A DNA stretch of 64,000 nucleotides from a virus (lineage: Duplodnaviria > Heunggongvirae > Uroviricota > Caudoviricetes), in the IMG/VR virus record IMGVR_UViG_2740892439_000009; one strand, 5' to 3'. The translations under genes and the position numbers were made by a program. Positions 1 through 64,000 of this stretch are shown here, piece by piece. Within the stretch, counting starts at the first letter, position 1; each line of letters begins with the position of its first letter. The notes under the pieces were generated by a model. The model was not told where the DNA came from, did no database searches, and was given only the letters and a program-made list of their open reading frames with translations.

Positions 1-3000
1 GCCGGCAGTTACGTGATCGCGCATTACAAAGCCTTCGTGAAAGTCAATGCTGATACCACCATCACTATGGCACCAGGGTCTCGTGTTTTTGATGATACGG
101 GCGCCGTGTACGTGAACGGTGTTAGGGTTGCCTTTGGTAATGCGAGCTGGAATACGGTTAGCTTTGATCTGAAAGCTGGCTGGAGCACGGTTGAGTTCTT
201 GGTGAACCAATGGACTGGTCAGGCTTACATTAACCTCGGCTTTAAACTGTCCGAGAAGGTAGCCCAGCTGAATTCTGCTCTTGGGATGAACGCGCTTTCG
301 AATGCCATTAGCGCCGTCACCTCAAACGTCAGCACCGTAGGTGATCGCGTCACGAGCACCTCACAGAGCGTTACTGACCTGCGAAATAGCCTCGAACAGA
401 CCAACGCAAATCTAGCGAATAAGGCAGATGCACAGGCGCTGTCTACGCTGCAAAATACGGTCTCCAAGCAGGGGGATACGATTTCCAGCCAGGGTAACAG
501 CATCACGAACCTGAATAACACCCTGACCGCTGCCAGAAACGCCGGTGACAACCTGATCCCGAACTACGATTTCCTGCAGGGTGCAACTGCGTGGGATATC
601 CAGTATCCGGCGGGCGTCGCTTTTGGCAACTTCGGTGATGGTAAGGCTGGGGTTAAGCTGAACCGGACGACCACGACCAGCCCAGGCATCTTCTCCAACA
701 ACAACAAGCCGCTGCCGCTTAATGGTCAGCGCAAATATCGTGTTGTGGTTAAAGCCAAGGGCGTGTCCGGGGCGATGAACATGTTGATCCGGCGCCAGAA
801 CAAAATCGGCCAGACCGACAGCAATTATGAAGATAAAAACGTCACACTCACCAGTGAGTGGCAGACCATTACCTGGGAAACTGGGCTTACTGCCTCTAAC
901 GCTGATGGTCAGAACTTTAAGCTTTACGCGCACCCGGCTAATGCCGAAATCTGGGTTGATACCTTTAAGGTCTTTGATATCACGGATGAGGTGAAGATCA
1001 AGGCTAATAGCGATGCGCTGTCTACGTTGTCGAGCACGGTGACGCAGCAGGGTGACAAGATCACCAGTCAGGGCAACAGCATCACTAAGTTGACCAATGA
1101 CCTCGAAGTCGCTGACGCAAACATCGCGAAAAAGGCCGATCAGTCGGCAGTCACTACGCTGACAGGTCGGGTAGAGAAGACGGAGTCCGGTCTGACGGCG
1201 GCGAACAGCAACATTACGTCGCTCAGCAGCTCTCTGAACCAGCAATCCAAACGCGGCGCCAATCTGCTTCCTGATGGCACTTTTGAAAGCTACGCGGTTG
1301 GCCATAATCTATCAAATAATCGCGTTATCGTGACCACTGATGACTCGCATGGCGGTAGTAAGTGCATCCGTGTGACGCGTCCGAATGATTACAACGCTAA
1401 CGCAACTGATAACAGCGATAATCACATTTTCAGCGGGTTCCAGGTTCGCGATAACGCAGTCTTCTATATGGAATGCTGGGTTAAGCTGGATGCCAAGAGC
1501 ACCGCTATGGCCGAGAATGCGCAGATCTCCATTGGCTTGTCGCTCCAGTATCAGGATAACTCCTGGCAGTGGCCAGCAGTAACCAAAGCGGCGAAAGATC
1601 TGTCTACAGCTCAATGGACGAAGGTTTCTGGTTACCTGAAATCAACGAAGAGCGGTATTAAGCAGGCAATGGTGAGGATTTCTATTCCTAACGTTAGCAG
1701 CGTTAAGGCGGGAAACTCATTCCTCATTGATGACCTGGTCATTACCGAAGTGACTGATGCCTACAATGCGCAAAGTACAGCAGACGCTAATGCCAATGCG
1801 ATTTCGACACTGGACTCGACCGTCTCCCAACAGGGTGACCAGATCACCAGTCAGGGTAACAGCATCACCAAACTGACAAATGACCTGGCAACGACCAATA
1901 ACAACGTCAGTAAAAAAGCGGATCAGAGCGCTTTAAGCGTGTTGTCCGGGCGCGTCGATCAAACAGAATCGGGCTTATCCTCTGCGAATAGCAGTATCAC
2001 TGCGCTTAATTCATCTGTACGCGCAGGGAATGCGACAAGTGGCGATTTGATTAGCAACCCGACATTTGACCCAGAGTTTAGTCAGATGGGCTTCACTGTG
2101 GTTTCCAGCTCGTCTGAGGGCGTGCCAGCCAATTGCCCATACGCTTATGTTGCACGCATTGCGGCTCGCGACCATCACCCCAATTTTGCTGCTATTCCGG
2201 CGACATTGGGGGATGTCTATGAAATGTCTGCTCTCGTCGCGTGTGGCACCGGCTCCGCTGATTTCAACCTGTATCTCGGAACCGCAACACGGCCAAGCGG
2301 CAGCGTGGGCGCGCCTCTGTCATCCGGCGGCAACCGCAAGGCGTCGGCCACATGGCAGCGAGTAACCTGGCGATTCAAAATTACTCAGGGGATTGTCGAT
2401 CGCGGCTTCTTCCGTCCATTCCTGCAAATTAACCAGTCCAGCCCATTCGGCACCGTCTGGTATGTGACTGACTGGCATCTGCGGAACGTGACCGACTCCT
2501 CCAAAGTCCAGGATTCCCTCGACGCCACGGCGAAAGCGGTTGATTCGCTGACCTCTACGGTAAATCAGCAGGGGGAGAATATCTCCAGCATTGGTACACG
2601 TACTACCAATCTTGAGAATAATTTGAGAACAACAAATGCAAACGTTGCTCAAAAAGCGGACGCCAATGCTCTGACGGCACTGACCAACCGTGTTACCCAG
2701 ACCGAAAAAGACATTAACTCAACGAGTTCTTCTGTCACGAATCTGAACAACAAGGTTGATGCCATTTCTGTTGGCGGTACAAACCTGATTAAGAACTCTG
2801 GCGATATGACCGGCTGGTCGAACGTTACCAGCGACACGTATCGTGGTAACGCGGTAATTGGCGCAACTGTAAAAGCCGGCTCCGGCTACAAGGATCTGCG
2901 GGAAATCACGCTTGAGTCGCCGGTCGATGCAGGTGAGTACGTTTACAGCTTCTATGCAAAAGGCGGTGTTGCTGGCCAGATTATGACGGCGTTCTTCTAC

Positions 3001-5424
3001 AATCCGAACACTACAACGTCTATCGAGACCAGCCAGGGTGCGAAAGGTAACAACAGTGATGGCCGTGCGCAGTTCACGCTGACCACTTCATGGTCCCGCT
3101 ATTGGGTTAAGTGGAAACAGACACCTACCACGAGTACCAAGCGCCTGATTCTGTGTCGTATCGAGAGCAATACCTCCAAAGACCAGACGGTGTACATCAA
3201 CAGTCCGAAGTTTGAGGTAGGTAACGTTGTTTCCGACTGGAACGAGTCTCCGTCTGATAGTGCCAGTGCGTCGGCTGTGGACTCGCTGACAACGAAAGTG
3301 AATCAGCAGGGCACTTCCATTAGCTCTATCGGAAATCGCACCACATCGTTGGAAAACGGGTTATCGACAGCTCAAAACAATATTGCCAAGAAGGCTGATG
3401 CTTCTGCATTGCAGGATCTCCGGAACACGGTGACATCTCAGGGTGATGATTTAACTGCGGCGAACAGCAGCATTACCAGCCTGCATGCCTCGATGAACCG
3501 TCGCACTGTGTTTACTGTCACTGCACGGGGTAATGGCAACAGCGTTACCCATGGGGTGTTTGATGAAAGCGGCAAGAATCTGTTTACCCCTGGTCGCAGC
3601 TGGGCGCTGGTCACTTTTGCAAAACACAGCGACGGATCAACGGTGATTGCGACCTCCAAAACATACGATGTCTTTGGCAGCGCGAATAATGGCGCCACGA
3701 TGTCGGCTGATATCGAGGCACTGGCCAGTGGGACTTACGTTTGCGTCCTGACATTCGATGAGCCAACTGGCAACCGAGGTAAGGTGTTGTCTGCCCTGGA
3801 ATCTCTTGGTGGCACTTCCGAAGTCGTTAACTCTCTGCCGTATCGTGGCGCCTACATTCTCCTTGGCCGCAAAGGTATGAAGCCGGGCGATGGTCTGGAA
3901 CTGCGTGCGCCAACCGGTGGCGACGGCACCGCCCACATTTCGACCTCAGTCGAGTTTGTGAACGGGGTAATGATGGGGCTGGGCGCCGCTGGTGGTGTGA
4001 TGATGAAGGCTGATGCGAACGCATCTGCAATTACCACGCTCCAGAATACAGTGAAGACCCAAGGGGATAATATTGACTCCCTGAGCTCCTCGACAACAGC
4101 GCTGGAAAACAGCCTTGCGTCCAGTAACGTCAGCGTGGATGCAGCAAGCCAGATCCCCGGTAACCTGATCGTAAACCCGTCTTTTGAGCGTGGTACGGAG
4201 GGCTACACTGGTTGGAGCGGTATTGCCACGGTGGCAACGCTGCAGGTTCCACATCTTGGCACCAAAGCCGCCAAACTAGCGGCGGGTGGTTCTGCAGGCG
4301 TGGGCCAGAAGATCTCCTTCAAAAAGGATCGGTCGTACAAAATTGGTATTTGGGCAAAGCAGGACCCTAATACCACCATTCAGTCGACCGACAACACAAA
4401 ATTCCGTGTGGCTGACGGTACTGGCCTGATTGCAAGTAAGGTTTATGGTCCGTTCACCTCGAACTGGCAGGAGGTGTCATGGACATGGAAGGCGACAAAG
4501 GATGTCCTTGCTGACGTTCAGTTCACTGCTTTCTTGTCAGCCGGCGCGATGTACTTTGATGATTTTTACGTCGTCGATGTGACCGACTCAGTTGAAACTC
4601 AGGCGAACTCGAGTGCGATCACGAAGCTCGATAGTCGTGTGACCAAGACAGAGAATGACATCACCAGCCAGGGCAGCCAGGTTACGCAACTTAAGAATGA
4701 CCTTGCTACCACAAACACAAATGTTTCGAAGAAAGCGGATGCAGCTGCGTTAACGGCATTAACGAACCGCGTCACGCAGAATGAGAAAGAAATTGGAACC
4801 CAGAGCAGCCAGACAACTTCGCTCAAAAACTCTTTGAGCACTGTTCAGGCAATGGGAAGCAACCCGTGGTTTGATGGTTCTCTGGAGACGTACTCCGAAA
4901 ACCAGCAGATCAGCGGCTCGCGCGCGGTCGTCGTCAGCTCTCAGAAACGAAGCGGAACGAAGTCGTTGCGTGTTTCCCGCGGCGCCGGTGAGGGCGGAAA
5001 CAGCGATAAAACCATCGGTAAGTGGATTGCTCTGCGTGAAAATGCGGTATTCCGCATTGAACTCTGGGCGATGATGCCGGCAGATCAGTCGCCATCATCC
5101 GGGTGGTCAACGCTCGTTGGTTTGCAGACCCAAAACGCTGCCAACAACAATAACTGGCCGACGGCAATCACTATCAATGAAGCCGCATTGGGTGCAAGAG
5201 GCGCATGGAAGAAATTCACCGGTACGCTCCGTGTAGCCGCTGGCCACACTCGCGGCGCATTTTGGGTATCTACCGCGGCACAACTGGCACTGGTACACCG
5301 GGGTATGATCTGTATATCGATGACGTTGTTGTCACCGATATCACCGACGCAAAAGAGGCTCAAGATTCGGCTAATTCGAACGCATCCGCGCTCACCAGCC
5401 TTACCTCACGTGTTACCAATGTAG
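1..5424 (+). CDS. Lateral (L-shaped) tail fibre protein, LtfA-like; 5'-partial upstream segment, frame lost near 5270
   Basis: Frame open from base 1. About 8 diverged tandem modules, each with a coiled-coil stretch (QQGDxITSQGNSITKLTNDL..KKADQSAL) followed by a beta-rich domain ending in (F/Y)xDDxxVxDVTD. The last ~50 codons of this frame look like nonsense. Confidence 0.75.
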   Translation, partial: AGSYVIAHYKAFVKVNADTTITMAPGSRVFDDTGAVYVNGVRVAFGNASWNTVSFDLKAGWSTVEFLVNQWTGQAYINLGFKLSEKVAQLNSALGMNALSNAISAVTSNVSTVGDRVTSTSQSVTDLRNSLEQTNANLANKADAQALSTLQNTVSKQGDTISSQGNSITNLNNTLTAARNAGDNLIPNYDFLQGATAWDIQYPAGVAFGNFGDGKAGVKLNRTTTTSPGIFSNNNKPLPLNGQRKYRVVVKAKGVSGAMNMLIRRQNKIGQTDSNYEDKNVTLTSEWQTITWETGLTASNADGQNFKLYAHPANAEIWVDTFKVFDITDEVKIKANSDALSTLSSTVTQQGDKITSQGNSITKLTNDLEVADANIAKKADQSAVTTLTGRVEKTESGLTAANSNITSLSSSLNQQSKRGANLLPDGTFESYAVGHNLSNNRVIVTTDDSHGGSKCIRVTRPNDYNANATDNSDNHIFSGFQVRDNAVFYMECWVKLDAKSTAMAENAQISIGLSLQYQDNSWQWPAVTKAAKDLSTAQWTKVSGYLKSTKSGIKQAMVRISIPNVSSVKAGNSFLIDDLVITEVTDAYNAQSTADANANAISTLDSTVSQQGDQITSQGNSITKLTNDLATTNNNVSKKADQSALSVLSGRVDQTESGLSSANSSITALNSSVRAGNATSGDLISNPTFDPEFSQMGFTVVSSSSEGVPANCPYAYVARIAARDHHPNFAAIPATLGDVYEMSALVACGTGSADFNLYLGTATRPSGSVGAPLSSGGNRKASATWQRVTWRFKITQGIVDRGFFRPFLQINQSSPFGTVWYVTDWHLRNVTDSSKVQDSLDATAKAVDSLTSTVNQQGENISSIGTRTTNLENNLRTTNANVAQKADANALTALTNRVTQTEKDINSTSSSVTNLNNKVDAISVGGTNLIKNSGDMTGWSNVTSDTYRGNAVIGATVKAGSGYKDLREITLESPVDAGEYVYSFYAKGGVAGQIMTAFFYNPNTTTSIETSQGAKGNNSDGRAQFTLTTSWSRYWVKWKQTPTTSTKRLILCRIESNTSKDQTVYINSPKFEVGNVVSDWNESPSDSASASAVDSLTTKVNQQGTSISSIGNRTTSLENGLSTAQNNIAKKADASALQDLRNTVTSQGDDLTAANSSITSLHASMNRRTVFTVTARGNGNSVTHGVFDESGKNLFTPGRSWALVTFAKHSDGSTVIATSKTYDVFGSANNGATMSADIEALASGTYVCVLTFDEPTGNRGKVLSALESLGGTSEVVNSLPYRGAYILLGRKGMKPGDGLELRAPTGGDGTAHISTSVEFVNGVMMGLGAAGGVMMKADANASAITTLQNTVKTQGDNIDSLSSSTTALENSLASSNVSVDAASQIPGNLIVNPSFERGTEGYTGWSGIATVATLQVPHLGTKAAKLAAGGSAGVGQKISFKKDRSYKIGIWAKQDPNTTIQSTDNTKFRVADGTGLIASKVYGPFTSNWQEVSWTWKATKDVLADVQFTAFLSAGAMYFDDFYVVDVTDSVETQANSSAITKLDSRVTKTENDITSQGSQVTQLKNDLATTNTNVSKKADAAALTALTNRVTQNEKEIGTQSSQTTSLKNSLSTVQAMGSNPWFDGSLETYSENQQISGSRAVVVSSQKRSGTKSLRVSRGAGEGGNSDKTIGKWIALRENAVFRIELWAMMPADQSPSSGWSTLVGLQTQNAANNNNWPTAITINEAALGARGAWKKFTGTLRVAAGHTRGAFWVSTAAQLALVHRGMICISMTLLSPISPTQKRLKIRLIRTHPRSPALPHVLPM

Positions 5425-6581
5425 AAGGGCAGGTGACATCCCAGGCGTCTCAGCTGTCCTCTTTGACGTCCCAGGTGAATGATGCGTCTTCGAAGGTTGA
5501 TCAGATGGCGCAAACCATCACCAACAACGAGAAAACGCAGTCGTCGCTGAATACCAGCTTGCAGTCGCAAATTGATGCGCAGGCATCGGCAAACATCAAG
5601 AACCAGACGGAGTTGAATAACGCCACCACTTCGATGGCGGCAATTAAATCAACTCAGCAGACTCAGGCCACAACGATTAGTGCACTGTCTCAGCAGCAAA
5701 CGAATTTAACGGCCCAGGTAGGAGGCCAGTCAGCCGAGCTGCAGGAGCTGAAGAAAACGGTTGTTGAAAACGGCAACGTTAACAGCACCTGGATGGTCAA
5801 AATGGAAACCAACAGCAACGGTAAAAAGTATGCTGCTGGTATAGCTTTAGGTATCGATGGCAAAAATTTGCAGAGCCAGTTTCTGGTTCAGGCTGATCGC
5901 TTCGGCTTAATCAACACCTCTAACGGGAATACGACTACACCTTTCGTTATCGAAAATGGCGTTGCGTATATTAATGCCGCTGTCATTAAAGATGGCTCGA
6001 TCACCAATGCGAAAATTGGAGGCGAAATCCGTTCTGACAATTTCGTTAATGGTTCAAATGGCTGGAGAATTGGAAAAGACGGTAGTTCACAGTTCAACAA
6101 TGCGATATTCAGAGGTCATATTGAAGCGCGCAGTGGTACGTTCAAAGGAACCCTGGAAGCTCAAAACTTTATTGGTGATATCGCTGTAGCTCGGCGTTAT
6201 GCGGATTTATCGTTCCGTCGTAACAACACCGTACAGCGTGATGGTCGTTACCAGAACCGCGGATACGGTATGACTATTGTGCTAAGTTGTACCCTGATAT
6301 ATCAGGTTACTGGGGGGAATGAGGATCGTAACGGTTATATTGTTGAAATGACATTTAACGTTGGCGGTCAGGAGGTAACTCGCCGTTTCCCGATCAACCC
6401 GCGAATGAATATGGGCTCCTACTCGATGGAGTTTCGTTTTGCAGCGGATATTCCAGGCAACTATGACAACGTCCCGTTCTTTGTAAGAGCACGTGGTCGG
6501 GATGCTACTTGGGACTACCAGTGTTATGTAGAAAACATCACTGCCACTGCTTTCCGTACAAACAGCAACTCATTCAGCTAA
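5205..6581 (+). CDS. LtfA continuation in the -1 frame (C-terminal coiled-coil and distal tip domain)
   Basis: This frame carries the expected module end TGTGTPGYDLYIDDVVVTDITDA, then a further coiled-coil repeat and a beta-rich C-terminal domain. A hairpin GGCGCCCC..GGGGCGCC follows the stop. Confidence 0.7.
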   Translation: MEEIHRYAPCSRWPHSRRILGIYRGTTGTGTPGYDLYIDDVVVTDITDAKEAQDSANSNASALTSLTSRVTNVEGQVTSQASQLSSLTSQVNDASSKVDQMAQTITNNEKTQSSLNTSLQSQIDAQASANIKNQTELNNATTSMAAIKSTQQTQATTISALSQQQTNLTAQVGGQSAELQELKKTVVENGNVNSTWMVKMETNSNGKKYAAGIALGIDGKNLQSQFLVQADRFGLINTSNGNTTTPFVIENGVAYINAAVIKDGSITNAKIGGEIRSDNFVNGSNGWRIGKDGSSQFNNAIFRGHIEARSGTFKGTLEAQNFIGDIAVARRYADLSFRRNNTVQRDGRYQNRGYGMTIVLSCTLIYQVTGGNEDRNGYIVEMTFNVGGQEVTRRFPINPRMNMGSYSMEFRFAADIPGNYDNVPFFVRARGRDATWDYQCYVENITATAFRTNSNSFS

Positions 6582-6637
6582 CATGGCGCCCCTTTGGGGC
6601 GCCCACTAAACCGTATTAACTCAAGGAAGAGTAAATT

Positions 6638-6708
6638 ATGGCAATGTATGAAGTTGGCACCATAACGGGTGCTGCAAACCAGGCAAAGGTTACAGGTATT
6701 TCCACTAA
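6638..6708 (+). CDS. N-terminal segment of second tail fibre (LtfB-like), separated from the body by a -1 frame change
   Basis: ATG preceded by AAGGAAG; encodes MAMYEVGTITGAANQAKVTGISTK, a fibre-like N-terminus. The downstream ORF in the -1 frame opens exactly here. Confidence 0.45.
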
Positions 6709-8076
6709 GTGTCGGAGACCGCCCTGGGTATTCAAGAGGGTTCGATTCTTGTCATTTATCGCAATGGAAGTGCCGATCTGTATGCCATCAAATCCGTTAA
6801 TAACGACACTCAACTGACCCTGACGAGAAACATTACAACAGCTTTTTCTGGTGCGAAATATGGAATTATCACATCAGAAACAGCCAGCACATCGTCTTTT
6901 GCTAATCAACTCGCCAGTGCATTCACTCTGTGGCGTAATGTTGTCCAGGGGTGGTCTACAGCACTAACAGGTAGTGGCAATATTACAATAACAGACCCTT
7001 TAACGGGTGTATCTGTGACTGTTCCAGCAATTTCAGGAATGGCGAAAGCGTCCGATCTCACAGCACTTAGCAACTCGCTGAAAGATGTAGCGAAGACTAC
7101 AACGGCAAACACATGGACGCAGGCGCAGACGTGGAACGCAGCATCTACGTTTAAAAATAACCTTACGGTGAACGGCACTTTTACAGTAAATGGGAATTTC
7201 TACGGCAAGCAGCTTGCTGGAGGCCACATAGAGTTAACAGGGGCGACCCCTTATATCGACTTTCACCACGGCAACACCACAACAGACTACACACATCGAA
7301 TTATTACTGAGAATGGGGCATTGGCTGTTTATCCGGGCTTACGCGTCCGTGGTGGATTGGGGATTTATGGTGTAGCTACGCAATACGGAGATCAGTACGG
7401 GCAGGGATTTATCACCCGTCTTAACACAGATCCAGGTAACGTAGCTAACGGCACAATCATTGCCTCTCCACGCGTCACAACTAGGTTCAACACTCGCGGC
7501 AGTGACACAAATGTTGACGGCGGACAGGGGGCCATGTGGTTTGAGGAGCAGGTGGGGACGAACCATAGGCTGGTATTCATGCTTGGTGGTTTCAGTCAGC
7601 CTGTCCAATATTGGCAACACTTGCCTGATGGGCGGATCTATAGTAGTTCTCGCGGCGATGTTGCATTTAACGGGACGTCCGACGAACGGTTGAAACATAG
7701 TATAGAACCGACTGACGGCCATTTGTCAGTCGATCGCATTCGTCAGCTTGAGCTGGTGACGTTCGTCTATAACGATGACGAGCAGGAACGAGTACGCCGC
7801 GGGATTATTGCGCAGCAGGCTCAGCTGGTCGACAAACAGTATGTTAAGCAGATTAACACATCGTATATTCTCAACGGTGAGAAAGTGGACGATGACCGTC
7901 TGCAACTCGATAATAACGTTATTCTAATGGATACATTGGCGGCGGTTAAAGTACTGATTCAGCGAGTTGAAGAACTTGAGAATAAACTTAACTCATCAGA
8001 AGGGAGCGACGCCATAAATACAAACCAGAATACCTTCGATACAGGCGTGGCCATGAGAAGTGAGCAATCAAATTAA
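6709..8076 (+). CDS. Tail fibre protein with C-terminal intramolecular chaperone (peptidase S74-type) domain
   Basis: C-terminal SDERLKHSIEP..IRQLELVTFVYNDDEQERVRRGIIAQQAQ matches the autoproteolytic chaperone signature of phage fibres and endosialidases; glycine-rich beta region upstream. Confidence 0.8.
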   Translation: MSETALGIQEGSILVIYRNGSADLYAIKSVNNDTQLTLTRNITTAFSGAKYGIITSETASTSSFANQLASAFTLWRNVVQGWSTALTGSGNITITDPLTGVSVTVPAISGMAKASDLTALSNSLKDVAKTTTANTWTQAQTWNAASTFKNNLTVNGTFTVNGNFYGKQLAGGHIELTGATPYIDFHHGNTTTDYTHRIITENGALAVYPGLRVRGGLGIYGVATQYGDQYGQGFITRLNTDPGNVANGTIIASPRVTTRFNTRGSDTNVDGGQGAMWFEEQVGTNHRLVFMLGGFSQPVQYWQHLPDGRIYSSSRGDVAFNGTSDERLKHSIEPTDGHLSVDRIRQLELVTFVYNDDEQERVRRGIIAQQAQLVDKQYVKQINTSYILNGEKVDDDRLQLDNNVILMDTLAAVKVLIQRVEELENKLNSSEGSDAINTNQNTFDTGVAMRSEQSN

Positions 8077-8154
8077 TTCAATTCGTATGTAAGTGCTTAC
8101 CTACAATTAGTTTCTAATTTATGATATAAATCTGCCATCCGATTTGACTTATTC

Positions 8155-8490
8155 ATGGAGGAAGACATGTCAAACGAGATGGCAGGCGTGACGCCAGAGC
8201 AGGTGGAGCGCATTGCCGCAATTGTTGCGCGAGAAGTCGTAGGAAAATTAAGTAAGGAGCTTCGCGATGATATTGGCCAGGAGGTCAACGATCAGCTGCG
8301 AACCTACTTTGGCGATATGACTCCGGCGCAACATAGCATTCAGCATTCCAACCTGGACAAACTTCTTAATCGGCTCGACACGATTTCAAGCGGGTTCTTT
8401 GGAGGCATTATTTCCAAGATTACCTCGTTCCTGATCACCGTGCTGCTTTTGGGTTTGGCCGCTTATGGCGTGAAAAATGGACTGCAATAA
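8155..8490 (+). CDS. Small protein with one C-terminal TM helix; candidate holin or lysis-associated protein
   Basis: 111-aa ORF immediately upstream of the endolysin-like gene; hydrophobic C-terminus FFGGIISKITSFLITVLLLGLAAYG. Role inferred from position only. Confidence 0.35.
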   Translation: MEEDMSNEMAGVTPEQVERIAAIVAREVVGKLSKELRDDIGQEVNDQLRTYFGDMTPAQHSIQHSNLDKLLNRLDTISSGFFGGIISKITSFLITVLLLGLAAYGVKNGLQ

Positions 8491-8503
8491 CAGGAGAACA
8501 AGG

Positions 8504-9196
8504 ATGAGTACTCCAAGAGGCATTCGTAACAACAACCCTGGCAACCTGGATAAAGGGTCGCCGTGGCAAGGGTTAGTAAACAACCCGTCGGAACCGCGGT
8601 TCTGTACTTTTAAAGACCCCGTATGGGGGATTCGAGCACTGACAGTAACGCTCATCACCTACCATGATAAGCGCCGTGCAAAAGATGGCTCCAGCATCGA
8701 TACGATCCGCGAAGTCATCGAGCGTTGGGCGCCGCCACACGAAAACAACACCGCCGCCTATATCAATGAGGTTTCTAAAGCCGTTGGCGTGACGCCGGAC
8801 ATGATCATCGATCTGCATGACTACAATACTATGCGGCCGCTGGTGGAGGCGATTATTCGTCATGAGAACGGTCGTGGCCCTTTGAAAACACTCAACAGCT
8901 GGTATTCGGCCGAAGTTATTGACGAAGGTATGCGTCGCGCCGGCGTCGTTAAACCGGTAACTGCAGTGAAAGCCGTACCTGTCACGAAAGAAACTGCAGG
9001 CGCAACGGTGACTGCAGGTATCGGTATTGCGCAGCTGGCGGACGTAATGCCGCAGATCTCCGTTGCGATGGATAAGGCCCAGGGACATATTACCAGCGGT
9101 GATACCGTTCGCATTATCTTCGGTATTGCGACCATTGTTGTCGCCGGCTTTATTGCCTGGTCGCAAGTTCGTAAGCATCAGGCAGGAGTGGTGTAA
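8504..9196 (+). CDS. Endolysin-like peptidoglycan hydrolase (NNNPGN motif) with C-terminal hydrophobic segment
   Basis: ATG with AGGAG upstream; N-terminal GIRNNNPGNL motif as recalled from phage muramidase/lysozyme-like families; sits between candidate holin and spanins. Confidence 0.45.
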   Translation: MSTPRGIRNNNPGNLDKGSPWQGLVNNPSEPRFCTFKDPVWGIRALTVTLITYHDKRRAKDGSSIDTIREVIERWAPPHENNTAAYINEVSKAVGVTPDMIIDLHDYNTMRPLVEAIIRHENGRGPLKTLNSWYSAEVIDEGMRRAGVVKPVTAVKAVPVTKETAGATVTAGIGIAQLADVMPQISVAMDKAQGHITSGDTVRIIFGIATIVVAGFIAWSQVRKHQAGVV

Positions 9197-9198
9197 CC

Positions 9199-9450
9199 AT
9201 GAACGGCAGCCTGCTTTCAAAAGTCAAATCGACCATCATGACTTTGGCTGCCGTCTTCTCTGTGCTCGTTGGGGCGTACACCTGGGGTGGACGAGCTGCC
9301 CGGCGGGCCATGGAAGAAAAGGCGCAGAGAGAAACCAACAAACGGCTTCAAGGCACAGTGGATGTGAAAAATGAGACGATTAATGAAGTCAGGACTAAGG
9401 ATGCTTCTGCCGTTCATCGCGAGCTTCGCGATAAGTGGATGCGTGATTAA
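9199..9450 (+). CDS. i-spanin (Rz-like)
   Basis: N-terminal TM helix followed by a charged, coiled-coil-prone periplasmic region; the next gene is embedded in its 3' end. Confidence 0.55.
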   Translation: MNGSLLSKVKSTIMTLAAVFSVLVGAYTWGGRAARRAMEEKAQRETNKRLQGTVDVKNETINEVRTKDASAVHRELRDKWMRD

Positions 9451-9598
9451 ACCCCAGACCGTGGGCGTACAATTCTGCGATGGGGCTAACCCTATCTACA
9501 TCAGCAAGGACGACGCCCTGACAGAAGAAACTGAGAGGGAAATCCTGATCCACAACACGCTGGGTGAGCGAATCTGTGATTGGGGGAAAGGTACATAA
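9371..9598 (+). CDS. o-spanin lipoprotein (Rz1-like), overlapping the i-spanin gene
   Basis: Signal peptide with lipobox AISGC; short product; typical overlapped Rz/Rz1 arrangement. Confidence 0.55.
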   Translation: MRRLMKSGLRMLLPFIASFAISGCVIKPQTVGVQFCDGANPIYISKDDALTEETEREILIHNTLGERICDWGKGT

Positions 9599-9611
9599 GG
9601 AACTGACGTAA

Positions 9612-9650
9612 GATGCGCTTGCGTTGATGTGAGGCGCATCTGTTTCTTCT
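9612..9650 (+). terminator. Rho-independent terminator after the lysis cassette
   Basis: Hairpin GATGCGC..GCGCATC followed by a T-rich tract. Confidence 0.5.
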
Positions 9651-9841
9651 ATCTGTAATCGAGTAAATGCCGTCATCCAAGTTCACCGAACTTGATTATT
9701 CTTCACCGAACTTCACTCAAGGTAATCTTGAATCATCCTGCTTAATGATGTAGATTTAACCAACAGCTGACGATGTCGTCAGCCGTTAGACCTGAAAAGG
9801 TGCCGCAATGACATTCAATTGTTAACGGCTAAGGTGGAAAC

Positions 9842-10234
9842 ATGCACAACGCACTGAACGCATCCCGTTCTATACAAACGATCCGTGATTGCACGAGCGT
9901 TATTGAGACTCATGTGCTGGCTCAGCACAAGATTGAAGTCCGTAAGCTCAACAATGACGCGGTTGATCTAAAAGACACTCGCTTCATCATCACCTTTAAA
10001 AATGATGTTGAGAAGCCGTGTGCCAGCGTAAAGCCGTTAGCGGAAGCAATCTTCCTGAACGGACGTGTACGTTTTGTCGTAAAACCTGATAAGCAATACC
10101 CTGAATTTTTGCGTCATTTAAAAGAGTTTTCTGAGGTGATAGAACATTCTATTCGTCGCTTCGTACTTGGTCATGGTAGCATTAGTAGTCATGTAAAGGC
10201 TGATAGATCTGCTACCAAATGGCTCCTACACTAG
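9842..10234 (+). CDS. Hypothetical protein
   Basis: ORF with SD-like GGTGGAAACATG; no recognisable motifs. Confidence 0.45.
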   Translation: MHNALNASRSIQTIRDCTSVIETHVLAQHKIEVRKLNNDAVDLKDTRFIITFKNDVEKPCASVKPLAEAIFLNGRVRFVVKPDKQYPEFLRHLKEFSEVIEHSIRRFVLGHGSISSHVKADRSATKWLLH

Positions 10235-10971
10235 ATAGCTCATACTCTAAAGATCTTAGCGAGTTTCCTCATAAAGGGGAGACTCTTGTATCTCGTTTCG
10301 GTTACATAATCAACGAAGCCTCTCTCTTCAAAATTTCTGAAATCACCATTGTTGATCCCGAAGATGATATAGTTTTGTACACCCGGATAGAACGGGTTGG
10401 TGCGCTTGATCAGGATCAGTTGATGGAGTTCATCTTGGACAAGGCTGATGACGATATTCCTGAAGAGGATATCATCAGAGAACTTCTTCGCTCCGGTATA
10501 ATCGATGAAAGCAAAAATTCTATAGTAGGCAGAATTGCCTTGCGAGAATACAGCTTCGTTGAAGATGGAAATGAGGTTGAATGCTACCAAGTGGCAGGTG
10601 TTGAGACTGTGAAAGCTATTCGTCAGAGAGGGCTGTGCCATCGCACATACCTGTTCTTGCTTCACTGGTACGAACATCTAGTTTGTGACGATATGCAGAC
10701 AATCCCTGGTGCTAAGATCTGGGCAGGGCCTCTCATGCGAACCGGCGATGTGCGTATATACAATGCCAAAACAGAAACGTTCGAGGATGTGTTAGGTGAG
10801 TACGGGATGGGGAAAGAAACCGGATTTTTGCCGTGGAACAGAGGATTGTTGCTTGATGCAGAGTTAAGCTCTTGGCTCCCAAACAAAGTGCAAGTTAACG
10901 TTCAGAAATTTATCGTACTTATCATCTCCCGCAAAACAAGAACTCCAGTAGGTTTATACCTAAAAGATTAA
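10219..10971 (+). CDS. Hypothetical protein
   Basis: Overlaps the upstream ORF by 16 nt (probable operon); followed by a strong terminator. Confidence 0.5.
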   Translation: MAPTLDSSYSKDLSEFPHKGETLVSRFGYIINEASLFKISEITIVDPEDDIVLYTRIERVGALDQDQLMEFILDKADDDIPEEDIIRELLRSGIIDESKNSIVGRIALREYSFVEDGNEVECYQVAGVETVKAIRQRGLCHRTYLFLLHWYEHLVCDDMQTIPGAKIWAGPLMRTGDVRIYNAKTETFEDVLGEYGMGKETGFLPWNRGLLLDAELSSWLPNKVQVNVQKFIVLIISRKTRTPVGLYLKD

Positions 10972-10976
10972 AAATA

Positions 10977-11002
10977 AGGCGACTTTGGTCGCCTTTTTTG
11001 TT
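10977..11002 (+). terminator. Rho-independent terminator
   Basis: GGCGAC..GTCGCC hairpin followed by TTTTTT. Confidence 0.6.
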
Positions 11003-11147
11003 AACAGCCATTGATTCTCGCCTAAAAATTCTAAGGCAGCACCTACCATTTAACCTTTACACCACAGCCGTAGGCATTTAGGCTATATCACATATAAGAA
11101 AACAAGTTGTTTCAGACGATAATTATATACGCAAAGGGAACTCTCCA

Positions 11148-11816
11148 ATGACCAAGATCTTTGTGGTTGGCGGCACAAAGGGCGGGCCTGGCAAATCCAC
11201 CGTTGCCCAGCAAATTGCCGTTTGCCTGAAAGTCAAAAAGAAGAAGAAGGTTTATATCACCGATATAGATATTCAGCGCACGACAACGAGCTGGTGTGAA
11301 GACCGTCGACAGAACGAAGACCTTGAGCTGATTCCTTTTGCATACGTTCAGGATGACATCATTAAGCACCTAAAATCGCTTCAGGGTAGAGCTGAGTTTG
11401 TAGTGGTAGATGCTGGTGGCTTCGACTCCGAAATTCAGCGACAAGCGATGCTGATGGCTGACGTTATCATTATCCCGCTGCGTCCTAAGCGTCGTGATTT
11501 GAAATCTTTACGTGACATCGATCCTATTATCGACAATGTTCGCAATGTAAACGATAAAGTGAAGGTCCGCGCGGTCATGAACCAGTGCCCGGCTTTGCCA
11601 TCACAAGTGTCTCGCATTCTGGCGGCTAAAGAGATTGTCGAGACGTTTGGCATCGAGTCTGCGCCAGTCAATCTATATAACCGCAACGTCTACGATGATG
11701 CGGAAGAGTCTGGTCGTTCTATCTTCGAAATGACCGGTAGCGAGCGCGACAAAAAGGCGGAAGCCGAGTTTGAAGAATTTGTAGATTATCTGTTGAGTCT
11801 GGAGGAAGAAGAATAA
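11148..11816 (+). CDS. parA: ParA-family partition ATPase (small, type Ib)
   Basis: Deviant Walker A GGTKGGPGKST; size about 220 aa; followed by a small RHH-like gene. Confidence 0.8.
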   Translation: MTKIFVVGGTKGGPGKSTVAQQIAVCLKVKKKKKVYITDIDIQRTTTSWCEDRRQNEDLELIPFAYVQDDIIKHLKSLQGRAEFVVVDAGGFDSEIQRQAMLMADVIIIPLRPKRRDLKSLRDIDPIIDNVRNVNDKVKVRAVMNQCPALPSQVSRILAAKEIVETFGIESAPVNLYNRNVYDDAEESGRSIFEMTGSERDKKAEAEFEEFVDYLLSLEEEE

Positions 11817-12175
11817 TGTCCATGAAAATGGGTGACCTAGCAAAGCGCAAAGAGCCTGATGCACCGGCTAAGAACACAACTCCTTTGCGCCAACCAGTCA
11901 GACCACAAGGACGCCCGACTCGTGGCAAAGAGAAAATTAAAAGCCGCACCATGTCACTGGAAGACGAATACTTCGAGCTTCTGGAAATGATGAAGTTTAT
12001 CCCTCGTTTCGAGAAGTTCACCCGCTCTGATGTGATTCGTGCTGCTATTTTCCATCTGGCAGAGAAGTCGCCGCAGGAAATCGAGGATATCGTGAAACTT
12101 AACGAGGCGATCACTGCTGCCGACGTCACGATGCGTACCGATGAAATCAAACGCGAGTTGATGAAGAAAGGTTAA
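11816..12175 (+). CDS. ParG-like ribbon-helix-helix centromere-binding protein (candidate)
   Basis: Basic disordered N-terminus and C-terminal RHH-like segment; start overlaps the parA stop; terminator hairpin GAGGTGC..GCACCTC downstream. Confidence 0.5.
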   Translation: MSMKMGDLAKRKEPDAPAKNTTPLRQPVRPQGRPTRGKEKIKSRTMSLEDEYFELLEMMKFIPRFEKFTRSDVIRAAIFHLAEKSPQEIEDIVKLNEAITAADVTMRTDEIKRELMKKG

Positions 12176-12219
12176 TTTTATTGAGGTGCTGCTTGGCACC
12201 TCTTTCTATAGGTTCCCTA

Positions 12220-12939
12220 ATGCTCTACAAATATATTGGAAGTGAAGATTCGCAAAAAGTGTTACGTAACCTCAAACGGTTTGTAGAGGACGGCACTATC
12301 TCTGCTAGCGCACCTTCTTCATTCAACGACCCATCAGAGTTCAAAGTTTCGATAACGATGGGAGGTACAGAAGTGGAGCGCCGGAAACACTTTGAAGACA
12401 ATGGATGTAAGGATTTTTCCTTTGAAGACTGGGATGCTGTAGCTCCTGAAGCTGCAAAATCGTTGGCTGTGGATTTGCGGAAAGAATCATTAGGGGCTTT
12501 TGGTGTGGTGTGCTTGTCACCAAACGAAGATAACATCTTGATGTGGTCACATTACTCAGTGTCGCATAAAGGTTTCTGCATAGGCTTTGATGATGATTTT
12601 GTTACCTCTATTGAGGGGTATCACAGCTTTGATAATGTGAAATATATACCTTCTGTTCCCGTGTTCGATGAAGTTACAGATGAGTTTAAGGTACTTTTTG
12701 ATAAGCTCTTTTTCTACAAGCACGAATGCTGGAAATATGAGGAAGAACAAAGGGTTATTACTAAAAAAATAGGCGCTCAGGCATTTGATAAGAAATATAT
12801 TAGAGAGATCATTCTTGGACATAACGTTTCTCCTGAAGTAGAAGAATATGCCCGGACACAGCTAGACACGAGCATCGAGGTTTACAAAATGAGTACACCT
12901 GATGATGGTTATCTTCTTGTCAAAGAAAAGCTGAAGTAG
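12220..12939 (+). CDS. DUF2971-like protein
   Basis: N-terminal LYKY..FNDPSEF signature as recalled for DUF2971; AT-rich relative to flanking genes. Confidence 0.4.
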   Translation: MLYKYIGSEDSQKVLRNLKRFVEDGTISASAPSSFNDPSEFKVSITMGGTEVERRKHFEDNGCKDFSFEDWDAVAPEAAKSLAVDLRKESLGAFGVVCLSPNEDNILMWSHYSVSHKGFCIGFDDDFVTSIEGYHSFDNVKYIPSVPVFDEVTDEFKVLFDKLFFYKHECWKYEEEQRVITKKIGAQAFDKKYIREIILGHNVSPEVEEYARTQLDTSIEVYKMSTPDDGYLLVKEKLK

Positions 12940-13005
12940 CTCCAGACTTTCCTCAAATGATTATGTTGGGCGCTTTTCTTATTGAACTGGTTAGTGAGGC
13001 TAATA

Positions 13006-14178
13006 ATGGATTTGTTCTCAACCAAAATAGCAAAAAACAAGCTGCACGAATCTTTTAAACAGATTTATCAAGATAATACATATGCTCCAGTAAGAGAAGT
13101 GATACAGTCGTGGGGGCGTGGGTTACTGGAGCGTAGCGGTGAGCAGACTAAATTCGTTAAAGAGTTTCAGACAACCTTCAATTCCGCCTTATGGGAATTG
13201 TATCTGAACGAAATGTTTATTCGTCTCGATTATTCTGTCGACTACACAAAAGACAGTCCCGATTTCTGTGTTACTACACCGTCAGGCTACCAGTTTAACG
13301 TCGAAGCTGTGATATCAGATCGGCCACATAATCCACCTGCAGGTGCTCTTTTTAGCGAATCAAAATTCAAACATCAATCAACGCTAAAATTAATCGGAAA
13401 AATCAAAGACAAACATGATCTTTTTACAGGAGTTAATGGCAAAAAATTCCCGTACTCTACGATGTCTCATGTAGTTAATAAGCCGTTTGTTCTGGCGCTT
13501 GCACCCTTTGACTCCGATTTATCATTGTCTCAAAATAACACAATCATCAATCGAGTGTTGTTTGGCATTGAGGAACCTACCACCAGAAATTTGGTGACTG
13601 GCAGCCAAACTAAAGTTACCTCAATCAAAAAGAATGAAGACGTTGAAATTCCATTAGGTATATTTACTAACGACTCATATAAAGAAATAAGTGCGGTTAT
13701 TTTCTCCACCACCGGCACTTTTGGAAAAGCCGTGGTTCAAAGCGGTATCGGTAGATATGTAAGGTCAACACGATATCGAGCCATTGATGTGAATGATTTC
13801 ATCGCCAATGAAGGGATGAAAAACGAGGGAAAGCACACACAAAGGATAGGACCTGATCATTTCATCACTACATATCGGCATTTTTTAAATAACGAAGTCA
13901 CTGGTGCGGATATTGTAGTTTGCCATTCCACTGCTCATGAAGAGACGCACTTTGACGGCCTTCATATTTACTACAATCCTTTTGCGACAGTGCCACTGGA
14001 CAGAAATATTTTCTTCCCCCCAGAGATAACTCATAATTTTTACGATATGGAAAAAGAACAGTCTGTTCAGAATCATCCTGATGGAGCGCTGGTATCTAGA
14101 CAGGTTTTTGAACCAACTAGAGCACATTTTAGGTATATCATGAAACATTGGTTTCCAGGCTTTCTAAAAGATGTTTAA
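13006..14178 (+). CDS. Hypothetical protein (about 390 aa) in AT-rich island
   Basis: ATG with GAGG upstream; no recognisable motifs; low GC. Confidence 0.5.
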   Translation: MDLFSTKIAKNKLHESFKQIYQDNTYAPVREVIQSWGRGLLERSGEQTKFVKEFQTTFNSALWELYLNEMFIRLDYSVDYTKDSPDFCVTTPSGYQFNVEAVISDRPHNPPAGALFSESKFKHQSTLKLIGKIKDKHDLFTGVNGKKFPYSTMSHVVNKPFVLALAPFDSDLSLSQNNTIINRVLFGIEEPTTRNLVTGSQTKVTSIKKNEDVEIPLGIFTNDSYKEISAVIFSTTGTFGKAVVQSGIGRYVRSTRYRAIDVNDFIANEGMKNEGKHTQRIGPDHFITTYRHFLNNEVTGADIVVCHSTAHEETHFDGLHIYYNPFATVPLDRNIFFPPEITHNFYDMEKEQSVQNHPDGALVSRQVFEPTRAHFRYIMKHWFPGFLKDV

Positions 14179-14195
14179 GCATCCTGCTGGTTGAA

Positions 14196-14265
14196 TTTGG
14201 AACCTGCTTCTGTATATAAATACTAAGTTACTTATTATTATTTATACGGAAGCAGGTCTTTTTCT
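14196..14265. repeat. Palindromic element CTGCTTCTGTATATAAATA..TACGGAAGCAGG (second copy near 61041-61105)
   Basis: 9-bp inverted repeat arms around an AT-rich core containing TATAAATA; followed by a T tract. Confidence 0.6.
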
Positions 14266-14366
14266 ATGCCAACTTCCCAGACACATTCCCTTCCGTTTCC
14301 ACTTCCAAAAACTGCCACCAGTCGCTATCATCCGCTCATTGCAATAAGTAAGTAACTACCTATCGG

Positions 14367-15116
14367 GTGAGCCACATGAGCCAAATCTTTTTTGATACCA
14401 TTGACAACGACCAGTACGACTTCATGACAGAGTGGAATACCGCTGTTATGGACAAGTGGGTCGCTGAAAACATTGGTTTGTCGCGCTGCAAAGACGAGGC
14501 TGAACTCTTCGAGACGAAGTGGTTTGATTACCGCGATATGCATCCTCTCATGGCCACCTGTCTGTTTACGGAGGCGTACAAACGTCAGTACTCAAATATC
14601 ATGCTGACGCACGGTCGCGAACACTTTGAAACAGCTCCGTTCACCACCGGGTTAAAACGCCTGCCTTATCAGGAGTTGTCGACTGCCAATAAAACGTCGC
14701 TATGGAAAGCACGCCAGTTTGCTGATCGCTATTGCTGTTCATACGACTACTTTATCTCCACGGTTCTTTCCGCAGCTGCACGGCGTCTGTGGGACAAGTT
14801 GCCGCGCCCACAGCATTTATGGCAGCCAGAACTGATTGAGATATTCGAAGAGAAATTATCCAGACGCGCAACAACCCGTCTGGATGACTCTCTGGTTAGC
14901 TTTAAGCATATGGGAGACATGCAGTTCAACCCGATTCAGGAAAGCTATTTTGAGTGGATTCTGGAGCGTTTGCGCATCATCCCCCGCAGCAAGCGCATAC
15001 GCGCAATTTTCTCTGCTATCTGGCTAATGGAAATCGTTCCAGAGCGCCTTATTTCCGCCCACTTTCCAGAAGAACTGGAAGAAGCACGGCGGTTTATTGA
15101 TCCCCTATCTAATTAA
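14367..15116 (+). CDS. Hypothetical protein immediately upstream of the helicase
   Basis: ORF with GTG/ATG start following an intergenic inverted-repeat motif; no recognisable motifs. Confidence 0.5.
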   Translation: MSHMSQIFFDTIDNDQYDFMTEWNTAVMDKWVAENIGLSRCKDEAELFETKWFDYRDMHPLMATCLFTEAYKRQYSNIMLTHGREHFETAPFTTGLKRLPYQELSTANKTSLWKARQFADRYCCSYDYFISTVLSAAARRLWDKLPRPQHLWQPELIEIFEEKLSRRATTRLDDSLVSFKHMGDMQFNPIQESYFEWILERLRIIPRSKRIRAIFSAIWLMEIVPERLISAHFPEELEEARRFIDPLSN

Positions 15117-15159
15117 CTAATACTAGAAAACAATTTGTTTAAAAAACAAAGGAAAGCAC

Positions 15160-16098
15160 ATGACCGAACTTTGCCATACAGGACGCGGGCTGTCCGAAGA
15201 GTTTGATGAAGATTTCCAGAACAGACTGACGGCATATTTTTGTCGTGATCACGAGTTTCTTACTCGTGCGGGAGATCTGGTTGTGCCTAGCCAATTTGCC
15301 AATGCGGCCAATGCCATATTGGTTAATATGGTTTCGGGCTATTACCGTATGTACAAGAGCGCGCCTTCTTCATCTGCGATTCTGGATATGCTTAAGCGCG
15401 CGAAACGCGATAAGACCATCCGTGAGGAACTCTTCCCGGATGTTGTTGCTGCGTTTAAGCGCATCCTTGCAGAAAAATTGTCTGATACCTCGTACATGGT
15501 TGACCAGGTATCCACATTCGCAAAAAGTGTAGCGTTTGATGATGCTCTGATTAAAGCTGCTGAACTGAAAGAGAAGGGCGACTTTCAGGGGGCGATGGCA
15601 ATCATGGCCAAGGTTCAGCAGATAGGCTCGAACGAAGCGACCGGAATCTATGACTACTACACCTCCGCAAGTGAGCGATTGAAAGCGCGTGAATATGAGG
15701 CTTCAGAGGAGTATGTGCCAAACAGCATTACAACTGGACTCCCTCTGCTTGATAGATTGCTGTACCAAAAAGGCTGGGCGAAGCGTGAAATGGTGCTCTT
15801 CATGGGGTTCGCTAAATCCGGTAAATCGACCGCAATGGGTGAGTTTTCCATAAACGCAACACTTGCTGGCTACAATGTTCTGTATCTCTCGCTGGAGGTT
15901 CACACCACCATTTTATCCGACCGTTTTGATGCAAGATTGTCGGAGACAGAAATGTCCAGGCTGGTGGAACGGCGCGATGAGGTTCATCGTAAGTTGGCAG
16001 AGTTGGGAGCACGAAGGGGATTGGTAGTTTGTGGGTGGTTGAGCGTCCGTCAGGAAGTATGTCACCGGCAGATCTGGACCGTATGCTTAACAGCATGA
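15160..16098 (+). CDS. DnaB-like replicative helicase, N-terminal segment with Walker A (frame lost near 16020)
   Basis: ITTGLPLLDRLL..GFAKSGKST resembles the DnaB Walker A region; conserved start context AAAGGAAAGCACATG. Confidence 0.75.
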   Translation: MTELCHTGRGLSEEFDEDFQNRLTAYFCRDHEFLTRAGDLVVPSQFANAANAILVNMVSGYYRMYKSAPSSSAILDMLKRAKRDKTIREELFPDVVAAFKRILAEKLSDTSYMVDQVSTFAKSVAFDDALIKAAELKEKGDFQGAMAIMAKVQQIGSNEATGIYDYYTSASERLKAREYEASEEYVPNSITTGLPLLDRLLYQKGWAKREMVLFMGFAKSGKSTAMGEFSINATLAGYNVLYLSLEVHTTILSDRFDARLSETEMSRLVERRDEVHRKLAELGARRGLVVCGWLSVRQEVCHRQIWTVCLTA

Positions 16099-16499
16099 AA
16101 GCCAACGGCATGGTGCCTGATATGGTTGTTGTCGACTACGCAGATTTGATGCGTGCCAGTTATGACCTTCGTGATGATCGCGCCAACATTCGTAGTATCT
16201 ACACCGATTTACGTGCTCTTTATGACAAACATAACGTTGCTGGAATCACGGCATCGCAGACAAACCGTGAAGGTGGCGCGTCAGAAGTTGCCACAATGAT
16301 GCACGCCGCCGACAACATCGAAAAAGTACGTATTGCTGACCTGGTAATAACGATCAACAAAACCGAAGAAGAAGAAGCGAAAGGAGAGGCTCGTCTCTAC
16401 TTTGCTGGTTCACGTAACCAGCAGGGAGGGATCAGCATTCGTGTTAAACAAAACCTCGAACAAATGCGCTTCATTGAGCGAATCTTAGACGTTACCTAA
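16029..16499 (+). CDS. DnaB-like helicase C-terminal segment (-1 frame)
   Basis: DMVVVDYADLM and QTNREGG motifs typical of the DnaB C-terminal RecA-like domain. Confidence 0.7.
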   Translation: MWVVERPSGSMSPADLDRMLNSMKANGMVPDMVVVDYADLMRASYDLRDDRANIRSIYTDLRALYDKHNVAGITASQTNREGGASEVATMMHAADNIEKVRIADLVITINKTEEEEAKGEARLYFAGSRNQQGGISIRVKQNLEQMRFIERILDVT

Positions 16500-16504
16500 A
16501 AAAT

Positions 16505-16530
16505 AAGCGTGGAGAACACCTCCACGCTTG
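16505..16530 (+). terminator. Terminator hairpin after the helicase
   Basis: Perfect 9-bp inverted repeat AGCGTGGAG..CTCCACGCT with a 5-nt loop. Confidence 0.5.
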
Positions 16531-16577
16531 ATTCATTGGTGAAACAACTTTTCTTTTGCCAAACCACAAAAGAAAAA

Positions 16578-17762
16578 CACATGAACCTTTATATTATATC
16601 AACATTTAGGTTGGTCACAATATTGCCTGTTAAAAGTGGAATTATCGTGAGCGAGCTGAAAGAGCTAATTGCCGAATTAGATTTTGAACAATGGTTGGAT
16701 ACTGAAGGTATCGTTTATCGACGTGGAGGCGTGAGTGCTCGCGGTCGTGAAGTGAATATCAAAGAGTGTCCGGTATGCGGCAGCTCCAACTGGAAGGTAT
16801 ATTTCAATCTGACCAGTGGCGTCGGCAAATGCTTCGCTGGTGATCATCCCGAAGAGATTCAGTTCAATAAGCTGGTCTTCCTCAAGCACTACAGCAGTAA
16901 ATCACGACGACAGTTCGAGGAATATGTGCAGAACGCTCTTCTTTCCCAGGGGTGGGCACCAAAGAAAGAAGAGCTAGTGCTTGCAAGCACAGTCGAGTTA
17001 GAGGGGCCAGTTGCACTCCCTCGTCATTACGAACTTCCTATAGATGGCCGTCTTCCAGACTATCTGGTTGAACGAAACATATCACCTGAAATGGCAAAGT
17101 ATTTTGACCTACGATACTGCGTCGAAGGCAAGCACGCTTATGTAGATCCGTATACAGATCAGGTTAAAGGACAGATATTCGATATGCGAATACTGATACC
17201 GATTTACGATCTGGATGGGGTAATGAAGACATTTCAGGGACGAGACATTACCGGTACAGCAGAACGCCGCTACCTCTTTCCTATGCAGCTTCCAGCTTCA
17301 GGTAAATTTCTCTACAACGGCCATAATGCAGTCGGCAAACAGACTGTAGTTGTCTGTGAGGGTGCGTTCGATGTTATGGGGGTCAAACGAGCTATTTTCG
17401 ACGAAGAAACATTACGTGATTACGTGGAGCCAATAGGAACGTTCGGGATGCATCTATCTGGCAACACCACTCAGGATGCAGAAGATCAGTTGGGCGCGTT
17501 CCTGACGCTCAAGGCGCGTGGATTACGTAATGTGATCATGATGTGGGATAGTGAAAAGCAAGCTATACGCAACACTATGGCCGCAGCCAGGCGACTGACC
17601 AGTATCGGTCTTAATGTCAAAGTTGCGTGTTTGGGCGAGGAAGGACTCGACCCGGGCGGTGCAACGCCAGAACAAATTATCAAAGCCTATTATCGGGCAA
17701 AACCGTATACCAAACAGTTGGAGTTGCAAAGCAAGGTTTTGGGCATTAAGGCTCTATCGTAA
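16578..17762 (+). CDS. DnaG-like DNA primase (zinc-binding and TOPRIM domains)
   Basis: CPVCGSS..KCFAGDH zinc motif; TOPRIM-like VVVCEGAFDVMGV and MMWDSEKQ; conserved start context AAAGAAAAACACATG. Confidence 0.7.
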   Translation, partial: HMNLYIISTFRLVTILPVKSGIIVSELKELIAELDFEQWLDTEGIVYRRGGVSARGREVNIKECPVCGSSNWKVYFNLTSGVGKCFAGDHPEEIQFNKLVFLKHYSSKSRRQFEEYVQNALLSQGWAPKKEELVLASTVELEGPVALPRHYELPIDGRLPDYLVERNISPEMAKYFDLRYCVEGKHAYVDPYTDQVKGQIFDMRILIPIYDLDGVMKTFQGRDITGTAERRYLFPMQLPASGKFLYNGHNAVGKQTVVVCEGAFDVMGVKRAIFDEETLRDYVEPIGTFGMHLSGNTTQDAEDQLGAFLTLKARGLRNVIMMWDSEKQAIRNTMAAARRLTSIGLNVKVACLGEEGLDPGGATPEQIIKAYYRAKPYTKQLELQSKVLGIKALS

Positions 17763-17837
17763 CAAGTGCCGCCAAAATAAGTAGATGATTACTTATCTTT
17801 CTGTAAGAATACTTTCATCTGTTAGCTAGGAGTTGGT

Positions 17838-18620
17838 ATGAAAGACGAAATTCAGAAATTAGCCTGCGACATCATTGATAAAACTGGTTTAGAAATCAGC
17901 GAGAGCAATCGGCTAGACATCATTGAAAAAGCCGTAAAAACAGCAATGGATCATATCGCCACTCGTTTGGTCGAGATCCCGCTACCGGGGCTACCTTATC
18001 TGAAGGTTAAGTTACACGTATGGGGTGAACCTTCTTGTGCACGGCGTTCTGCATTAGTTGTTTTTATTAGCAAAGAAAACCCGATCAGTCTTAAAGTGCA
18101 GGTTGGGGCATGGATGGATGGCAAAGTGATCTACACAAATACCGTTTTTTGTGCGTCAAATGACAGTATTATTGAAGAGGCTATTCAAGAATCACTTCTA
18201 ACTATGCATAGCTTAGTTTTGCTGGAAGACAAGCAAAACTACGAAGAGTACTTACGGTCGATAAAAGGTGAGAGAACATTGTCACTTAAAGCAGATTTCG
18301 TTACCCCGACAAACCTGTTGGAAGTCTTGCTTAATAAAGGGGCTAATGATGCCGTAAATGTAATCAGAGAGAGTGAGTATGCGTCTCTTTGCGACATGTG
18401 CAAAAGCCAGTTGGATCTGGTGCATATCGTTATTGATGCTGGGAAGGCATGTGATGGCGTAATGGCGGAATTTGCTGGGAAGGTGGTCAGGATTGCTAAC
18501 GAATTACCGATGATAGAGCAAGAGGCTAAATCATACGCCACCAATCATGTCACAGAGCTTCTTGCCCCCTATCGCTTAGAAAGCAATCAGCGCAAGATGA
18601 TTAGCTGGGGAAGTTGGTAA
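17838..18620 (+). CDS. Hypothetical protein
   Basis: ORF with AGGAG upstream; no recognisable motifs. Confidence 0.5.
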   Translation: MKDEIQKLACDIIDKTGLEISESNRLDIIEKAVKTAMDHIATRLVEIPLPGLPYLKVKLHVWGEPSCARRSALVVFISKENPISLKVQVGAWMDGKVIYTNTVFCASNDSIIEEAIQESLLTMHSLVLLEDKQNYEEYLRSIKGERTLSLKADFVTPTNLLEVLLNKGANDAVNVIRESEYASLCDMCKSQLDLVHIVIDAGKACDGVMAEFAGKVVRIANELPMIEQEAKSYATNHVTELLAPYRLESNQRKMISWGSW

Positions 18621-18675
18621 TCTCTCAGTGTGTCGTTTTTTACGCAAAGAATGATAGGTAAGTACAAGATTATTT

Positions 18676-19158
18676 GTGGCGGTGGTTGTGAAAGCTGATT
18701 TGTCAAAAATCCCCTCTATTTCAGGAAATAATGGTTATTCACTTCGTTGTGAGGAAGTAAAGATAAACGGTGAGTCGGCATATTGCAGCTATTCCGTTTG
18801 CCAGCACACCATTCTTGCCTTCAAAGAAAACCGTCTTCCTCGAACTTCATTCCAGTCGTGCGCAACCGCTATCAAAGCAGGCAAATGCAAGGCGTTAAAA
18901 ATGATGGTTGAAGAGATTCGTAAAGGAGAATCTCTGTATTTCGAAGATATGACCGCACTCATTAAGGAGGTTGAAGAACGGAATAAACAAGCCAGAACTA
19001 TAAAACGAAAACGTGACAGTGTAACGATTAATAGCATGGTTAAGAAGAGCGCCATATCACAAACAGCGATCACTGACGTGTATGCGGCGTTGCTTGAAGA
19101 AACAACAAAAAAAACACATGAGCAAATCGATCAACATATGGAGGCAAAACAACAATGA
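18676..19158 (+). CDS. Hypothetical protein
   Basis: ORF from the track; start uncertain. Confidence 0.4.
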   Translation: MAVVVKADLSKIPSISGNNGYSLRCEEVKINGESAYCSYSVCQHTILAFKENRLPRTSFQSCATAIKAGKCKALKMMVEEIRKGESLYFEDMTALIKEVEERNKQARTIKRKRDSVTINSMVKKSAISQTAITDVYAALLEETTKKTHEQIDQHMEAKQQ

Positions 19159-27667: not shown

Positions 27668-29047
27668 ATGTCTAAAAAACGTTCCATCAAAGAGGTTCAG
27701 GACTTCCGTGACAGTGTAAAACGAGTAGTCGCTCTCCTTTCAGGTAAAAACATCCCTGTTGCAGAACGAGGGGACGACGCTTATGTACGCTATAACGATG
27801 ATGGAGAGCCAATTCTCGTAAACATCCCATCAATCCCGGATAACGCAACACCGGCATTGATGAATGCTGTGCGCGGATTTCTCGATCATGAGGTTGCTCA
27901 CATTTTGTTTACCGATATTCGTGTGTCCAACAAAATGAGAGAAAAAGGACGCGTTCCTTCCTGGTCGCTATGGAATGCCTTAGAAGACGTGTTCATCGAG
28001 CGAAAAATGGGGCAGGTCTTTAACGGAACAAGACGTAATCTGATGGCAACTCAGCGCCTTATAATCGAAAAAGTCTTTAAACCAAAGGCTTCAGAGGCTA
28101 TTGCTTATTGTGGCAAAGATCAGCGCGCGCTTTTTCTAAACTTCTTTCTCTGTCCGGTTGTAAGAGCCTGGGATGGCCAAGCACCGTTCGTAGATTTCAT
28201 GGATGAATATTGGCCTGTCATTGAGAAACCAATTTCATTATTAAAAGAACATGGTATCGATGTGGCCGTGCGTAACATGTCTTGCACCGAGGATTGTGTA
28301 AAGGTGGCTGCGACCATAGCTAAGATCCTCAAAGACACTGAAAGTGAAAGCAAAGGTAAGGAGTCAGCTCCGGGAAAAACTTCCGATCCTTCAGACGCTG
28401 ACCAGACGGATGCCTCTGGAGAAAACAATGAAGACAACGAAGATCATGAGACACCCTCATCGTTAGATAATCACAAATCTATCGAATCAGAATCACATAG
28501 TAAGCACAAACATGATAATAACGACAGCGATGATTCAGATAATTCTGAATCATCAGAAACAATATTCGATGATACAGAAAATGATAAAGAGGTATCAGAT
28601 TCTGATGCTTCTGATAACGCGGCGTCAGAATCATTAACCGCTGACCACGAAAAAAGAAAAACGACAGAAGACGGCTCTTCAGATATCCCAACTCCGTCAA
28701 AAATGAGTCTGGAAGAGGCTTTAGAGGAGCTGGATAGCATAGAAGATGAAGTCGGAGGCATGACAGAAGATGCTCTATCCGAAACGATTAAAAGCGAGTT
28801 AACAGAAAGCTCGAAAAGCGAATACAGGCCATACAATCGCTCATACGACTTCATCGGCTCGATTGATCAGGCAGAAGCCATATCAAACGGCTTATTAAAA
28901 CATTCTCCGATATTGATTTGGGAGGATATCCAATCAGCCGCTATCGCATCGTTCCTGAAGGCAACCAGCTCTTCGACAAATATATTGAAAAGCATCTTTC
29001 GTCAGGTGTTTCGTCGACGCTGGCAAAAGACCTGGAGCGAGCAATAG
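27668..29047 (+). CDS. CobT-like protein, N-terminal segment with acidic low-complexity linker (frame lost near 28915)
   Basis: Paired with a downstream vWA segment and a CobS-like AAA ATPase; highly acidic D/E/S-rich middle region. Confidence 0.5.
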   Translation: MSKKRSIKEVQDFRDSVKRVVALLSGKNIPVAERGDDAYVRYNDDGEPILVNIPSIPDNATPALMNAVRGFLDHEVAHILFTDIRVSNKMREKGRVPSWSLWNALEDVFIERKMGQVFNGTRRNLMATQRLIIEKVFKPKASEAIAYCGKDQRALFLNFFLCPVVRAWDGQAPFVDFMDEYWPVIEKPISLLKEHGIDVAVRNMSCTEDCVKVAATIAKILKDTESESKGKESAPGKTSDPSDADQTDASGENNEDNEDHETPSSLDNHKSIESESHSKHKHDNNDSDDSDNSESSETIFDDTENDKEVSDSDASDNAASESLTADHEKRKTTEDGSSDIPTPSKMSLEEALEELDSIEDEVGGMTEDALSETIKSELTESSKSEYRPYNRSYDFIGSIDQAEAISNGLLKHSPILIWEDIQSAAIASFLKATSSSTNILKSIFRQVFRRRWQKTWSEQ

Positions 29048-29775
29048 CAAGCAGAAACAGAGTTCAGTTTATACCGGGCCAGCGTCGGGGGCGCATTCAT
29101 GGTTCTAGTATCTACAGATTAGCAATGAATGATGATCGCGTGTTTCGTAAAAAAGAAGAATCTAAAGCCGTTAACGCCTGTGTTCAACAAGTGATTGATT
29201 TATCAGGTTCAATGAGTGGTATAACGATACAATTGGCTCTTGCAAGTGCATATACCATCGCCGATGCCCTTGATCGAATAAATGTTCCCAACATTATCAC
29301 CGGCTTCACTACATTTGGTAGTCATATGGCGGCAGGAGAACTTAAGGCTGTCAAGTATGAGTTCTCTCGCTTTGAATCTTTAATGCTACCTATCATCAAA
29401 AATTGGAATGAAAAGGTAAATTCTCGCGAAGTTCGCTCACGTATGGGGTGCGTAGGCTACACATTCCCACTTCTTAATAACGTGGATGGTGAAAGCATAG
29501 CCAGCCTTGCATCGTTATTTTCCGGTCGCATGGAGGACAGGAAGATCATGCTTGTTCTGAGTGACGGCGCGCCGTGGGCTGTTGGGAGAGGTTTTGACGC
29601 TCATTTGCGTTCGGTTGCGAAGCAAATTGAAACGCAGACTGACATTGATTTGATGGCAATTGGCATCATGACTGACGCACCGGAGAGATTTTACTCAAAT
29701 CATGCCCTGGTAACGAGCGTTGATAGTCTTGGTTCATCTGTAGTTACTGAACTATCTCGTATCATTTTGAAGTGA
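28918..29775 (+). CDS. von Willebrand factor A domain segment (CobT-like C-terminus, -1 frame)
   Basis: MIDAS motif VIDLSGSMSG. Confidence 0.65.
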   Translation: MGGYPISRYRIVPEGNQLFDKYIEKHLSSGVSSTLAKDLERAIASRNRVQFIPGQRRGRIHGSSIYRLAMNDDRVFRKKEESKAVNACVQQVIDLSGSMSGITIQLALASAYTIADALDRINVPNIITGFTTFGSHMAAGELKAVKYEFSRFESLMLPIIKNWNEKVNSREVRSRMGCVGYTFPLLNNVDGESIASLASLFSGRMEDRKIMLVLSDGAPWAVGRGFDAHLRSVAKQIETQTDIDLMAIGIMTDAPERFYSNHALVTSVDSLGSSVVTELSRIILK

Positions 29776-29870
29776 ATAAAACAGCCTTAATGATAAGTAA
29801 CCACTTACGATAGTTAATGGTATATTTATATAAGAAGTTGAACGCTCATTAGAGAACAAAGGAAAAACGC

Positions 29871-31106
29871 ATGACGACTACTGCACTGCAAAATGAAAAA
29901 AATCATTCTGATTACCTTGTTTGCAAGTGGTGCGGCAAATCATTTCACTATTTTAAGTCCCATGTAGCCAATGGTAATTGCGAGGGCATTCCTGAGTCAG
30001 TAAAAGATGCCGATCCTGACACCGTACTGAAAATGTACACAACGCAGTTTCCAGATGAACCAACGCTATCGAAAAAGGCACTTGATGCAATTCAAGCTAA
30101 ACGTGCCGAGCAAAAAAGCGAAATGGCCAAATCTTCTAGCTTGACCAGTAGCCCTGGCTACACAGGCACAGTTGAGTACAAGACAGATCTGGTCGCAGCT
30201 CACGAACTGCTAAACGTAACGGTGGAAGAACTCGGAACAAAACGTGGGACGCCGCTCATGGTTAGCGTCAACGTCAATACGCCGTATCCAGAGTTCGTTC
30301 CCGAAGTGAAGAAAGGCTACGTATATGGCGACTTCGAACTGATCAAAGATATTTTCATGATGCTTGAACTTGGCATACCTGGCTATTTGTGGGGTCATGC
30401 AGGAACAGGCAAATCGTCATTGCCTACACAGCTATGTGCTTTGCTCAATCGTCCGTTGATCCGTGCCCAACATACAGCATCAATGGAAGAGGCACATGTT
30501 ACGGGGCAAATTCTGGCGCGTGATGGCTCTACGTATTTCGAACCTGGCTTGCTTGCGCTCGCAATGAAGCATGGCTGGGTTTACCTCGCGGATGAATACG
30601 ACTTTGCGTTTCCACAAATTCTTGGCGTGTATCAGCCAGTGCTGGAAGGTGAAGCGTTAGTCATCAAAGAGGCGACTCCAGAATGGCGTCGCATTACTCC
30701 GCATGAACGGTTTGCTTTCATTGGCACTGGCAACACGAACGGATCTGGTGATGAAACCGGCTTGTACCAGGGTACAAACATCCAGAACGCCGCGAACTTT
30801 TCGCGTTTTGGCATCGTTTCGAATGTGAAATACATGAGCAAAGACGCAGAGATCAACATGTTGATAAATGCCGGTATCGTGGATGAATACGCAGAAAAGA
30901 TGGTTAAGTTTGCCGGTATCGTTCGCGATGGATACGAAGAACACCTTATCAGTCAGCCAATTGGCCCTCGTGAACTTTTGTTGTCGGCCAAGATTGGAAT
31001 GATGCGAGGCGACTTTGTGACAGGTATTGAGCGTTCTTTCATTAACAAACTCCCTTCAGCTTCTGCACAAGCGGCTCGTGAAGTTGTTCAAAAAATATTT
31101 GGTTGA
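29871..31106 (+). CDS. CobS/MoxR-like AAA+ ATPase
   Basis: Walker A GHAGTGKSS, Walker B VYLADEYD; conserved start context AAAGGAAAAACGCATG. Confidence 0.7.
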   Translation: MTTTALQNEKNHSDYLVCKWCGKSFHYFKSHVANGNCEGIPESVKDADPDTVLKMYTTQFPDEPTLSKKALDAIQAKRAEQKSEMAKSSSLTSSPGYTGTVEYKTDLVAAHELLNVTVEELGTKRGTPLMVSVNVNTPYPEFVPEVKKGYVYGDFELIKDIFMMLELGIPGYLWGHAGTGKSSLPTQLCALLNRPLIRAQHTASMEEAHVTGQILARDGSTYFEPGLLALAMKHGWVYLADEYDFAFPQILGVYQPVLEGEALVIKEATPEWRRITPHERFAFIGTGNTNGSGDETGLYQGTNIQNAANFSRFGIVSNVKYMSKDAEINMLINAGIVDEYAEKMVKFAGIVRDGYEEHLISQPIGPRELLLSAKIGMMRGDFVTGIERSFINKLPSASAQAAREVVQKIFG

Positions 31107-31285
31107 TCGTGCGTAAAGGATGTTTCGGCTCTCTTATCGCTGCTTCTGAAACTGGTAAGGCTTGTCTGGTGTGTCCAGACAAGCCCGATTGTCACCAATC
31201 AGCAAAAGAAGTTGCGATTTCGATGCATGGGAAGTTCGTAGCTTCCCCAATGACAAAATCAAAAAAACCAGAAAGGTAAAAACAC

Positions 31286-34200
31286 ATGAAGGCACTGATG
31301 GTTCGAACTGACTTCTCACTTGGGGAGTCGGCTTTAAAAGCAGAAAACGCGGTGAAGATTGCCAGAGAAGCTGGCTACACCGCTGTAATTTCAGCAGATA
31401 GCATGAATATTGCGAGCGTTATTCCACTACAACGTGCCGCTGGTGACGACATGGCGGTTATTTGTGGTGTGAAACTAAACATTGTTGATGATCCCACATA
31501 CGAGCACCGGGTTAAACTTGCTAAAGAATCTATGAGATGTATGGAATCATTAGAGCGGGGACGTAACTACTCGTTTACCGCTCTAATTAAAAATGAGCAA
31601 GGATATCGCGACATCTGCGAACTAATGACGGTGGCCAACACACGAGAACAGTTCTACTTTGTACCGCGTCTCTCGCTCGAACAGTTGGTTTCTACATATG
31701 CCAAAGGCAACATCATCCTGCTCACTTCCGACATCGGTAGCGTGTTCCAACGCAACGATTTTGCAAAAATCATAAGCTCACTGATTACAGCGGGCGGGAA
31801 AGACAACTTCTATAGCGTGGTTTATCCGCACCCTACCCCATTCTACGACCAGATTAACGTCCGGGCGATGAAAGTCGCCAGCGCATTGAAAATAGAGCCA
31901 GTGGCGTTCTATCCCGCTTATTACGAATCGATCGACGATGCAGACATTAAAGACATTGCGCACATGGTTACGAACAACATAAAAATCGACCAGCCGCATC
32001 GTCTGCGTATCCCCCACCAGCGAGATAACGCCATCAATGGTCGTCGCCATCTCCTTGAGGCGCTTAAAGCCTTCTCCGTTCGCATGGATGTGCCGGTAAC
32101 AGCTGCAATGGCCTCAACAACGCAGGACTCCATTATCGATGCCTGCACATGGCGCTGGCATGAATTGCCACCAGCACTGCCCAAGATGGCAGACGACGAA
32201 CCTGCAACGCTGATGAAACTGGCTGTTGCAGGGCTGCGTAAACGTCTTACCACAAAAGAGTTTGGATACACACCACCTGCTTCTGAGAACAGGGTTTATG
32301 TTGAGCGGCTAAAGTACGAAATGGACACGCTGACTCGCCTGGGATTCTGTGGTTACTTCCTGATGGTACGCGATCTGATGAATCACAGCCGTGAAACTGG
32401 CATTCCTGTCGGGCCTGGTCGTGGTTCCTCTGCCGGTTCTCTGGTGGCGTGGTGCATAGGCATAACCAACGTCGACCCAATCCGTCACGGTCTTCTGTTT
32501 GAGCGTTTCATCAACCCTGAGCGTCTCGACTTGCCGGATGCGGACTTGGACTTCAGCCAGGCACGTCGCCATGAGGTGATCGAGTATCTGAATGAACGCT
32601 ACGGCGAAGATTACGTTGCAGGCATTCCGAACTTCACCTATCTGGGCGCGGCATCTGCGCTGCGTGACACTGCACGTATTTACGGTGTCGATGCTGCGGA
32701 TATGGCGGTATCCAAAGAGTTCAAGAATATGGAGGACGACAGCCTGTCTCTGGAAGAGCTGCGCGAGCAACTGGCCAGCCTGGACAAATACGCCACGAAA
32801 AACCCGGAAGCGTTCAAAGCGGCGTGTAAGCTGCAAAGCCTGATGCGTGGTTTTGGTCGTCACGCTGCGGGGATGATCGTCGCTGGCGTTCCATTAGTAG
32901 AGCGCACGCCCGTCGAGCTGCGTGGCAATGCTCGATGTATTGCGTTCGATAAACGTTACTGCGAGGCGATGGGGCTGATTAAGTTGGACGTTCTCGGTCT
33001 GGCAACACTCGATCTTCTGGATAGCGCGAAACGCTACATCAAAGAGAGTACCGGTGAATACATCAATCTCGACGCTATCCCACTGGACGATCGCAAGGTT
33101 CTGGATGGGTTCGCTGCAGGGTACACGCAGGGCGTATTCCAGCTGGAGTCCGGCCCCATGCGTAAGCTGCTTAAAGATCTGGGCGGTGGCATCGAGCCAA
33201 TGAGTTTCAAAACCGTTGTCGCAACTACCGCCCTCTTCCGACCGGGACCGATTCAATCCGGCATGTTGGATGACTATGTTTCCGTTGCGAAAGGATTTAT
33301 GACGCCTACATCACTACATCCTGTCTTGGATGAACTGACCTCTGAAACAAATGGAGTGATTCTCTATCAGGAACAAACGATGAACGCAACAAGGCTTCTT
33401 GCTGGTTTCACAATGGCCGAGGCGGATGGTGTGCGTTCAGCAATCGGTAAGAAGAACATGGAAAAGATGAGGAGCATGGGTGAGAAATTTGTCATTCAGG
33501 CTCAAGCTGGGTGGATCGACGTAGAGCTTGAAAATGGCGCAATACAACGGATTCATCGCGCAGAACATTTTAAATGCGAGGACGGTACTCTGAGGACAGT
33601 TGAAGAGGCGTTGGAGCATGGAGTGAAGCTGCCAATGCCAGTTGTGCGCGTTACAACGTCACATCCAGGTCTGTCTGAGACGAAGGCAAAAGAGATATGG
33701 ACTGCATTTGAGAAAAACGGAGCCTATCAGTTCAATAAATCACACTCCGTTGCTTATTCTTTAATCAGTTATCAGTCTATGTGGCTAAAGACGCACTACC
33801 CTGCTGAGTTCTTCGCAGCTGCGCTCACCATTCTGGGCGAGGATAAGCATCAGGGGCTGGTGAAGGATGCGCTGACCTATGGCATTCGCGTATTGCCACC
33901 AGACGTTAATGTGTCATCTAACCGAATTGAGATCCGCACACTCGAAGACGGCAGTCAGGCACTGTATGCGCCATTCTCTGCTGTGAAAGGCTGTTCTGAA
34001 AATGGTTGTCAGGCAATTATGCGTGCGCGTGAGAAAGTTGGTGGCAAATTCGAGTCAGTGGCACAATTCGATGAAGCGGTCGAGAAGCGTGCATGTAACA
34101 GTCGTGTACGCGAGTCGCTTCATAAAGTAGGGGCTTTTGCGTCAATTGAGCCAGGCAGTCTGCCAGCAACTGATCCTGAACGACTGCGCGACCAGGCTGA

Positions 34201-34804
34201 GCTGATGGGCAATCTCATCATTGACGCTGTTAAAGCATCACGTCCGTTCGAAATGAATCCTAAGCGTTCTGCCGAAATCAACGTACTCATGACACGTATG
34301 GCGGCTGAAATGGGCTTGGGTGAGGAGTTGATACGCCCGACTATTGGTATTAAACCCAAAATCATGATCATTCTGGACAATGCGAACGGCAATGACGCTC
34401 GTACCGGCTACTTCATGGAGAACGGATACGACGACTTTAAGGCAAAACTACTGACAGTTGGAGATCTGCGCATGGGCGATCTTTATGTCACGGGTGTTTG
34501 TAAGAAGGTTAAGGACAAAGAGAAAGACTATACCAAAGACGAGATAGGCCAGTTCACAGACTTTATGCGGGAAGAAATTAATCTTGTACGACCAACCTAC
34601 ATTTTGACGTGTGGTAGTCGTTCAACCGCACTATTTAACAATAAGAGTAAACCATCAGATCTGATTGGTCGTAAGGAGTACTTCCCAGAGCTTGATGCAA
34701 CCGTCTTCTACGGATTTAACCCGAATATCCTGTACTTCCGACCGGAAGAAGGAGAGCGACTGGAGGCCATTCTGGCTGATATCGCGGAGACAATAAATAA
34801 GTAA
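31286..34804 (+). CDS. dnaE: DNA polymerase III alpha subunit (DnaE-type, family C) with extra internal and C-terminal segments
   Basis: PHP N-terminus; core motifs GFCGYFLMVRDL, GPGRGSSAGSLVAWCIGIT, ATTALFRPGP, AYQFNKSHSVAYSL; 1172 aa. Confidence 0.9.
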   Translation: MKALMVRTDFSLGESALKAENAVKIAREAGYTAVISADSMNIASVIPLQRAAGDDMAVICGVKLNIVDDPTYEHRVKLAKESMRCMESLERGRNYSFTALIKNEQGYRDICELMTVANTREQFYFVPRLSLEQLVSTYAKGNIILLTSDIGSVFQRNDFAKIISSLITAGGKDNFYSVVYPHPTPFYDQINVRAMKVASALKIEPVAFYPAYYESIDDADIKDIAHMVTNNIKIDQPHRLRIPHQRDNAINGRRHLLEALKAFSVRMDVPVTAAMASTTQDSIIDACTWRWHELPPALPKMADDEPATLMKLAVAGLRKRLTTKEFGYTPPASENRVYVERLKYEMDTLTRLGFCGYFLMVRDLMNHSRETGIPVGPGRGSSAGSLVAWCIGITNVDPIRHGLLFERFINPERLDLPDADLDFSQARRHEVIEYLNERYGEDYVAGIPNFTYLGAASALRDTARIYGVDAADMAVSKEFKNMEDDSLSLEELREQLASLDKYATKNPEAFKAACKLQSLMRGFGRHAAGMIVAGVPLVERTPVELRGNARCIAFDKRYCEAMGLIKLDVLGLATLDLLDSAKRYIKESTGEYINLDAIPLDDRKVLDGFAAGYTQGVFQLESGPMRKLLKDLGGGIEPMSFKTVVATTALFRPGPIQSGMLDDYVSVAKGFMTPTSLHPVLDELTSETNGVILYQEQTMNATRLLAGFTMAEADGVRSAIGKKNMEKMRSMGEKFVIQAQAGWIDVELENGAIQRIHRAEHFKCEDGTLRTVEEALEHGVKLPMPVVRVTTSHPGLSETKAKEIWTAFEKNGAYQFNKSHSVAYSLISYQSMWLKTHYPAEFFAAALTILGEDKHQGLVKDALTYGIRVLPPDVNVSSNRIEIRTLEDGSQALYAPFSAVKGCSENGCQAIMRAREKVGGKFESVAQFDEAVEKRACNSRVRESLHKVGAFASIEPGSLPATDPERLRDQAELMGNLIIDAVKASRPFEMNPKRSAEINVLMTRMAAEMGLGEELIRPTIGIKPKIMIILDNANGNDARTGYFMENGYDDFKAKLLTVGDLRMGDLYVTGVCKKVKDKEKDYTKDEIGQFTDFMREEINLVRPTYILTCGSRSTALFNNKSKPSDLIGRKEYFPELDATVFYGFNPNILYFRPEEGERLEAILADIAETINK

Positions 34805-34807
34805 TAA

Positions 34808-34836
34808 AGAAAACCCGCCTGTTGGCGGGTTTATAA
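34808..34836 (+). terminator. Rho-independent terminator
   Basis: AAACCCGCC..GGCGGGTTT hairpin. Confidence 0.6.
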
Positions 34837-35107
34837 AGAATTATGGCGCTTGTTGAGGAAGTCACTCCTCTTACGCACTTTGTTTTGCCATGCCGGCAGT
34901 TAGCTTCTGCCTTTGACTATTCATGCGGCAACCCCGCATTTCGCCACAATGGGCAATTCACTTTTATGGAATAAACTGGCCGTTGTGTCGATTTAATTAG
35001 CATGGCCTTACCATGCTAATTTATTCAACTTGTACAATCCTACAAATCTATCCACTCAGGCTTACACCGTCTTCGTTATTGTAGAAATGAGGATCATCAG
35101 CGTTGAA

Positions 35108-35323
35108 TCAGCTTAGAGCAACGACATTTGCTGCTGCTGGGCCTTTAGCCCCATTCTCGATAGAGAATTCGACCTGCTGGCCTTCTTCCAAAGTGCGGAA
35201 ATTATTACTCTGAATTGCCGAAAAATGTACAAAAACATCTTTACTGCCATCAGCAGGAGAAATAAAGCCAAAGCCTTTATCAGAGTTAAACCATTTTACT
35301 AAACCAGTCATTTTATTAGACAT
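35108..35323 (-). CDS. cspA: Cold-shock protein, CspA family
   Basis: [38 protein letters not shown] is near-identical in pattern to E. coli CspA; SD AAGAAGG; long upstream leader; terminator-like hairpin near 34995-35020. Confidence 0.85.
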
Positions 35324-35652
35324 AGATATTACCTTCTTAATTTTGTGAGCCACATAGTGCGGCGAGAATTTGATCTGTATAGATTGGGACTTACTTAGGC
35401 ACTTAAGGAGGAGACTCACGAAGAAGGGAAATCAGAAGATAACACTGAACTGAGACTGCTTTACTAAAACTGCTTACATAAGGTCTGTCTTGCAAACCAA
35501 CGATGCTATTAACGCATACCCCTTCTTTTCATGCAACCTTTATTTTTCAAAGATAACTAATTTTTGTCACCATTGGTTTAGTAAACGTTAACGAACCAGA
35601 CGATGCCAGACACCTTTACAGAGAACAGATGCCCGCCAATTGGCGGGCATCA

Positions 35653-36216
35653 TTATGCGCATTTCGCAATATCTTTGCGGCGTTTAATCAGTTTCTCCGC
35701 AATTTGCTCTATTTCGTTGAAATCTTTCGAGACGCTGTTTCGAAGCGCCAGATTCCATTTACTCAAAGTTCGGGCATTTTGGACAATTTGATCGCCCTCT
35801 TTAAGTCGTCCGTTATTCATGAGCCATTCAGCCACATCAGCCCAATCCCAGAGAGGAGACTGGCCTTTTATGCGTTGTACAGGGCAAGGGAAGTCGCCGC
35901 TTCCGCGCTTACCGTCTTTGAGCAACGCCACTGCCTGGCGAGACAGGTCTGTCAGTTCCGCGATATCGCTTAAGCCCACAAGAGCCGAGTCGACGGATTC
36001 AACAATTGCACCGATACCGGCTGATTCAATATTGTCGACCGCAGATGCGATAGCTGCATCAAGTGATTGTGCTTCGCGGTCAAATTCTACATAGACGGAG
36101 TTTCCATATGCGCAAATTAGCGCATCGTCACAGCCGTTTTGGTACAGCGCGTCTTCCAGTCCTTCCGTCTCATACGATACGCCTGAGAGCGTCAGAGTGA
36201 AGTTATAAAGCGCCAT
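35653..36216 (-). CDS. Hypothetical DNA-binding protein (C-terminal HTH-like region)
   Basis: ATG at 36216 with AAAGGAA SD; C-terminal segment LSRQAVALL..LWDWADVAEW resembles small phage HTH regulators. Confidence 0.4.
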   Translation of the reverse strand: MALYNFTLTLSGVSYETEGLEDALYQNGCDDALICAYGNSVYVEFDREAQSLDAAIASAVDNIESAGIGAIVESVDSALVGLSDIAELTDLSRQAVALLKDGKRGSGDFPCPVQRIKGQSPLWDWADVAEWLMNNGRLKEGDQIVQNARTLSKWNLALRNSVSKDFNEIEQIAEKLIKRRKDIAKCA

Positions 36217-36276
36217 AGTTTTCCTTTGAAGATAGTTGGACAGTTTCTGCAAAAGGCGGCTAATGCCGCCTTGAAA

Positions 36277-36501
36277 TCATTTACAACGATCAACCATTCG
36301 TTTGATCTGTTTGGCATGGTTTTCGGGATTACCCGGAGTCGACCATACGCTCATTTGGTGAGTTTTGTGTTCACCTTCTGGATTACCGCATCGCAGTCTG
36401 CAAAAACAATGTGCAGCACCACCAGCTGCTACCCAGATCCAGCCTTTACTTAATGCATAGTCAATGGCTGCTTGAATATGCTTATTCGGATGTTGCTTCA
36501 T
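36277..36501 (-). CDS. Hypothetical Cys/His-rich small protein
   Basis: 74-aa ORF with GGAGG SD. Confidence 0.45.
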   Translation of the reverse strand: MKQHPNKHIQAAIDYALSKGWIWVAAGGAAHCFCRLRCGNPEGEHKTHQMSVWSTPGNPENHAKQIKRMVDRCK

Positions 36502-36755
36502 TCGCCTCCGATAATAGTATTCTATTCACAGTGTTGACATCTGTCAACGGCGACTGAATTTCATCCGTTCATGCCACACCCCCATCCATCTCATGTATGT
36601 GACCTAAAGATGGTCAGCACAGCTTACCAAAATAAGACAACTAATTATCTTCGGTGATCTCAACATTTTCCCCTGAACAAAGTTGACATGACGCCATAAA
36701 CCCGTTCTCTGTTTGATATAATTGATACAGATTTTATAAGTAGGAACTTATTAGA

Positions 36756-37187
36756 ATGAACACTGATATTTTTTCTAAAATCATGGCTGATCTGGAGTTC
36801 GACCGCGACAACCTTGAGGAAGTATGGCGTAAGCAGCCACGGCTTTTAATGGAGTATGGGTCAAAACTAGCGCTGGCAGATCGAGATGTCGCAGAGGCAA
36901 AACTTAACCTTGAAGCTGTTGAAGCAAAGCTATACGACACAGAGCGTAAGAACTTGAGTATGAACGGCATTAAGTTCAACGAGTCTGTACTGGACGCTAA
37001 GGTTAAAACAAACCCACAGTATCTGTCTAAACGGCAGAAGTTGGATGAAGCACGGCACATCGCAGACATATACAAACATGCTGTCGCCGCCTTTTCGCAT
37101 CGCCGAGACATGATCGTTCAGGCGTCGAAGATGGCTATCGTTGAATTAGAGCGATTAGGCTCTGAACGCTTTATTTCTCCCCGTTGA
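36756..37187 (+). CDS. Hypothetical protein; possible UvsY-like recombination mediator (weak)
   Basis: About 140 aa, helical, sits next to the SSB and RecA-like genes; suggestion rests on size and context only. Confidence 0.3.
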   Translation: MNTDIFSKIMADLEFDRDNLEEVWRKQPRLLMEYGSKLALADRDVAEAKLNLEAVEAKLYDTERKNLSMNGIKFNESVLDAKVKTNPQYLSKRQKLDEARHIADIYKHAVAAFSHRRDMIVQASKMAIVELERLGSERFISPR

Positions 37188-37304
37188 TTTTTGATAGATA
37201 ATAAGTAAGTACTGATCTATCATTTAACAGCTCGAAAGAGCCACGAATGAACGAAAGCCCAACGCGCATAGCGCCATCGGCCAAATCACAACAAGGAGAA
37301 ACAC

Positions 37305-38333
37305 ATGTCTAAGACATTACTTGATTTGCTTAACAAAACTCGTGAAGACATTGCCGCCAAACGTGGCAACAACGTTGATCTGACTCGCTTAAAAGACGGC
37401 GTCAACTATATCCGCATCTTCCCGAATAAAGACGACCCAAACGGTAAGTTCTTCCAGACTTTCGGTATGCACTACGTTAAGTATCAGAACGAGGAAGGTA
37501 AAGAAGCAACCAACGCTTATATTTGTGAGCAACATACTCACGGTCGCGCTTGTCAGCTATGCGAAATGGTGATGGAAGGTCGCGCTCGTCACAAGGGTAA
37601 CAAAGCAATGGAAGAACGCATCGGTCAAATGCGTGCCACTCCTCGCTACCTGGTCAACGGCATTCTTTCTGCTCGTGAGGATTTCGCAGATGCTGAGAAA
37701 TGCCAGTTAATCGAGCTGCCGTCTACTGTATTCGATGATATCTGCAAAGCAATCACCGAAGACATCGCTGATGATATCGGCAATCCACTGAGCAAAGAGG
37801 AAGGCTACGCATTCCTGATTAAACGTACTGGCTCTGGTCGCGATACCAAATATGACGTCTCGCCTAAGCGTAAAGTCTACAAAGGCGATATCGAAGATAA
37901 ATTCTGGAACACCCAGCATGATCTGATCGCATACGCAAATCAGGCTGATGAAACTCGTCTTCTGTCGACAGTTCGCACTATGGGTCGTCTGATTGGCATC
38001 GCTGCACCAACTGCCGCAGCATCTGCACCAGCAATTTCCTCAACCGCGAAAACATCGGCTGCGGCACTACCTGGATTTGGCTCTGTCACTGGTCATACAG
38101 AAGGAGCGACGGCTGTAGCAACCGCGCACACACCGGCTTCTGAACCAACCAGTCTGGTTGATGAAGAAATCCTCCGTGCCGTTGAAACTGAATTTAAACC
38201 AGAGGCAAGTTCCGCTGCCGTTGCCGTATCAGTCAAAGAGTCTGAAGCAGTCGCAGCGACATCTGTAGCAACCGCATCTGCGACGGAAGATGAAGGTCTG
38301 GATGACCTACTGAGAGAACTGGACTCTCTGTAA
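37305..38333 (+). CDS. gp32-like single-stranded DNA-binding protein
   Basis: N-terminal IRIFPNKDDPNGKFF, Cys/His cluster CEQHTHGRACQLCE, acidic C-terminal tail DDLLRELDSL; layout as in T4 gp32. Confidence 0.7.
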   Translation: MSKTLLDLLNKTREDIAAKRGNNVDLTRLKDGVNYIRIFPNKDDPNGKFFQTFGMHYVKYQNEEGKEATNAYICEQHTHGRACQLCEMVMEGRARHKGNKAMEERIGQMRATPRYLVNGILSAREDFADAEKCQLIELPSTVFDDICKAITEDIADDIGNPLSKEEGYAFLIKRTGSGRDTKYDVSPKRKVYKGDIEDKFWNTQHDLIAYANQADETRLLSTVRTMGRLIGIAAPTAAASAPAISSTAKTSAAALPGFGSVTGHTEGATAVATAHTPASEPTSLVDEEILRAVETEFKPEASSAAVAVSVKESEAVAATSVATASATEDEGLDDLLRELDSL

Positions 38334-38350
38334 TCCCATTACGTGACCAG

Positions 38351-38378
38351 TAAGGCGTCTACGGACGCCTTACTTTTT
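38351..38378 (+). terminator. Rho-independent terminator
   Basis: GTAAGGCGTC..GACGCCTTAC hairpin followed by TTTTT. Confidence 0.6.
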
Positions 38379-38452
38379 GGAAGGAGTGTACCGGTGAATT
38401 ATCTCTTCGTAGATGGCAATAGCTGGGTTATTACCACCAACAATCTGACAAA

Positions 38453-39337
38453 TTGCACAACGGCGAAATGGAAGTACAGGCTGCTTTCGGCTTTGTTAAG
38501 AACGTCCGTCGTTATGCCTCCATCCTCCATGCCCGACCTATGATTCTTTGGGATGGATTTAGTGACAAGCGTCGCGACTTTTACCCGGACTACAAAGCAA
38601 ATCGCGACGACGATCCTGATATGAAAAAGATGAAGGAAGGCTTTGCTATCCAGAAGCCATACATCCTCAAAATGATGACCGCGCTTGGAGTTACCCAACT
38701 CATTGCAAAAGATGCAGAAGCGGATGATCTGGCCGGGCTGCTGGTATCCCGCATGGCACCGCAGCCAACCGTTGAACACATCTATCTGTTAACAGGCGAT
38801 AGCGACTGGCTTCAGTTAGTTCGCGAAAACGTAAGCTGGGTAAGCCTGCGCGAAGACGCCAAAAACAAGCAGGTTAATTTTGAGCAATTTGCGGAGCTGA
38901 CAGGATTCGCTACTCCTCGCGCATTTTTGGAAGCAAAAGCATTACAAGGCGATAAATCGGACAACATTAGCGGTGTTGGTGGCATTGGTGCTGGCGGTGC
39001 GAAAGAGCTGCTGCATGAATGGGGAAGTGTCGCAACGATGGTACGCGGCATCAACGACGGCTCAATCGTGGTTGACAAAGGACGCCATAAGACCGCCTTC
39101 AACAAACTAGCGAAGAATGCCTTCAACGAGAAAACAGGCTGTCGAATGCTCGAAGCGTTCAAGAGAAACATCACGCTAATGAACCTGATTGAGACGAAGT
39201 TTCCGCCTACCGAAATCGAAACAATCAAAGGCAATCGTGACGTGAAAGCATTCGAGCAACTGTGCTACGAGCTGAATTTCCGTTCGTTCCTTGAAGACCT
39301 TGAAGTGTTTGTTCTTCCATTCGAAAGGTATTGCTAA
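38453..39337 (+). CDS. 5'-3' exonuclease / flap endonuclease (FEN); N-terminal about 20 codons lie in another frame starting at GTG about 38394
   Basis: Matches the Pol I 5'-exonuclease domain pattern; the upstream frame encodes NYLFVDGNSW (FEN N-terminal motif) with AAGGAG SD. Confidence 0.8.
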   Translation: MHNGEMEVQAAFGFVKNVRRYASILHARPMILWDGFSDKRRDFYPDYKANRDDDPDMKKMKEGFAIQKPYILKMMTALGVTQLIAKDAEADDLAGLLVSRMAPQPTVEHIYLLTGDSDWLQLVRENVSWVSLREDAKNKQVNFEQFAELTGFATPRAFLEAKALQGDKSDNISGVGGIGAGGAKELLHEWGSVATMVRGINDGSIVVDKGRHKTAFNKLAKNAFNEKTGCRMLEAFKRNITLMNLIETKFPPTEIETIKGNRDVKAFEQLCYELNFRSFLEDLEVFVLPFERYC

Positions 39338-39603
39338 TGCTTAAATCGATTATTAATGGCGCTACAACCACCCCTACCCAACTGGCAAAAGAGATTGTCT
39401 TTTATCACGGTGAATACGCTGTCATCGCACTGCCGTCAATTCTGGGCGCTGCCGGAATGAAAGCGACAGATCGCGAGTTTGGATTAGTCAGCGAGCAGGT
39501 CGTAAAAATCCTCGCTCGTGTATCCAGACTCCTTAATCACGATGCGATTGTATTCGACGAATCCGCCGCTTTAAAACGAATCAACGAAACAAAAGGAGCC
39601 TGA
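39331..39603 (+). CDS. Hypothetical protein
   Basis: 90-aa ORF overlapping the FEN stop. Confidence 0.45.
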   Translation: MLMLKSIINGATTTPTQLAKEIVFYHGEYAVIALPSILGAAGMKATDREFGLVSEQVVKILARVSRLLNHDAIVFDESAALKRINETKGA

Positions 39604-39605
39604 TC

Positions 39606-40679
39606 ATGGCAAAAGGAAAATCCGCACTGGCACTTGCTCTGAAAAAGAAAATCGGTAGCAACGACGAAATTCAGAAAGTAACTCATTGGATTGACACAGG
39701 CTTTCCTCCGTTAAACAAAGCTATTTCTGGTCGTTACGATGGCGGCTTCCCATGTGGTCGTATCGTCGAAGTATTCGGTCCTCCAAGCGCGGGGAAAACG
39801 TTCCTTGCAACAGCAGCGATGATCTCCGCTCAAAAACAAGATGGTCTGGCGGTATTCCTCGATCATGAAAACAGTTTTGACGTTGGCCTGGCTGTAGCCA
39901 ATGGCCTGAACGCAGATGAGGATGACGGTCAGTGGGTATACAAGCAGCCAGATACCTTCGAAGACTCTGTAGAGTTGATCGGCACAATACTTAAATTGGT
40001 TCGTGATGAAGAGCTTATCCCCGAATCAGCACCTATCTGTATCGTGGCTGACTCTCTTGCGTCTATGGTTCCGAACTCCAAAGCCGAGAAGTTCGAAAAG
40101 ATGGCTGAAGGCACTGCCAAAGACAAAGATCAGCTAAACATGAACGACAATACGGCACTGGCTCGTGCGACGAGTGCGAACTTCCCTACTCTGGCTTTGT
40201 GGGCACGCAAATACAACGCCTGCATCATCTTCTTGAATCAGGTTCGCACAAAAATCGGTGTAATGTTTGGCGACCCTACTACGTCGCCAGGTGGAGATTC
40301 ACCGAAGTTCTACGCTTCTGTACGTATCCGTCTTGGTGCATCGGTGATGAAGGATGGTAAAGAGAAGATCGGCCAGGACGTAGGCGCAGAATGCATCAAA
40401 AACAAAGTTGCACCACCGTATGGCAAATGCACCTGGAAATTCTACTTCGATCCTACTCGTGGCCTCGACGTTATCGAATCGCTCGTCGAGTACATGCTGG
40501 AAGAAGGATACCTGCCAAAGAACGCCAGCGGGCGAGTTGAAATTGGTGACAAGAAATACACAAAATCGCAGATCGTCGAGATGTATCGGGAGAAGCCACT
40601 GGCTGAAATCATTGCGGCTTTGCAGGCAATCGACGACCGAAGAGCAAAAGACAACCCCACCGAGTCAGTAGAAGAGTAA
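39606..40679 (+). CDS. RecA/UvsX-like recombinase
   Basis: Walker A GPPSAGKT, RecA-like FLNQVR loop region; AAGGAG SD. Confidence 0.85.
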   Translation: MAKGKSALALALKKKIGSNDEIQKVTHWIDTGFPPLNKAISGRYDGGFPCGRIVEVFGPPSAGKTFLATAAMISAQKQDGLAVFLDHENSFDVGLAVANGLNADEDDGQWVYKQPDTFEDSVELIGTILKLVRDEELIPESAPICIVADSLASMVPNSKAEKFEKMAEGTAKDKDQLNMNDNTALARATSANFPTLALWARKYNACIIFLNQVRTKIGVMFGDPTTSPGGDSPKFYASVRIRLGASVMKDGKEKIGQDVGAECIKNKVAPPYGKCTWKFYFDPTRGLDVIESLVEYMLEEGYLPKNASGRVEIGDKKYTKSQIVEMYREKPLAEIIAALQAIDDRRAKDNPTESVEE

Positions 40680-40684
40680 ACACA

Positions 40685-40711
40685 AGGCGTCCACATGACG
40701 CCTTTTTTATC
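40685..40711 (+). terminator. Rho-independent terminator
   Basis: AGGCGTC..GACGCCT hairpin followed by TTTTTTAT. Confidence 0.6.
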
Positions 40712-40771
40712 TCTTGAAAATACATAAGTACTTACTTATTATTTTCGCATAACAACCACATAGGAAAACAC

Positions 40772-40972
40772 ATGATCAAAATCTATCTATTGGCAGTAGC
40801 CACAGGCCTTTCAGTGGCTCTCATCTACGGTTTACTGGTTCCATCGCTGATTTCTACCAAGAGTGATTTAGCCGTCATGTTTGGAGTTGTCGTTGGTTTT
40901 GGCGCTCCAGTAATCGGTCTTATTGGTGGTCGTAAGTTTATTAACTCATTAATCAAAGCAAAGGGGAAATAA
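40772..40972 (+). CDS. Small membrane protein
   Basis: Two hydrophobic segments; conserved start context. Confidence 0.45.
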   Translation: MIKIYLLAVATGLSVALIYGLLVPSLISTKSDLAVMFGVVVGFGAPVIGLIGGRKFINSLIKAKGK

Positions 40973-40975
40973 GTA

Positions 40976-41074
40976 ATGAAGAAAGGTTTACTTGCAGTTG
41001 CTCTGGCGGCTATTTGCACAATGGGTCTTACTGGCTGTGATCGCGTGGAGCTGGATACGTTGGCATCAAAGTAA
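40976..41074 (+). CDS. Lipoprotein signal-peptide segment, probably the true N-terminus of the SPFH protein
   Basis: MKKGLLAVALAAICTMGLTGC lipobox; the SPFH frame opens immediately downstream in the -1 frame. Confidence 0.4.
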   Translation: MKKGLLAVALAAICTMGLTGCDRVELDTLASK

Positions 41075-41106
41075 ACAAATTAGGTGAAGACAAAGGGATT
41101 GGTGAA

Positions 41107-41805
41107 GTGGTTGGCGTTGGTCGCCAATGGACAGGTCTTAACACCGAACTTTACGTATTCCCAACCTTCAAACAAATGAAGACCTACGACGAGCCGTTCA
41201 CATTCCAGATGAGTGACGGTACTGCTATTGGTCACAAAATTGGCGTTGCGTATCTGGTTAATCGTGACAAGGTAACGACGGTGTTCCAGACCTATCGCAA
41301 AGGCGTAGACGATATCACCGAATCAGATCTGCGTCAGAAAATTGCCGACTCTCTAAACCGTTTGGCCAGCCGTATGACCACTGATTCATTTATCGACGGT
41401 GGTAAGGCGCAATTGCTGGACAACGCACTTAAAGATATTCAGAAAGAGATGTCTCCGGTTGGTATTGAGGTACTGAGCCTGTCATGGGTTGGAAAACCTG
41501 ATTACCCAAAAACCGTCATTGAATCTATCAACGCCAAAGTAACGGCTAACCAGCGTACTCTGCAACGTCAGCAGGAAGTTGAACAGCGTAAAGCTGAGGC
41601 GAATATGCTACGTGAACAGGCTAATGGTGAAGCTGATGCTATCCGTGCTCGTGCGCAAGCAGAAGCAGACGCCATTCGTCTGCGCGGTGAAGCTCTGCGT
41701 CAAAACCCGAACGTTATGGAGCTGGAAGCCATCAATAAATGGAATGGCCAGTTACCGCAGTACATGACTCAAGGGGCTAACACTCCTTTCATTACAGTGA
41801 AATAA
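41107..41805 (+). CDS. SPFH/band-7 (stomatin/prohibitin-like) domain protein
   Basis: In-frame upstream GYVGIKVNKLGEDKGIGEVVGVGRQW is the canonical SPFH N-terminus; coiled-coil C-terminus. Confidence 0.7.
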   Translation: MVGVGRQWTGLNTELYVFPTFKQMKTYDEPFTFQMSDGTAIGHKIGVAYLVNRDKVTTVFQTYRKGVDDITESDLRQKIADSLNRLASRMTTDSFIDGGKAQLLDNALKDIQKEMSPVGIEVLSLSWVGKPDYPKTVIESINAKVTANQRTLQRQQEVEQRKAEANMLREQANGEADAIRARAQAEADAIRLRGEALRQNPNVMELEAINKWNGQLPQYMTQGANTPFITVK

Positions 41806-41821
41806 CTCCCCTTAAAAGTTC

Positions 41822-41848
41822 AGGCGTCCAGTTGGACGCCTTTTTTAT
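41822..41848 (+). terminator. Rho-independent terminator
   Basis: AGGCGTCC..GGACGCCT hairpin followed by TTTTTTAT. Confidence 0.6.
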
Positions 41849-41896
41849 CGCAATTATCTTATTAAGAAAACAATTTGTTTAAAGGGTCAAGAAAAT

Positions 41897-42322
41897 ATGA
41901 CAGCTATTAAGAAACTCTACGATGCTGCAAACGCGGCTCTGGATGTTATTGATGATGAAGTATCAAAAGGCTTTCCTGAACCTGATTGGGCGCATCAGCT
42001 ACGAAACGCTATCGCCGAAATGAATCCACCAGATCCAACCCCCGACGAGACAGACTGGCAGCGATTCATCCGTATGTACGCTCAGGAAATAGGTCCAACG
42101 CCAACGGCAGAGCAGGCAATGCTGCTGAAATACTTCAAAGAGGCGGGAGAGGATTTACCAATTGATGACTCAGCATATTGGTTCCACTGCGCATGGCGTA
42201 AGTATGACGTGATATTCACACAAGGCATGGGAAGCAAAGATATGGTTGTGTGGCATCTACTCCATATAGACACAGCCGTTGACAGAGTTATTGAACAGTT
42301 TTTACCTAAACAAGAAGATTGA
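41897..42322 (+). CDS. Hypothetical protein
   Basis: 141-aa ORF preceded by a TTGTTTAAA motif. Confidence 0.5.
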   Translation: MTAIKKLYDAANAALDVIDDEVSKGFPEPDWAHQLRNAIAEMNPPDPTPDETDWQRFIRMYAQEIGPTPTAEQAMLLKYFKEAGEDLPIDDSAYWFHCAWRKYDVIFTQGMGSKDMVVWHLLHIDTAVDRVIEQFLPKQED

Positions 42323-42377
42323 TCGCCTATTCATAACTAACAAAATAAGTAAACACTAACCACAAAAGGAAAAACAC

Positions 42378-42653
42378 ATGAGAGTTTTAGTTCGAATCGT
42401 TACCAGCACTGTCTATGACGTGTTTCCGCTTTTTATGGTCAAAGCCGATGGCCTTAACGACGAAGAAACTGACGCGCTGATCCAGCGTATTCTCGTTGAA
42501 TATACAGGTCATGACGCTGATTCAGTGATGGTTGATGATGATGGTGTTTGTTGGCATAACGGCAACTGTTGGTACGTAGAAGAGACTCAACAAATCAGTG
42601 ATGAAGATGCCGCACATCTTGAGCGTATTTTAAGCATCAGCACTTTTGAGTGA
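42378..42653 (+). CDS. Hypothetical protein
   Basis: Conserved start context AAAGGAAAAACACATG. Confidence 0.5.
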   Translation: MRVLVRIVTSTVYDVFPLFMVKADGLNDEETDALIQRILVEYTGHDADSVMVDDDGVCWHNGNCWYVEETQQISDEDAAHLERILSISTFE

Positions 42654-42692
42654 GTTTACAGTAAAATTTATATAAGTTAGTATCTACCTATC

Positions 42693-42872
42693 ATGAAGAT
42701 TTTTATTGAATACTTGTTACTCATCGTTTCAATAGCTTTTGTCATCGACTGCATTTTCACTGGTGTCATTCGTAAAGTCTTTTCCCCGGTGAACGACGTA
42801 GTCATAAACGCTTTGGCTATCGTGCTCGTATTTAATTCAGCATTTGATGTAATCAAAGAGGTGGCAGCATGA
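42693..42872 (+). CDS. Small membrane protein
   Basis: 59-aa ORF with two hydrophobic segments. Confidence 0.35.
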   Translation: MKIFIEYLLLIVSIAFVIDCIFTGVIRKVFSPVNDVVINALAIVLVFNSAFDVIKEVAA

Positions 42873-43204
42873 AGGCCATCCCATTCGCGCTGTTGTTCCT
42901 TTCTTCGATCGTTGTGGCCGACACCACTGTTTATCAGTGTGAAATGTCTGTAGCCGACGTTAAGAATGGCGCTCTTACCGACGTCATAAAAGCACCATAT
43001 GGAGCGATGGTCGTAGACAGCGGCGACCAGTTCTATGTTGTGCGTGACGATCGAGTATTGTCATCCCCATATCTCACAAACCGTAATGGCAAATTAACCG
43101 GCGTCGGAGAAGACCACTTCGTATACAATAAATACAAGGGCTTCTATGGCGTTCACGCTTCTCAGCAAAGCTACCTTTTCGATGACTGCAAGGAGGTTGG
43201 ATAA
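42869..43204 (+). CDS. Secreted/periplasmic protein, hypothetical
   Basis: N-terminal signal peptide MKAIPFALLFLSSIVVA. Confidence 0.5.
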   Translation: MKAIPFALLFLSSIVVADTTVYQCEMSVADVKNGALTDVIKAPYGAMVVDSGDQFYVVRDDRVLSSPYLTNRNGKLTGVGEDHFVYNKYKGFYGVHASQQSYLFDDCKEVG

Positions 43205-43461
43205 TGGCATTAACACTGGCAGGTCTGGAAATCGAGAAAACAAGCGGCTACTGGCGTGCTAAGGGTTTCAAGCAGCCTGGCATTCTTGAGCGTCTGGAAC
43301 GTGAAGATGGGTATATCGTCCACCAGCGGCGTGAATGGCGTATGTACGATCCAGAAACAGGAAACTGACTACAAAAGCCGGAACACTTTGGGGTCTGTTA
43401 AAGAAAATACACTAAATGCAAACTGACTGCGGCACGTTCCGCAGTCATATTTCATAGTCGT

Positions 43462-43996
43462 CACCGCTGACAGCATACACAATCAACTACCGCTGATAGC
43501 ATATCGAGAGTCTATCTCACCGCTCACAGCATACTTTACTCGATTTTTTACCGCTGACAGCATACTTAAGACATTGCATGAATAATGTGTACCGGTATGG
43601 GTATAACCAGAACAAAATTACCGCTGGCAGCATACGAAGGTCTGACATATGCCATTAATTACCGCTGATAGCATATCCAAACAAAAATTCCTCAATAAAA
43701 CACCGCTGACAGCATACATTCTATCAGAGAGTAGCAGGCAATAAATGCCTTTCACTACAAGCAATCAGCGCAATAGCAATAGAATGTTAGTGAGCGCAAA
43801 CCTATATGGAATGCACTCTTCGAGGTTAGTAACCACTGGGGAGGTATGACAGAGCATTGAGTGGTGATAGATGATTTACCGCTCACAGCATACGTTCATC
43901 TCACTATACCGCTGGTAGCATATCTTTAACCGTTCACAGCATACTTTTCAGAAAAATAGCCGCTGATAGCATACATTTCACCGCTGACAGCATATC
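43462..43996. repeat. Iteron array downstream of repA (incA-like): about 12 copies of ACCGCTGACAGCATAC
   Basis: Direct repeats with variants (CTGATAGCATAT, CTCACAGCATAC, CTGGCAGCATAC) at irregular 20-45 bp spacing, interrupted by a 150-bp repeat-free gap. Confidence 0.85.
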
Positions 43997-45089
43997 AAAG
44001 CAGTTTGAGACTATTGGAAAGGATCTCAATCATCTTGATATTTTCAGGCGTCAAATTCTGCGAAAGTTCAGTTATCTTGTTGATAATGTTCTGTTTGGCA
44101 TCAATTTCCCCGGCTTTCTCATCTGGTTTTTTGGGTTCGATGTCTTCAGGTTTTGGCGGTGCGACTTTGAGTTTTGGATTGCGGCTGTGAATCTGGATAT
44201 AGATCGACCGCCCACGCTTAATCTCGCTGTATTCGAGATAGCCCAAATCTTGGAGAGCTTTTAAGCCGTTACGTATAGTCTGATTCTGCGAGCTGACATT
44301 CCTGCTACTCAAATTGAGTCGCGCACGCAATCGAGCAAGCGATACCGGCGCAGGCTTGGTTGGAAGACTTTCGATGAAGGTGTACAGAGCCTGTGCTGTT
44401 TCTTTGCGTGGTAGCTTATTGATAACCTTTAACTGCAAAAGAACCTTATGGTCAAAGCGATATAGTTCGGCCAGCTTCGGTTCTGCATAGAACACCACCG
44501 TATCTTTCTGCTCGTTGTAGTCCACGCTATTGATGAGGTGCACCATCAGAAGCGAGATCTTGTTAGAGCCGTCGACGTTCTTTTCTTCATACGTTCTCTG
44601 GAAAGACAGAGTTGTACGCATGATCTTCAAAAGACTGTTTGTAAGCCGGTCGCGGAGTGTTTTGCGGATCTGTGACGATGGATAGCCACAAAACTTCGCA
44701 AATTTCGTGATGCTTAACTCGACACGACCATTAGGTTCGCCGTATTCTGCCAGCGAACGCACAACGCCCACCCACGTTTTGAAATCATGATCCATGTCCA
44801 GGCGAGGACCGGTTATCTTGATATCGGAATAGCCTTCAGAACGGGCTACTTCGAGCTGGACAAGCTCCTTTGAAGCATCGATCTCATTTGGCTTGTTACG
44901 TTTACTGTATTTTGTTCCCTTAAGCGTGGGGACGAACAACCCCAGTCGCATCAACGCAATTGGTTGGACTGTATTGTTGCTATTAGGGACAAGTTCCCCT
45001 GTGTACAATTCAAGGGAACCTTCTTCAAAGTTGTCGATGTTATCTTCTACTTCTTTGTTATTTTTACCTTTTTTATTTTTTGTGGACAT
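43995..45089 (-). CDS. repA: Iteron-binding replication initiator RepA (P1/RepFIB family)
   Basis: NSNNTVQPIALMRLGLFVP, GYSDIKITGPRLDMDHDFKTW and IHSRNPKLK match the P1 RepA pattern as recalled; flanked by iterons on both sides. Start placed at the internal ATG because the longer ORF would run across the origin iterons. Confidence 0.85.
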   Translation of the reverse strand: MSTKNKKGKNNKEVEDNIDNFEEGSLELYTGELVPNSNNTVQPIALMRLGLFVPTLKGTKYSKRNKPNEIDASKELVQLEVARSEGYSDIKITGPRLDMDHDFKTWVGVVRSLAEYGEPNGRVELSITKFAKFCGYPSSQIRKTLRDRLTNSLLKIMRTTLSFQRTYEEKNVDGSNKISLLMVHLINSVDYNEQKDTVVFYAEPKLAELYRFDHKVLLQLKVINKLPRKETAQALYTFIESLPTKPAPVSLARLRARLNLSSRNVSSQNQTIRNGLKALQDLGYLEYSEIKRGRSIYIQIHSRNPKLKVAPPKPEDIEPKKPDEKAGEIDAKQNIINKITELSQNLTPENIKMIEILSNSLKLL

Positions 45090-45109
45090 GTGGACACCTT
45101 TGTCATTCA

Positions 45110-45211
45110 ACCGCTGACAGCATACTTGATTTGCCGCTGACAGAATACCAAAAACAGTTGGCAGCATACGGTGAACCGCTGACAGACTATCAATTACCGC
45201 TGACAGCATAC
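45110..45211. repeat. Origin iterons upstream of repA (incC-like): 4-5 copies of ACCGCTGACAGCATAC
   Basis: Same 16-bp repeat family as the downstream array. Confidence 0.8.
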
Positions 45212-45249
45212 ATGAACATGGCTTCAGACCAGTCGTGGCGCGGCTTACA

Positions 45250-45325
45250 GCGATCGGGGATCTTATTTGATCTATACAAGGATCTATCTATGGATCTCTT
45301 TATTAGGATCTATCCTGTGGATATG
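45250..45325. other. Origin-associated region: six GATC sites within about 60 bp plus a DnaA-box-like TGTGGATAT
   Basis: GATC at about 45252, 45259, 45269, 45281, 45293 and 45307; layout resembles the P1 oriR arrangement. Confidence 0.6.
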
Positions 45326-45410
45326 TGAATAATTAAAACAGGCATTTACTACCTTCGGCGCACCTGGTGGGTTATCGTTGCCTCGGCTAACAATCACAGA
45401 AAAATGACAT

Positions 45411-46055
45411 ATGGATCTAAAACGCACGCGCTGGGTTCGTCGTCTTGAAGACGGCTCCTACACTATCGAATCAAATTCCAACCTGAATAAGCAGAAGTTG
45501 CTTTGTGACATCTGCGGTATAGCGGCGAAGTGCCCGATCTACGAAACCAGAATTAAACTTGATAAGGCTGGTGTGAATTTTCATTTAAACAGTTGCATCA
45601 GGTACGTTCCATTACTCGCATTTCGTAAACCGATCATCGGATTGGATGCTCCCTACTTCAACACACTCCGTTCAGGTGTGACGTGGCGAGATCGTTTATC
45701 ACCAGACAAGCTGATTTGCCTTGTATCCGCAGACACAGGGAAAATCATCCGTTTTGGGAAAGTAGACAAGGTTTACTCAGGTCCAGTAGACGAAATGTTA
45801 CGGAAACACAGCCGGTTTAATCATCTCTGTATGGGTGGTGAGAAAATCGAAAAGGTGGAAGAAGTGATCCGCAAATCCTACGGACACTTCCTGACCAAAG
45901 ATAGCCTGCTCACCGCAATCTACATCAGACATGTAAAACGTGAGTTCGACCTCGAATACCACAGTGAAGAAGAGCTTAACCTTGTTGACCCACGTCCAAA
46001 AGCTGGCGTCATAAGCATAAACGCAGCGCGTAAAAAGCCCACTGACGCGCTGTAA
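45411..46055 (+). CDS. Hypothetical protein
   Basis: 214-aa ORF next to the origin. Confidence 0.5.
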   Translation: MDLKRTRWVRRLEDGSYTIESNSNLNKQKLLCDICGIAAKCPIYETRIKLDKAGVNFHLNSCIRYVPLLAFRKPIIGLDAPYFNTLRSGVTWRDRLSPDKLICLVSADTGKIIRFGKVDKVYSGPVDEMLRKHSRFNHLCMGGEKIEKVEEVIRKSYGHFLTKDSLLTAIYIRHVKREFDLEYHSEEELNLVDPRPKAGVISINAARKKPTDAL

Positions 46056-46309
46056 CCCTCCAGATCGCATATTGGCGTAGATAAAATCTACGCCTCCTCA
46101 AAATAGCTCTCATAGCGTTCTACAGTGATCCTGTCTTATTTTTAGTCATACAGACAAGCAAAGTTGCACCACAACAAATAGGTATATACTTACTTATAAA
46201 TTTTGTATATTAAGTCGCTCGTTTCATTCCTAACATACCGTTATGCATAGTTGTTTACCTTCTCATTGCTCTTAGAATTTGTATCAAAATAACCACAAAG
46301 GAAAAACAC

Positions 46310-47395
46310 ATGACTTTGCCATACGGCGTCATTTCTGACTGCCACTACCACAAATGGGATGCGTTCTCCACGACGAACGCTGAGGGGCTTAACTCCAGAC
46401 TTGAAATACAGTTGGAAGCAACGAAAGAAGCAGCCATCGCCATGAAGAAGGCCGGTTGTAAGTACATGTTGGTTGCCGGTGATACATTTCACGTCCGAGG
46501 AACTGTGTCCCCTTCTGTTTTGCATTACGTAACTGAAACGTACAAGTGGATTATCAACGAGCTTGATCTGACAGTAGTAATGCTGGCCGGTAATCACGAT
46601 CTTGAAACCAACGATTCAGTATATAGCGCCAACGCAGCAGCATCGCTGAGTTCTATCGGCGTGGTAATCGTATGTGGTAAGCGCCCACACTCAATAAAAA
46701 TTGGTGATGTGACTGTCCACCTGATTAGCTGGCGTAACAATCATGCGGAGCTTATCAGCGATCTGAAAACATTACGTAAGAGCGTAGAAGGTGATAATCA
46801 TGACGTTGTTATCCATACATCCATTAACAAAGCCATTCCAACAATGCCTGACGTCGGTATCGATGCGCAGGAGTTAAAGGATATCGGCTTTCGTCTCGTG
46901 CTTAGTGGGCATTACCACAACCACAAAGAGGTCATTCCTGGAGTTATCAGTGTCGGTGCACTGACTCATCAAAATTGGGGAGATGTTGGATCTCTGGCTG
47001 GCTACATGATCGTAAACCCGGACGGCAGTTTCAGTCACTACGAAACCAGTGCGCCTAAATTCATTAACCTGGAAGATGATGTTGCTGATGACCAAATTCG
47101 CGGCAACTACGTGCGTTTCCGCGCCGTAATTGAGAACGATGAAGAAGGCATTAAGTACCAGAACATCCTCAAAACAATGGGTGCAAAAGGTGTCGTGTGC
47201 AACTTCATCCGTAAGTCATCAATGATGGAAGGGACAGCCAGCACAACTGAAACCAGCAAAATCGATAGCCTGGGAGAGTCGGTATCTGCTTATTGCAAGA
47301 TTGTCCACGATACTGACGGCGGATTTGATCTGAGCAAATTGGATATTTTGTGTCAGGAAATCCTCACCGAAGCGGAGAGTTCGGAGGCTGTGTGA
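46310..47395 (+). CDS. SbcD/Mre11-like nuclease (T4 gp47-like)
   Basis: Metallophosphoesterase motifs SDCHY, GDTFH, GNHD, GHYH; conserved start context. Confidence 0.8.
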   Translation: MTLPYGVISDCHYHKWDAFSTTNAEGLNSRLEIQLEATKEAAIAMKKAGCKYMLVAGDTFHVRGTVSPSVLHYVTETYKWIINELDLTVVMLAGNHDLETNDSVYSANAAASLSSIGVVIVCGKRPHSIKIGDVTVHLISWRNNHAELISDLKTLRKSVEGDNHDVVIHTSINKAIPTMPDVGIDAQELKDIGFRLVLSGHYHNHKEVIPGVISVGALTHQNWGDVGSLAGYMIVNPDGSFSHYETSAPKFINLEDDVADDQIRGNYVRFRAVIENDEEGIKYQNILKTMGAKGVVCNFIRKSSMMEGTASTTETSKIDSLGESVSAYCKIVHDTDGGFDLSKLDILCQEILTEAESSEAV

Positions 47396-47624
47396 AGCAA
47401 AGTCGTTATGGGAGCTTTCGAGACTTTGCCATCACGATGAAAAGACTTGAACGAGGCCAGACGGTGATGTTTCACAAGCCCTACCCGCCACAAGGAAATC
47501 CCGTAGCGTTTTATCTTGGAAGGTTAACCAGAAAAGGCGTATTGAGGCGCAGATCCTTCCCGGCGCATACGGAGTTCAGATTGAAAGAAGGCCAAAAGCT
47601 AACACACGGTATCAGAGGTGTTAT

Positions 47625-49541
47625 ATGAAGTTTTTAAAGCTCCAGGTTGAGAATTTTATGGCTATCGCCAGCGCGGAGGTCGAGTTAGATCAGCGTGGTT
47701 TAGTGCTTATTCAGGGTGTTAATAGTGATGATAGTTCCGCATCAAGTAATGGCTCTGGAAAGTCAACGCTAATGAATAGCCTGATGTGGTGTCTTTATGG
47801 CGAAACAGCTCATGGTGTGAAGGGTGACGATGTGTTGTCTACCGACCATGAAAAGAACTGTCGTGTTGCAGTAACCATCGAGGATGAAGGCAAGAGATAT
47901 GCGATCATTCGTCACCGTAAACACAAAGAGTTCAAAAATCGTCTTATCGTTCGTGGTGAAGATGGCGATATGACGAAAGGCAAAGATGCGCTGACGCAGG
48001 AGTTCGTCGAGCGTCTGATCGGTGCATCTAAAGAGGTTTTCATGGCTTCCATCTATGCGAGCCAAGAAGCTATGCCAGATCTACCTGGAATGTCCGACAA
48101 AAACCTCAAAACCATCGTAGAAGAAGCCGCTGGCGTTGACAGACTGACACGCGCCTACGCTATTGCTCGTGAACGAGCTAACGCAGCTGCCGCACGCATG
48201 GACGTGGTTAAAACCAAATTGGAGTCGACAATCTCGACCATTGAGGCAACACAGTCAGAAATTGAGTCCGCGAAAGCCTCCTCTGAATCATGGGAACAAG
48301 AGCGTTCTAAACGTTATGACGATGCCCTGGCTGGGCTGGCAAGTGCCGAAGTTGAGTTAACGGAAGTTGAACTTGAGATCCGCACTCTTCCCGAACAGAT
48401 CTGTGATACCGAGAAGGCAATCGAAAGTGAGCGCAAAAAGTTAGCCTCAAAAGAAGAACATAACGCCAAGTTGCTCAAAGTTCGTGGTGCGATAACTGAT
48501 ATTCGGGCAAGCATCAAAGCTACAGAAAATAGTCAGGCTGATGCAATGAACCGCGCGCGTAATTTTAAGACCAAAGCAGAAGAGGTTGGTACTAAAGTGG
48601 GATCACCATGCCCTACTTGTGGCAAAGCCTACTGCGAAGAAGATCTATCAACGGTGAAGGAGAATTTCATTGAACAAGCACGTCAGGAAATTGGTCAGGC
48701 GAAGACACTTGCAGAGGCAATGGCTAAACACAAAACGAATCTTGAGAAAGCGTTAAGCATTGAGTCTGCCCTTGTTAAAACGACACCTGATGTAACGGCT
48801 ATCATTGCCCGGATTGAAGAGCTTACGAAACAACTCTCATCTTTGCGTCATCGTGAGAAGGAGGTTGTTGCTATTGAGTCTCTTGTGACTCGTGCTCGTA
48901 CTGAGGTCGATCGTATATCAAAAGAGATTAATCCGTTTATTGCTCTTATCGCCAGACACGAAGATAACCTGGTATCCAGTAAGTCTACCTTCAAGTCCTT
49001 AAAAGATGAGTTGAAGGCTATTCAGGAACAAACGTTGCTATTGGAAAAAGCTCGTCAGGTCTACTCTCCTGCCGGGGTGCGTTCTCATATTTTGACGTCT
49101 GTTACGCCTTTCCTGAATACACGCACTGCCGAGTATCTCAATACGTTGTCTGACGGGAATATTACTGCTGAGTGGTCGACGATGGATGTCACTAAAAAAG
49201 GTGAGTATCGCGACAAATTCAACATTAGTGTGCAGAAGAAAGGTTCAAGTAAGTCGTTCCAAACCCTCTCTGGTGGTGAGAAGCGGAAGGTTCGCATTGC
49301 GTGTTCTTTGGCATTGCAGGATCTGGTTAGTAACCGGGCGAGTAAAAACATCGATTTGTTTATCGGCGACGAAATTGACGATGCACTCGATACAGCCGGT
49401 CTTGAACGCCTCATGGGTATTCTGGAGTCCAAAGCTCGCGAGCGAGGTACTGTGCTGATTATCTCCCATAAAGAGATGAAGTCATGGTTCCGGGAAACTA
49501 TTACGCTGGAAGTTAAAGAGGGGCGCAGCTATGTCGTTTAA
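47625..49541 (+). CDS. SbcC/Rad50-like ATPase (T4 gp46-like)
   Basis: Walker A GSGKST, zinc hook CPTCGK, ABC signature LSGGEKRKV, Walker B LFIGDEID. Confidence 0.85.
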   Translation: MKFLKLQVENFMAIASAEVELDQRGLVLIQGVNSDDSSASSNGSGKSTLMNSLMWCLYGETAHGVKGDDVLSTDHEKNCRVAVTIEDEGKRYAIIRHRKHKEFKNRLIVRGEDGDMTKGKDALTQEFVERLIGASKEVFMASIYASQEAMPDLPGMSDKNLKTIVEEAAGVDRLTRAYAIARERANAAAARMDVVKTKLESTISTIEATQSEIESAKASSESWEQERSKRYDDALAGLASAEVELTEVELEIRTLPEQICDTEKAIESERKKLASKEEHNAKLLKVRGAITDIRASIKATENSQADAMNRARNFKTKAEEVGTKVGSPCPTCGKAYCEEDLSTVKENFIEQARQEIGQAKTLAEAMAKHKTNLEKALSIESALVKTTPDVTAIIARIEELTKQLSSLRHREKEVVAIESLVTRARTEVDRISKEINPFIALIARHEDNLVSSKSTFKSLKDELKAIQEQTLLLEKARQVYSPAGVRSHILTSVTPFLNTRTAEYLNTLSDGNITAEWSTMDVTKKGEYRDKFNISVQKKGSSKSFQTLSGGEKRKVRIACSLALQDLVSNRASKNIDLFIGDEIDDALDTAGLERLMGILESKARERGTVLIISHKEMKSWFRETITLEVKEGRSYVV

Positions 49542-50274
49542 ATTAAGCCGCTCGCAGTTTTTGCAGGTATTTGCAGTGATGCAGTCGATAAAACTGATCA
49601 ATGGGCATACTTCCAATGGTGCGGCTCCACGTATTCTGTGGGGCAGCAACAATATTGACGGAGTACAATTCGCCGCGTTGCTTGGTCTAATATCCGAGAC
49701 ACCATTGATGCAAAGTTTGAAATCACTACCACCTGGATGTATTGCGCCGATCCTGATTAATCCTTTTGTTGAGGGGGGATATCTTCCCAACGTCGGGCCT
49801 GGGTTTATTGCATCTCATGAAACTGAAGATCTTAACATTAATAGCGAAGGGTTCTTTGGGGGAATGGGTGCGCATCACTGTATGGCTTTCACGAACCTTA
49901 TTCGACTTGCCAATAAGCGAGCGGATAGTTTGGCATCGCCAGGTGATGCTTTTACTGGTTTCCTTATCCAAAGGAGGGACAAAAAGTACAGTGCGGACAA
50001 ACTACAGTTTATTGGTAAGTATGGAGAAATGGTAGAAATCGAACTTCAGCTCCCTCATGTTTTAGCAAACGATAGTGCAGACAGTCGGAGGCTGTTGGGC
50101 ATCATGCGTCATTTCATAGCAAGTGGCGTTAAACATGCCGTAGATAAACGTGTCACGCAGGAAAATGAGTATTCAGACTTTGCAAACTATCCCCAACCAA
50201 CGTTGCAAACGGCAATAGTAACCAATTCGTTGGAGGCGAGATTATTGGAAAACCCTATATGGGGAACATGGTAA
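49531..50274 (+). CDS. Hypothetical protein
   Basis: 247-aa ORF overlapping the sbcC stop. Confidence 0.5.
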   Translation: MSFKLSRSQFLQVFAVMQSIKLINGHTSNGAAPRILWGSNNIDGVQFAALLGLISETPLMQSLKSLPPGCIAPILINPFVEGGYLPNVGPGFIASHETEDLNINSEGFFGGMGAHHCMAFTNLIRLANKRADSLASPGDAFTGFLIQRRDKKYSADKLQFIGKYGEMVEIELQLPHVLANDSADSRRLLGIMRHFIASGVKHAVDKRVTQENEYSDFANYPQPTLQTAIVTNSLEARLLENPIWGTW

Positions 50275-50283
50275 GGAGACTAT

Positions 50284-50853
50284 ATGAGTAAAAAAATCAG
50301 CGTAGTTGGTGTTGATCCCTCTATGAGCAACTTTGGGCTTGCTGTGGGCACTTTAGACCTTGAAACGGACGAACTTGAGATTCACGGCCTTACTCTTGTT
50401 GAGACTAAAGCGGGGAGTAACAAAAAGACCGTTCGTGTGAACAGTGACGATCTGCGCCGTGCCAGTGAAATATGGCGTGTTGCGAAGCCAATCATTGATA
50501 AGGCGAATATGGTTTTTTGTGAGCTACCGGTTGGGAGCCAAAACTCTCGTTCGCAGACGTCTTACGGTATTTGTATCGGTGTACTTGCGTGTGTGGATAA
50601 GCCATTGATCCAGGTTACTCCAAACGAAATTAAGCATTTTGTCGGCAATAAACTTACTACATCGAAAGAAGAGATTATCCAGTGGGCTACGAAAAAACAC
50701 CCTAAAGCACCGTGGCTGCGTCGTAAGCAATCTGGACAGGATGTTCTCGTGAACAAAAACGAACATTTGGCTGATGCGGTGGCTGCCATCCATACCGGTA
50801 TGCAAACAGATCAGTTCCGCCAGGTGCGCGATGTTCTTAAGTCTCTCATTTGA
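50284..50853 (+). CDS. RuvC-like Holliday junction resolvase (candidate)
   Basis: Acidic catalytic-type positions VGVDPS, ELP and EHLADA in an RNase H-like fold pattern. Confidence 0.55.
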   Translation: MSKKISVVGVDPSMSNFGLAVGTLDLETDELEIHGLTLVETKAGSNKKTVRVNSDDLRRASEIWRVAKPIIDKANMVFCELPVGSQNSRSQTSYGICIGVLACVDKPLIQVTPNEIKHFVGNKLTTSKEEIIQWATKKHPKAPWLRRKQSGQDVLVNKNEHLADAVAAIHTGMQTDQFRQVRDVLKSLI

Positions 50854-50926
50854 TTTCATTGATAGGTAAGTGCTTATCTATTAACATGGGCCACTATATT
50901 TAGTGGCCCTCTTTATTTGGTGATAC

Positions 50927-52135
50927 ATGATAAGCATCGTAAAACGTAACGGCCAAACAGAGCCGTTATCCGAAGAAAAATACAACCGCGTCGTAATGTA
51001 TGGCGTAGAAGGCATTCGTGGCGTAAGCGCATCCGCTGTAGCAATGGGAGCTGTGGCCAGCATTTTTGATGGGATGACCACCAGCCAGTTGCATGAGGCT
51101 TTGGTTAAATCTGCCGCTGATTTGATCTCACCAGAAGCACCAAATTACTCACAGGTGGCTGCCCGCCTGAACATTTTTAAAATCCGCAAAGATGCCTTCG
51201 GTCGTTACGACTATCCGAACTTCTACCAACACATTGTCAAGAACGTTAACAAGGGCGTTTATGACAAGGATTTGCTGACACATTATTCATTTGAAGAGAT
51301 CGAAGAACTCGGCAATTACATTAAGCCTAAACGTGACGATCTTTTTGGCTATGCGGCTACGGTGCAATTGCAAAGCAAATACCTCGTTCAAAACCGTGTT
51401 ACTGGTGAGATTCATGAGGGGCCGCAACATATCTATATGCTGGTGGGCATGTGTCTGTTCCAGAATTGGGAAGACGACTGCGCTGGCAAAACACGTATGG
51501 AGATGGTCAAAGGTTTCTATGACGTTACAAGTACGTTCAAACTGTCTCTGCCCACACCAATCATGGCCGGCGTCCGTACTCCAACCCGTCAGTTCTCCAG
51601 TTGTGTGCTGATTGAGTCTGGCGATAGTCTGAAAGGGATTAGTGCAGCTTCAGCCGCAATTATCGACTACGTTTCACGTCGTGCTGGAATTGGTATTGGT
51701 TTTGGCCGTATCCGTGCGCTGGGCAGCGAGATCCGCAATGGTGAAGCCACCCATACCGGAGTTATTCCATTCCTGAAGCATTTCCAGACTGCTGTTAAAT
51801 CTTGCTCGCAAGGTGGTGTCCGTGGTGGCGCAGCAACAGCGTTTTACCCGATCTGGCATCTTGAAGTTGAAAGTCTGCTGGTGGTGAAAAATAACCGTGG
51901 TATCGATGAAAACCGCGTTCGCCATCTTGATTACGGCGTCATGAGTAACCGTCTGATGTACCGTCGACTCGTCAGAAGCGAGAACATCACTCTGTTCAGC
52001 CGCATGATGTGCCTGATATGTACGAAGCCTTCTTCACAGACCAGGATCTGTTTGAAAAGCTGTACCATAAATACGAAGCCGATGATTCAATTCGCAAGAA
52101 GTCAGTACCTGCCATTGAGCTGTTCTCATCTCTGA
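50927..52135 (+). CDS. nrdA: Ribonucleotide reductase class Ia alpha subunit NrdA, N-terminal segment (frame lost near 51990)
   Basis: High similarity in pattern to E. coli NrdA through ENITLFS, then nonsense. Confidence 0.85.
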   Translation: MISIVKRNGQTEPLSEEKYNRVVMYGVEGIRGVSASAVAMGAVASIFDGMTTSQLHEALVKSAADLISPEAPNYSQVAARLNIFKIRKDAFGRYDYPNFYQHIVKNVNKGVYDKDLLTHYSFEEIEELGNYIKPKRDDLFGYAATVQLQSKYLVQNRVTGEIHEGPQHIYMLVGMCLFQNWEDDCAGKTRMEMVKGFYDVTSTFKLSLPTPIMAGVRTPTRQFSSCVLIESGDSLKGISAASAAIIDYVSRRAGIGIGFGRIRALGSEIRNGEATHTGVIPFLKHFQTAVKSCSQGGVRGGAATAFYPIWHLEVESLLVVKNNRGIDENRVRHLDYGVMSNRLMYRRLVRSENITLFSRMMCLICTKPSSQTRICLKSCTINTKPMIQFARSQYLPLSCSHL

Positions 52136-53241
52136 TGCAGGAACGAGCGTCCACGGGCCGAATTTATATTGCGAACGTCGATCATATTAACGAGCATGGC
52201 GCTTTCATTCCTGCTCTTGCACCTGTTCGCCAGTCAAACCTGTGTATGGAGATCACTTTACCTACTCGTCCACTGACATTTACCGACGACCCGAACGGTG
52301 AGATCGCGCTGTGCACTTTATCCGCTTTTAACCTCGGAGCCATTCGTTCACTGGAGTCTCTTAAAGAGGTGGCATTCTATGCCGTTGCTGCACTGGATTC
52401 GTTACTGGATTATCAAGACTATCCGATGGAGGCAGCCGAAGTGCCTGCCAAAGCTCGTCGTAGCTTGGGAATTGGTGTAACCAACTTTGCTTATTACCTG
52501 GCAAAGAATGGCGTTCGTTATTCTGATACCGCTGGCAATAAACTGGTGCATGAAACGTTCGAAGCTATCCAGTATTACCTTCTTGATGCCAGCTGCCGAC
52601 TTGCTGAAGCAAAAGGTGAGTGTGACTGGTTTGAGCAGACCAAGTACGCAATTGGTCAGTTGCCGATCGACCATTACCGTTCTTCATTAGACGAAAGTGG
52701 CGAAACCAACTTTGAGTTAAAGATGCCGTGGGAAGAACTGCGTGAACGTATTGCAAAATACGGCCTTCGCAACTCCACACTGACGGCACAAATGCCATGC
52801 GAGACTTCCAGCCAGATCACTAATTCCACCAACGGCATCGAACCGCCTCGTGGCCCGGTGTCGGTGAAATCTTCTAAGGACGGCATCGTTAAGATGGTCG
52901 TGCCTGAGTTTGAAAAACTGAAGGAACAGTATGAATACCTGTGGGATATGCCGGACAACCGCGGCTATCTGACAAAGGTGGCGATCATCCAGAAGTTCTT
53001 TGACCAGGCTATTTCAGCCAATACCAACTATGACCCTTCTCGCTTTGAAGGCGATAAAGTCCCAATGATGACGCTACTGTCAGATTTGCTTCTCGCCTAC
53101 AAGATGGGAGTTAAAACGCTTTACTACCACAACACCAGAGATGGGGCAGGAAAGCGTGATGACGACGAACCGCAAAATCCACTGACGCAAGCTGTAGCCG
53201 TCGAGCCAGAAGATGAGTGCGACGGAGCCTGCAAAATCTGA
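52009..53241 (+). CDS. nrdA: NrdA C-terminal segment (-1 frame)
   Basis: Continues the E. coli NrdA pattern from DVPDMYEAFF to the C-terminal CDGACKI. Confidence 0.85.
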   Translation: MPDMYEAFFTDQDLFEKLYHKYEADDSIRKKSVPAIELFSSLMQERASTGRIYIANVDHINEHGAFIPALAPVRQSNLCMEITLPTRPLTFTDDPNGEIALCTLSAFNLGAIRSLESLKEVAFYAVAALDSLLDYQDYPMEAAEVPAKARRSLGIGVTNFAYYLAKNGVRYSDTAGNKLVHETFEAIQYYLLDASCRLAEAKGECDWFEQTKYAIGQLPIDHYRSSLDESGETNFELKMPWEELRERIAKYGLRNSTLTAQMPCETSSQITNSTNGIEPPRGPVSVKSSKDGIVKMVVPEFEKLKEQYEYLWDMPDNRGYLTKVAIIQKFFDQAISANTNYDPSRFEGDKVPMMTLLSDLLLAYKMGVKTLYYHNTRDGAGKRDDDEPQNPLTQAVAVEPEDECDGACKI

Positions 53242-53346
53242 CATATGGTGGGGTGTATCCCCACCTTCTCTTTGATTTGTAAGCCTTGTTTAAACAAATA
53301 AGATAACAACTTGTTTAAACACATCAAAAAGCAAAAGGAAAAACAC

Positions 53347-54489
53347 ATGTCATATTCAACGTTCCGTTTGGGTGCTAATGATGCAACCAAAGAGCCTATG
53401 TTCCTCGGACAATCTGTCAACGTGGCACGTTACGATCAGCAAAAATACCGTGATTTTGAAAAGTTGATTGAACGTCAATTGTCTTTCTTCTGGCGGCCGG
53501 AAGAAGTTGATATTTCGAGCGATCGTATCGACTTCAACACGAAGCTGCGGGACCACGAACGTCACATTTTTCTGAGCAATCTCCGTTATCAAACGTTACT
53601 CGATTCAGTTCAGGGACGTAGCCCAAATGCAACGCTGCTGCCGCTTATCTCTATTCCTGAACTGGAAACGTGGGTTGAAACATGGTCTTTCTCTGAGACT
53701 ATCCATAGCCGCAGCTACACCCACATTATTCGTGGCATGGTGGACGATCCGAGCATTGTTTTTGACGGTATTGTTACGGATGAAGAAATCATCAACCGAG
53801 CGATCAGTATCTCTGCTGAATATGACAGGCTTTATGGGATGACCTGCGAGCGCCAGTCGTTAGGTGAGAAAGAGTTTGAACGTCTGTACGTAAATGAATA
53901 TGGCTGGGAGCCATACCCTTTGCACCGTCAGCTTTTCCGCACGTTGGTGTCCATTAATGCGCTTGAGGCGATCCGTTTCTATGTAAGTTTTGCATGTACG
54001 TTTGCCTTTGGCGAACGGAAGTTGCTTGAGGGTAACACCAAAATTATGCGCTTTATTGCCCGTGATGAAGCTCTGCATTGCGAAGGAACTGAACGCATGA
54101 TCCGTTTCATGCGTACCGGTCGCGAAGGTTTATTGTGGAAAGAGATTGCTGCTGATGAAGAAAACGTCATTTACGACACCATGAAATCAGTCGCCGAACA
54201 AGAAATGAACTGGGCAGACTATCTCTTCAAAGACGGTTCGATGATTGGTTTAAACGCGGATATTCTGAAGACCTATGTAAAATACCGAACCAATCTGGCT
54301 ATGAATCGTCTTGGCCTGAAGGCTTTATTTCCAGAAGTTACCACAGATCCGCTGGTCTGGATGAACAAGTGGTTGTTAACCGACACACTGCAAATTGCAC
54401 CACAAGAGGCAGAGCAAAGCACATATCTGGTAGGTCAGATCGATTCTACCGTGGACAAGGCTTCTCTAAGCCAGTTTGCAGACCTGTAA
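53347..54489 (+). CDS. nrdB: Ribonucleotide reductase beta subunit NrdB
   Basis: Near-colinear with E. coli NrdB, including the iron-centre/tyrosyl-radical region [30 protein letters not shown]. Confidence 0.9.
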
Positions 54490-54566
54490 ACCGATACAAA
54501 GCATTATGTGGCCTGGCAACGCTGGGCCACAATGGATCACAAGAATTAAGAAGGAACAAAACTAGC

Positions 54567-55436
54567 ATGAACTTTACCAAACTGACTGACCACCTGAAAC
54601 TTGCCACCGATCGCCTCATTGGATTTAAGCCAGAACCATATGAGTTGCATGAAGGTCATGGTGTAGCTACTGAAAGTATTTACAAGATGGTCGATCAGTT
54701 TCATGAACTCTTCCAGCATCCGAGACGCGTTGTGCCGACACCAGAGCTGCTTCGTCTCCGTGCAAGCCTGATTCATGAAGAAGCTGTAGTGGAAGGTATT
54801 CCAGCTGCAATGAATGGGGATATTGAGCAACTGCTGGATGCAATGGCCGACTTTTTATACGTTGGTGTTGGTACGATGGTCGCCATCAAAGGTGGTATTT
54901 CTACCGGCATGACCTATTACACGCAGGAACAGAGCATTGATCGCTTTATGCAGACAATTTTTGTGCCTGGTAACACTGTTTTCGATGATATGGCAATGCC
55001 ATTTCAGGAAGCTCGTGAGGCGTCATGTATGCTCGAAGAGCTGGCAGATAAACTTGAGAACAAGACTGTTAAGGATTCTGAGCTGATTCAGGAACTGCGC
55101 CGTGTAATGAACAAAATCTATGTGGCGTGCATGATGACCTATCGACTGGCTGATTTCCTCGGTATCAATGTTGTCGAGCTGGTTGGCGAAATTCATCGGT
55201 CCAACATGACAAAATTATGGCCTGCAGATGCCGAAGAGCGTCGCCATGCTGTGGCCAACTGCAAATACGACTCTTCTGACCTGGGATTTCGCCATGCTGA
55301 TGGCACCGATAAGATGATCGGTTTTCGAATTTCCGATGGAAAGATTCTGAAGTCTCCAACCTATAGTGATGTCGATTTATCCTCCTTTGTTGAGCAAGCT
55401 AAAGCCTCAGCAATGTACGGAATGATCAAAAAATAA
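54567..55436 (+). CDS. Putative all-alpha nucleotide pyrophosphohydrolase (MazG-like) (tentative)
   Basis: IHEEAVVEG..DIEQLLDAMADF resembles the acidic EExxE..D motifs of MazG-type NTP-PPases; lies between nrdB and thyA. Confidence 0.3.
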   Translation: MNFTKLTDHLKLATDRLIGFKPEPYELHEGHGVATESIYKMVDQFHELFQHPRRVVPTPELLRLRASLIHEEAVVEGIPAAMNGDIEQLLDAMADFLYVGVGTMVAIKGGISTGMTYYTQEQSIDRFMQTIFVPGNTVFDDMAMPFQEAREASCMLEELADKLENKTVKDSELIQELRRVMNKIYVACMMTYRLADFLGINVVELVGEIHRSNMTKLWPADAEERRHAVANCKYDSSDLGFRHADGTDKMIGFRISDGKILKSPTYSDVDLSSFVEQAKASAMYGMIKK

Positions 55437-55607
55437 TTGTAGGTAGTTGTCTATCTGTGTATATTGCATTTGCGCGTTAAATTTCTGAAACAACTATTCG
55501 TTTTTGGTGGCCTATGGCCACCATTTTTTTATCTATCTGGTCTTGTTCTCTCAATAAATGTAAACTCAAACAATGAATAAGTGGTTACTTATCTTTGTGA
55601 GGTTTTT

Positions 55608-56711
55608 GTGTCACTCCTTTTGAATCGTGAGCATACGAACGGTCAGGTAACAAACGCATCGTATGCAAAAGTTATTGAGACGGTGCTTAAAAGCGGCGTG
55701 CAGGCTGATGATCGCACAGGCACTGGTACTTTAAGCACCTGCTACGTTCCCTCTTACTACATGCTTACTGGTGGGACTGTGCCGCTTATTTCTGGAAAGG
55801 CGGTAAATCTTAAGCCACTACTTGTCGAACTTGAGTGGTATCTGAAAGGCACGGGCAACATCCAATTTCTCAAGGATAACGGCGTTAAGATTTGGGATGC
55901 ATGGGCCGATGAGAATGGCGATTTGGGGCCGGTTTACGGTAAGCAGTGGCGTCGATGGGAAGATACCCGCATCGTGAGCCATAGTGAATATCTGAGCAAG
56001 ATCGATACTTTCCGTGAACGCGGGTACAAAGTCGAGGGATACCTGGATATCAGTGAAGATCGCGTAGTGCTGTCCCGTGAAATCGATCAGCTACAGCGTA
56101 TTGTCGATACACTGCGCACGAACCCTACCGATCGTCGCATCATGCTTAACGCATGGAACGTAGGCGAGCTTGAGGATATGAAACTGCCACCTTGCCACTT
56201 TGTCTTCTCTTTGTGGAGTCGTGAGCTTGATTTTGAAACCCGTTTAACGATGGCAACTGACATTGGTCTTCAACACAGTCGCCTCGGTTATGAGTCTATC
56301 TACACCAAGATGCTATACGATCTGGAGATGGACGGCAGTGTTACTGAAACTGAACTGGATGAACTTGGAATCCCCAAACGCATCCTCAACTCCTGCCTCG
56401 TACAGCGTAGCGTAGACACTTTTGTTGGTATGCCATTCAATATTGCTGGCTATGGCATTCTCACTCATTTTCTCGCGAAGATTACGGGTCACATGGCCGG
56501 TGCATTTGTACATTTTGGCTTTGACGTGCATTTGTACAACAACCACATGGAAGGTGTGTGTGAGCTAATGAAACGACAGGCTCCAGAGCATTCAGATCCG
56601 GTCGTTATTTTCCCTCATGAATGGTCTGAGCTGGATGATTTCAAATGGGACGATATTCTGATTCTTGGCTATGACCCTCTACCGTGGATCAAGGTTCCAG
56701 TGGCGGTGTGA
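55608..56711 (+). CDS. thyA: Thymidylate synthase ThyA with insertions relative to E. coli
   Basis: DRTGTGTLS, WADENGDLGPVYGKQWR, PPCH, LGMPFNIA; GTG start with GAGG SD chosen. Confidence 0.85.
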   Translation: MSLLLNREHTNGQVTNASYAKVIETVLKSGVQADDRTGTGTLSTCYVPSYYMLTGGTVPLISGKAVNLKPLLVELEWYLKGTGNIQFLKDNGVKIWDAWADENGDLGPVYGKQWRRWEDTRIVSHSEYLSKIDTFRERGYKVEGYLDISEDRVVLSREIDQLQRIVDTLRTNPTDRRIMLNAWNVGELEDMKLPPCHFVFSLWSRELDFETRLTMATDIGLQHSRLGYESIYTKMLYDLEMDGSVTETELDELGIPKRILNSCLVQRSVDTFVGMPFNIAGYGILTHFLAKITGHMAGAFVHFGFDVHLYNNHMEGVCELMKRQAPEHSDPVVIFPHEWSELDDFKWDDILILGYDPLPWIKVPVAV

Positions 56712-56712
56712 T

Positions 56713-57126
56713 ATGGCAAGAGGTATGTATGTCTTATGCGAAATTGAAGGTGTGCTGGCAAATACCAGCCATCGTAAATCTGTATCTGACGCGGATGCAG
56801 GCCAGCTCATTGCCGGTGATGAACTCATTTTCCCCACCAGCCGTATGTTGCGTGGTTTTGCTCGCTCAGGGGCTGAAGTGGTGCTTATCAGTAGCCGCTC
56901 TGAAACTCTTGAAGCGCCCACTAAACGATGGCTGAAAGATTTTGGCGTTGATTACGACTGGCTTCATCTCGTACCGAATAGCACCAGTTATGAGAAGCAT
57001 ATTAAGCGCACATTAGCGGAGCATAAAGGCGATCTGCTTATCGCTGCGCTGGTGCACGATCCTCGACTCCGTGCCGCTTTAGCTGACTCTCATCATAGAC
57101 CGGTCATCTATGAGGTGAGCAAATGA
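56713..57126 (+). CDS. Hypothetical protein
   Basis: 137-aa ORF starting 2 nt after the thyA stop. Confidence 0.4.
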   Translation: MARGMYVLCEIEGVLANTSHRKSVSDADAGQLIAGDELIFPTSRMLRGFARSGAEVVLISSRSETLEAPTKRWLKDFGVDYDWLHLVPNSTSYEKHIKRTLAEHKGDLLIAALVHDPRLRAALADSHHRPVIYEVSK

Positions 57127-57599
57127 AGATGATAGCTGCTGTTGGCCGTAACTATGAGATCGGCATAGCGAACGAACTGCCCTGGCGTTGTTCTACCGAT
57201 CTGAAGCTATTTAAGAGACTCACCAAAAACGCCACTGTCGTTATGGGGCGTAAAACGATGGAAAGTCTCAAACGCCCTCTTCCAGAGCGTCATAACCTCG
57301 TTTTGACGCGCTCTCATGGCTTTGTACCAAATGGATTCTACCCTGCTGGTGTGGATGATGTGTTGCGATTACCAGAGCCTGTGTGGGTGATTGGCGGGGA
57401 ACAAATTTACTCGCTATTCATGCCGCATGTTGAAGAGATTTGGCTCTCCCACATCGGCGTTGATGTACCAAACGCCGATGCATTCTTCCCGGCAAGCATG
57501 ATGCGTAACTTAGGCTTTGTGCCTGTTGAAACAGCTTATACCCAACGAGCCAGCGAGGAAGAGCCTGGCTTTTCGCAGATCGTATACAGAAGGTCGTAA
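57123..57599 (+). CDS. folA: Dihydrofolate reductase
   Basis: IAAVGRNYEIG..LPW, VMGRKT, VIGG pattern of FolA. Confidence 0.85.
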   Translation: MKMIAAVGRNYEIGIANELPWRCSTDLKLFKRLTKNATVVMGRKTMESLKRPLPERHNLVLTRSHGFVPNGFYPAGVDDVLRLPEPVWVIGGEQIYSLFMPHVEEIWLSHIGVDVPNADAFFPASMMRNLGFVPVETAYTQRASEEEPGFSQIVYRRS

Positions 57600-58243
57600 T
57601 GGATTACCGGATTGGGATCACTGGTGCTCAGGGCAGTGGGAAAACAACCCTGGCTAAATATATCGACAAACATTACGGAATCCCTTACGTGGATGCTGGT
57701 GTCGGAAGTTTGATGAGCCGCCTCGGTGTTCGAGTAGGTGAGTCTATGCCTCTATATGAGCGGCTTCAGATTCAAATGGAAATAGCAAAGCATATAGAGC
57801 TACTTACACGTGGTGTTGAAGGCTTTGTTATCGATCGCACACCTGCTGATGTTATGGCCTACACGTTGGATTTGGTCGGCCATACAAATGAAGATCGGTG
57901 TATTGAGTTAGCCCTCGATATCGAAAAGTTTTGCCACAAAACTGCTATTTCAAACTTTAACGCCATTGCTGGCCTACGCCCGGGGGTCGCTCTCTCAGAG
58001 CGAGATTACTTGCGATCACAACGAGCATCATTAGACCGTCTGTATGTCGCTCGTATTGATGCGTTGATGTGCGGGGAACTGACAAAAATTCACCTGCATC
58101 CGCAAAGGGGAGATCTGCAAACCTTCGTCGTTTCCAACCGATATCGCACGGTTGAAGCAAGAGCCAGATCAGTGATGAGAATGCTAGATAACGCTGTAGA
58201 AAAGATAGAAAACCGGTTCTGTGGCCGAGTAACCGTTCATTAG
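57599..58243 (+). CDS. P-loop nucleotide/nucleoside kinase (candidate dNMP kinase)
   Basis: Walker A GAQGSGKTT; within the nucleotide-metabolism cluster. Confidence 0.5.
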   Translation: MDYRIGITGAQGSGKTTLAKYIDKHYGIPYVDAGVGSLMSRLGVRVGESMPLYERLQIQMEIAKHIELLTRGVEGFVIDRTPADVMAYTLDLVGHTNEDRCIELALDIEKFCHKTAISNFNAIAGLRPGVALSERDYLRSQRASLDRLYVARIDALMCGELTKIHLHPQRGDLQTFVVSNRYRTVEARARSVMRMLDNAVEKIENRFCGRVTVH

Positions 58244-58304
58244 AAATTGTTCGCCTCTTCGACATTGCGACAATAAAACTCTCAAAATGGGTTAAGGATA
58301 AAAA

Positions 58305-58724
58305 ATGTTTAGTGAAATGTTACTTGAAGATGAACTGGATCGGAAAACAACAGAGGCTTTGATTCGTGTAGCGGACGAACATTCCCGGTCGCTTATGAGC
58401 GATCGAGAGGCTCGTCTGGCTATTCGTACCGTATTCGAAATTGCGCAAGGGCTTGTTGGCGCACAAGTAGGTGAAGCCATTAACATCGCCATGTCTCAGT
58501 TCAGTGAAGACAGTAAAAAGCCTCTGTTTCCTATGCATTTGATGCTGGCTGGTGGCACGGTGCTTTATATCTCTGTTTGTCTGGATAGCAACCAAATCAA
58601 TATTCTCAACACTGCGTCAGGTAAGTGGAAAGATCCGATTGTCTGTGAAACCAGTGAAGAAACTTTGAAAAAAGCGGCTCAATTTGTACGTAGCGCACTA
58701 CTTAAGGGCGCTAAGAAGTTGTAA
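58305..58724 (+). CDS. Hypothetical protein
   Basis: 139-aa ORF. Confidence 0.45.
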   Translation: MFSEMLLEDELDRKTTEALIRVADEHSRSLMSDREARLAIRTVFEIAQGLVGAQVGEAINIAMSQFSEDSKKPLFPMHLMLAGGTVLYISVCLDSNQINILNTASGKWKDPIVCETSEETLKKAAQFVRSALLKGAKKL

Positions 58725-58733
58725 GGAGTTCTG

Positions 58734-59288
58734 ATGACAACGATTGTTGCAGGCATCGATATCGAGTCTACGGGACTGGATTTCCTTGCTGGTCATAAAA
58801 TTATTGAAATCGCAATTACCCGCTATGAACTGGAGACACAGACAATGGTTGATAGTTTTGTAATGCGGTTCAACCCGCGTCGCAGTATCGATCCGAAAGC
58901 GCAAGCGGTACACGGCATCAGTCTTGAAGATTTAGCCGCCGAGCCGTTACTAGCCGATCACGCTTCATCTGTCGCTTCGTACCTCTCTTCTTCCGATATT
59001 TGGATAGCCCACAACGGCGAAGCGTTCGATATTCCGTTTATTAGGCATGAGCTGAAAAGTTACGGTTTTTCGCTTCCAGACATCCCATTGATTGACACTC
59101 TATTTTCCCTGTGGGCCACAGAAGACGGTAAACGTCCTCGCCTTGAAGAATTGGCCTTCTCTCTTGGCTTTATATACGATCATGCCAAAGCACATAGTGC
59201 CTTATATGACACAAACTTAATGATGCAATGCTTCTTTAAGGCACGTAATAAATACGGATTTTTTAAATTACCCTCTGAAATTGTGTAA
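58734..59288 (+). CDS. DnaQ-like 3'-5' exonuclease (DEDDh)
   Basis: Exo I IDIESTGL, Exo II HNGEAFDIPFI, Exo III HSALYD. Confidence 0.75.
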   Translation: MTTIVAGIDIESTGLDFLAGHKIIEIAITRYELETQTMVDSFVMRFNPRRSIDPKAQAVHGISLEDLAAEPLLADHASSVASYLSSSDIWIAHNGEAFDIPFIRHELKSYGFSLPDIPLIDTLFSLWATEDGKRPRLEELAFSLGFIYDHAKAHSALYDTNLMMQCFFKARNKYGFFKLPSEIV

Positions 59289-59448
59289 AACAAAAGCCTG
59301 CTTTAAAGAGAGTTTGAAGCAGGCTTTCTTTTAAAGAACAGTCGCCTTTCAATCATTTCCTGCCTGTATTTAATACTTTTCCGCCTGATAGGTTTAGTCA
59401 AAATGTAGCCATCGAAACGCAAATGCAACTAAACAGAAGGAGACTTAC

Positions 59449-60258
59449 ATGAGTTCGGTTGAAAATGTAATGACAAATGATGATCTGGATGAGCTGACAG
59501 CCATGTTGCAATCACTTGATGAACCAGTAAAAAAAGCTGCACAGGTTGAAAATACTGATGATATTGACGATCTGCTGCTCGGCCTCGATGCTGGCGTAGC
59601 CATGAGTTCTGATGATGTTGCCGAAGAACTGTTCAATGAAGAAAAAGCAGGTGATTTCAGCTCTGCTTTAAATGAGTTGGAGTTAGCGCATGAGCCTATA
59701 AACGTAATTAACGCTGAAAGTGTTGAAGCTGCCGAAAACGAGCCAGAACAATTGGGATTGATTGAGGTTGAAGAGTGTGTTGATGTTAATGATGAATTAA
59801 AAGTTCAACAGTCAAATGATAGCAACACAAATAAAAAAGCGCGTACTGCAAGAGGTCCTCGTTTTACTTTAAGTGATAAAGATGATTCGTTTTTCAATAA
59901 CGCAGGCTTAGAAACAGATATTTTCTTAGACGCTTACGAAAACGCGCCTGTCAAAGCAAAGGATAAGATATTAAACCTTCTTAATTGGTTTAGCGGAGGT
60001 CCAGATATTAGTGTTTACACGGTAATTTCCATGAGACACCTTCTCACAGAAAAGAAGGCTACAAGTAATAGTATTAAGATTGCTTTAATGAGCAATCCAG
60101 AAAAACCGTATCCGCTTAACACTGCGTCAACTCAGGCTGGGCAAATGATGGCAGTATTTCCAGCTACAGGAATTGCCGTTAGAGACGGTGGAAATCTAAC
60201 ATTGAACGAAGAATCACCGATCGTTAAGAAGTTTGTCGCGGAGTACACTATTGGATGA
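59449..60258 (+). CDS. Acidic hypothetical protein
   Basis: 269 aa, D/E-rich N-terminal half; terminator hairpin downstream. Confidence 0.45.
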   Translation: MSSVENVMTNDDLDELTAMLQSLDEPVKKAAQVENTDDIDDLLLGLDAGVAMSSDDVAEELFNEEKAGDFSSALNELELAHEPINVINAESVEAAENEPEQLGLIEVEECVDVNDELKVQQSNDSNTNKKARTARGPRFTLSDKDDSFFNNAGLETDIFLDAYENAPVKAKDKILNLLNWFSGGPDISVYTVISMRHLLTEKKATSNSIKIALMSNPEKPYPLNTASTQAGQMMAVFPATGIAVRDGGNLTLNEESPIVKKFVAEYTIG

Positions 60259-60440
60259 CGTTCCCCTACTTAAAATAAAGCCCATAGAGAGCTTTATAGT
60301 GCTGGGTAAGCTAACCCATACCCAGCACCACAAAAACGCGCCAGAGAGCTTCTTGTTCGCATTTCTGGCGCGTTTTATTTGATTGCCATACATAAAATCA
60401 AATGCAAAAATAGGTAATCACTTACCTATCGAGAAAGAAG

Positions 60441-61034
60441 ATGATTGCAGCCGAAAAAATCAAACAGCGAAAGCGCGACAACTCTCTTCGTGACCTCTGG
60501 AGAACACCTGATTGGCTGTTTTCTGCCATTCAACGTTATCTTGGAGTGACATTTGATGTTGACGTTGCCTGCAACAAGGACAATGCAAAGCTGCCTAATT
60601 TCATAGGCGTTGAGCGCGATGCTTTGAAATCTGAATGGGGACAGCCAGGTACAATTGCCTTCCTCAATCCACCCTACTCCAAAATCTCCCCCTGGATTGA
60701 TGCTGCTATACGTGAGCAGGCTCGCGGAGTTACAACAGTGATGCTAATTCCTCAATCCCTCGATACAAAGTGGTATGAGCGTGCAACAGAGTATGCGAAT
60801 GAGACGATTATTCTGTCTGGTGGCCGCGTAGCGTTTGTCGAGCCTGACGTCAATTTGGGTCAGGTAGAAGTAAACATCAACCCCGGTGGCAGTATGCTCG
60901 TTGTTTTTCGAGGGTTTTGTCAGGACGCTGGGCACTCTATAAGCAAGATCCCTTTGGACGTCATGAAAAGTCTGGGAGGGTATGACCCTGCGAATGTGAT
61001 CAGGAAAAAAAGACCATCAAAGAAGGCTGCTTAG
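60441..61034 (+). CDS. DNA N6-adenine methyltransferase, phage Dam family
   Basis: WRTPDWLF and NPPYS motifs. Confidence 0.7.
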   Translation: MIAAEKIKQRKRDNSLRDLWRTPDWLFSAIQRYLGVTFDVDVACNKDNAKLPNFIGVERDALKSEWGQPGTIAFLNPPYSKISPWIDAAIREQARGVTTVMLIPQSLDTKWYERATEYANETIILSGGRVAFVEPDVNLGQVEVNINPGGSMLVVFRGFCQDAGHSISKIPLDVMKSLGGYDPANVIRKKRPSKKAA

Positions 61035-61219
61035 TTTGCTCTGGCGTCTGTAATTAGCTGCTTCTGTATATATAAATAACTACATATTAATTATTAATAT
61101 ACGGAAGCAGGCTGTTTTGTATCAGAGACTCCCAGACCTGAACATCACTACAGAATCCACTAGAACCCCTTCCCAGACGCTTTAAAATCGATTTTATGAA
61201 CCACTTTAAGGAAACCAAC

Positions 61220-61450
61220 ATGTCATACCCGACTAATGTCGTTGCGCTCGTAGAGAGCGATTTTCTGGCCCAGGCTCGTGAAATGATGAAAGATCGTGAG
61301 CAGGCTTTCAACTTGTACGAGTGGGCAATTAAGTGCTTGCATCTTGGCGAGCATCGCGAACTTGTTGAACAGCTTTTAGGTGAGTTGATCAATGAGGTGT
61401 TTGCCTTGAATGTTCAACTACATGGTCGAGAAAATAATCAATCACAATGA
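61220..61450 (+). CDS. Hypothetical small protein
   Basis: 77-aa ORF with AAGGAAACCAACATG context. Confidence 0.4.
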   Translation: MSYPTNVVALVESDFLAQAREMMKDREQAFNLYEWAIKCLHLGEHRELVEQLLGELINEVFALNVQLHGRENNQSQ

Positions 61451-62029
61451 TAGATAAGTACAAACTATTCATAAAGTGAATTGTAAGTGCTAAGATCTGA
61501 TAGTTTCCAGTCGTAGACTGGAGGCTCGACCTGATGGGTGGGGGTAAGCGTCACTGGCGTCAGGTTTAAAAAAGCTCACTACCAGCGTAGAACCGGTGCC
61601 GTATAGGTGTCGGGGAAGGGGGAACCAAAGTGAGCAGAGACAAGGGTCACTTTATGATTGTCGAGTCTGGGGTGTTTCGAGAGGTTGAATCCAGTACTCC
61701 CCTTCATAAAGTGTGGGAAGATCTCGGTTCTGGGGTGCTGTCATCCATAACTTCCCAAGTCTAAGCTGGCAGTAGACTTAGACCATAGCTTTTCAGGTTA
61801 TGAAACGACCAGGTTGGTGAGGAATTTTATACTCACCTCCCTGGGAGAGTATTACCTGAAAAGACAACCTCTCACTTCGTTCGAGGTGAACTTCACTCAC
61901 TTCGTTCGTTCAGTTCAGGTTTATAAAAACCTGTTCTGGGAAGTAATTTGTTTATTTTAATAATTATTAACACGCACGCGTGTGCGCACGCGCGAGGAAA
62001 AATCGGCGCGGCGCTTGATTCAGGAGTTT

Positions 62030-62622
62030 ATATGACGACGAAGACACCAGCCCGATCGCAAGCAAAAACTCGCAAAAAAGACAAAAACAAAAATTCTCCC
62101 CGCACCAATCCCACAACGTCTGTCGTAGAGTTCAATCCCCAGCTTAAAACCGTGAAAATCTTTAGTGATGGCTCTTGCCTTAAAAATCCGGGTGGCCCGG
62201 GCGGTTACGGTATCGTTCTCCAGTATCGTGGTGAGGAACGCGAGTTCTCAGATGGTTTTCATAGCACCACCAATAACCGCATGGAGATGATGGGGGCACT
62301 TATCGGGCTGGAGCGTTTGAAATATCCATGCAACGTTATTTTGCACTCTGATAGCCAGTATCTGAAAAACGGCATGACACAGTGGATGAAATGGTGGAAA
62401 CGCAATGGATGGATGACTTCTGACAAAAAACCGGTAAAGAATGTTGATCTGTGGAAGCGTCTGGATGAGGCCGCAAGTCGACATAATGTTCGCTGGAAGT
62501 GGGTTAAAGGTCACGCCGGGCATCGTGAAAATGAAATATGTGATCGACTCGCGAAGATCGCAGCTTTTTCAGCAGCAGATATGCCTCACAAGAAAGATAT
62601 TGGTTTTGTTTATAACAAATAG
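62030..62622 (+). CDS. rnhA: Ribonuclease HI
   Basis: [52 protein letters not shown]; CAGGAG SD. Confidence 0.85.
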
Positions 62623-62770
62623 TAAGTAAGTGTTTACCTATCATTTTAAATCATGTATCTTATCGGCGTCAGGATGACAATGTGTCGGTAAGACACAGTT
62701 CCAGGATGGAACGAGAAAGGCGGCTGGCGATTGCCAGCCGCAACTCTTTCTGACACTGGATGGAGTCCAC

Positions 62771-63265
62771 ATGGCACGTCAAACCTATTTCACTTCTGCA
62801 ACTAAACGTCCTCGTTCTTTACGTCAAATTTTGGCCGAATTATTTAGCGGTCGTGTTATGTCACGTCTTGATGAACTAGAGACTACCGTTCGGTTGCTGA
62901 ATGAACGTTTAGATAATCAAGCGTCAGTTGTTGCGAACGTGGGGGCGATTGTTGCCTCTGGTTCTTCACGCGAAGCGAAAAATGCACGGCCTTTAGTGAA
63001 GGAGAAAAACAACAAGGACAGTTCGAATGGAAAATTTTCAAAGAAAGAGGCTGAAACCAATGGCCTACGTTCTCATTATAGTTTCACTGGCGACGGTAGC
63101 CGTTCCAGCCGGTCAGAGCCTTTTGATGCCGGATTCATCCATCACCACACCTTCGTCGACGACAATTACCACCACTCCAGTGGAGCGTCCTGTCACTCTG
63201 GATGGGATGGCGGTGGATGCGATACCTCAAGTTCATCCAGTTACTCAGGATCATGCTGTGACTAA
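62771..63265 (+). CDS. Hypothetical protein; C-terminal third is low-complexity and overlaps another ORF
   Basis: Plausible coiled-coil N-terminus; 3' portion overlaps the more protein-like 63027-63278 frame. Confidence 0.3.
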   Translation: MARQTYFTSATKRPRSLRQILAELFSGRVMSRLDELETTVRLLNERLDNQASVVANVGAIVASGSSREAKNARPLVKEKNNKDSSNGKFSKKEAETNGLRSHYSFTGDGSRSSRSEPFDAGFIHHHTFVDDNYHHSSGASCHSGWDGGGCDTSSSSSYSGSCCD

Positions 63266-63274
63266 GGCGGTTGT

Positions 63275-63463
63275 ATGAACTGGTTTTCAAATCACTTTGG
63301 AAAAATTTGGCTGGCAATTCTTGCCCTCATGGCCGCCGGTTGGGTATCGAACATTATAAAACTTGTTTGCTCTGGCGATCTCCAGTTTCAGGCTGGTATG
63401 ACCTTGGCTCGTGTAGTTGGGATTTTTATTTTTCCAGTCGGTTCGGTACTTGGTTATTTCTGA
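63275..63463 (+). CDS. Small membrane protein
   Basis: 62-aa ORF with two hydrophobic segments. Confidence 0.4.
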   Translation: MNWFSNHFGKIWLAILALMAAGWVSNIIKLVCSGDLQFQAGMTLARVVGIFIFPVGSVLGYF

Positions 63464-63556
63464 CGGTTGTTAGTGCATATGCATTGACCGTCTTTGCGTA
63501 AGCAATTTGTTTAACTAGAAAACAACTTGTTTTGACAAATAACAAAAGGAAAACAC

Positions 63557-63982
63557 ATGTTAGGTTTCTTCAAAAAGAAAACTCGTAAAGCAGTTATCGA
63601 AGTCAAAAAAATGGAGAACCGTGATGCGGTTGAGGCCACCGTGTGGGGCGCGTACATGATCTCCTATGCCGACGGCACATGTGACGCAAAAGAAATTGCC
63701 ATTCTTGAGAAGACAATTGCAGCTCTGCCTGCGTTTTCTCCGTTTGCTGGTGAAATTGCCCAAATGAGCGCCAATATCCGTGCTCGTTACGAAGCGTCCC
63801 CTCGTTCTGCTAATGCACAGGCTATTCGTGAGCTGTCTGATATTGCGGGTACTCCAGAGGCGGTCGATGTTCTGTGTCTGTGCCTTGATATTGCCGATCA
63901 GGATGGCATTGGTGAACAAGAAGAGCAGGCACTGAAAAAGATCGCCCAGGCGCTTCAGTTGTCACTGGATGCTTATCTCTAA
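63557..63982 (+). CDS. TerB-like protein
   Basis: Resembles TerB-domain proteins (helical bundle); conserved start context AAAGGAAAACACATG preceded by TTGTTT palindromes. Confidence 0.45.
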   Translation: MLGFFKKKTRKAVIEVKKMENRDAVEATVWGAYMISYADGTCDAKEIAILEKTIAALPAFSPFAGEIAQMSANIRARYEASPRSANAQAIRELSDIAGTPEAVDVLCLCLDIADQDGIGEQEEQALKKIAQALQLSLDAYL

Positions 63983-64000
63983 TGCTTGAGAGATTCCGGC

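Follow-up and report, generated by a model that had tools for sequence, protein, structure and literature searches.

Phage-plasmids of the SSU5/pHCM2/pMT1 type are common among clinical Enterobacterales, their cargo includes resistance, toxin and defense genes, and to our knowledge their regulatory layout is essentially unstudied. Phage T7 has several long, imperfect hairpins in its intergenic regions that are processed by RNase III, and the linear phage-plasmid N15 has four scattered inverted-repeat centromere sites, which are bound by SopB. The PeSLs of T4-type phages are promoter/terminator cassettes mediating modular shuffling (PMC2839356, PMC4122927).

The window, which is the whole 64-kb stretch of DNA analyzed here, comes from a phage-plasmid of the SSU5/pHCM2 type, with 96-98% identity to Escherichia phage Cyrano (pLF82) and CMS-2020a and about 76-82% identity to Salmonella phage SSU5 and the Klebsiella relatives. 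It has a long near-palindromic hairpin at two sites, locus A and locus B, and the reading favored here, with moderate confidence, is that each of these is a one-directional intrinsic terminator/insulator at a block boundary, specific to this family and acting also as a recombination anchor. A literature search on SSU5, pHCM2 and Cyrano, with the SSU5 genome announcement outside its scope, found no description of the element, which is most likely an undescribed and family-specific yet fairly ordinary kind of signal.

Structure and Position of the Hairpins

The sequence-only reading of the window had described a palindromic element in two copies, each following a gene stop and accompanied by a T tract, and this is borne out by the sequence, the exact arm matches and the z-scores of the predicted folds. 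The elements are placed as follows.

14203-14256, + strand, core of hairpin copy 1 (locus A), CCTGCTTCTGTATA...TATACGGAAGCAGG around an AT-rich near-palindrome
14257-14265, + strand, T tract TCTTTTTCT, directly 3' of the copy 1 stem
61057-61112, + strand, core of hairpin copy 2 (locus B), defined by arm matches and fold
61113-61120, + strand, T tract TGTTTTGT, directly 3' of copy 2

The arms of both copies are 13 nt long, CTGCTTCTGTATA and TATACGGAAGCAG, and are located at 14204-14216 and 14243-14255 in copy 1, where a flanking C and G complete the core, and at 61058-61070 and 61098-61110 in copy 2. The 26-27 nt between the arms are nearly all A+T and are themselves near-palindromic in both copies, so that the arm stem runs on into an AT-rich inner stem and the whole of about 53 bp forms a near-palindrome. 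Arm pairing extends over 13-14 bp including one T:G in both copies, and this stem with its AT-rich continuation replaces the 9-bp stem proposed originally; the core of the second copy begins at about 61057 and not at 61041. In the 64 kb, exact matches to the 15-mer CTGCTTCTGTATATA and to the 14-mer TATACGGAAGCAGG are limited to the two hairpins, and an arm search allowing up to 3 mismatches gives no degenerate copies in the window beyond these two. Folding of the + strand RNA yields -24.2 kcal/mol (z = -6.4) for copy 1 and -20.7 kcal/mol (z = -4.1) for copy 2, with 0 of 200 shuffles folding as well as either, and the mean fold of 49 distinct hairpin cores is -19 to -25 kcal/mol. Rfam at the gathering threshold assigns no family to either hairpin locus. 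The motif TATAAATA, which the earlier reading had placed inside the hairpin, is found in both copies at 14215-14222 and 61071-61078, and three of its four occurrences in the window are inside the two hairpins with one outside. Resemblances to other known sites are judged coincidental: that to the T4 MotA box (TGCTTyA) is probably so, the loxP-like arms (CTTCGTATA / TATACGAAG) are separated by a 25-30 bp spacer incompatible with a tyrosine-recombinase core, and the half-sites resembling a LexA box (CTGT-N8-ACAG) are about 35 bp apart.

Gene direction is nearly uniform across the genome, and copies 1 and 2 both lie inside runs of + strand genes. The upstream stop codons (TAA at 14176-14178 for copy 1 and TAG at 61032-61034 for copy 2) are separated from the hairpins by 23-25 nt, and the next + strand genes begin with ATG at 14376 and ATG at 61220, respectively. 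Locus A follows the par/cargo genes and precedes the DnaB-helicase/primase module. The partition region contains the ParA gene (11148-11816), a 119-aa partner and two cargo genes, with no obvious centromere-like repeats upstream of parA. Locus B is placed 23 nt past the stop of a Dam methyltransferase gene (Dam Pfam E = 2e-38). Copy A is thus downstream of parA and its 119-aa partner, and copy B is near no par gene.

The complete Cyrano genome contains exactly three hairpins, at 31160, at 78085 and across the ends of the linear record before terS. The copies at 31160 and 78085 are the orthologues of window copies 1 and 2, and the third defines locus D, which lies between the last gene and terS and falls outside the window. 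The description of the element as present twice holds for the window but not for the complete genome, going by this close relative with its three copies. The virion-derived SSU5 record (JQ965645) starts and ends in the middle of hairpin D (positions 4960-5000 of extracted piece L219 and 1-20 of L218), and the Cyrano record (OV696614) breaks at the same point, in the center of the locus D hairpin upstream of terS; other phage records begin elsewhere. The Cyrano start most likely matches that of SSU5 because the plasmid-derived record was oriented to SSU5, and the break itself may represent either an assembly break at the palindrome or a virion DNA end. Nothing on the SSU5 virion ends was found in the literature searched, whose scope did not include the SSU5 genome announcement.

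Sequences outside the core are also shared between the copies, and the downstream flanks contain the following features.

14275-14282, + strand, TCCCAGAC motif, about 18-19 nt past hairpin copy 1
14283-14375, + strand, highly conserved leader of the first replication-module gene
61130-61181, + strand, conserved leader after copy 2, with CCAGA(C/A) motifs at 61131, about 61152 and 61172 followed by a -10-like TAAAAT

The TCCCAGAC motif also occurs about 18 nt past copy 2, and relatives frequently have its mirror image, GTCTGGGAG, to the left of the hairpin, extending the palindrome to about 100 bp with the layout GTCTGGGAG-N12-hairpin-N12..30-CTCCCAGAC. The CCCAGAM motif is enriched only beside the hairpins, with no window-wide enrichment. 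The leader at 14283-14375 contains CCAGTCGCT (14318-14326), a -10-like TATCAT (14326-14331) and a 20-bp operator-like palindrome (14344-14363), and is near-invariant among the E. coli, Salmonella and Klebsiella relatives, the flanking coding DNA being about 79-82% identical, and it may carry a promoter. Downstream of copy 2 the CCAGA(C/A) boxes are about 21 bp apart and the leader at 61130-61181, to which a function is tentatively assigned, is conserved between genera.

Conservation of the Three Sites

IMG/VR scans for loci A, B and D were anchored on the conserved flanks, with the arms not used, and the hairpin is present in 94 of the 94 distinct sequences recovered (31 for A, 34 for B and 29 for D). 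Orthologues of locus A comprise those of Cyrano, SSU5 and pJN2-26 together with the 31 distinct IMG/VR loci, and orthologues of locus B those of SSU5 and pJN2-26 together with the 34 distinct loci. The search of a complete genome and of relatives for further copies has thus added the third copy (D) in Cyrano and found every orthologous locus occupied, and the possibility that only two copies exist, with no counterpart in relatives, is set aside by this very strong conservation. When one genome is scanned for each bacterial species, the hairpin is present only in SSU5/pMT1-type replicons of Enterobacterales (Kluyvera, Buttiauxella and Yersinia pestis), plus one MAG, which is probably mis-binned.

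Relatives with 65-79% protein identity have identical arms and a different AT loop, among loci that were retrieved via the arm pattern itself. Distant relatives with TerS 59-65% identical have a hairpin followed by T5-T8 at locus D and canonical GC hairpins with T runs at loci A and B, indicating that termination at these positions is kept though the sequence is not and that the stop signal is older than the present sequence. No recognizable copy is found upstream of terS in the Aeromonas and Acinetobacter relatives (TerS about 30% identical).

Covariation in the stem is not significant, with 94.2% of cells paired compared with 94.5% in shuffles, two compensatory stem pairs and a covariation score that is matched by 482 of 500 shuffles. 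The mismatches in the stem include both G:U and C:A types, and some cores are inverted. The more stable strand in RNA folding varies by locus with no consistent advantage of the + strand, and this inconsistency makes the strand preference unusable in an argument for RNA or DNA.

Transcription across the Hairpins

At locus A the 9 nt located 3' of the hairpin contain 5-8 T in 28 of the 31 distinct sequences and 4 T in the other three, and at locus B 6 of the 9 are T in 24 of the 34 distinct sequences, with 3-4 on the opposite side. The asymmetry is common to A and B, the coding-strand side being T-rich and the opposite side having mostly 3-4 T of 9. The coding strand at locus D has only 2-4 T of 9, i.e. 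no T tract.

The RNA-seq of the Cyrano lysogen (PMC9928086, S1 table) places ParA, CYRAN_29 and CYRAN_30 at log2(fpkm+5) values of 5.2-10.8. At the gene level CYRAN_30, just before locus A, has values of 5.7-10.4, and CYRAN_31, located 193 bp downstream across hairpin A, has 2.3-4.2 in all ten samples with a floor of 2.32 (PMC9928086). This corresponds to a drop of roughly at least 60-fold in most conditions, at the gene level and in lysogen samples only. Gene-level expression across locus D in the same lysogen falls only about 1.2- to 4-fold. Both neighbors of locus B are silent in the Cyrano lysogen, which makes the RNA-seq uninformative for this copy; a slight rise is seen from CYRAN_79 to CYRAN_80 across it. 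A simple terminator scan calls neither hairpin because the loop and inner stem are beyond the limits of its rule. The bidirectional terminator suggested by the sequence-only reading is retained as a terminator in the + direction only, given the T tract on one side and the RNA-seq drop at A, and the bidirectional part is not.

All members of the SSU5/pHCM2 type have the three hairpins at the same boundaries between gene blocks. In the proposed mechanism, the 13-14 bp arms and the AT-rich inner stem of the + strand transcript would fold into a long hairpin with an energy of about -20 to -28 kcal/mol, and with a U tract directly after the hairpin at A and B the RNA polymerase would terminate factor-free, presumably leaving an RNA 3' end at the U tract. 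Copy A would end the par/cargo operon expressed in the lysogen and would block read-through into the repressed replication genes, which also have an operator-like palindrome in front, and a separately controlled lytic promoter may follow terminator A. Termination probably occurs at copy B also, where it would play the same role between the dam block and the following block. The hairpin would then provide three fixed landmarks splitting the genome into transcription blocks, and hairpin A would account for a lysogen-expressed par/cargo operon being placed directly upstream of repressed lytic replication genes.

Copy D, with no T tract and a small expression drop, indicates that the conserved hairpin is not simply a terminator everywhere. 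Plain termination also leaves unexplained the inverted GTCTGGGAG/CTCCCAGAC flanks and the constant orientation of TATAAATA at all loci, and the arm sequence is conserved far beyond what a terminator would need.

An ordinary short terminator is present upstream of parA at 10972-10999, with GGCGAC-TTTG-GTCGCC (stem from 10978) followed by TTTTTT, showing that the genome uses conventional terminators too, unrelated to the repeated palindrome.

Probable Recombination between Copies, and the Cargo Slot

The region to the left of hairpin A is variable between relatives, and in the window it is occupied by the following genes.

12181-14178, + strand, slot of variable cargo, bounded by the par operon and hairpin A
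12181-12939, + strand, PDC-S31/DUF2971 gene (PADLOC E = 4e-38)
12982-14178, + strand, PD-T7-5 defense gene (PADLOC E = 1.5e-139)

Similarity of the window to Cyrano, SSU5 and the Klebsiella phages begins at about 14202, which is the base of hairpin A, and the left flank of this locus is a mosaic junction with a left neighbor that changes from relative to relative: it can be a PD-T7-5-like gene, a DUF2971/PDC-S31 gene or a set of small ORFs, or can be missing altogether. The presence of different genes in relatives at the position of 12181-14178 identifies the region as a cargo/defense hotspot, of which hairpin A is, by comparison of the relatives, the constant right edge, and there is no hairpin copy at the left edge of the slot. 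The slot genes appear to be co-transcribed with par, as are CYRAN_28-30 in the Cyrano lysogen. Copy A would in this arrangement be a fixed right-hand anchor at which accessory and defense genes are swapped, and marking a constant edge of a slot for defense genes such as PD-T7-5 makes it useful for annotation and for finding new cargo.

In four genomes locus A has the same core sequence as locus D, and private variants are common to A and D in a fifth. In the K. michiganensis plasmid NZ_CP056140, loci A and B share a different AT-rich repeat of about 55 nt, located at 4066-4180 and 31575-31700 (numbering of the extracted piece L232), and a repeat that differs from the usual one yet is shared by A and B implies that the copies co-vary between lineages, via gene conversion or a shared factor. 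The copies have about 50-100 bp of near-identical sequence and are therefore likely to recombine with each other (concerted evolution), and homogenization rather than a binding factor presumably keeps them alike. The suggestion of a small mobile or recombinogenic repeat fares differently in its two parts, the mobile part being contradicted by three fixed sites with 94 of 94 occupied, and the recombinogenic part being upheld in the evolutionary sense by the identical A/D cores and the mosaic left flank. In the same K. michiganensis plasmid, which is degraded and IS-rich, a separate canonical terminator hairpin comes after each repeat of about 55 nt, and short outer inverted repeats enclose the whole.

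Alternative Functions of the Hairpin

The location of TATAAATA raises the question of a promoter embedded in the hairpin, with TATAAATA or TATAAA in the 5' half serving as a -10 element of the T4-late or sigma-70 type, so that transcripts started in the loop would be without the left arm and would escape the terminator. The motif is present on the coding strand in 25 of 31 distinct sequences at A, 33 of 34 at B and 21 of 29 at D and is far rarer on the other strand, a TATATAAATAT-like stretch persists at D in distant relatives with a degraded palindrome, copy 1 has TTGAAT 18 nt upstream of TATAAA, and the slight rise across B from CYRAN_79 to CYRAN_80 points the same way. Against this, tblastn of Cyrano and the window, at BLAST-level sensitivity, finds no homologues of T4 gp55 or gp45 (E = 0.57 and 2.7 at best; gp55 has no usable Pfam model), no sigma factor is annotated in Cyrano, and TATAAATA is nearly confined to the hairpins, with a single copy outside them in the window. 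The -35 position falls within the non-conserved left flank, a sigma-70 scan of the + strand gives no promoter in or just after either hairpin, Cyrano copy A lacks TATAAATA on the + strand, and CYRAN_31 past copy A is at the detection floor in the ten samples, under lysogen conditions only. The T4-late promoter of the sequence-only reading is accordingly not supported, and an embedded promoter of any of these types is considered very improbable. A MITE-like non-autonomous mobile element inserted at several places would have terminal inverted repeats, as the hairpin does, and in E. coli-type genomes the two flanks of locus D look similar to an imperfect direct repeat of short length (GCTTATTTAAAGAC / GCTTAGTAAGAC). 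The element is, however, always at the same three syntenic sites with empty sites in 0 of 94 distinct orthologous loci, and there are no copies elsewhere in Cyrano or outside the plasmid family in the scan of one genome per species. The lack of presence/absence polymorphism and of any non-syntenic copy argues that it is not mobile, and this origin is regarded as extremely improbable.

Alternatives that retain the hairpin as a signal in its own right concern its recognition as RNA or as DNA. An RNA signal other than termination, being either a duplex cut by RNase III to leave a protective 3' hairpin or the target of an antiterminator or RNA-binding regulator (stem plus A-rich internal loop), would fit the interrupted duplex of about 22-25 bp with its AAA/AA internal loop conserved in many copies, the intergenic location within long co-directional gene arrays and the same orientation at all three loci. 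Copy D keeping the hairpin without a T tract and the conservation of sequence among copies, comparable with nut-type or RNase III sites, are also in its favor. The stem, however, has no covariation support, the + strand stability advantage is inconsistent, no Rfam family is found at the gathering threshold and no antiterminator was identified, making such a signal unlikely. The AT-rich center, with inverted arms and inverted GTCTGGGAG/CTCCCAGAC boxes on either side, could instead be a site in double-stranded DNA to which a phage-plasmid protein binds, such as a dispersed centromere, a lytic origin or recombination-initiation site, or a terminase recognition/cleavage site. The arms are conserved in sequence and not merely complementary, the palindrome reaches about 100 bp and CCAGA(C/A) boxes recur at intervals of about 21 bp, and variation between lineages is shared among the copies. 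Copy A in one relative directly follows the second par gene (119 aa, RHH-looking), copy D is placed just past two ParB_N-domain genes and just before terS, the SSU5 record ends in the middle of D (a chance of about 3 in 10,000 for a random break), and among the phage proteins are SbcCD-, RuvC-, UvsX/Y/W- and gp32-like ones, whose substrates are structures of this kind. One Klebsiella genome has three copies differing at arm positions 5-9, which is a poor fit to one sequence-specific binder, and the fixed orientation relative to transcription with a T tract at A/B is something a symmetric DNA site does not need. Variable-length cargo separates the par genes from copy A in most relatives, the TerL belongs to the Terminase_6N/Terminase_3 type, which is frequent in phages with headful packaging, a genome with three cos sites would be unusual, and the SSU5 break may equally be an assembly break; a protein-bound site is on this evidence a doubtful though real candidate. 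A broader and equally tentative proposal, to which slightly more weight is given, is that the three palindromes are not only terminators but cis-acting sites read by a co-evolving phage-plasmid factor. Copy D could be a terminase cleavage or recognition site, or alternatively the set could be lytic origins, recombination-start sites cut by SbcCD/RuvC and used by the T4-like replication-recombination genes, or a dispersed centromere in the style of N15 that couples partition proteins to gene expression. Such a factor would explain the conservation of arms and orientation, the lineage-specific shared repeat, the T-less copy D and the end of the SSU5 record, and if the copies are indeed recognized by a protein for packaging, origin or centromere function, a key cis-acting site of the family would have been identified. 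The protein-site and the RNA-processing or antitermination explanations are kept beside one-directional termination in view of the T-less D, the arm conservation, the lack of covariation, the extended palindrome, the oriented TATAAATA and the SSU5 record end.

Other Repeats and RNA Elements of the Window

Additional repeated motifs are dispersed in the window and are distinct from the hairpin.

8085, 14344, 24951, 37201, 40720, 46178, 50862, 60410 and 62622, 20 bp each, palindrome family ATAGGTAAG-NN-CTTACCTAT
11100, 15128, 27636, 41868, 53304, 63500 and 63520, 13 bp each, palindromic motif AAACAANTTGTTT

The dispersed 20-bp palindrome family has 9 copies compared with 0.02 expected, and at least two of these are located before gene starts, at 14344-14363 (gene at 14376) and at 60410-60429 (dam at 60441). 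By analogy with P1, where the C1 operators are scattered in this way, the family looks like the set of operators of a prophage repressor. The second palindromic motif, AAACAANTTGTTT, has 7 copies compared with 0.5 expected; the copies checked are 20-50 nt upstream of start codons (parA at 11148 and the helicase at 15160), two AAACAANTTGTTT-like copies precede terS in Cyrano and SSU5, and the motif is probably a promoter or regulator site. Direct repeats of TTACCGCTGACAGCATAC form two blocks at 43474-43998 and 45129-45214 with a spacing of about 21 and 41-51 bp, and are probably plasmid-origin iterons flanking the RepA gene in a P1-like layout as judged by Cyrano synteny, repA itself having not been located in the window.

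The only Rfam matches in the window at the gathering threshold are three tRNAs and a cspA 5' UTR thermoregulator, the latter a full-length match at 35083-35501 on the - strand (185.7 bits, E = 2e-49), so that the phage-plasmid apparently carries a cold-shock protein gene with an RNA thermosensor. Internal repeats of about 100 nt with spacings of 579, 738 and 783 nt occur at 424-3311, which should be the tail-fiber gene by Cyrano synteny, suggesting a modular repeat architecture of the fiber.

Comparison with Known Systems

Like intrinsic terminators, the hairpins at A and B have a stable stem-loop that lies 23-25 nt past the stop codon and runs directly into a coding-strand T/U tract, and RNA levels drop across A. 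They differ from the ordinary terminators of this genome in being much longer (about 53 nt) and in having an AT-rich upper stem and internal loops. Unlike in intrinsic terminators generally, the sequence and not just the shape is common to three paralogous sites and several genera, and copy D is without a T tract.

The likeness to the T7 RNase III hairpins is in the occurrence of several similar long imperfect hairpins between co-directional genes, whereas the T7 sites are without inverted boxes on their flanks and do not form near-perfect palindromes in the DNA over such a length. As in N15, a few palindromes are scattered in the genome of a phage-plasmid with one of them beside the partition genes. 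In contrast to N15, parA here has no ParB/SopB-type HTH partner next to it but a 119-aa protein with no Pfam hit, and the present elements are oriented and have T tracts.

The nearest described concept is the PeSL cassette, which likewise consists of repeated intergenic terminator stem-loops of about 50-100 bp. PeSLs edge variable accessory genes, as copy A does here, and recombination between copies is in both cases deduced from sequence. PeSLs have a consensus sigma-70 early promoter, whereas none is detectable here, and they occur in tens of copies in hyperplastic regions compared with three copies at fixed syntenic sites. The PeSL stem is polyG/polyC and the present one is an AT-rich palindrome.

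Follow-up and report, generated by a model that had tools for sequence, protein, structure and literature searches.

Conserved start-site leaders and putative operator palindromes in an SSU5/pHCM2-type phage-plasmid

Introduction

Do the sequences just upstream of phage replication genes hold a shared control signal, and if so, is it one signal or several? The question is raised by a 64,000-nt stretch of viral DNA (IMG/VR record IMGVR_UViG_2740892439_000009; hereafter the window), which is an SSU5/pHCM2-type phage-plasmid with Escherichia phage Cyrano as its nearest relative. A sequence-only reading had proposed that many of its genes begin with a near-invariant AAGGA-AAAACAC-ATG context, that some of these also carry palindromes, and that both mark a co-regulated gene class or a translational operator. 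The start motif and the palindromes do exist, but that reading merged two independent features into one. Both are genuine and conserved, yet gene control of this type is well known in phages. The reading that we favour, with somewhat better than even confidence, combines distributed repressor operators with a class-specific, unstructured translation-initiation leader.

Results

A start-site leader shared by about ten genes

The leader, with the consensus (AACCAC)AAAGGAAAAACAC-ATG, stands at the starts of about ten replication, recombination and nucleotide-metabolism genes (Table 1). It consists of an AAGGA Shine-Dalgarno (SD) sequence and a fixed 6-7-nt spacer in surroundings that are almost entirely A and C. 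The proposed context is borne out, at frequencies far above chance in the window: AAGGAAAAACACATG with at most two mismatches is found 8 times against 0.18 expected, every match lying on the plus strand and at an ORF start, and the 12-mer GAAAAACACATG with at most one mismatch is found 10 times against 0.63 expected. Nine of the ten 12-mer matches are at gene starts (16581 primase, 29871 cobS, 31286 dnaE, 37305 gp32-like, 40772, 42378, 46310 sbcD, 53347 nrdB and 63557), while that at 19118 is internal to an ORF; with the looser helicase start at 15160 this gives about 10 leader genes, and not the 'at least 12' originally counted. CAC fills positions -3..-1 at 10/64 curated starts compared with 22/2282 ATGs elsewhere (odds ratio 19, p = 4.5e-9).

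Table 1. Start-site leaders, palindromes and candidate regulators, in window coordinates
Feature	Position	Strand	Sequence and remarks
Leader, helicase	15148..15162	+	AAAGGAAAGCACATG; looser member
Leader, primase	16562..16583	+	AACCACAAAAGAAAAACACATG
Leader, cobS	29859..29873	+	AAGGAAAAACGCATG
Leader, dnaE	31274..31288	+	AGGTAAAAACACATG
Leader, gp32-like SSB	37293..37307	+	AAGGAGAAACACATG; preceded by conserved two-hairpin leader 37230-37282
Leader, small membrane protein	40754..40774	+	AACCACATAGGAAAACACATG
Leader, 91-aa protein	42358..42380	+	AACCACAAAAGGAAAAACACATG
Leader, sbcD	46291..46312	+	AACCACAAAGGAAAAACACATG
Leader, nrdB	53335..53349	+	AAGGAAAAACACATG
Leader, TerB/TciA-like gene	63545..63559	+	AAAGGAAAACACATG
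B palindrome, parA	11100..11112	+	AAACAAGTTGTTT, 48 nt before parA ATG (11148); GATAAT 5 nt downstream of palindrome
B palindrome, helicase	15128..15140	+	AAACAATTTGTTT, conserved in Cyrano and pHCM2
Degenerate B-like site, primase	16542..16554	+	2 mismatches; follows hairpin 16505-16529
cobT control region	27582..27648	+	Hairpin 27582-27614; extended -10 TGCTACATT 27615-27623; B 27636-27648, AAATAATTTGTTT in window, GAAAACAAATTGTTTTAA in relatives
DUF7238 gene front	41822..41880	+	Terminator 41822-41841; -10-like AATTAT; B 41868-41880
nrdB front	53247..53316	+	Terminator 53247-53265; TTGTTTAAACAA 53286-53297; B 53304-53316
Paired B palindromes	63500..63532	+	63500-63512 and 63520-63532, 20 nt apart
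Example A-type promoter	40714..40742	+	TTGAAA, 17-nt spacer, TATTAT; A palindrome TACATAAGTACTTACTTA (40721-40738) occupies the whole spacer
Further A sites	8086, 14345, 24952, 27135, 37202, 42673, 46179, 50863, 60411, 62623
Weaker A sites	17778, 21300, 29794, 42346, 55574
HTH repressor-like gene, 128 aa	26719..27105	-	A site 30 nt upstream of start
ParA partner, 119 aa	11816..12175	+	Ribbon-helix-helix-like sequence pattern

The leader is preserved in orthologues across six genera, at about 79% genome identity and with diverging flanks, which takes it beyond a generic SD. At dnaE, AAAGGTAAAAACACATG is unchanged in 7 genomes; at sbcD, 7 genomes share about 30 nt that vary only by a 1-nt indel and a single C/T change; at nrdB, AAACACATG, including AAACAC-ATG, is kept in 5 genera despite an altered SD; and at cobS, four relatives have ACAC while Cronobacter has AAGGAAAGCACATG. 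The position of the primase leader also places the start of that gene at 16581, and the pHCM2 orthologue has AAAAAACACATG in frame, 69 nt upstream of its annotated start.

The motif is confined to one class, promoter-proximal genes for replication, recombination and nucleotide metabolism along with accessory genes. No match falls in the tail and lysis genes of the window or in the structural region of pHCM2, whose capsid gene does not use the motif, so the leader is not simply the host's best ribosome-binding site.

Structure and possible recognition of the leader

Motif genes have on average 13.5 A, 4.7 C, 1.2 T and 2.6 G at positions -22..-1, compared with 7.3, 3.4, 5.7 and 5.5 for other genes. 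Over -40..+30 the minimum free energy is -5.6 in motif genes against -11.1 kcal/mol in the others (p = 1.3e-4), and over -18..+6 the unpaired probability is 0.65 against 0.50 (p = 2.9e-5). This comparison of structure is partly circular, since any A-rich sequence folds weakly. Such an unstructured, U-poor initiation region should give efficient ribosome loading. The few substitutions present in orthologous leaders bring in G or T, and the orthologues keep the exact sequence and do not exchange A and C freely, which points to a sequence-specific constraint beyond selection for lack of structure.

Such a constraint could come from a protein. The leader GAAAAACAC-AUG might be the translational operator of a phage-encoded RNA-binding repressor, similar to T4 RegA but non-homologous, that would turn off translation of the replication class later in infection. 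The restriction of the motif to one gene class, the cross-genus conservation of its exact sequence and the retention of the 12-mer with varied SD cores, AAGGA but also AAAGA (primase) and AGAGA (two Cyrano genes), all speak for this. The T4 RegA regulon is also analogous to the leader genes helicase, primase, polymerase, SSB, SbcD and NrdB: in both sets, early replication and recombination genes share an A-rich stretch between SD and AUG (similar to GGAAAAUUAUG in T4, GGAAAAACACAUG in the window), and the module studied here likewise has gp32-like, UvsX/UvsY-like and gp46/47-like genes. However, neither RegA (Pfam Translat_reg) nor another RNA-binding family was found among 20 small window proteins scanned against Pfam, or in PHROGs and NCBIfam scans of overlapping candidate sets. 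The leader is C-containing and U-poor where RegA sites are A/U-rich, and many genes of the same class, i.e., uvsY-like, recA/uvsX-like, nrdA and ligase, lack the motif. We consider this putative repression unlikely but conceivable.

Recognition by a host RNA-binding factor, either CsrA or the distal face of Hfq, seems very improbable. The CsrA consensus is ACA-R-GGA, and ACAAGGA or ACAAAGGA is present at gp32, sbcD, cobS, helicase and cobT; the distal face of Hfq binds (ARN)n tracts, and AACAAAAGGAAAAAC matches (ARN)5. However, each leader has a single GGA while CsrA dimers usually use two sites, the (ARN) register is broken in AAAGGA variants such as sbcD, and consensus sequences this loose resemble any A-rich SD region.

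The B palindrome is separable from the leader

The palindromes form a recurring unit, AAACAAnTTGTTT, which with at most one mismatch occurs at 7 sites in the window against 0.51 expected (11100, 15128, 27636, 41868, 53304, 63500 and 63520). We refer to it as B, (G)AAAACAAnTTGTTT(TC). Like the leader, B lies far above chance and is conserved at about 79% genome identity amid diverging flanks, again more than a generic SD would explain. All four places where palindromes had been reported do hold them, but the sites start 29-57 nt before the ATG and not 20-30 nt, and at nrdB it is GATAACAAnTTGTTT at 53304 that relatives keep as a palindrome, not TTGTTTAAACAA at 53286. B is found in 7/7 genomes at cobT and 5/5 at nrdB, and the parA and helicase positions are also occupied in Cyrano and pHCM2. 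There are 15 + 3 + 2 = 20 B sites in pHCM2 and 12 in the right arm of Cyrano. The sites come after terminators or hairpins, and the hairpin at cobT shows compensatory changes among relatives.

B also stands without the start context, before the DUF7238 gene at 41897, parA (11148) and cobT (27668), which shows that the leader and the palindrome can be separated. B is also upstream of many small accessory genes and of the gene for the terminase small subunit, and the proposed joint unit on the same genes is not supported. Every motif gene except dnaE has a site for B or for a second palindrome, A (see below), 32-131 nt upstream.

A probable promoter-proximal operator

B recurs within a cassette that runs in the order terminator, extended -10 (TGnGATAAT or TGnTAnAnT, without a clear -35), about 13 nt (aACACCAACAAGA), B, SD and ATG, with the consensus ...aaTAAcAC.AA.aAGAAAACAA.TTGTTTAa. 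A -10-like hexamer (A2, T6, at least 4 of 6) starts exactly 19-20 nt upstream of B at 14/33 oriented sites, and a TG extension is present at nine oriented sites compared with 1.2% of control positions. Four window sites (11100, 15128, 53304 and 63520) have no convincing -10 at this canonical offset. Other copies are upstream, their TTGTTT 18-19 nt ahead of TGTGAAAAT, and both copies occur at some promoters, in pairs 51 bp apart.

With a transcription start about 7 nt past the hexamer, B would cover roughly +8 to +20, as lac O1 does, and a copy 18-19 nt upstream of the -10 would put its TTGTTT arm at the -35 position. B is most likely a DNA operator: a candidate dimeric DNA-binding protein on the double-stranded site would block RNA polymerase. 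We infer the start sites, the repression, the identity of the binding proteins and how the leader affects translation, and every promoter position is likewise predicted from sequence; the searched literature holds no experiment on transcription start sites, binding or expression for the SSU5/pHCM2-type family.

If transcripts carry B in roughly their first 20 nt, the palindrome could instead act as a 5'-proximal mRNA hairpin that stabilises the message or serves as a structured translational operator, and the arm variants AAAUAA and AAGCAA would retain G-U wobble pairs. This is hard to credit. The predicted hairpins are marginal, at -0.5 to -1.8 kcal/mol, which is too weak for the structured operator that the sequence-only reading had in mind; variants are single-arm and uncompensated (0 compensatory changes among >40 sites), and some, e.g., TTGGTT and CGTGTTT, disrupt pairing, so that what is kept is the sequence; and further copies of B lie upstream of the -10, hence outside that promoter's transcript. 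What stands of the original interpretation is that the signals are more than a generic SD and that one of them marks a gene class.

Could the similarity of the sites mainly reflect common descent, with recombination copying or swapping cassettes among gene fronts and no shared regulator implied? Accessory-region B cassettes are near-identical over about 40 nt around single small terminator-bounded genes, and gene 42378 has, within the E. coli lineage, a leader closer to that of sbcD than to those of its own orthologues. However, the SD and spacer regions downstream of B differ among cassettes, which means that the B cassette does not bring the start-site motif with it, and the cobT, nrdB, sbcD and dnaE sites are fixed at the orthologous position in six genera while their flanks diverge, which indicates purifying selection and not recent copying. 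We judge common descent improbable as the main cause.

A probable second operator family and candidate binders

The second palindrome, TAGGTAAGYRCTTACCTA (A), was missed by the sequence-only reading. It has 10 sites in the window against 0.02 expected (12 against 0.75 at a looser threshold), and lies between TTGAnA and TATCAT/TATTAT, within the sigma-70-like promoters of most other operons. In pHCM2 it is also upstream of holin, tail-fibre and capsid-region genes. A, not B, is the clearest marker of co-regulated transcription units, and would be a second operator family that fills the -35/-10 spacer.

The HTH repressor-like protein is a candidate binder of A; half-sites of A are dispersed over 27135-27335 beside its gene, and its Cyrano orthologue, CYRAN_45, is expressed in the lysogen (PMC9928086). 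That the 119-aa ParA partner binds B is a speculative suggestion from its sequence pattern; its structure model is poor and without a fold match.

Lytic genes behind A and B operators would be silent in the plasmid (lysogenic) state. Expression values in the LF82/Cyrano lysogen are 21 for helicase, 11 for primase, 7.8 for cobT, 9 for gp32-like and 7.5 for sbcD, compared with 96 for the repressor, 50 for parA and 89 for the parA partner (PMC9928086, supplementary file 2).

Discussion

Several known systems resemble this arrangement in part. The KorB operator OB of RK2/RP4 (TTTAGCSGCTAAA) is, like B, a 13-bp palindrome with a 6-1-6 layout, and KorB operators and the omega sites of pSM19035, which serve plasmid-encoded global repressors, also occur in about a dozen to twenty copies per replicon, within or close to the promoters of numerous operons, the partition operon among them. 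However, B mostly lies directly past the predicted transcription start or across the -35 region, the genes under it are phage lytic genes, and the ParA partner is small, RHH-like by sequence pattern alone and no KorB/ParB homologue.

The P1 C1 operators and the stoperators of L5 (Cluster A) are likewise many short copies across a large temperate-phage genome, set in short intergenic gaps and oriented with transcription, through which one repressor directly silences many separate transcription units. Those sites lack the palindromic symmetry of A and B, and here two distinct families stand side by side, each with only a candidate repressor.

With lac O1 (centre about +11) B shares a palindromic operator directly downstream of a sigma-70 start site, and the auxiliary upstream copies would permit looping; the starts here, unlike that of lac, are placed from -10 matches alone, at extended -10 promoters.

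Finally, the PeSL cassettes of T4-type phages and 'moron' units are also near-identical promoter cassettes beside terminators, around single small accessory genes. B differs in being neither a stable stem-loop nor a terminator and in lying downstream of the promoter, but its cassettes could, as in PeSL and moron units, favour gene shuffling.

Identity of the element

The dnaE gene of the window is 94.6% identical to that of Escherichia phage Cyrano and 86.7% identical to that of Salmonella phage SSU5. A 12-kb stretch of the window is matched by 809 plasmid records, with E. coli plasmids up to 98.7% identical, and with Salmonella Typhi pHCM2, the Yersinia pestis pMT1-like plasmids and plasmids from Enterobacter, Cronobacter and Klebsiella all at about 79% identity. 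The gene order is that of Cyrano: tail and lysis genes, parA, helicase, primase, ligase, tRNAs, integrase, repressor, cobT, cobS and dnaE, followed by uvsY-like, gp32-like, exonuclease, recA/uvsX-like, repA, sbcCD, nrdAB and nucleotide-metabolism genes. Judged by this identity and by its synteny with SSU5, Cyrano, pHCM2 and pMT1, the window is an SSU5-type phage-plasmid. Elements of the SSU5/pHCM2/pMT1 type are common in E. coli, Klebsiella, Salmonella Typhi, Enterobacter and Yersinia pestis (about 800 matching records), and phage-plasmids are described in titles and abstracts as carriers of resistance genes. In the literature we found no description of how elements of this type switch between plasmid maintenance and lytic growth. 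The relatives used for comparison were drawn from six genera.

Two families of palindromic sites

The sequence-only reading had proposed that a class of genes shares an almost invariant start context and that four of them carry palindromes just upstream, and both are real features of this DNA. The palindrome, here called B, recurs as the 13-bp unit AAACAAnTTGTTT, mostly in the form (A)GAAAACAAnTTGTTT(A/T), and is found at seven sites in the window when one mismatch is allowed, against 0.51 expected. The distance proposed for it was too short, since the seven sites begin 29-57 nt upstream of an ATG and not 20-30 nt. Three of the seven precede genes that lack the start motif, namely parA, cobT and the DUF7238 gene at 41897. 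Of the palindromes in the earlier proposal, TTGTTTAAACAA loses its symmetry in other genera, while the adjoining GATAACAAnTTGTTT is conserved.

Because its gene starts were annotated by PGAP, pHCM2 offers a clearer context for B. Its first 50 kb contain 15 B sites, most of them embedded in a cassette of some 40 nt that varies little from site to site and consists, in order, of a terminator T-run, an extended -10 element (TGnGATAAT), aACACCAACAAG, AAAACAAnTTGTTTA, a Shine-Dalgarno sequence (SD) and the ATG. Further B sites in pHCM2 precede cobT, helicase and parA (three sites) and the terminase small-subunit gene (two sites), and none is located within the structural operons. The right arm of Cyrano adds 12 more.

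B tends to occupy a fixed position relative to predicted promoters of the extended -10 type, in which the -35 element is weak or absent. At 14 of 33 oriented sites a -10-like hexamer starts exactly 19-20 nt upstream of B, and nine of these carry the TG extension, compared with 1.2% of random control positions; the predicted extended -10 elements at this fixed offset are TGCGATAAT, TGAGATAAT, TGGGAAAAT, TGTGAAAAT and TGCTACATT. If transcription starts about 7 nt after the hexamer, we infer that B covers approximately +8 to +20. There is also a second arrangement, in which the TTGTTT arm of an upstream B lies 18-19 nt before TGTGAAAAT, i.e., at the -35 position, and some promoters carry both copies, 51 bp apart. 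Terminators or hairpins stand ahead of B sites in the window too. At cobT the spacers diverge, but all three elements that they separate are conserved: the hairpin (with compensatory changes), the TG-n-hexamer (present in six of seven genomes) and the palindrome.

These data bear on whether B acts as RNA or as DNA. A translational operator that included the palindrome had been suggested, but as RNA the B sites fold weakly, at -0.5 to -1.8 kcal/mol, and their variants strike one arm without compensation in the other, so we reject a role as an RNA hairpin or as part of a translational operator. The weak fold, the uncompensated variants and the promoter position together indicate a double-stranded DNA site, and B is best described as a putative operator, at a position from which a bound protein would obstruct RNA polymerase. 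In a comparison by eye with consensus sequences, B resembles neither a MotA box nor a sigma-70 -35/-10 pair, nor does it fit the sites of IHF, Fis, LexA or NrdR. It does not form a centromere array at parA either, where only one copy is present and no repeat array lies upstream. The motif is widespread: AGAAAACAAnTTGTTTAA has at least 120 matches in viral contigs, many of them in contigs of about 90-112 kb.

The second family, A, was missed by the sequence-only reading. This 18-bp palindrome, TAGGTAAGYRCTTACCTA, occurs at 10 sites in the window against 0.02 expected, or at 12 against 0.75 expected for a looser threshold. It fills the 17-nt spacer of predicted sigma-70-like promoters of the TTGAnA/TATCAT type before most operons, and thus has a fixed position abutting the core promoter elements. 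One copy lies 30 nt upstream of a helix-turn-helix (HTH) repressor-like gene, with half-sites distributed through the divergent control region, and in pHCM2 A is also found before holin, tail-fibre and capsid-region genes. At any single gene A and B are mutually exclusive. Both are repeated sites of 13-18 bp in which the sequence, not the pairing, is conserved, as in dyad operators. A is the better marker of the co-regulated set of transcription units, and it is probably the operator of the master repressor.

The co-regulation proposed by the sequence-only reading is therefore retained, but it appears to be chiefly transcriptional, through two distributed operator families in repeated promoter cassettes. 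Together, the operator families and the cassette provide a first map of transcription units as well as DNA probes for finding the repressors.

Positions of the features discussed (window coordinates unless another genome is named)
Feature	Position	Detail
A sites (8086-62640)	8086, 14345, 24952, 27135, 37202, 40721, 42673, 46179, 50863, 60411, 62623	
A-filled promoter	37195	TAGATA-N17-TATCAT
A-filled promoter	40714	TTGAAA-N17-TATTAT
A-filled promoter	50859	TTGATA-N17-TAACAT
Terminators/hairpins ahead of B sites	10976-10995, 41822-41841, 53247-53265	
Palindrome not kept in other genera	53286	TTGTTTAAACAA
Paired B sites, Cyrano	22851/22902	
Paired B sites, pHCM2	10781/10730	
GAAAAACACATG at gene starts		primase, cobS, dnaE, gp32-like, 40772, 42378, sbcD, nrdB, 63557
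Tenth GAAAAACACATG match	19118	within an ORF
Motif and short frame before ligase	19109-19177	AAAAAACACATG
Equivalent place in pHCM2 (L008)	16114	AGAAAACACATG
parA partner gene	11816-12175	119 aa
HTH repressor-like gene	26719-27105 (-)	128 aa
Further candidate binding proteins	27357-27569, 20637-20852	70-71 aa
Helicase gene	15160-16499	ORFs 15160-16098 and 16029-16499; split at about 16010
Primase and helicase start loci, pHCM2 (L008)	19885-19896, 21315-21326	
Primase start locus, Cyrano (L001)	6844	
tRNA genes	22080-22636	Asn-GTT, Tyr-GTA, Thr-TGT, Ser-TGA
Two ORFs	22814-24918 (-)	403 and 288 aa
cobS-dnaE spacer	31107-31285	179 nt
dnaE	31286-34804	
cspA thermoregulator and cold-shock protein gene	35083-35501 (-)	Rfam RF01766, 185.7 bits
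gp32-like leader hairpins	37230-37282	-17.3 kcal/mol, z = -2.2

A leader shared by a subset of gene starts

The start context is a separate element. With up to two mismatches AAGGAAAAACACATG has eight matches in the window against 0.18 expected, all on the + strand and all at ORF starts. Its most invariant core, GAAAAACACATG, has 10 matches with up to one mismatch against 0.63 expected; nine are at gene starts, and the tenth opens a frame of only 19 codons. The helicase start (AAAGGAAAGCACATG) is a looser member, and a longer version, AACCACAAAGGAAAAACACATG, is common to four leaders. The shared start context described by the sequence-only reading is borne out, with about ten leader-bearing genes in place of its "at least 12".

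The trinucleotide CAC occupies positions -3 to -1 at 10 of 64 curated starts but at only 22 of the 2282 remaining ATGs, an odds ratio of 19 (p = 4.5e-9). When all starts are pooled, positions -1 to -3 hold just 0.09-0.14 bits, which shows that the motif belongs to a subset of genes. It was not found at the tail and lysis genes of the window, nor in the structural region or at the capsid gene of pHCM2. Every gene with the start motif except dnaE has an A or B site 32-131 nt upstream.

The composition of the leader is unusual. Averaged over the ten motif genes, the 22 nt ahead of the start codon contain 13.5 A, 4.7 C, 1.2 T and 2.6 G, with the G's in the SD, compared with 7.3 A, 3.4 C, 5.7 T and 5.5 G in other genes. 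Correspondingly, the region from -40 to +30 folds at -5.6 kcal/mol in the motif genes and at -11.1 kcal/mol in the others (p = 1.3e-4), and the initiation region is unpaired to 0.65 versus 0.50 (p = 2.9e-5). The spacer after AAGGA is 6-7 nt, which is near the E. coli optimum known from published spacing studies. Most economically, the leader can be read as an unstructured stretch, poor in U and free of start codons, that would allow efficient ribosome loading on promoter-proximal early genes. As a speculation, a U-poor leader might also resist RNase E.

The exact sequence is conserved as well. At dnaE, AAAGGTAAAAACACATG is invariant in seven genomes. At sbcD, a block of about 30 nt is invariant except for a 1-nt indel and one C/T difference, while the remaining leader has diverged, and at nrdB AAACACATG is kept in orthologues while the SD shifts from AAGGA to GAGGG. 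As in a RegA-type regulon, a set of early genes here shares a sequence that overlaps the SD and the AUG. Exact conservation and restriction to one gene class keep a sequence-specific factor in play, i.e., a functional analogue of T4 RegA. No hit to RegA (Translat_reg) was obtained with Pfam among the 20 small window proteins scanned, and PHROGs and NCBIfam scans of the candidate small-ORF sets returned neither RegA nor other RNA-binding proteins; across the three databases the small-ORF scans yielded only the HTH repressor-like protein, DUF families and TerB. An RNA partner was also sought: apart from the motif sites themselves, neither the window nor pHCM2 1-50 kb contains a run of at least 12 nt complementary to the motif, as an sRNA or antisense RNA would have, and Rfam places no family at the motif or B sites, its matches in the window being the cspA thermoregulator and the tRNAs only. 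Judged from its sequence, the leader is a separate, conserved and class-specific translation-initiation module. It offers a compact natural unstructured ribosome-binding module and a possible point of class-specific translational control.

Two further observations concern individual leaders. At the gene for the gp32-like single-stranded DNA-binding protein, the unstructured start-site leader is preceded by a pair of conserved hairpins, GCUC-GAAA-GAGC and GCC..GCGC-AUA-GCGC..GGC, an arrangement that recalls the autoregulatory operator of T4 gene 32. The motif and short frame before ligase lie in the ORF upstream of that gene, and the 19-codon frame overlaps the ligase start. A counterpart sits at the equivalent place in pHCM2. 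The frame may be a small upstream ORF, or it may be conserved simply because it lies within a coding sequence.

The closest parallels to these operators and leaders are the C1 operators of P1, the stoperators of L5, the KorB sites of RK2 and the leaders that genes of the T4 RegA regulon have in common. They are known kinds of phage and plasmid regulation and involve no new principle; for this family they are undescribed as far as we found, and full-text literature searches gave no description of the motifs.

Candidate binding proteins and expression in lysogens

Candidates for binding the operators are the HTH protein and the product of the gene after parA. The latter, the parA partner, has a pattern like that of ribbon-helix-helix (RHH) proteins, KSRTMSLEDEYfeLL...FTRSDVIRAAI, with a basic N-terminal tail. 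It matches NCBIfam aCcr1, a ribbon-helix-helix family, weakly and below the curated cutoff (E = 2.3e-4). An AlphaFold2 monomer built from a 12-sequence alignment has a pLDDT of 63 and consists of helices only, at low confidence; with this poor query model Foldseek found no PDB match, and neither did a profile search of PDB sequences. Cyrano annotates the gene as 'RelE/ParE putative toxin', whereas the sequence instead resembles an RHH centromere-binding/repressor protein, the partner in type Ib partition. There is a B site in its operon and the protein is expressed in lysogens; speculatively, it could be a partition protein of the ParG, omega or KorB kind that also represses genes globally. 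The poor structure model counts against this idea, and so does the distribution of the protein: it is found in 797 plasmids, but Yersinia does not appear among the genera listed for them, although six B sites are retained at the pMT1-like locus of Y. pestis. It may be that pMT1 lost the partner only recently.

The only relevant expression data set we found is the transcriptome of the LF82 (Cyrano) lysogen (PMC9928086 supplement). Expression is 21 for helicase, 11 for primase, 7.8 for cobT, 9 for the gp32-like gene and 7.5 for sbcD, compared with 96 for the repressor, 50 for parA and 89 for the parA partner (PMC9928086). In the plasmid state, then, genes downstream of either type of operator are off, as repression would predict, although this falls short of proof. 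In the literature searched we found no time-resolved expression data for lytic growth.

A joint model, in which the RHH-like ParA partner binds B and the GAAAAACAC-AUG leader is the operator of a RegA-like translational repressor, strikes us as rather unlikely. If it were true, a partition protein would also serve as a global repressor, as KorB and omega do, and in plasmid life it would silence the replication genes of the phage itself (helicase, primase, cobT, nrdB) together with many accessory genes and the packaging operon. Each of the two links, taken alone, would add a new regulatory connection to this clinically widespread family of phage-plasmids.

Gene starts and other features

The map of operators and leaders also corrects some gene starts. 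The positions of the start-site motif and the B sites indicate that the annotated starts of pHCM2 primase and helicase (from PGAP) and of Cyrano primase probably lie too far downstream; the discrepancy at pHCM2 primase amounts to 69 nt and keeps the frame. In the window a 1-nt deletion with respect to Cyrano (GGGAGCACG against GGGAGCCACG in Cyrano) breaks the helicase gene into two ORFs; either the gene is a frameshift pseudogene or the deletion is a sequencing error.

Several differences from Cyrano lie outside the regulatory motifs. The window has four tRNA genes, compared with Asn, Thr and Ser only in the Cyrano annotation, and two minus-strand ORFs that are absent from the corresponding place there. 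Conversely, CYRAN_43 (555 nt), whose expression in the LF82 lysogen is very high at 723-fold above background, is absent here between the glutaredoxin and integrase genes. Between dnaE and the hicAB-like genes there is a cold-shock protein gene with a full-length cspA thermoregulator, which looks like a host-type accessory gene (moron). Finally, the spacer between cobS and dnaE is conserved nearly base for base in seven genomes and contains two hairpins without T-runs, GGCTTGTCTGG..CCAGACAAGCC and GGGAAG..CTTCCC, the second with a variable loop.

Follow-up and report, generated by a model that had tools for sequence, protein, structure and literature searches.

The locus at 27668-31106 of the window, as we call the whole 64,000-nt stretch of viral DNA analyzed here, raises the question of what a CobT-like vWA protein and a CobS-like AAA+ ATPase do in a phage, and whether a frame break and a long acidic linker set this copy of the pair apart. 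The original prediction had recognized the two proteins at these positions, and the ORFs and the Pfam matches to CobT, CobT_C, and AAA_5 bear this out. Approximately 99% identity to the window was found for two phages, Cyrano and CMS-2020a, and for more than 200 E. coli plasmids (n = 219 matching); over 4 kb, the identity was 97-99% with CMS-2020a, Cyrano, and PhiR41_1 and 74.5% with SSU5. Near-identity and synteny were found with the SSU5 group, whose genomes unite plasmid functions (partition system and RepA) with siphovirus structural genes and a DnaE-containing replication module. The element carrying the pair is an SSU5-type E. coli phage-plasmid, and a near-identical full-length relative is the 107.5-kb plasmid NZ_CP075058 with 122 annotated features. 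Thousands of database entries share 99% identity with the genes of the pair; as an object, this is a well-known, widely conserved CobT-like/CobS-like gene pair and nothing new. The gene map of the locus and its surroundings is as follows.

26719..27105, minus strand: HTH regulator, divergent from the cluster ("putative repressor" in Cyrano, "transcriptional regulator" in RefSeq plasmids)
27106-27356: AT-rich intergenic region of 250 nt, separating the HTH regulator from the cluster
27357..27569, plus strand: small conserved ORF of 70 aa directly 5' of the CobT-like gene (phrog_2627, E 8.5e-40), labelled hypothetical across all relatives
27668..29775, plus strand: CobT-like gene, 2108 nt versus 2109 nt (702 aa) in relatives, with a 1-nt deletion
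27668..28342, plus strand: CobT N-domain, aa 1-225 (Pfam CobT, E 1.8e-21; AF2 model)
28343..28819, plus strand: acidic, Ser-rich linker, aa 226-384 (159 aa), presumably disordered
28820..29775, plus strand: CobT C-domain, aa 385-702 (Pfam CobT_C, E 2.2e-83; vWA fold with MIDAS)
28878..28879, plus strand: frame break, CC versus CCC in all compared relatives, with the -1 frame read afterwards
29871..31106, plus strand: CobS-like AAA+ ATPase, 411 aa, intact (Pfam AAA_5; phrog_249; PDB CobS 9ujv, E 4.7e-26)
31103..31311, plus strand: small conserved 4-Cys ORF (69 aa in relatives) overlapping the start of dnaE (phrog_6337, E 1.1e-29), shortened in the window by a separate 1-nt deletion at approximately 31240
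31286..34804, plus strand: DNA polymerase III alpha subunit (DnaE), so annotated in all relatives, the last gene in the same-strand cluster
34811..34832, no strand assigned: GC-rich palindromic hairpin just 3' of dnaE, a likely bidirectional terminator

In the window, the CobT-like gene is read as two ORFs in different frames (27668-29047 and 28918-29775), which are followed by the CobS-like ORF on the same strand after 95 nt. No terminator-like sites were found on the plus strand between 27357 and 34117, and the pair appears to be co-transcribed with the small upstream ORF, the 4-Cys ORF, and dnaE in a predicted operon.

The frame break is caused by the absence of one C from a CCC run at 28878-28879, after codon 404, which changes GAAGCCCAT to GAAGCCAT. 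The break had previously been placed near 28915; position 28918 is just where the listed downstream ORF has its first TTG. In Cyrano, in PhiR41_1, and in 39 of the 40 E. coli plasmids that matched best, the gene is a single 2109-nt ORF; the reported split holds for the window and is not inherent to the gene. When approximately 32 kb of the window was compared with a relative, six lone 1-nt deletions were found, each disrupting an ORF conserved in relatives (five of the 32 annotated genes compared and a small unannotated ORF). The five deletions outside the CobT-like gene affect a DnaB-like helicase, a 5'-3' exonuclease, an SPFH protein, and two small ORFs, and the genes concerned are otherwise 97-99% identical to those of relatives. 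All six changes are deletions, most of them lie within short base runs, and two are located at CCTGG. This pattern is the signature of an unpolished long-read assembly, while the deletions could in principle be genuine decay of this element. Since lone deletions also occur in five other conserved ORFs, an assembly artifact is the likeliest explanation, and the comparison with relatives indicates that the break is most probably a sequencing or assembly error. It is very unlikely that the break is biological, whether because this element is decaying and has been inactivated by a real mutation or because programmed frameshifting gives two products. The break does stand in the window sequence as given, a split cobT has been reported for the haloarchaeal virus HHTV-2, one more E. 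coli plasmid copy (NZ_CP027358) is annotated as frameshifted, and frameshift-made products have been described for some chlD genes (Antonov 2020, cited in PMC8651126). However, the break site is not conserved, as relatives have CCC and one continuous ORF; the frameshift of NZ_CP027358 is at a different homopolymer; no X XXY YYZ slippery heptamer was found at GCAGAAGCCATATC; and the window has the five additional deletions described above.

The CobT-like protein matched Pfam CobT (PF06213, E 3.5e-28) and CobT_C/vWA (PF11775, E 2.2e-83). Its cluster, P0001, comprises 3307 member sequences, each of 702 aa, and the N-domain family comprises 1125 representative clusters at 50% identity. The AF2 model of the N-domain (pLDDT 93.7, pTM 0.88) consists of alpha1, a small beta-sheet, and a helical bundle after it, a topology that agrees with the published description of the CobT_N crystal structure. 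The linker at aa 226-384 contains 31% D+E and 28% S+T, in line with the D/E/S-rich low-complexity region noticed at the outset. On the other hand, it is not unusually long, as had been claimed: its 159 aa are below the phage-type median and exceed only the approximately 90 aa of canonical CobT (bioRxiv 10.64898/2026.07.21.739949). The median was 200 aa both in 127 representatives that are at most 50% identical (range 56-337) and in close SSU5-like relatives (range 144-247). In the C-domain, all five MIDAS residues (D511, S513, S515, N605, and D633), as defined in the same preprint, are conserved and align with those of Brucella CobT (21vt/9uka), and a segment equivalent to the "shaft" is located at approximately aa 450-500. 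The dN/dS values were 0.15 for the N-domain, 0.35 for the linker, and 0.14 for the C-domain, and the CobT-like ORF, unbroken at 702 aa in the inspected relatives, is under purifying selection. Both features that had seemed unusual thus dissolve, the frame break being artifact-like and the linker typical of the family.

In the N-domain, an HEVAH motif (H74, E75, and H78; nt 27887-27901) lies on the first helix past the beta-sheet (residues 62-81 in the model), and N103, E106, D107, and E111 lie on a later helix (residues 98-117). The phage type has the motif form HExxH...ED..E: HExxH was present in 127 of 127 full-length representatives, and H74, E75, H78, N103, D107, and E111 were invariant across 22 diverse phage-type sequences (alignment A3). 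The sequence pattern of a zincin, HExxH on a helix with a downstream acidic third ligand, is therefore found, and HExxH was absent throughout both canonical CobT proteins examined (Rhizobium and Cereibacter). The profile phrog_459 "peptidase" matched aa 72-128 with an E value of 9.7e-8. A Pfam scan of the N-domain returned CobT only and no peptidase family; a Foldseek search of the N-domain model against the PDB gave no hit at E<1, and the BFVD matches to IrrE-like and M48 peptidases were weak (probability 0.2-0.4). Given these fold and family results, the zincin call relies on the motif and on the published description of the CobT_N crystal structure as M48C-like (bioRxiv 10.64898/2026.07.21.739949). 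The phage-type N-domain is a putative metallopeptidase and may cleave a client, since it has kept a zincin motif that the canonical proteins examined do not have. In Pseudomonas phage phiK7B1, SEISK replaces HExxH, and thus peptidase chemistry cannot be essential for every lineage.

The CobS-like protein matched AAA_5 (E 2.1e-15) and has Walker A (G175-K181), Walker B (D241-E242), sensor-1 (N288), Arg finger (R312), and sensor-2 (R367) elements, in which G175, G178, G180, K181, D241, E242, N288, R312, and R367 were invariant over eight phage and canonical sequences. Its N-terminal extension of approximately 140 aa carries a C-x2-C-x9-H-x5-C motif at aa 18-37, which is restricted to the SSU5-like and Nickievirus groups. 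The closest solved structures for the pair are Brucella CobS and CobT, and CbbQ and NorQ were also among the PDB hits of the CobS-like protein. An AAA_5-type ATPase with its catalytic residues and an adjoining, co-oriented MIDAS vWA gene assign the pair to the MoxR class. The prediction that such pairs recur in phages agrees with the 494 phage records containing CobS-like sequences and with the number of N-domain clusters given above.

It is extremely unlikely that the pair is a genuine cobaltochelatase motor and adaptor, that is, an auxiliary metabolic gene by which viral CobST recruits a host CobN-type subunit to produce more cobalamin. PMC8651126 proposed that viral CobST raises the supply of cobalamin, with B12-dependent ribonucleotide reduction as one possible use. 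The homology of the pair to CobS and CobT is clear, the ATPase and MIDAS residues are unbroken, the CobT plus CobT_C architecture with an acidic linker and MIDAS is present, and the proposal is plausible where hosts have CobN (haloarchaea, some cyanobacteria, and alphaproteobacteria). However, the scores fall well short of the NCBIfam equivalog cut-offs (67.7 bits versus 759.05 for TIGR01651 CobT and 87 bits versus 558.55 for TIGR01650 CobS), no CobN-like product is found among the annotated features of NZ_CP075058, the RNR encoded by this relative is class Ia and B12-independent, and the window protein, which has HEVAH, does not match the canonical type of dead M48C-like N-domain without HExxH. 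E. coli is not known to possess a pathway for de novo corrin synthesis, and the anaerobic CbiK route reportedly used by Salmonella and Klebsiella does not involve CobN. The earlier judgment that cobalt chelation is unlikely is upheld, and the pair almost certainly makes no vitamin B12. The routine annotation for this family is "cobalamin/porphyrin biosynthesis", and its members are treated as auxiliary metabolic genes; the absence of CobN, the class Ia RNR, the retained zincin motif, and the location of the pair within a replication module argue that this label is wrong, at least for enterobacterial hosts.

Comparison with known systems shows where the pair resembles and departs from them. The CobSTN system of Brucella melitensis (PDB 9ujv, 9uka, 21vt, and 21vu; bioRxiv 10.64898/2026.07.21.739949) has the same AAA+ motor and the same adaptor composed of an N-domain, an acidic and disordered linker, and a shaft plus vWA-MIDAS; it supplied the top PDB hits, and all the ATPase and MIDAS residues are conserved. 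The phage pair differs in scoring approximately a tenth of the equivalog cut-offs, in having no annotated CobN partner in the relative of the element, in the HExxH...ED..E residues of the N-domain (SMALR or DAFALR-type residues in canonical CobT), in the longer linker, in the additional N-terminal region (approximately 100-140 aa) of the CobS-like protein with its Cys/His motif, and in the gene order, with the T gene preceding the S gene instead of following it. The "peptidase" plus cobS genes of T4-like cyanophages and pelagiphages and the pairs of ICP2, CRP-810, Nickievirus, and Rhizobium RHph phages belong to the same phage-type subfamily. They share the HExxH N-domain, acidic linker, vWA domain, adjoining CobS-like ATPase, and a location within or close to DNA-metabolism genes, whereas their identity is only 16-40%, their linkers vary from 84 to 321 aa, and phiK7B1 has lost HExxH. 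RavA-ViaA, CbbQ-CbbO, NorQ-NorD, CoxD-CoxE, and ATV p618/p892 likewise combine an AAA_5-type ATPase with an adjoining MIDAS vWA adaptor that couples ATP hydrolysis to the remodelling of one dedicated client; they are more distant in sequence, their adaptors have neither the CobT N-domain nor HExxH, and their clients have been identified, among them Rubisco and NorB. The Mg-chelatase subunits BchI/ChlI and BchD/ChlD likewise comprise a class I chelatase motor plus an acidic-linker vWA adaptor, but BchD has an AAA-like N-domain instead of CobT_N and requires the H subunit; a frameshift-generated subunit is known for chlD, whereas the break of the window is not conserved. FtsH-type AAA+ zincin proteases also combine an AAA+ ring with an HExxH module, a functional analogy for which no homology is claimed; in FtsH, a single polypeptide carries both modules and the substrate passes through the pore, whereas the pore of CobST holds the adaptor's own shaft.

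Replication genes surround or adjoin the pair in several lineages. It lies upstream of DnaE in SSU5-like elements, Nickievirus, the Rhizobium RHph group, and Stenotrophomonas BUCTxx99, and upstream of primase, helicase, and PolA in ICP2. It is located between gp46/47 and gp45/44/62 in cyanophage S-SM1, approximately 2.3 kb upstream of the sliding clamp and clamp loader in pelagiphage HTVC008M, and next to primase-helicase and ThyX in DLP_6. In Roseobacter phage CRP-810, it is located close to the end of the genome, where its neighbors are small ORFs, an endonuclease V, and an integrase. The DnaE synteny seen in siphoviruses of approximately 105-120 kb may reflect shared ancestry rather than independent association.

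The searchable literature yielded no experimental data on the function of phage CobST-like pairs, in agreement with the original prediction. We consider it probable that the locus carries an ordinary SSU5-type pair forming a CobN-independent, MoxR-class motor and adaptor, possibly a protease, with an early role, and that the frame break is a homopolymer artifact. The position among replication genes suggests that this role would be in the replication phase. By homology with the solved CobST complex, the CobS-like protein would form an ATP-hydrolysing hexameric ring, the segment before the vWA domain of the CobT-like protein would enter the ring as a shaft, and the N-domain would dock onto the small AAA subdomain. 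A protein client would be gripped between the MIDAS face and the N-domain, in the place occupied by CobN in the true enzyme, and would be remodelled through ATP hydrolysis and perhaps also cleaved by the N-domain, as its zincin motif hints.

A more specific proposal is a replication-phase accessory machine not linked to cobalamin, in which the CobS-like motor and a vWA/MIDAS adaptor with an active zincin protease act on a replisome-associated or host protein by remodelling or cleaving it. This is rather unlikely, but it would account for the pair travelling with DnaE or near clamp and clamp-loader genes in unrelated lineages; if true, it could, for example, enable the phage polymerase to take over the host clamp or replisome. 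An assembly role, as proposed for T4-like jumbo phages in PMC7824862, would make the pair a MoxR-vWA virion-assembly chaperone or protease whose N-terminal metallopeptidase aids assembly and processes structural proteins. The domain architecture is the same as that described there, HExxH is conserved, and the proposal draws on the MoxR/vWA pair required for tail development in Acidianus two-tailed virus. We nevertheless regard it as unlikely: in the inspected lineages with identifiable neighbors, the pair is among or near replication and recombination genes and not structural ones, the capsid, tail, and terminase block of the SSU5-like relative is separate, on the opposite strand, and starts approximately 14 kb away, and the pair appears to be co-transcribed with dnaE.

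A remodelling function in host takeover or counter-defence, in which the pair would inactivate a host protein such as a defence or nucleoid factor in early lytic growth or plasmid maintenance, is likewise doubtful. The early-gene position of the pair would suit such a function, vWA-MoxR modules are common in conflict systems (PMC7159879), and the ED helix showed a weak profile match to the anti-CRISPR AcrIIA26. However, this match was not backed by Foldseek and there were no PADLOC matches of note; in addition, the strong conservation and low dN/dS contrast with the rapid turnover typical of counter-defence genes, and the pair is kept across hosts whose defence repertoires differ widely.

The value of the locus lies in the question of function that it poses for a large family spread over many phage groups, and SSU5-like elements in E. 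coli would be well suited to working out what the pair really does. Family members occur in T4-like cyanophages (reportedly as core-genome genes), pelagiphages, vibriophages, haloarchaeal viruses, and enterobacterial phage-plasmids that are common in the clinic, and a homologue is present on a Yersinia pestis contig.

The CobT-like vWA gene and the CobS-like AAA ATPase gene (hereafter, the pair) were present as originally predicted, and their ORFs matched Pfam CobT, CobT_C/vWA and AAA_5.

ORFs of the pair in the window
27668-29047, + strand: 5' ORF of the CobT-like gene, 459 aa, Pfam CobT (PF06213)
28918-29775, + strand: 3' ORF of the CobT-like gene, 285 aa, in another frame, Pfam CobT_C/vWA (PF11775)
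29871-31106, + strand: CobS-like ORF, 411 aa, Pfam AAA_5

In place of the first two ORFs, phages Cyrano and PhiR41_1 and RefSeq plasmids have one 2109-nt gene encoding 702 aa. The sole length difference in the alignment was GAAGCCAT in the window versus GAAGCCCAT in the relatives: at 28878-28879, after codon 404, a CCC run has lost one C. The frame break is thus present, but it is located ~40 nt upstream of the position near 28915 to which it had been assigned. Of the 40 E. coli copies that matched best, 39 spanned 2109 nt and carried an intact annotation; the only copy labelled as frameshifted among those 40, in NZ_CP027358, was broken at another run (GGGGG to GGGG). The cluster of the intact CobT-like protein contained 3307 member sequences. 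The dN/dS values over 25 distinct intact alleles were 0.15, 0.35, and 0.14 for the N-domain, linker, and C-domain, respectively, indicating that the CobT-like gene is under purifying selection. In the viral-contig profile scan, close SSU5-like relatives (38-99% identical) made up most of the best 80 loci; that set was useful for dN/dS and not for diversity. Because the break site was not conserved among relatives and had no slippery heptamer, a programmed frameshift in the CobT-like gene was excluded.

Comparison of the window with NZ_CP075058, a near-identical 107.5-kb plasmid, revealed lone 1-nt deletions that destroy the frame in 5 of 32 annotated genes, and a sixth that truncates a small ORF.

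Sites of 1-nt deletions relative to NZ_CP075058 outside the CobT-like gene
~16009: DnaB-like helicase
38422: 5'-3' exonuclease
41050: SPFH protein
43361: small ORF
31240: small ORF between the CobS-like gene and dnaE (the sixth deletion)

All six ORF-breaking changes were deletions, most of them in short base runs and two at CCTGG (Dcm), and the affected genes were elsewhere 97-99.8% identical to NZ_CP075058. Judged from these sequences, the pattern of six deletions is the product expected of an unpolished long-read assembly, and the window looks like one; therefore, any frame break in it is to be distrusted. Real decay of this one element, which would make the broken genes pseudogenes, was rejected as the main reading of the deletions. 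A further lone 1-nt deletion relative to NZ_CP075058 was observed at 22771, in a T-run.

The D/E/S-rich segment of the CobT-like protein proved genuine (aa 226-384; 31% D+E and 28% S+T). When the linker bounds were set by HMMs of the N- and C-domains, its length was 159 aa, compared with a median of 200 aa both in close SSU5-like relatives (144-247) and in 127 representatives no more than 50% identical (56-337); the linkers of SSU5 and one Rhizobium phage were 238 and 321 aa, respectively. The linker had been called unusually long, but it is rather short against the median of the phage-type proteins, i.e., the CobT-like proteins of phages. In canonical CobT, the true cobaltochelatase subunit, the linker is also acidic and is disordered and ~90 aa long (bioRxiv 10.64898/2026.07.21.739949), and the Rhizobium CobT sequence directly displays an acidic linker. 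Since it is common to phage-type and canonical CobT, the acidic linker is a family trait. Both features that made the pair look special, the frame break and the linker length, fail to hold up.

The 4-kb region around the pair showed 97.4-99.0% identity to Escherichia phages CMS-2020a, Cyrano, and PhiR41_1, and Salmonella phage SSU5 was 74.5% identical to the window from the vWA domain onward. Of 5426 complete E. coli genomes, 219 had a match to the CobT-like gene, in every case on a plasmid and never on a chromosome. These phage identities and plasmid-only matches indicate that the window is part of an SSU5-type phage-plasmid. A ~108-kb contig of Yersinia pestis NCTC5923 carries a full-length, 59% identical CobT-like gene, in line with the known relationship between pMT1/pFra and pHCM2/SSU5-type elements. 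The pair of the window is already known and very common. In the Cyrano annotation, the CobT-like and CobS-like products are named dimethylbenzimidazole phosphoribosyltransferase and cobalamin synthetase, respectively; these labels confuse the pair with the unrelated CobT and CobS enzymes of Salmonella nomenclature, and the same naming mix-up occurs in the CRP-810 paper (PMC11288001).

The nearest solved structures were Brucella cobaltochelatase CobS (E 4.7e-26) and the vWA part of CobT (E 8.6e-16). Judged against the residues listed in the paper on the Brucella CobSTN complex (bioRxiv 10.64898/2026.07.21.739949), the CobS-like protein retains Walker A (G175-K181), Walker B (D241-E242), sensor 1 (N288), the Arg finger (R312), and sensor 2 (R367), all invariant over the phage and canonical sequences compared. 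All five MIDAS positions (D511, S513, S515, N605, and D633) are intact in the CobT-like protein, a segment of which aligns with the canonical shaft, the part that enters the CobS ring. Canonical CobS lacks the N-terminal extension in which the CobS-like protein carries a zinc-finger-like motif, CKWCGKSFHYFKSHVANGNC (C-x2-C-x9-H-x5-C; aa 18-37, 29922-29981). A related motif, CEICGEEVHSIANHLKTAH, occurs in the CobS-like protein of Pseudomonas phage phiK7B1; the Rhizobium phage has a degenerate form, and ICP2 and cyanophage CobS have none. The NCBIfam equivalog scores were 67.7 (cut-off, 759) for the CobT-like and 87 (cut-off, 558) for the CobS-like protein, by which sequence measure the pair falls outside the chelatase family proper. 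No CobN was found among the annotated genes of the complete plasmid NZ_CP075058, which encodes a ribonucleotide reductase of class Ia (B12-independent), a thymidylate synthase, and a DHFR. The missed cut-offs, the relative without CobN, and the class of the reductase agree with the earlier view that cobalt chelation is unlikely. E. coli is not known to have an aerobic corrin pathway.

The N-domain of the CobT-like protein contains HEVAH at aa 74-78, followed by N103, E106, D107, and E111. None of these positions varied across 22 diverse sequences of the phage type, among them those of ICP2, CRP-810, and the cyanophage and DLP_6 "peptidases", and HExxH was present in 127 of 127 full-length representatives (from the best 150 of 1125 clusters). 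A CobT-alignment profile scan of genome contigs recovered enterobacterial and other phage-like loci and standalone vWA proteins, and no canonical CobT; canonical sequences came from a tblastn search of plasmids with a Brucella fragment. Whereas the phage-type N-domain keeps this zincin motif, the two canonical CobT (Rhizobium and Cereibacter, each adjoining cobS) have HExxH nowhere, the aligned helix reading GDSMALRLACHD or ADAFALRRRYHD. The one exception among the phage-type sequences examined was the phiK7B1 protein (locus L005, 4847-6931), with SEISK for HExxH. Since phiK7B1 keeps the gene and its CobS partner, at least one lineage can do without peptidase activity, if there is any. T4-like jumbo phages had already been noted to carry a fusion of a metallopeptidase domain with vWA, next to a MoxR ATPase (PMC7824862).

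In the AlphaFold model of the N-domain, which was confident (pLDDT 93.7, pTM 0.88), a helix at the N terminus precedes a small sheet and a bundle of helices; this layout is the one described for the CobT_N crystal structure, the fold of which its authors call M48C-peptidase-like (bioRxiv 10.64898/2026.07.21.739949). In the model, HExxH lies on the helix that comes first after the sheet. Independent searches lent a zincin fold weak support or none. Foldseek of the model against the PDB returned nothing below E=2, the CobT_N crystal entries being past the library's release date or missed, and so did not confirm the fold. The BFVD search gave low-probability IrrE-like and M48 matches ranked under many viral CobT-like proteins; Pfam at E<=1 on 27 N-domains gave the CobT family and no peptidase family, and a PHROG "peptidase" match covered aa 72-128. 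The N-domain also gave a weak profile match (E 0.0047) to the anti-CRISPR AcrIIA26 (PDB 9zq6_B) over aa 93-140 (~27944-28087; "LNFVEDNFIE..."). The aligned part includes E49/D50 of AcrIIA26, which are essential for blocking the Cas9 PAM site (PMC13089141). As a pointer to DNA mimicry or counter-defence this match was set aside; it is probably due to chance, since Foldseek gave no structural support. A PADLOC scan yielded only a meaningless DrmE match (E 0.0026).

The pair lies in a cluster of genes on one strand.

Gene cluster and surroundings
Upstream: ParA-like gene, DnaB-like helicase, DNA ligase, four tRNAs, glutaredoxin, integrase
22080-22636: tRNA cluster (Asn-GTT, Tyr-GTA, Thr-TGT, Ser-TGA), upstream of the integrase and repressor genes
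27357: small ORF, first of the cluster
27668-29775, + strand: CobT-like gene
29871-31106, + strand: CobS-like gene
31103-31311: small 4-Cys ORF (CFGS...CLVCPDKPDC), overlapping the dnaE start; 69 aa in relatives; phrog_6337
dnaE, last of the cluster
Downstream: 5'-3' exonuclease, RepA

The cluster is downstream of a 250-nt AT-rich region common to a divergent repressor-like gene. No terminator-like site was found on the + strand before 34117, and a strong hairpin directly follows dnaE on its 3' side. The 4-Cys ORF has hardly changed even in SSU5 and surpasses its neighbours in conservation; its product might partner DnaE or the CobST-like pair. The genes for capsid, tail, and terminase of a relative form a separate block on the opposite strand. 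The pair had been described as recurrent in large phages; a placement near replication genes was seen in seven others.

Position of the pair in other phages (T, CobT-like; S, CobS-like)
Nickievirus phiK7B1: ligase ... T, S, x, DnaE
Rhizobium RHph_N1_10: pair upstream of DnaE
Stenotrophomonas BUCTxx99: helicase, primase ... T, S, x, recombinase, DnaE
Vibrio ICP2: T, S, then primase, helicase, PolA
Cyanophage S-SM1: gp47, gp46, "peptidase", cobS, then gp45, gp44, gp62
Pelagiphage HTVC008M: pair ~2.3 kb upstream of the clamp and clamp loader
DLP_6: pair adjoins primase-helicase and ThyX
CRP-810 (exception): pair close to the genome end

Literature searches for the experimental function of phage CobS/CobT, for functional data on SSU5, pHCM2, or pMT1, and for an anti-defence role yielded only annotation-level statements and two hypotheses. 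One of these, that viral CobST hijacks host CobN for B12 (PMC8651126), is less likely for this element. The other, that the pair serves virion assembly and processing (PMC7824862), is also less likely here: the placement of the pair argues for expression with replication genes over virion genes, although part of the synteny may reflect shared ancestry. We propose instead a mechanism based on the CobST homology, the intact catalytic and MIDAS residues, the zincin motif, purifying selection, the lack of CobN, and the position in the replication module. By analogy with the Brucella complex, the CobS-like hexamer would grip the shaft of the CobT-like adaptor, the N-domain of which would dock on the AAA small subdomain. 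A client would occupy the place of CobN and be remodelled upon ATP hydrolysis, and it may also be cut at the HExxH site of the N-domain. This provides a testable non-cobalamin hypothesis for the function of the CobT/CobS-like family.

Standalone CobT_C-like vWA proteins of 315-344 aa were observed in Parablastomonas (L035:5728-6675) and a Rhizobiales bacterium (L032:5683-6717), with DxSGS, NIDGE, and SDGAP intact and without the CobT N-domain or linker. Relatives of the window hold three or four of its four tRNA genes. At ~39795-39797, the window is without a 1,263-bp segment of NZ_CP075058 (32128-33390) that sits inside a gene annotated as "LAGLIDADG family homing endonuclease"; this difference has the look of an intein or homing endonuclease that is polymorphic for presence.

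Follow-up and report, generated by a model that had tools for sequence, protein, structure and literature searches.

A UDG-tailed DnaE polymerase of a phage-plasmid with a probable relic of a dead split intein

The replicative polymerase gene of the phage-plasmid analyzed here (window of 64,000 nt, IMGVR_UViG_2740892439_000009) raises the question of the nature of its two extra segments, since Pfam matched nothing at residues 741-865 or 956-1172 of its product. A preliminary description regarded both as domains that may be new, within an unusual mosaic replisome. The explanation that we favor overall, with a probability of roughly 0.7, is a UDG-tailed DnaE carrying the relic of a dead split intein, re-fused from a two-gene form.

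The polymerase and its replication module

The polymerase gene, with the parts of its product that could be related to DnaE and the linker that follows them, is composed as follows:

31286-34804, + strand: dnaE-type replicative polymerase gene, contiguous ("fused") allele; ATG start, 1172 aa
31301-31810, + strand: PHP domain, residues 6-175 (Pfam PF02811, 7e-13)
32210-32998, + strand: palm/thumb, residues 309-571, with the Asp motifs LPD418AD420LDF and KLD568VLGL (PF07733, DNA_pol3_alpha, E=3.6e-73)
33005-33505, + strand: fingers, first part, residues 574-740 (PF17657, 7e-43)
33665-33880, + strand: fingers, second part, residues 794-865 (aligned to Taq 791-860)
33881-34150, + strand: (HhH)2/beta-binding-type domain, residues 866-955 (PF14579, HHH_6, 3e-16)
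34151-34261, + strand: conserved linker, residues 956-992 (column counts 66-79/80)

The extent of the reading frame and its assignment to family C, both proposed in the preliminary description, were borne out. The PHROG profile phrog_405 matched the whole length of the protein, the NCBIfam model TIGR00594 scored 622 bits (cut-off 434 bits), and the Pfam matches follow the family C order of PHP, Pol3 palm/thumb, fingers and (HhH)2. The two Asp motifs pair with MPDIDTDF and KMDFLGL of Taq alpha, and D418, D420, D568 and F816-NKSH, all aligned to the Taq protein, are invariant in the family; the last of these belong to the motif AYQFNKSHS (residues 813-821, nt 33722-33748), in which Y814, F816, N817, S819, H820 and S821 do not vary. 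The protein is therefore a family C (DnaE) replicase with a complete catalytic core, comprising the palm Asp triad, the fingers and the HhH domain.

The canonical metal-binding PHP motif has the form HxH...S..DG. At the N-terminus of this polymerase it is replaced, as read from the sequence, by MVRTDFSLGES, and the family-invariant PHP residues are T8, F10, S11, G13, E14 and S15. Homology to DnaE, as judged against the Thermus aquaticus Pol III alpha subunit (2HPI), ends at approximately residue 953; the OB fold and tau-binding C-terminus of the E. coli-type Pol III alpha (DnaE1) are absent, a UDG fold being found instead, and all NCBIfam equivalog models remained below their cut-offs (e.g. 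NF004226, 671 vs 1002 bits). The linker, modeled with a pLDDT of only ~70, contains the near-invariant residues R966 and D969-Q970-x-E972-L973-[ML] (nt 34193-34207), the latter being a candidate clamp-binding-like or docking motif.

Other replication genes of the window are:

15160-16499, + strand: DnaB-like replicative helicase in two ORFs, 15160-16098 and 16029-16499 (phrog_19, profile 150-420 and 435-580), broken by a 1-nt deletion at 16010 relative to CP057127.1
16509-17762, + strand: DnaG-type primase (Pfam DNAG_N and Toprim_2; phrog_47, 3.6e-63)
19155-20477: ATP ligase
37305-38333, + strand: gp32-like single-stranded DNA-binding protein (PF08804, 1.7e-66)
38453-39337, + strand: 5'-3' flap endonuclease, FEN (PF02739, PF01367), its 5' end disturbed by a 1-nt deletion at 38423 relative to CP057127.1
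39606-40679, + strand: RecA/UvsX-type recombinase, intein-free in this allele (PF00154, 2.2e-42)
46310-49541, + strand: SbcD (46310-47395) and SbcC (47625-49541), gp47/gp46 analogues (Pfam Metallophos, AAA_23, SMC_N)
58734-59288, + strand: separate DnaQ/epsilon-like 3'-5' exonuclease of 184 aa, presumed proofreading subunit (PF00929, RNase_T, 2e-22; phrog_192, "DNA polymerase exonuclease subunit", 2e-51)

The separate exonuclease gene thus lies where it had been placed, and its product may proofread in trans by docking, as in E. coli, on the PHP domain, which here is devoid of the metal site. The view that the neighboring genes are T4-style holds for the SSB, the recombinase and the SbcCD (gp46/47-like) pair, which are of phage type and are all that is shared with the T4 replisome; the helicase and primase are of the bacterial DnaB and DnaG types and the polymerase belongs to family C. 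No clamp or clamp loader is annotated in PhiR41_1.

The window represents an SSU5/pHCM2-type phage-plasmid. Its polymerase gene is 99.6% identical, with no indel, to that of the E. coli plasmid CP057127.1 and 86.7% identical to that of Salmonella phage SSU5; 781 PLSDB plasmids carry the gene, and related phages of ~110 kb share the CobS-DnaE-FEN-RecA synteny. The replication module is conserved across the whole SSU5/pHCM2/pMT1 group and several phage genera, and this combination is typical of such elements rather than unusual, as had been supposed.

The C-terminal UDG-like domain

The part of the protein that follows the linker was assigned by NCBIfam, profile, AF2 and Foldseek searches:

34262-34801, + strand: domain derived from family-4 UDG, residues 993-1172, replacing the OB and tau-binding domains

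The NCBIfam model TIGR00758 matched it with 5e-7 (29.6 bits vs a family cut-off of 125 bits), and comparison with UDG profiles, suggested in the preliminary description, was successful (4ZBX, 5.7e-21; 1UI0, 3.6e-19). The AF2 model (pLDDT 92.9) retrieved 4ZBX in Foldseek (E=3.5e-12, TM 0.80), together with 1L9G, 1VK2 and 1UI0, and fold and profile homology place the domain in the family-4 lineage of the UDG superfamily. In addition, phrog_17, a phage DNA polymerase family, matched residues 1016-1162 (5.7e-6), and the GenBank note of RHEph10 lists a UDG domain for its polymerase. The domain is already known: the replacement of the OB and C-terminal domains by an archaeal-type UDG in the DnaE of pMT1/pHCM2 was published in 2014 (Timinskas et al., PMC3919608). 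The idea of an unusual replisome with two previously unknown domains, consistent with the failure of Pfam to assign either segment, is very unlikely in view of this publication and of the conservation of the module set in plasmids and phages.

The active-site motifs depart from those of canonical enzymes. Motif A reads L-D1031-N-A-N (family consensus x-D-x-P-[NTS]; canonical form G-E-[AG]-P-G) and motif B reads N1145-P-N (canonical form H-P-[SA]). Asp1031 is present in 78 of 80 sequences, Asn at the first position of motif B in 68 and His in none, and the uracil-reading Asn is missing as well. The Fe-S ligand positions in the window are occupied by E1008, L1011, K1074 and F1090 instead of four Cys; three of these Cys are retained in roughly half of the relatives, and position 1074 is never Cys. 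The remodeled pocket is strongly conserved (Asp1031, Asn1145, Tyr1067, Thr1069, Lys1073, Lys1076).

The domain most probably takes the place of the OB domain in binding DNA or sensing bases, and is less likely to act as a canonical enzyme of uracil excision. It is possible, if doubtful, that it is an active DNA glycosylase (for uracil or another base) and would thereby link the replication fork to base excision. Purifying selection on the domain equals that on the polymerase core (dN/dS of 0.019 within a joint range of 0.016-0.019, with dS near saturation), the residues at the active-site positions are polar, the motif A Asp and motif B Asn could still support glycosylase chemistry, part of the family retains three Fe-S Cys, and recruitment of a UDG by viral replisomes is known (vaccinia D4, PMC4889955). 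Against such an activity, substitutions have removed the motif B His, the uracil-reading Asn and, in the window, the Fe-S ligands and the motif A Pro (replaced by Ala); the NCBIfam score also falls far short of the cut-off.

The 52-residue insertion and the split alleles of relatives

In the alignment with 2HPI, residues 741 and 794 pair with the consecutive Taq residues 790 and 791, and the insertion is therefore a gapless stretch of 52 aa (residues 742-793, nt 33509-33664), which ends 20 aa before A813-YQFNKSHS. The preliminary description was correct in recognizing an insertion upstream of this motif, but located it slightly off, around residues 720-780. The same alignment showed that the extra segments are not ordinary DnaE linkers present in bacterial homologues. 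In the literature searched we found no description of the insertion, in which two parts can be distinguished:

33509-33622, + strand: putative Hint-relic "tail", residues 742-779, GWIDVELENGAIQRIHRAEHFKCEDGTLRTVEEALEHG (alignment to N-half tails of split relatives)
33623-33664, + strand: putative Hint-relic "head", residues 780-793, VKLPMPVVRVTTSH (nucleotide alignment and head alignment)

In relatives with a split polymerase gene, the equivalent of the tail forms the C-terminal tail of the N-half protein, and alignment with these tails revealed the invariant residues G742, G751, H757, C764, D766, G767, R770, T771 and A775. The head begins with GTG-AAG-CTG at 33623, which the nucleotide alignment pairs with ATG-AAA-ATT, where the C-half gene of these relatives starts. 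Both parts are conserved down to ~40% overall identity, and the module is absent from the DnaEs of sister phages. The structure model contains two strands (743-748 and 753-757) and a helix (772-778) in the tail, and an 8-residue strand (786-793) in the head.

When the tail profile was compared with the PDB, only DnaE split inteins were matched, and within these the module most resembles the last third of the N-fragment; the match is marginal (E ~1e-3 over ~36-41 residues, effectively to one intein family). Foldseek also retrieved inteins (E 0.015-0.08), though this structural evidence is not fully independent, because AlphaFold may be steered by the same sequence similarity. The head contributed no sequence score against IntC, Pfam gave no Hint or intein signal on the tail, and no full-size intein was found at the exact integration point among the relatives examined. 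The insertion is most likely a small beta-sheet domain representing a fragment of the Hint (intein) fold. The marginal E-values, the presence of Hfq and Tudor domains lower in the Foldseek list and the blank in Pfam would also fit an ordinary lineage-specific small beta domain (e.g. nucleic-acid-binding, Sm-, Tudor- or SH3-like) of convergent intein likeness, which we consider improbable.

A census yielded 32 contiguous and 32 split polymerase loci. In the split alleles, whose stop and start codons and tails were read directly from the sequence, the break lies exactly inside the module: the N-half with its tail (41-48 aa) ends at a stop codon and is followed by no or one HNH homing endonuclease gene (HEG), a start codon, and the head (11-13 aa, MKI...G) with the C-half. 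The gaps, of 719 nt (12 loci), 779 nt (8), 229 nt (3) or 65-72 nt (9), are empty or contain one of two HNH HEGs or a decayed stub; HEGs, of two architectures, occur in 20 of the 32 loci. The called genes of locus L089 encode 787 aa, a NUMOD4-HNH_3 protein of 231 aa and 389 aa; those of L090 encode 790 and 386 aa, separated by 70 nt, and those of an Acinetobacter locus 785 aa, a 63-aa stub and 421 aa. A common tail end (A[DE]I..F) and the MKI start recur in split alleles of taxa as far apart as Acinetobacter and Klebsiella, as well as in numerous metagenomic lineages, and the gene break matches the natural IntN/IntC split point.

In phage polymerase genes, HNH/NUMOD endonucleases are frequently encoded within introns, and true inteins are present in some relatives. 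Splicing, whether of RNA (group I intron) or of protein (functional mini-intein), might excise the module or the DNA in the gap and yield a mature polymerase devoid of the module. This possibility is largely refuted: five loci gave no Rfam intron match at gathering thresholds, the gaps of 65-72 nt are below intron size, and the module is in frame, conserved at the protein level and under purifying selection. The aligned tails and heads have no N-terminal Cys/Ser and no terminal Asn with a +1 nucleophile; the tail begins with G-[WFY] directly after the fingers helix, and [DPNE]-G-[LM] comes after the head. In the HMMER alignment, the conserved His757 falls on the Thr of TxxH instead of the block B His, and the module (52 aa fused, ~57 aa in total when split) falls short of the minimal splicing domain of at least ~125 aa.

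Split and module-free alleles were interleaved on the polymerase tree (neighbor-joining, with no support values; some alleles may be misassigned owing to fragmentary proteins in the set), and sister pairs of the two types were 88-90% identical downstream and diverged beside the junction. Because the two states alternate among such similar polymerases, the unit of tail, stop, optional HEG, start and head behaves like a mobile cassette that fractures genes. In the enterobacterial clade every representative is split, except for three fused lineages. The fused alleles are restricted to shallow tips and show three or four distinct junctions, each lacking a different piece of the split allele. Most likely, the window's allele arose by in-frame re-fusion, an event that took place independently at least three times, and its insertion is what a split intein incapable of splicing has left behind at the re-joined gene break.

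The opposite direction, in which a contiguous module-bearing allele was ancestral and was later split by an HEG inserted into a surface loop that tolerates insertions, is unlikely, although somewhat less so than an ordinary beta domain. It is favored by the HEGs in the majority of split loci, by the codon of Val780, GTG, which is a possible start codon, and by the production of genes in pieces upon HEG insertion, as reportedly in Aeh1 nrdA/mobE. It is opposed by the wide distribution of split alleles with one tail end and one MKI start, by the confinement of fused alleles to shallow tips with at least three different junctions, and by the coincidence of the break with the IntN/IntC split point.

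On the favored view, tail and head would be what remains of a split intein, and may act as a non-covalent strand-complementation clasp through which the polymerase halves reassemble without splicing, while the cassette would home into module-free dnaE alleles. The window's allele would stem from a deletion that ran from ~10 codons before the end of the tail through the stop and the spacer, joining the halves in frame with a change of ATG to GTG (Val780) and leaving the relic as an internal mini-domain, still folded and under less constraint; the dN/dS of the relic is 0.067, a value obtained, like those for the core and the UDG domain, with dS near saturation. We give even odds to a broader proposal, that the cassette is a distinct class of selfish element, which homes, fractures its host gene and remains harmless through neither RNA nor protein splicing, the halves being glued non-covalently by a domesticated split-intein lobe that has lost catalysis. 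Such elements would occur widely in phage-plasmids of clinical Enterobacteriaceae and Acinetobacter, within the gene for the replicative polymerase, and would be erased either precisely (module-free alleles) or by in-frame fusion (the 52-aa Hint relic of the window).

This may represent a late stage of intein evolution in which, once the intein had split and its endonuclease had become a free-standing gene, splicing chemistry was apparently lost entirely; the end state would be a minimal Hint lobe serving as a protein-protein clasp, later sealable into the host protein as a mini-domain. The locus also offers a natural experiment, as an essential replicative polymerase seems functional as one chain or two. 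In some lineages it is seemingly in three pieces, with one junction trans-spliced and one not, and all three states are sampled among near-identical elements. The tail/head pair (~46 + 12 residues) could be developed into a compact split-protein tag that leaves no chemistry behind. Automatic annotation names the C-half "uracil-DNA glycosylase" or "helix-hairpin-helix protein" (PHROG label "unknown function"), so that the split polymerase genes carried by thousands of clinical plasmids can easily pass for pseudogenes or repair enzymes; truncated polymerase copies are likewise named "uracil-DNA glycosylase" by NCBI.

Comparison with known systems

The window's polymerase belongs to the same family as the DnaE variant of Yersinia pestis pMT1 and Salmonella enterica pHCM2 (Timinskas et al. 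2014, NAR 42:1393, PMC3919608), described as an additional polymerase on a plasmid, with a PHP-Pol3-(HhH)2 core and a family 4 UDG domain (PF03167). The searched passages of that paper contain no mention of the 52-aa Hint relic, split alleles, phage context or the status of catalytic residues.

The layout of the split relatives (L089, L056 and 18 more), from which the window's allele would be a fused derivative, is identical to that of the "fractured genes" (Dassa, London, Stoddard and Pietrokovski 2009, NAR 37:2560, PMC2677866): an N-half with intein-N, a free-standing HEG, and intein-C with the C-half. The fractured genes are phage-like replication genes, and three of them are DnaE loci with integration points other than the cyanobacterial one. 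The split inteins of fractured genes are full length, with N parts of 88-105 aa, six Hint motifs and five catalytic residues (PMC2677866), whereas the parts found here measure 41-48 and 11-13 aa and lack any catalytic residue, and hence the polymerase halves cannot be ligated. The HEGs also differ (HNH/NUMOD here; GIY-YIG or Vsr-like in PMC2677866), and in the present system fused, HEG-less and module-free alleles coexist.

The module finds its best matches, in sequence as well as in structure, in the cyanobacterial split DnaE intein (Npu/Ssp; 4KL5, 2KEQ, 4QFQ, 1ZDE) and the halophilic DnaE intein 7QIL. The cyanobacterial intein resides in the same host protein and is broken at the same point of the Hint fold (the end of IntN, ~residue 102); the module is integrated 20-27 residues upstream of its classical site (Y|CFNKSH), and the halves are adjacent genes here, in contrast to the separate loci of cyanobacteria. 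As ~60 N-terminal and ~24 C-terminal intein residues are missing, the module cannot trans-splice.

The nrdA gene of Aeromonas phage Aeh1 is reportedly split by the HEG mobE into products that reassemble non-covalently, and shares with the split relatives a free-standing HEG between the halves of an essential replication-related gene. We know of no intein-derived docking module in Aeh1 nrdA; here, a conserved, putative Hint relic spans the break.

A UDG-fold module is likewise coupled to a viral replicative polymerase in the case of the vaccinia D4 UDG, a polymerase processivity subunit, and of SPO1-type PolA, and PDB entries of family-4/UdgX proteins are named "Phage SPO1 DNA polymerase-related protein". 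These polymerases belong to families B (vaccinia) and A (SPO1-type), and D4 is a separate, catalytically active family-1 enzyme, whereas the UDG-like domain described here is fused to a family C polymerase, in which it replaces the OB and tau-binding modules and represents a putative alternative design of a C-family replicase.

The polymerase gene and its replication neighbourhood

As the preliminary description held, the polymerase belongs to family C: it matched the PHP, DNA_pol3_alpha, finger and HHH_6 models and scored above the own cut-off of the NCBIfam DnaE superfamily model, and it fell below the cut-offs of all DnaE1-, DnaE2- and PolC-type NCBIfam equivalog models. The separate proofreading exonuclease gene was likewise borne out. 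The features are:

31286-34804, + strand: polymerase ORF, 1172 aa
polymerase residues 6-175: PHP domain (Pfam)
polymerase residues 309-571: DNA_pol3_alpha (Pfam, E=3.6e-73)
polymerase residues 574-740: finger domain (Pfam)
polymerase residues 866-955: HHH_6 (Pfam)
58734-59288: separate DnaQ-like exonuclease (phrog_192, 'DNA polymerase exonuclease subunit')

Residues 741-865 and 956-1172 of the polymerase gave no Pfam match. The first PHP motif at the N-terminus (31286-31330) reads MVRTDFSLGES, in which T8, F10, S11, G13, E14 and S15 are invariant across the family. Since this is not the His-rich metal-binding form, it suggests an inactive PHP domain onto which, by analogy with E. coli, the separate DnaQ-like exonuclease would dock.

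With dnaE of E. coli plasmid pRHB36-C16_2 the gene shares 99.6% identity, and with SSU5 gp052 (a Salmonella phage) 86.7%. It also occurs in 781 PLSDB plasmids, from the genera Klebsiella, Escherichia, Enterobacter, Yersinia and Salmonella; on the basis of these sequence identities and this distribution, the window is assigned to the SSU5/pHCM2/pMT1-type phage-plasmids.

Gene calls with Pfam and PHROGs revealed that the window encodes a gp32-like SSB, FEN, a RecA-type recombinase, an SbcD/SbcC pair, a DnaG-type primase, an ATP-dependent ligase, a RuvC-like resolvase, RNR, ThyA and DHFR, as well as a DnaB-like helicase present as two ORFs (15160-16098 and 16029-16499). The accessory genes had been described as T4-style, which is correct for the SSB, the recombinase and SbcD/SbcC, whereas the helicase and primase are bacterial-type and differ in this from the T4 replisome. 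The annotation of one complete relative, PhiR41_1, includes neither a clamp nor a clamp loader. The CobS-DnaE-FEN-RecA order also occurs in Pseudomonas phage nickie, Stenotrophomonas phage BUCTxx99 and Rhizobium phages RHEph10 and B1VFA, and because it is common to these phages, the apparent mosaic is the standard replication module of a large group of phages and phage-plasmids. The proposal that the combination is unusual in a phage-plasmid is therefore not supported: the module set is known, its synteny is repeated in phages, and the polymerase gene is widespread in plasmids.

Compared with the 99%-identical plasmid CP057127.1, the window carries 1-base deletions at 16010, 28878, 38423, 41051 and 43362, which break the DnaB-like helicase, a CobT-like gene (27668-29047 / 28918-29775) and, at its 5' end, FEN. 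Because two of these deletions lie in CCTGG (Dcm) contexts, the broken genes seem to reflect long-read base-calling errors and not real pseudogenes. The RNR large subunit (50927-53241) is present as two overlapping ORFs in the window and as one 772-aa ORF in PhiR41_1. The thymidylate synthase (55581-56711; 376 aa) is approximately 100 aa above the usual length, with the Pfam model matched in two stretches.

The C-terminal domain and the preceding linker

The C-terminal domain, previously left unassigned and considered possibly new, is real and is related to family-4 uracil-DNA glycosylases (UDGs). A weak match to the family-4 UDG model TIGR00758 (NCBIfam, 5e-7) covered residues 1053-1168. A word-indexed search with the C-terminal 219 aa returned close relatives only, and an exhaustive HMMER search (1.84 billion representatives) was required for a wider set; with residues 954-1172 as query, it gave only 140 clusters, all of them C-termini of DnaE-like proteins. 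The family profile matched solved family-4 UDGs (4ZBX, 5.7e-21; 1UI0, 3.6e-19) and, at approximately 1e-12, UdgX, and the AlphaFold model of the domain (pLDDT 92.9) matched 4ZBX with E=3.5e-12 and a TM score of 0.80. The domain is not new, as the DnaE-UDG architecture was already published (Timinskas et al. 2014, PMC3919608); the RHEph10 record and NCBI automatic names also point to a UDG-type C-terminus.

Residues were mapped onto 4ZBX and columns counted over 80 relatives. The Glu position of the GEAPG motif is occupied by Asp1031 (kept in 78/80), the His position of motif B by Asn1145 (68/80), and the uracil-reading Asn position, which follows the invariant Y1067-x-T1069, by Gly, Thr, Ser or Ala. 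In the window protein, the four Fe-S cysteine positions carry E, L, K and F. Because the catalytic and recognition residues are replaced, we favour a DNA-binding or base-sensing role in place of the OB domain, judged from sequence; an active glycosylase is a serious rival to this reading. The domain (dN/dS approximately 0.019) is under selection as strong as that on the polymerase core.

At the Fe-S ligand columns (1008, 1011, 1074 and 1090), about half of the family retain three of the four family-4 cysteines, and the third ligand (position 1074) is never Cys. A Cys within motif A (position 1032), absent from the window protein, is present in 28/80 members and may be an alternative ligand or indicate a different cluster geometry.

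The linker between the HhH and UDG-like domains (residues 956-992) contains the near-invariant motif R966...D969-Q970-x-E972-L973-[ML]-[PG]-G-L; the peptide of residues 964-977 is PERLRDQAELMGNL. Residues 969-974 (window 34193-34207) are modelled by AlphaFold as a helix with a pLDDT of only approximately 70. The internal clamp-binding motif of E. coli alpha, QADMF, is located at roughly the same place as the Q970 motif, which by analogy could be a candidate beta-clamp-binding or domain-docking motif.

The 52-residue insertion and the split dnaE alleles

Alignment of the polymerase to Taq Pol III alpha revealed a gapless insertion of 52 residues (742-793) upstream of AYQFNKSHS, so that the insertion of about 50 aa noted earlier is real; it is absent from the sister-phage DnaEs compared. 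The exhaustive search also gave a tight class of proteins of approximately 385-420 aa which start exactly at the insertion end, with the N-terminus 'MKI.......GL.E..A..[IL]W...E....Y.FNKSH'. In the contigs encoding these proteins, the polymerase gene is physically split at the insertion:

L089 (a fetched locus of a Klebsiella/E. coli plasmid type): 787-aa N-half, NUMOD4-HNH_3 endonuclease, 389-aa C-half
L090 (a second locus): 790 aa, 70-nt spacer, 386 aa
Acinetobacter elements: 785 aa, 63-aa NUMOD4 stub, 421 aa

The cluster of L089-type C-halves (P0146) has 1459 member sequences. The N-halves end with a conserved tail of 41-48 aa (consensus G[WFY]..V.L.DG.....H......C.DG..RT..EA....A[DE]I..F), where a stop codon terminates the frame, and the C-halves each open with their own ATG. 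The insertion in the window is composed of the tail (742-779) and the head of the C-half (780-793) joined in frame: in the nucleotide alignment, GTG-AAG-CTG (V-K-L) of the window pairs with the ATG-AAA-ATT (M-K-I) start of the split alleles, and the window lacks approximately the last 10 codons of the tail together with its stop codon and the spacer.

The C-halves fall into phrog_4335 and phrog_13175 ('unknown function'), and NCBI automatic names for them (P0001, P0149, P0175) are 'uracil-DNA glycosylase (family protein)' or 'helix-hairpin-helix domain-containing protein', an annotation trap across thousands of plasmid records.

The module-bearing loci fetched were contiguous in 32 cases and split in 32. 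The gaps of the split loci contain:

719 nt: NUMOD4-HNH_3-HTH gene (12 loci)
779 nt: NUMOD3/HNH_3 gene, distinct from the former (8 loci)
229 nt: decayed stub (3 loci)
65-72 nt: empty (9 loci)

Rfam at gathering thresholds detected no intron in the gaps of five split loci, and the 65-72-nt gaps are too short for one. The four gap states are stages of the life cycle of a homing endonuclease, whose homing we infer. Split and module-free alleles are interleaved in a neighbour-joining tree (without support values) built from the C-terminal region that they share. Module-free sisters such as P0165 have a loop of 5-6 residues in place of the module. Across the 364 aa downstream, P0165 and split P0167 share 90% identity, and sister pairs of this type are far more diverged in the approximately 25 residues beside the junction, as would be expected from co-conversion during homing.

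Within the enterobacterial clade all representatives are split except three fused lineages (window/SSU5, P0145/P0147 and P0008), which have distinct junctions and each lack a different piece of the split allele; a fourth fused variant, P0060, belongs to a distant lineage. Since the fused lineages are few, with distinct junctions and different pieces gone, the sequences support repeated split-to-fused events. The relic in fused alleles is constrained (dN/dS 0.067), approximately four-fold less than its surroundings, a rough figure with dS near saturation.

Origin of the module and relation to known systems

When the tail profile was compared with PDB (177,635 distinct sequences), the only genuine matches were DnaE split inteins (7QIL, 9e-4; 4LX3, 4QFQ, 4KL5, 2KEQ and 5OL6, 0.04-0.08), with tails aligned to intein residues ~63-98; designed TIM barrels among the matches were a four-fold repeat artefact. 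With a tail+head profile the alignment extended through the whole tail, whose final residue faces intein residue ~102, where the N-fragment (IntN) naturally ends. Appending the head gave no score gain against single-chain inteins, so homology of the head to the C-fragment (IntC) is suggested only by its position and the structure match. Isolated tails and the window module had no Hint/intein Pfam match at E<=10; the Intein_splicing matches of P0264/P0266 did not lie in the tail but came from the C-fragment of another, genuine split intein, with which these proteins begin. In a local test, superseded by the unbiased PDB searches, approximate sequences of the Npu and Ssp inteins scored 16.6 and 10.6 bits against <=4.8 in 1000 shuffles. 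The AlphaFold model of residues 730-812 (pLDDT 96.3) shows the tail as a beta-hairpin, two bridges and a helix, and the head as an eight-residue strand.

The module lacks a residue-1 nucleophile, an in-register TxxH, a terminal Asn and a +1 Cys/Ser/Thr, and totals only approximately 57 aa; a functional mini-intein was rejected on account of this size and the missing nucleophiles. Among the 370 collected proteins no full-size intein was found at its integration point, the inteins present being located at RK|C, FE|S and FN[KR]|C.

Given the split-intein matches, the predicted structure and the missing splicing residues, we interpret the module as the vestige of a split intein, probably corresponding to the lobe in which the IntN end and the IntC start come together. 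In Npu DnaE this lobe reportedly mediates fragment association ('capture and collapse', attributed to Shah et al. 2013), and the relic would similarly assemble the polymerase halves. The insertion had been put forward as a possibly new polymerase domain; it is absent from the literature found, and in our reading reveals instead a gene-fracturing cassette, derived from an intein but dead for splicing, and the scar left by its fusion. Sequence similarity supports an intein ancestry only marginally, with all matches from one intein family, and the structural evidence is a predicted model that may share its bias.

Selfish elements concentrate in the replication genes of this phage family. P0043 has a LAGLIDADG intein at RK|C...HN|CMGKK, further DnaE inteins lie at FN[KR]|C, and P0142 is among the intein-bearing relatives listed. 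A RecA intein is present in Acinetobacter elements (L091 10550-12748) and probably in the 780-aa RecA-like protein of PhiR41_1. Metagenomic P0264/P0266 carry a genuine split intein in the fingers at FE|SGGMRKLL (IntC ...GIVVHN|SGMRKLL); judging from sequence, their DnaE would be three-piece, one junction trans-spliced and the other held by the relic.

In the incompletely covered literature, we found no description of the relic or split alleles of the SSU5-type polymerase, and topic searches of similar coverage, on phage fusions of DnaE and UDG, on split DnaE accompanied by a homing endonuclease gene, on remnants of inteins and on inteins of pHCM2/pMT1, gave no specific match. As the module set and the UDG-like domain are already known, the insertion would be the new part, and is relevant to the fields of inteins, homing elements and phage-plasmid replication. 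In locus layout the split dnaE alleles match the 'fractured genes' described by Dassa et al. (2009, PMC2677866), which include three DnaE loci with integration points unlike the cyanobacterial one. In contrast to those split inteins, which are full length with all catalytic residues (PMC2677866), the module of the SSU5-type dnaE is devoid of catalytic residues.
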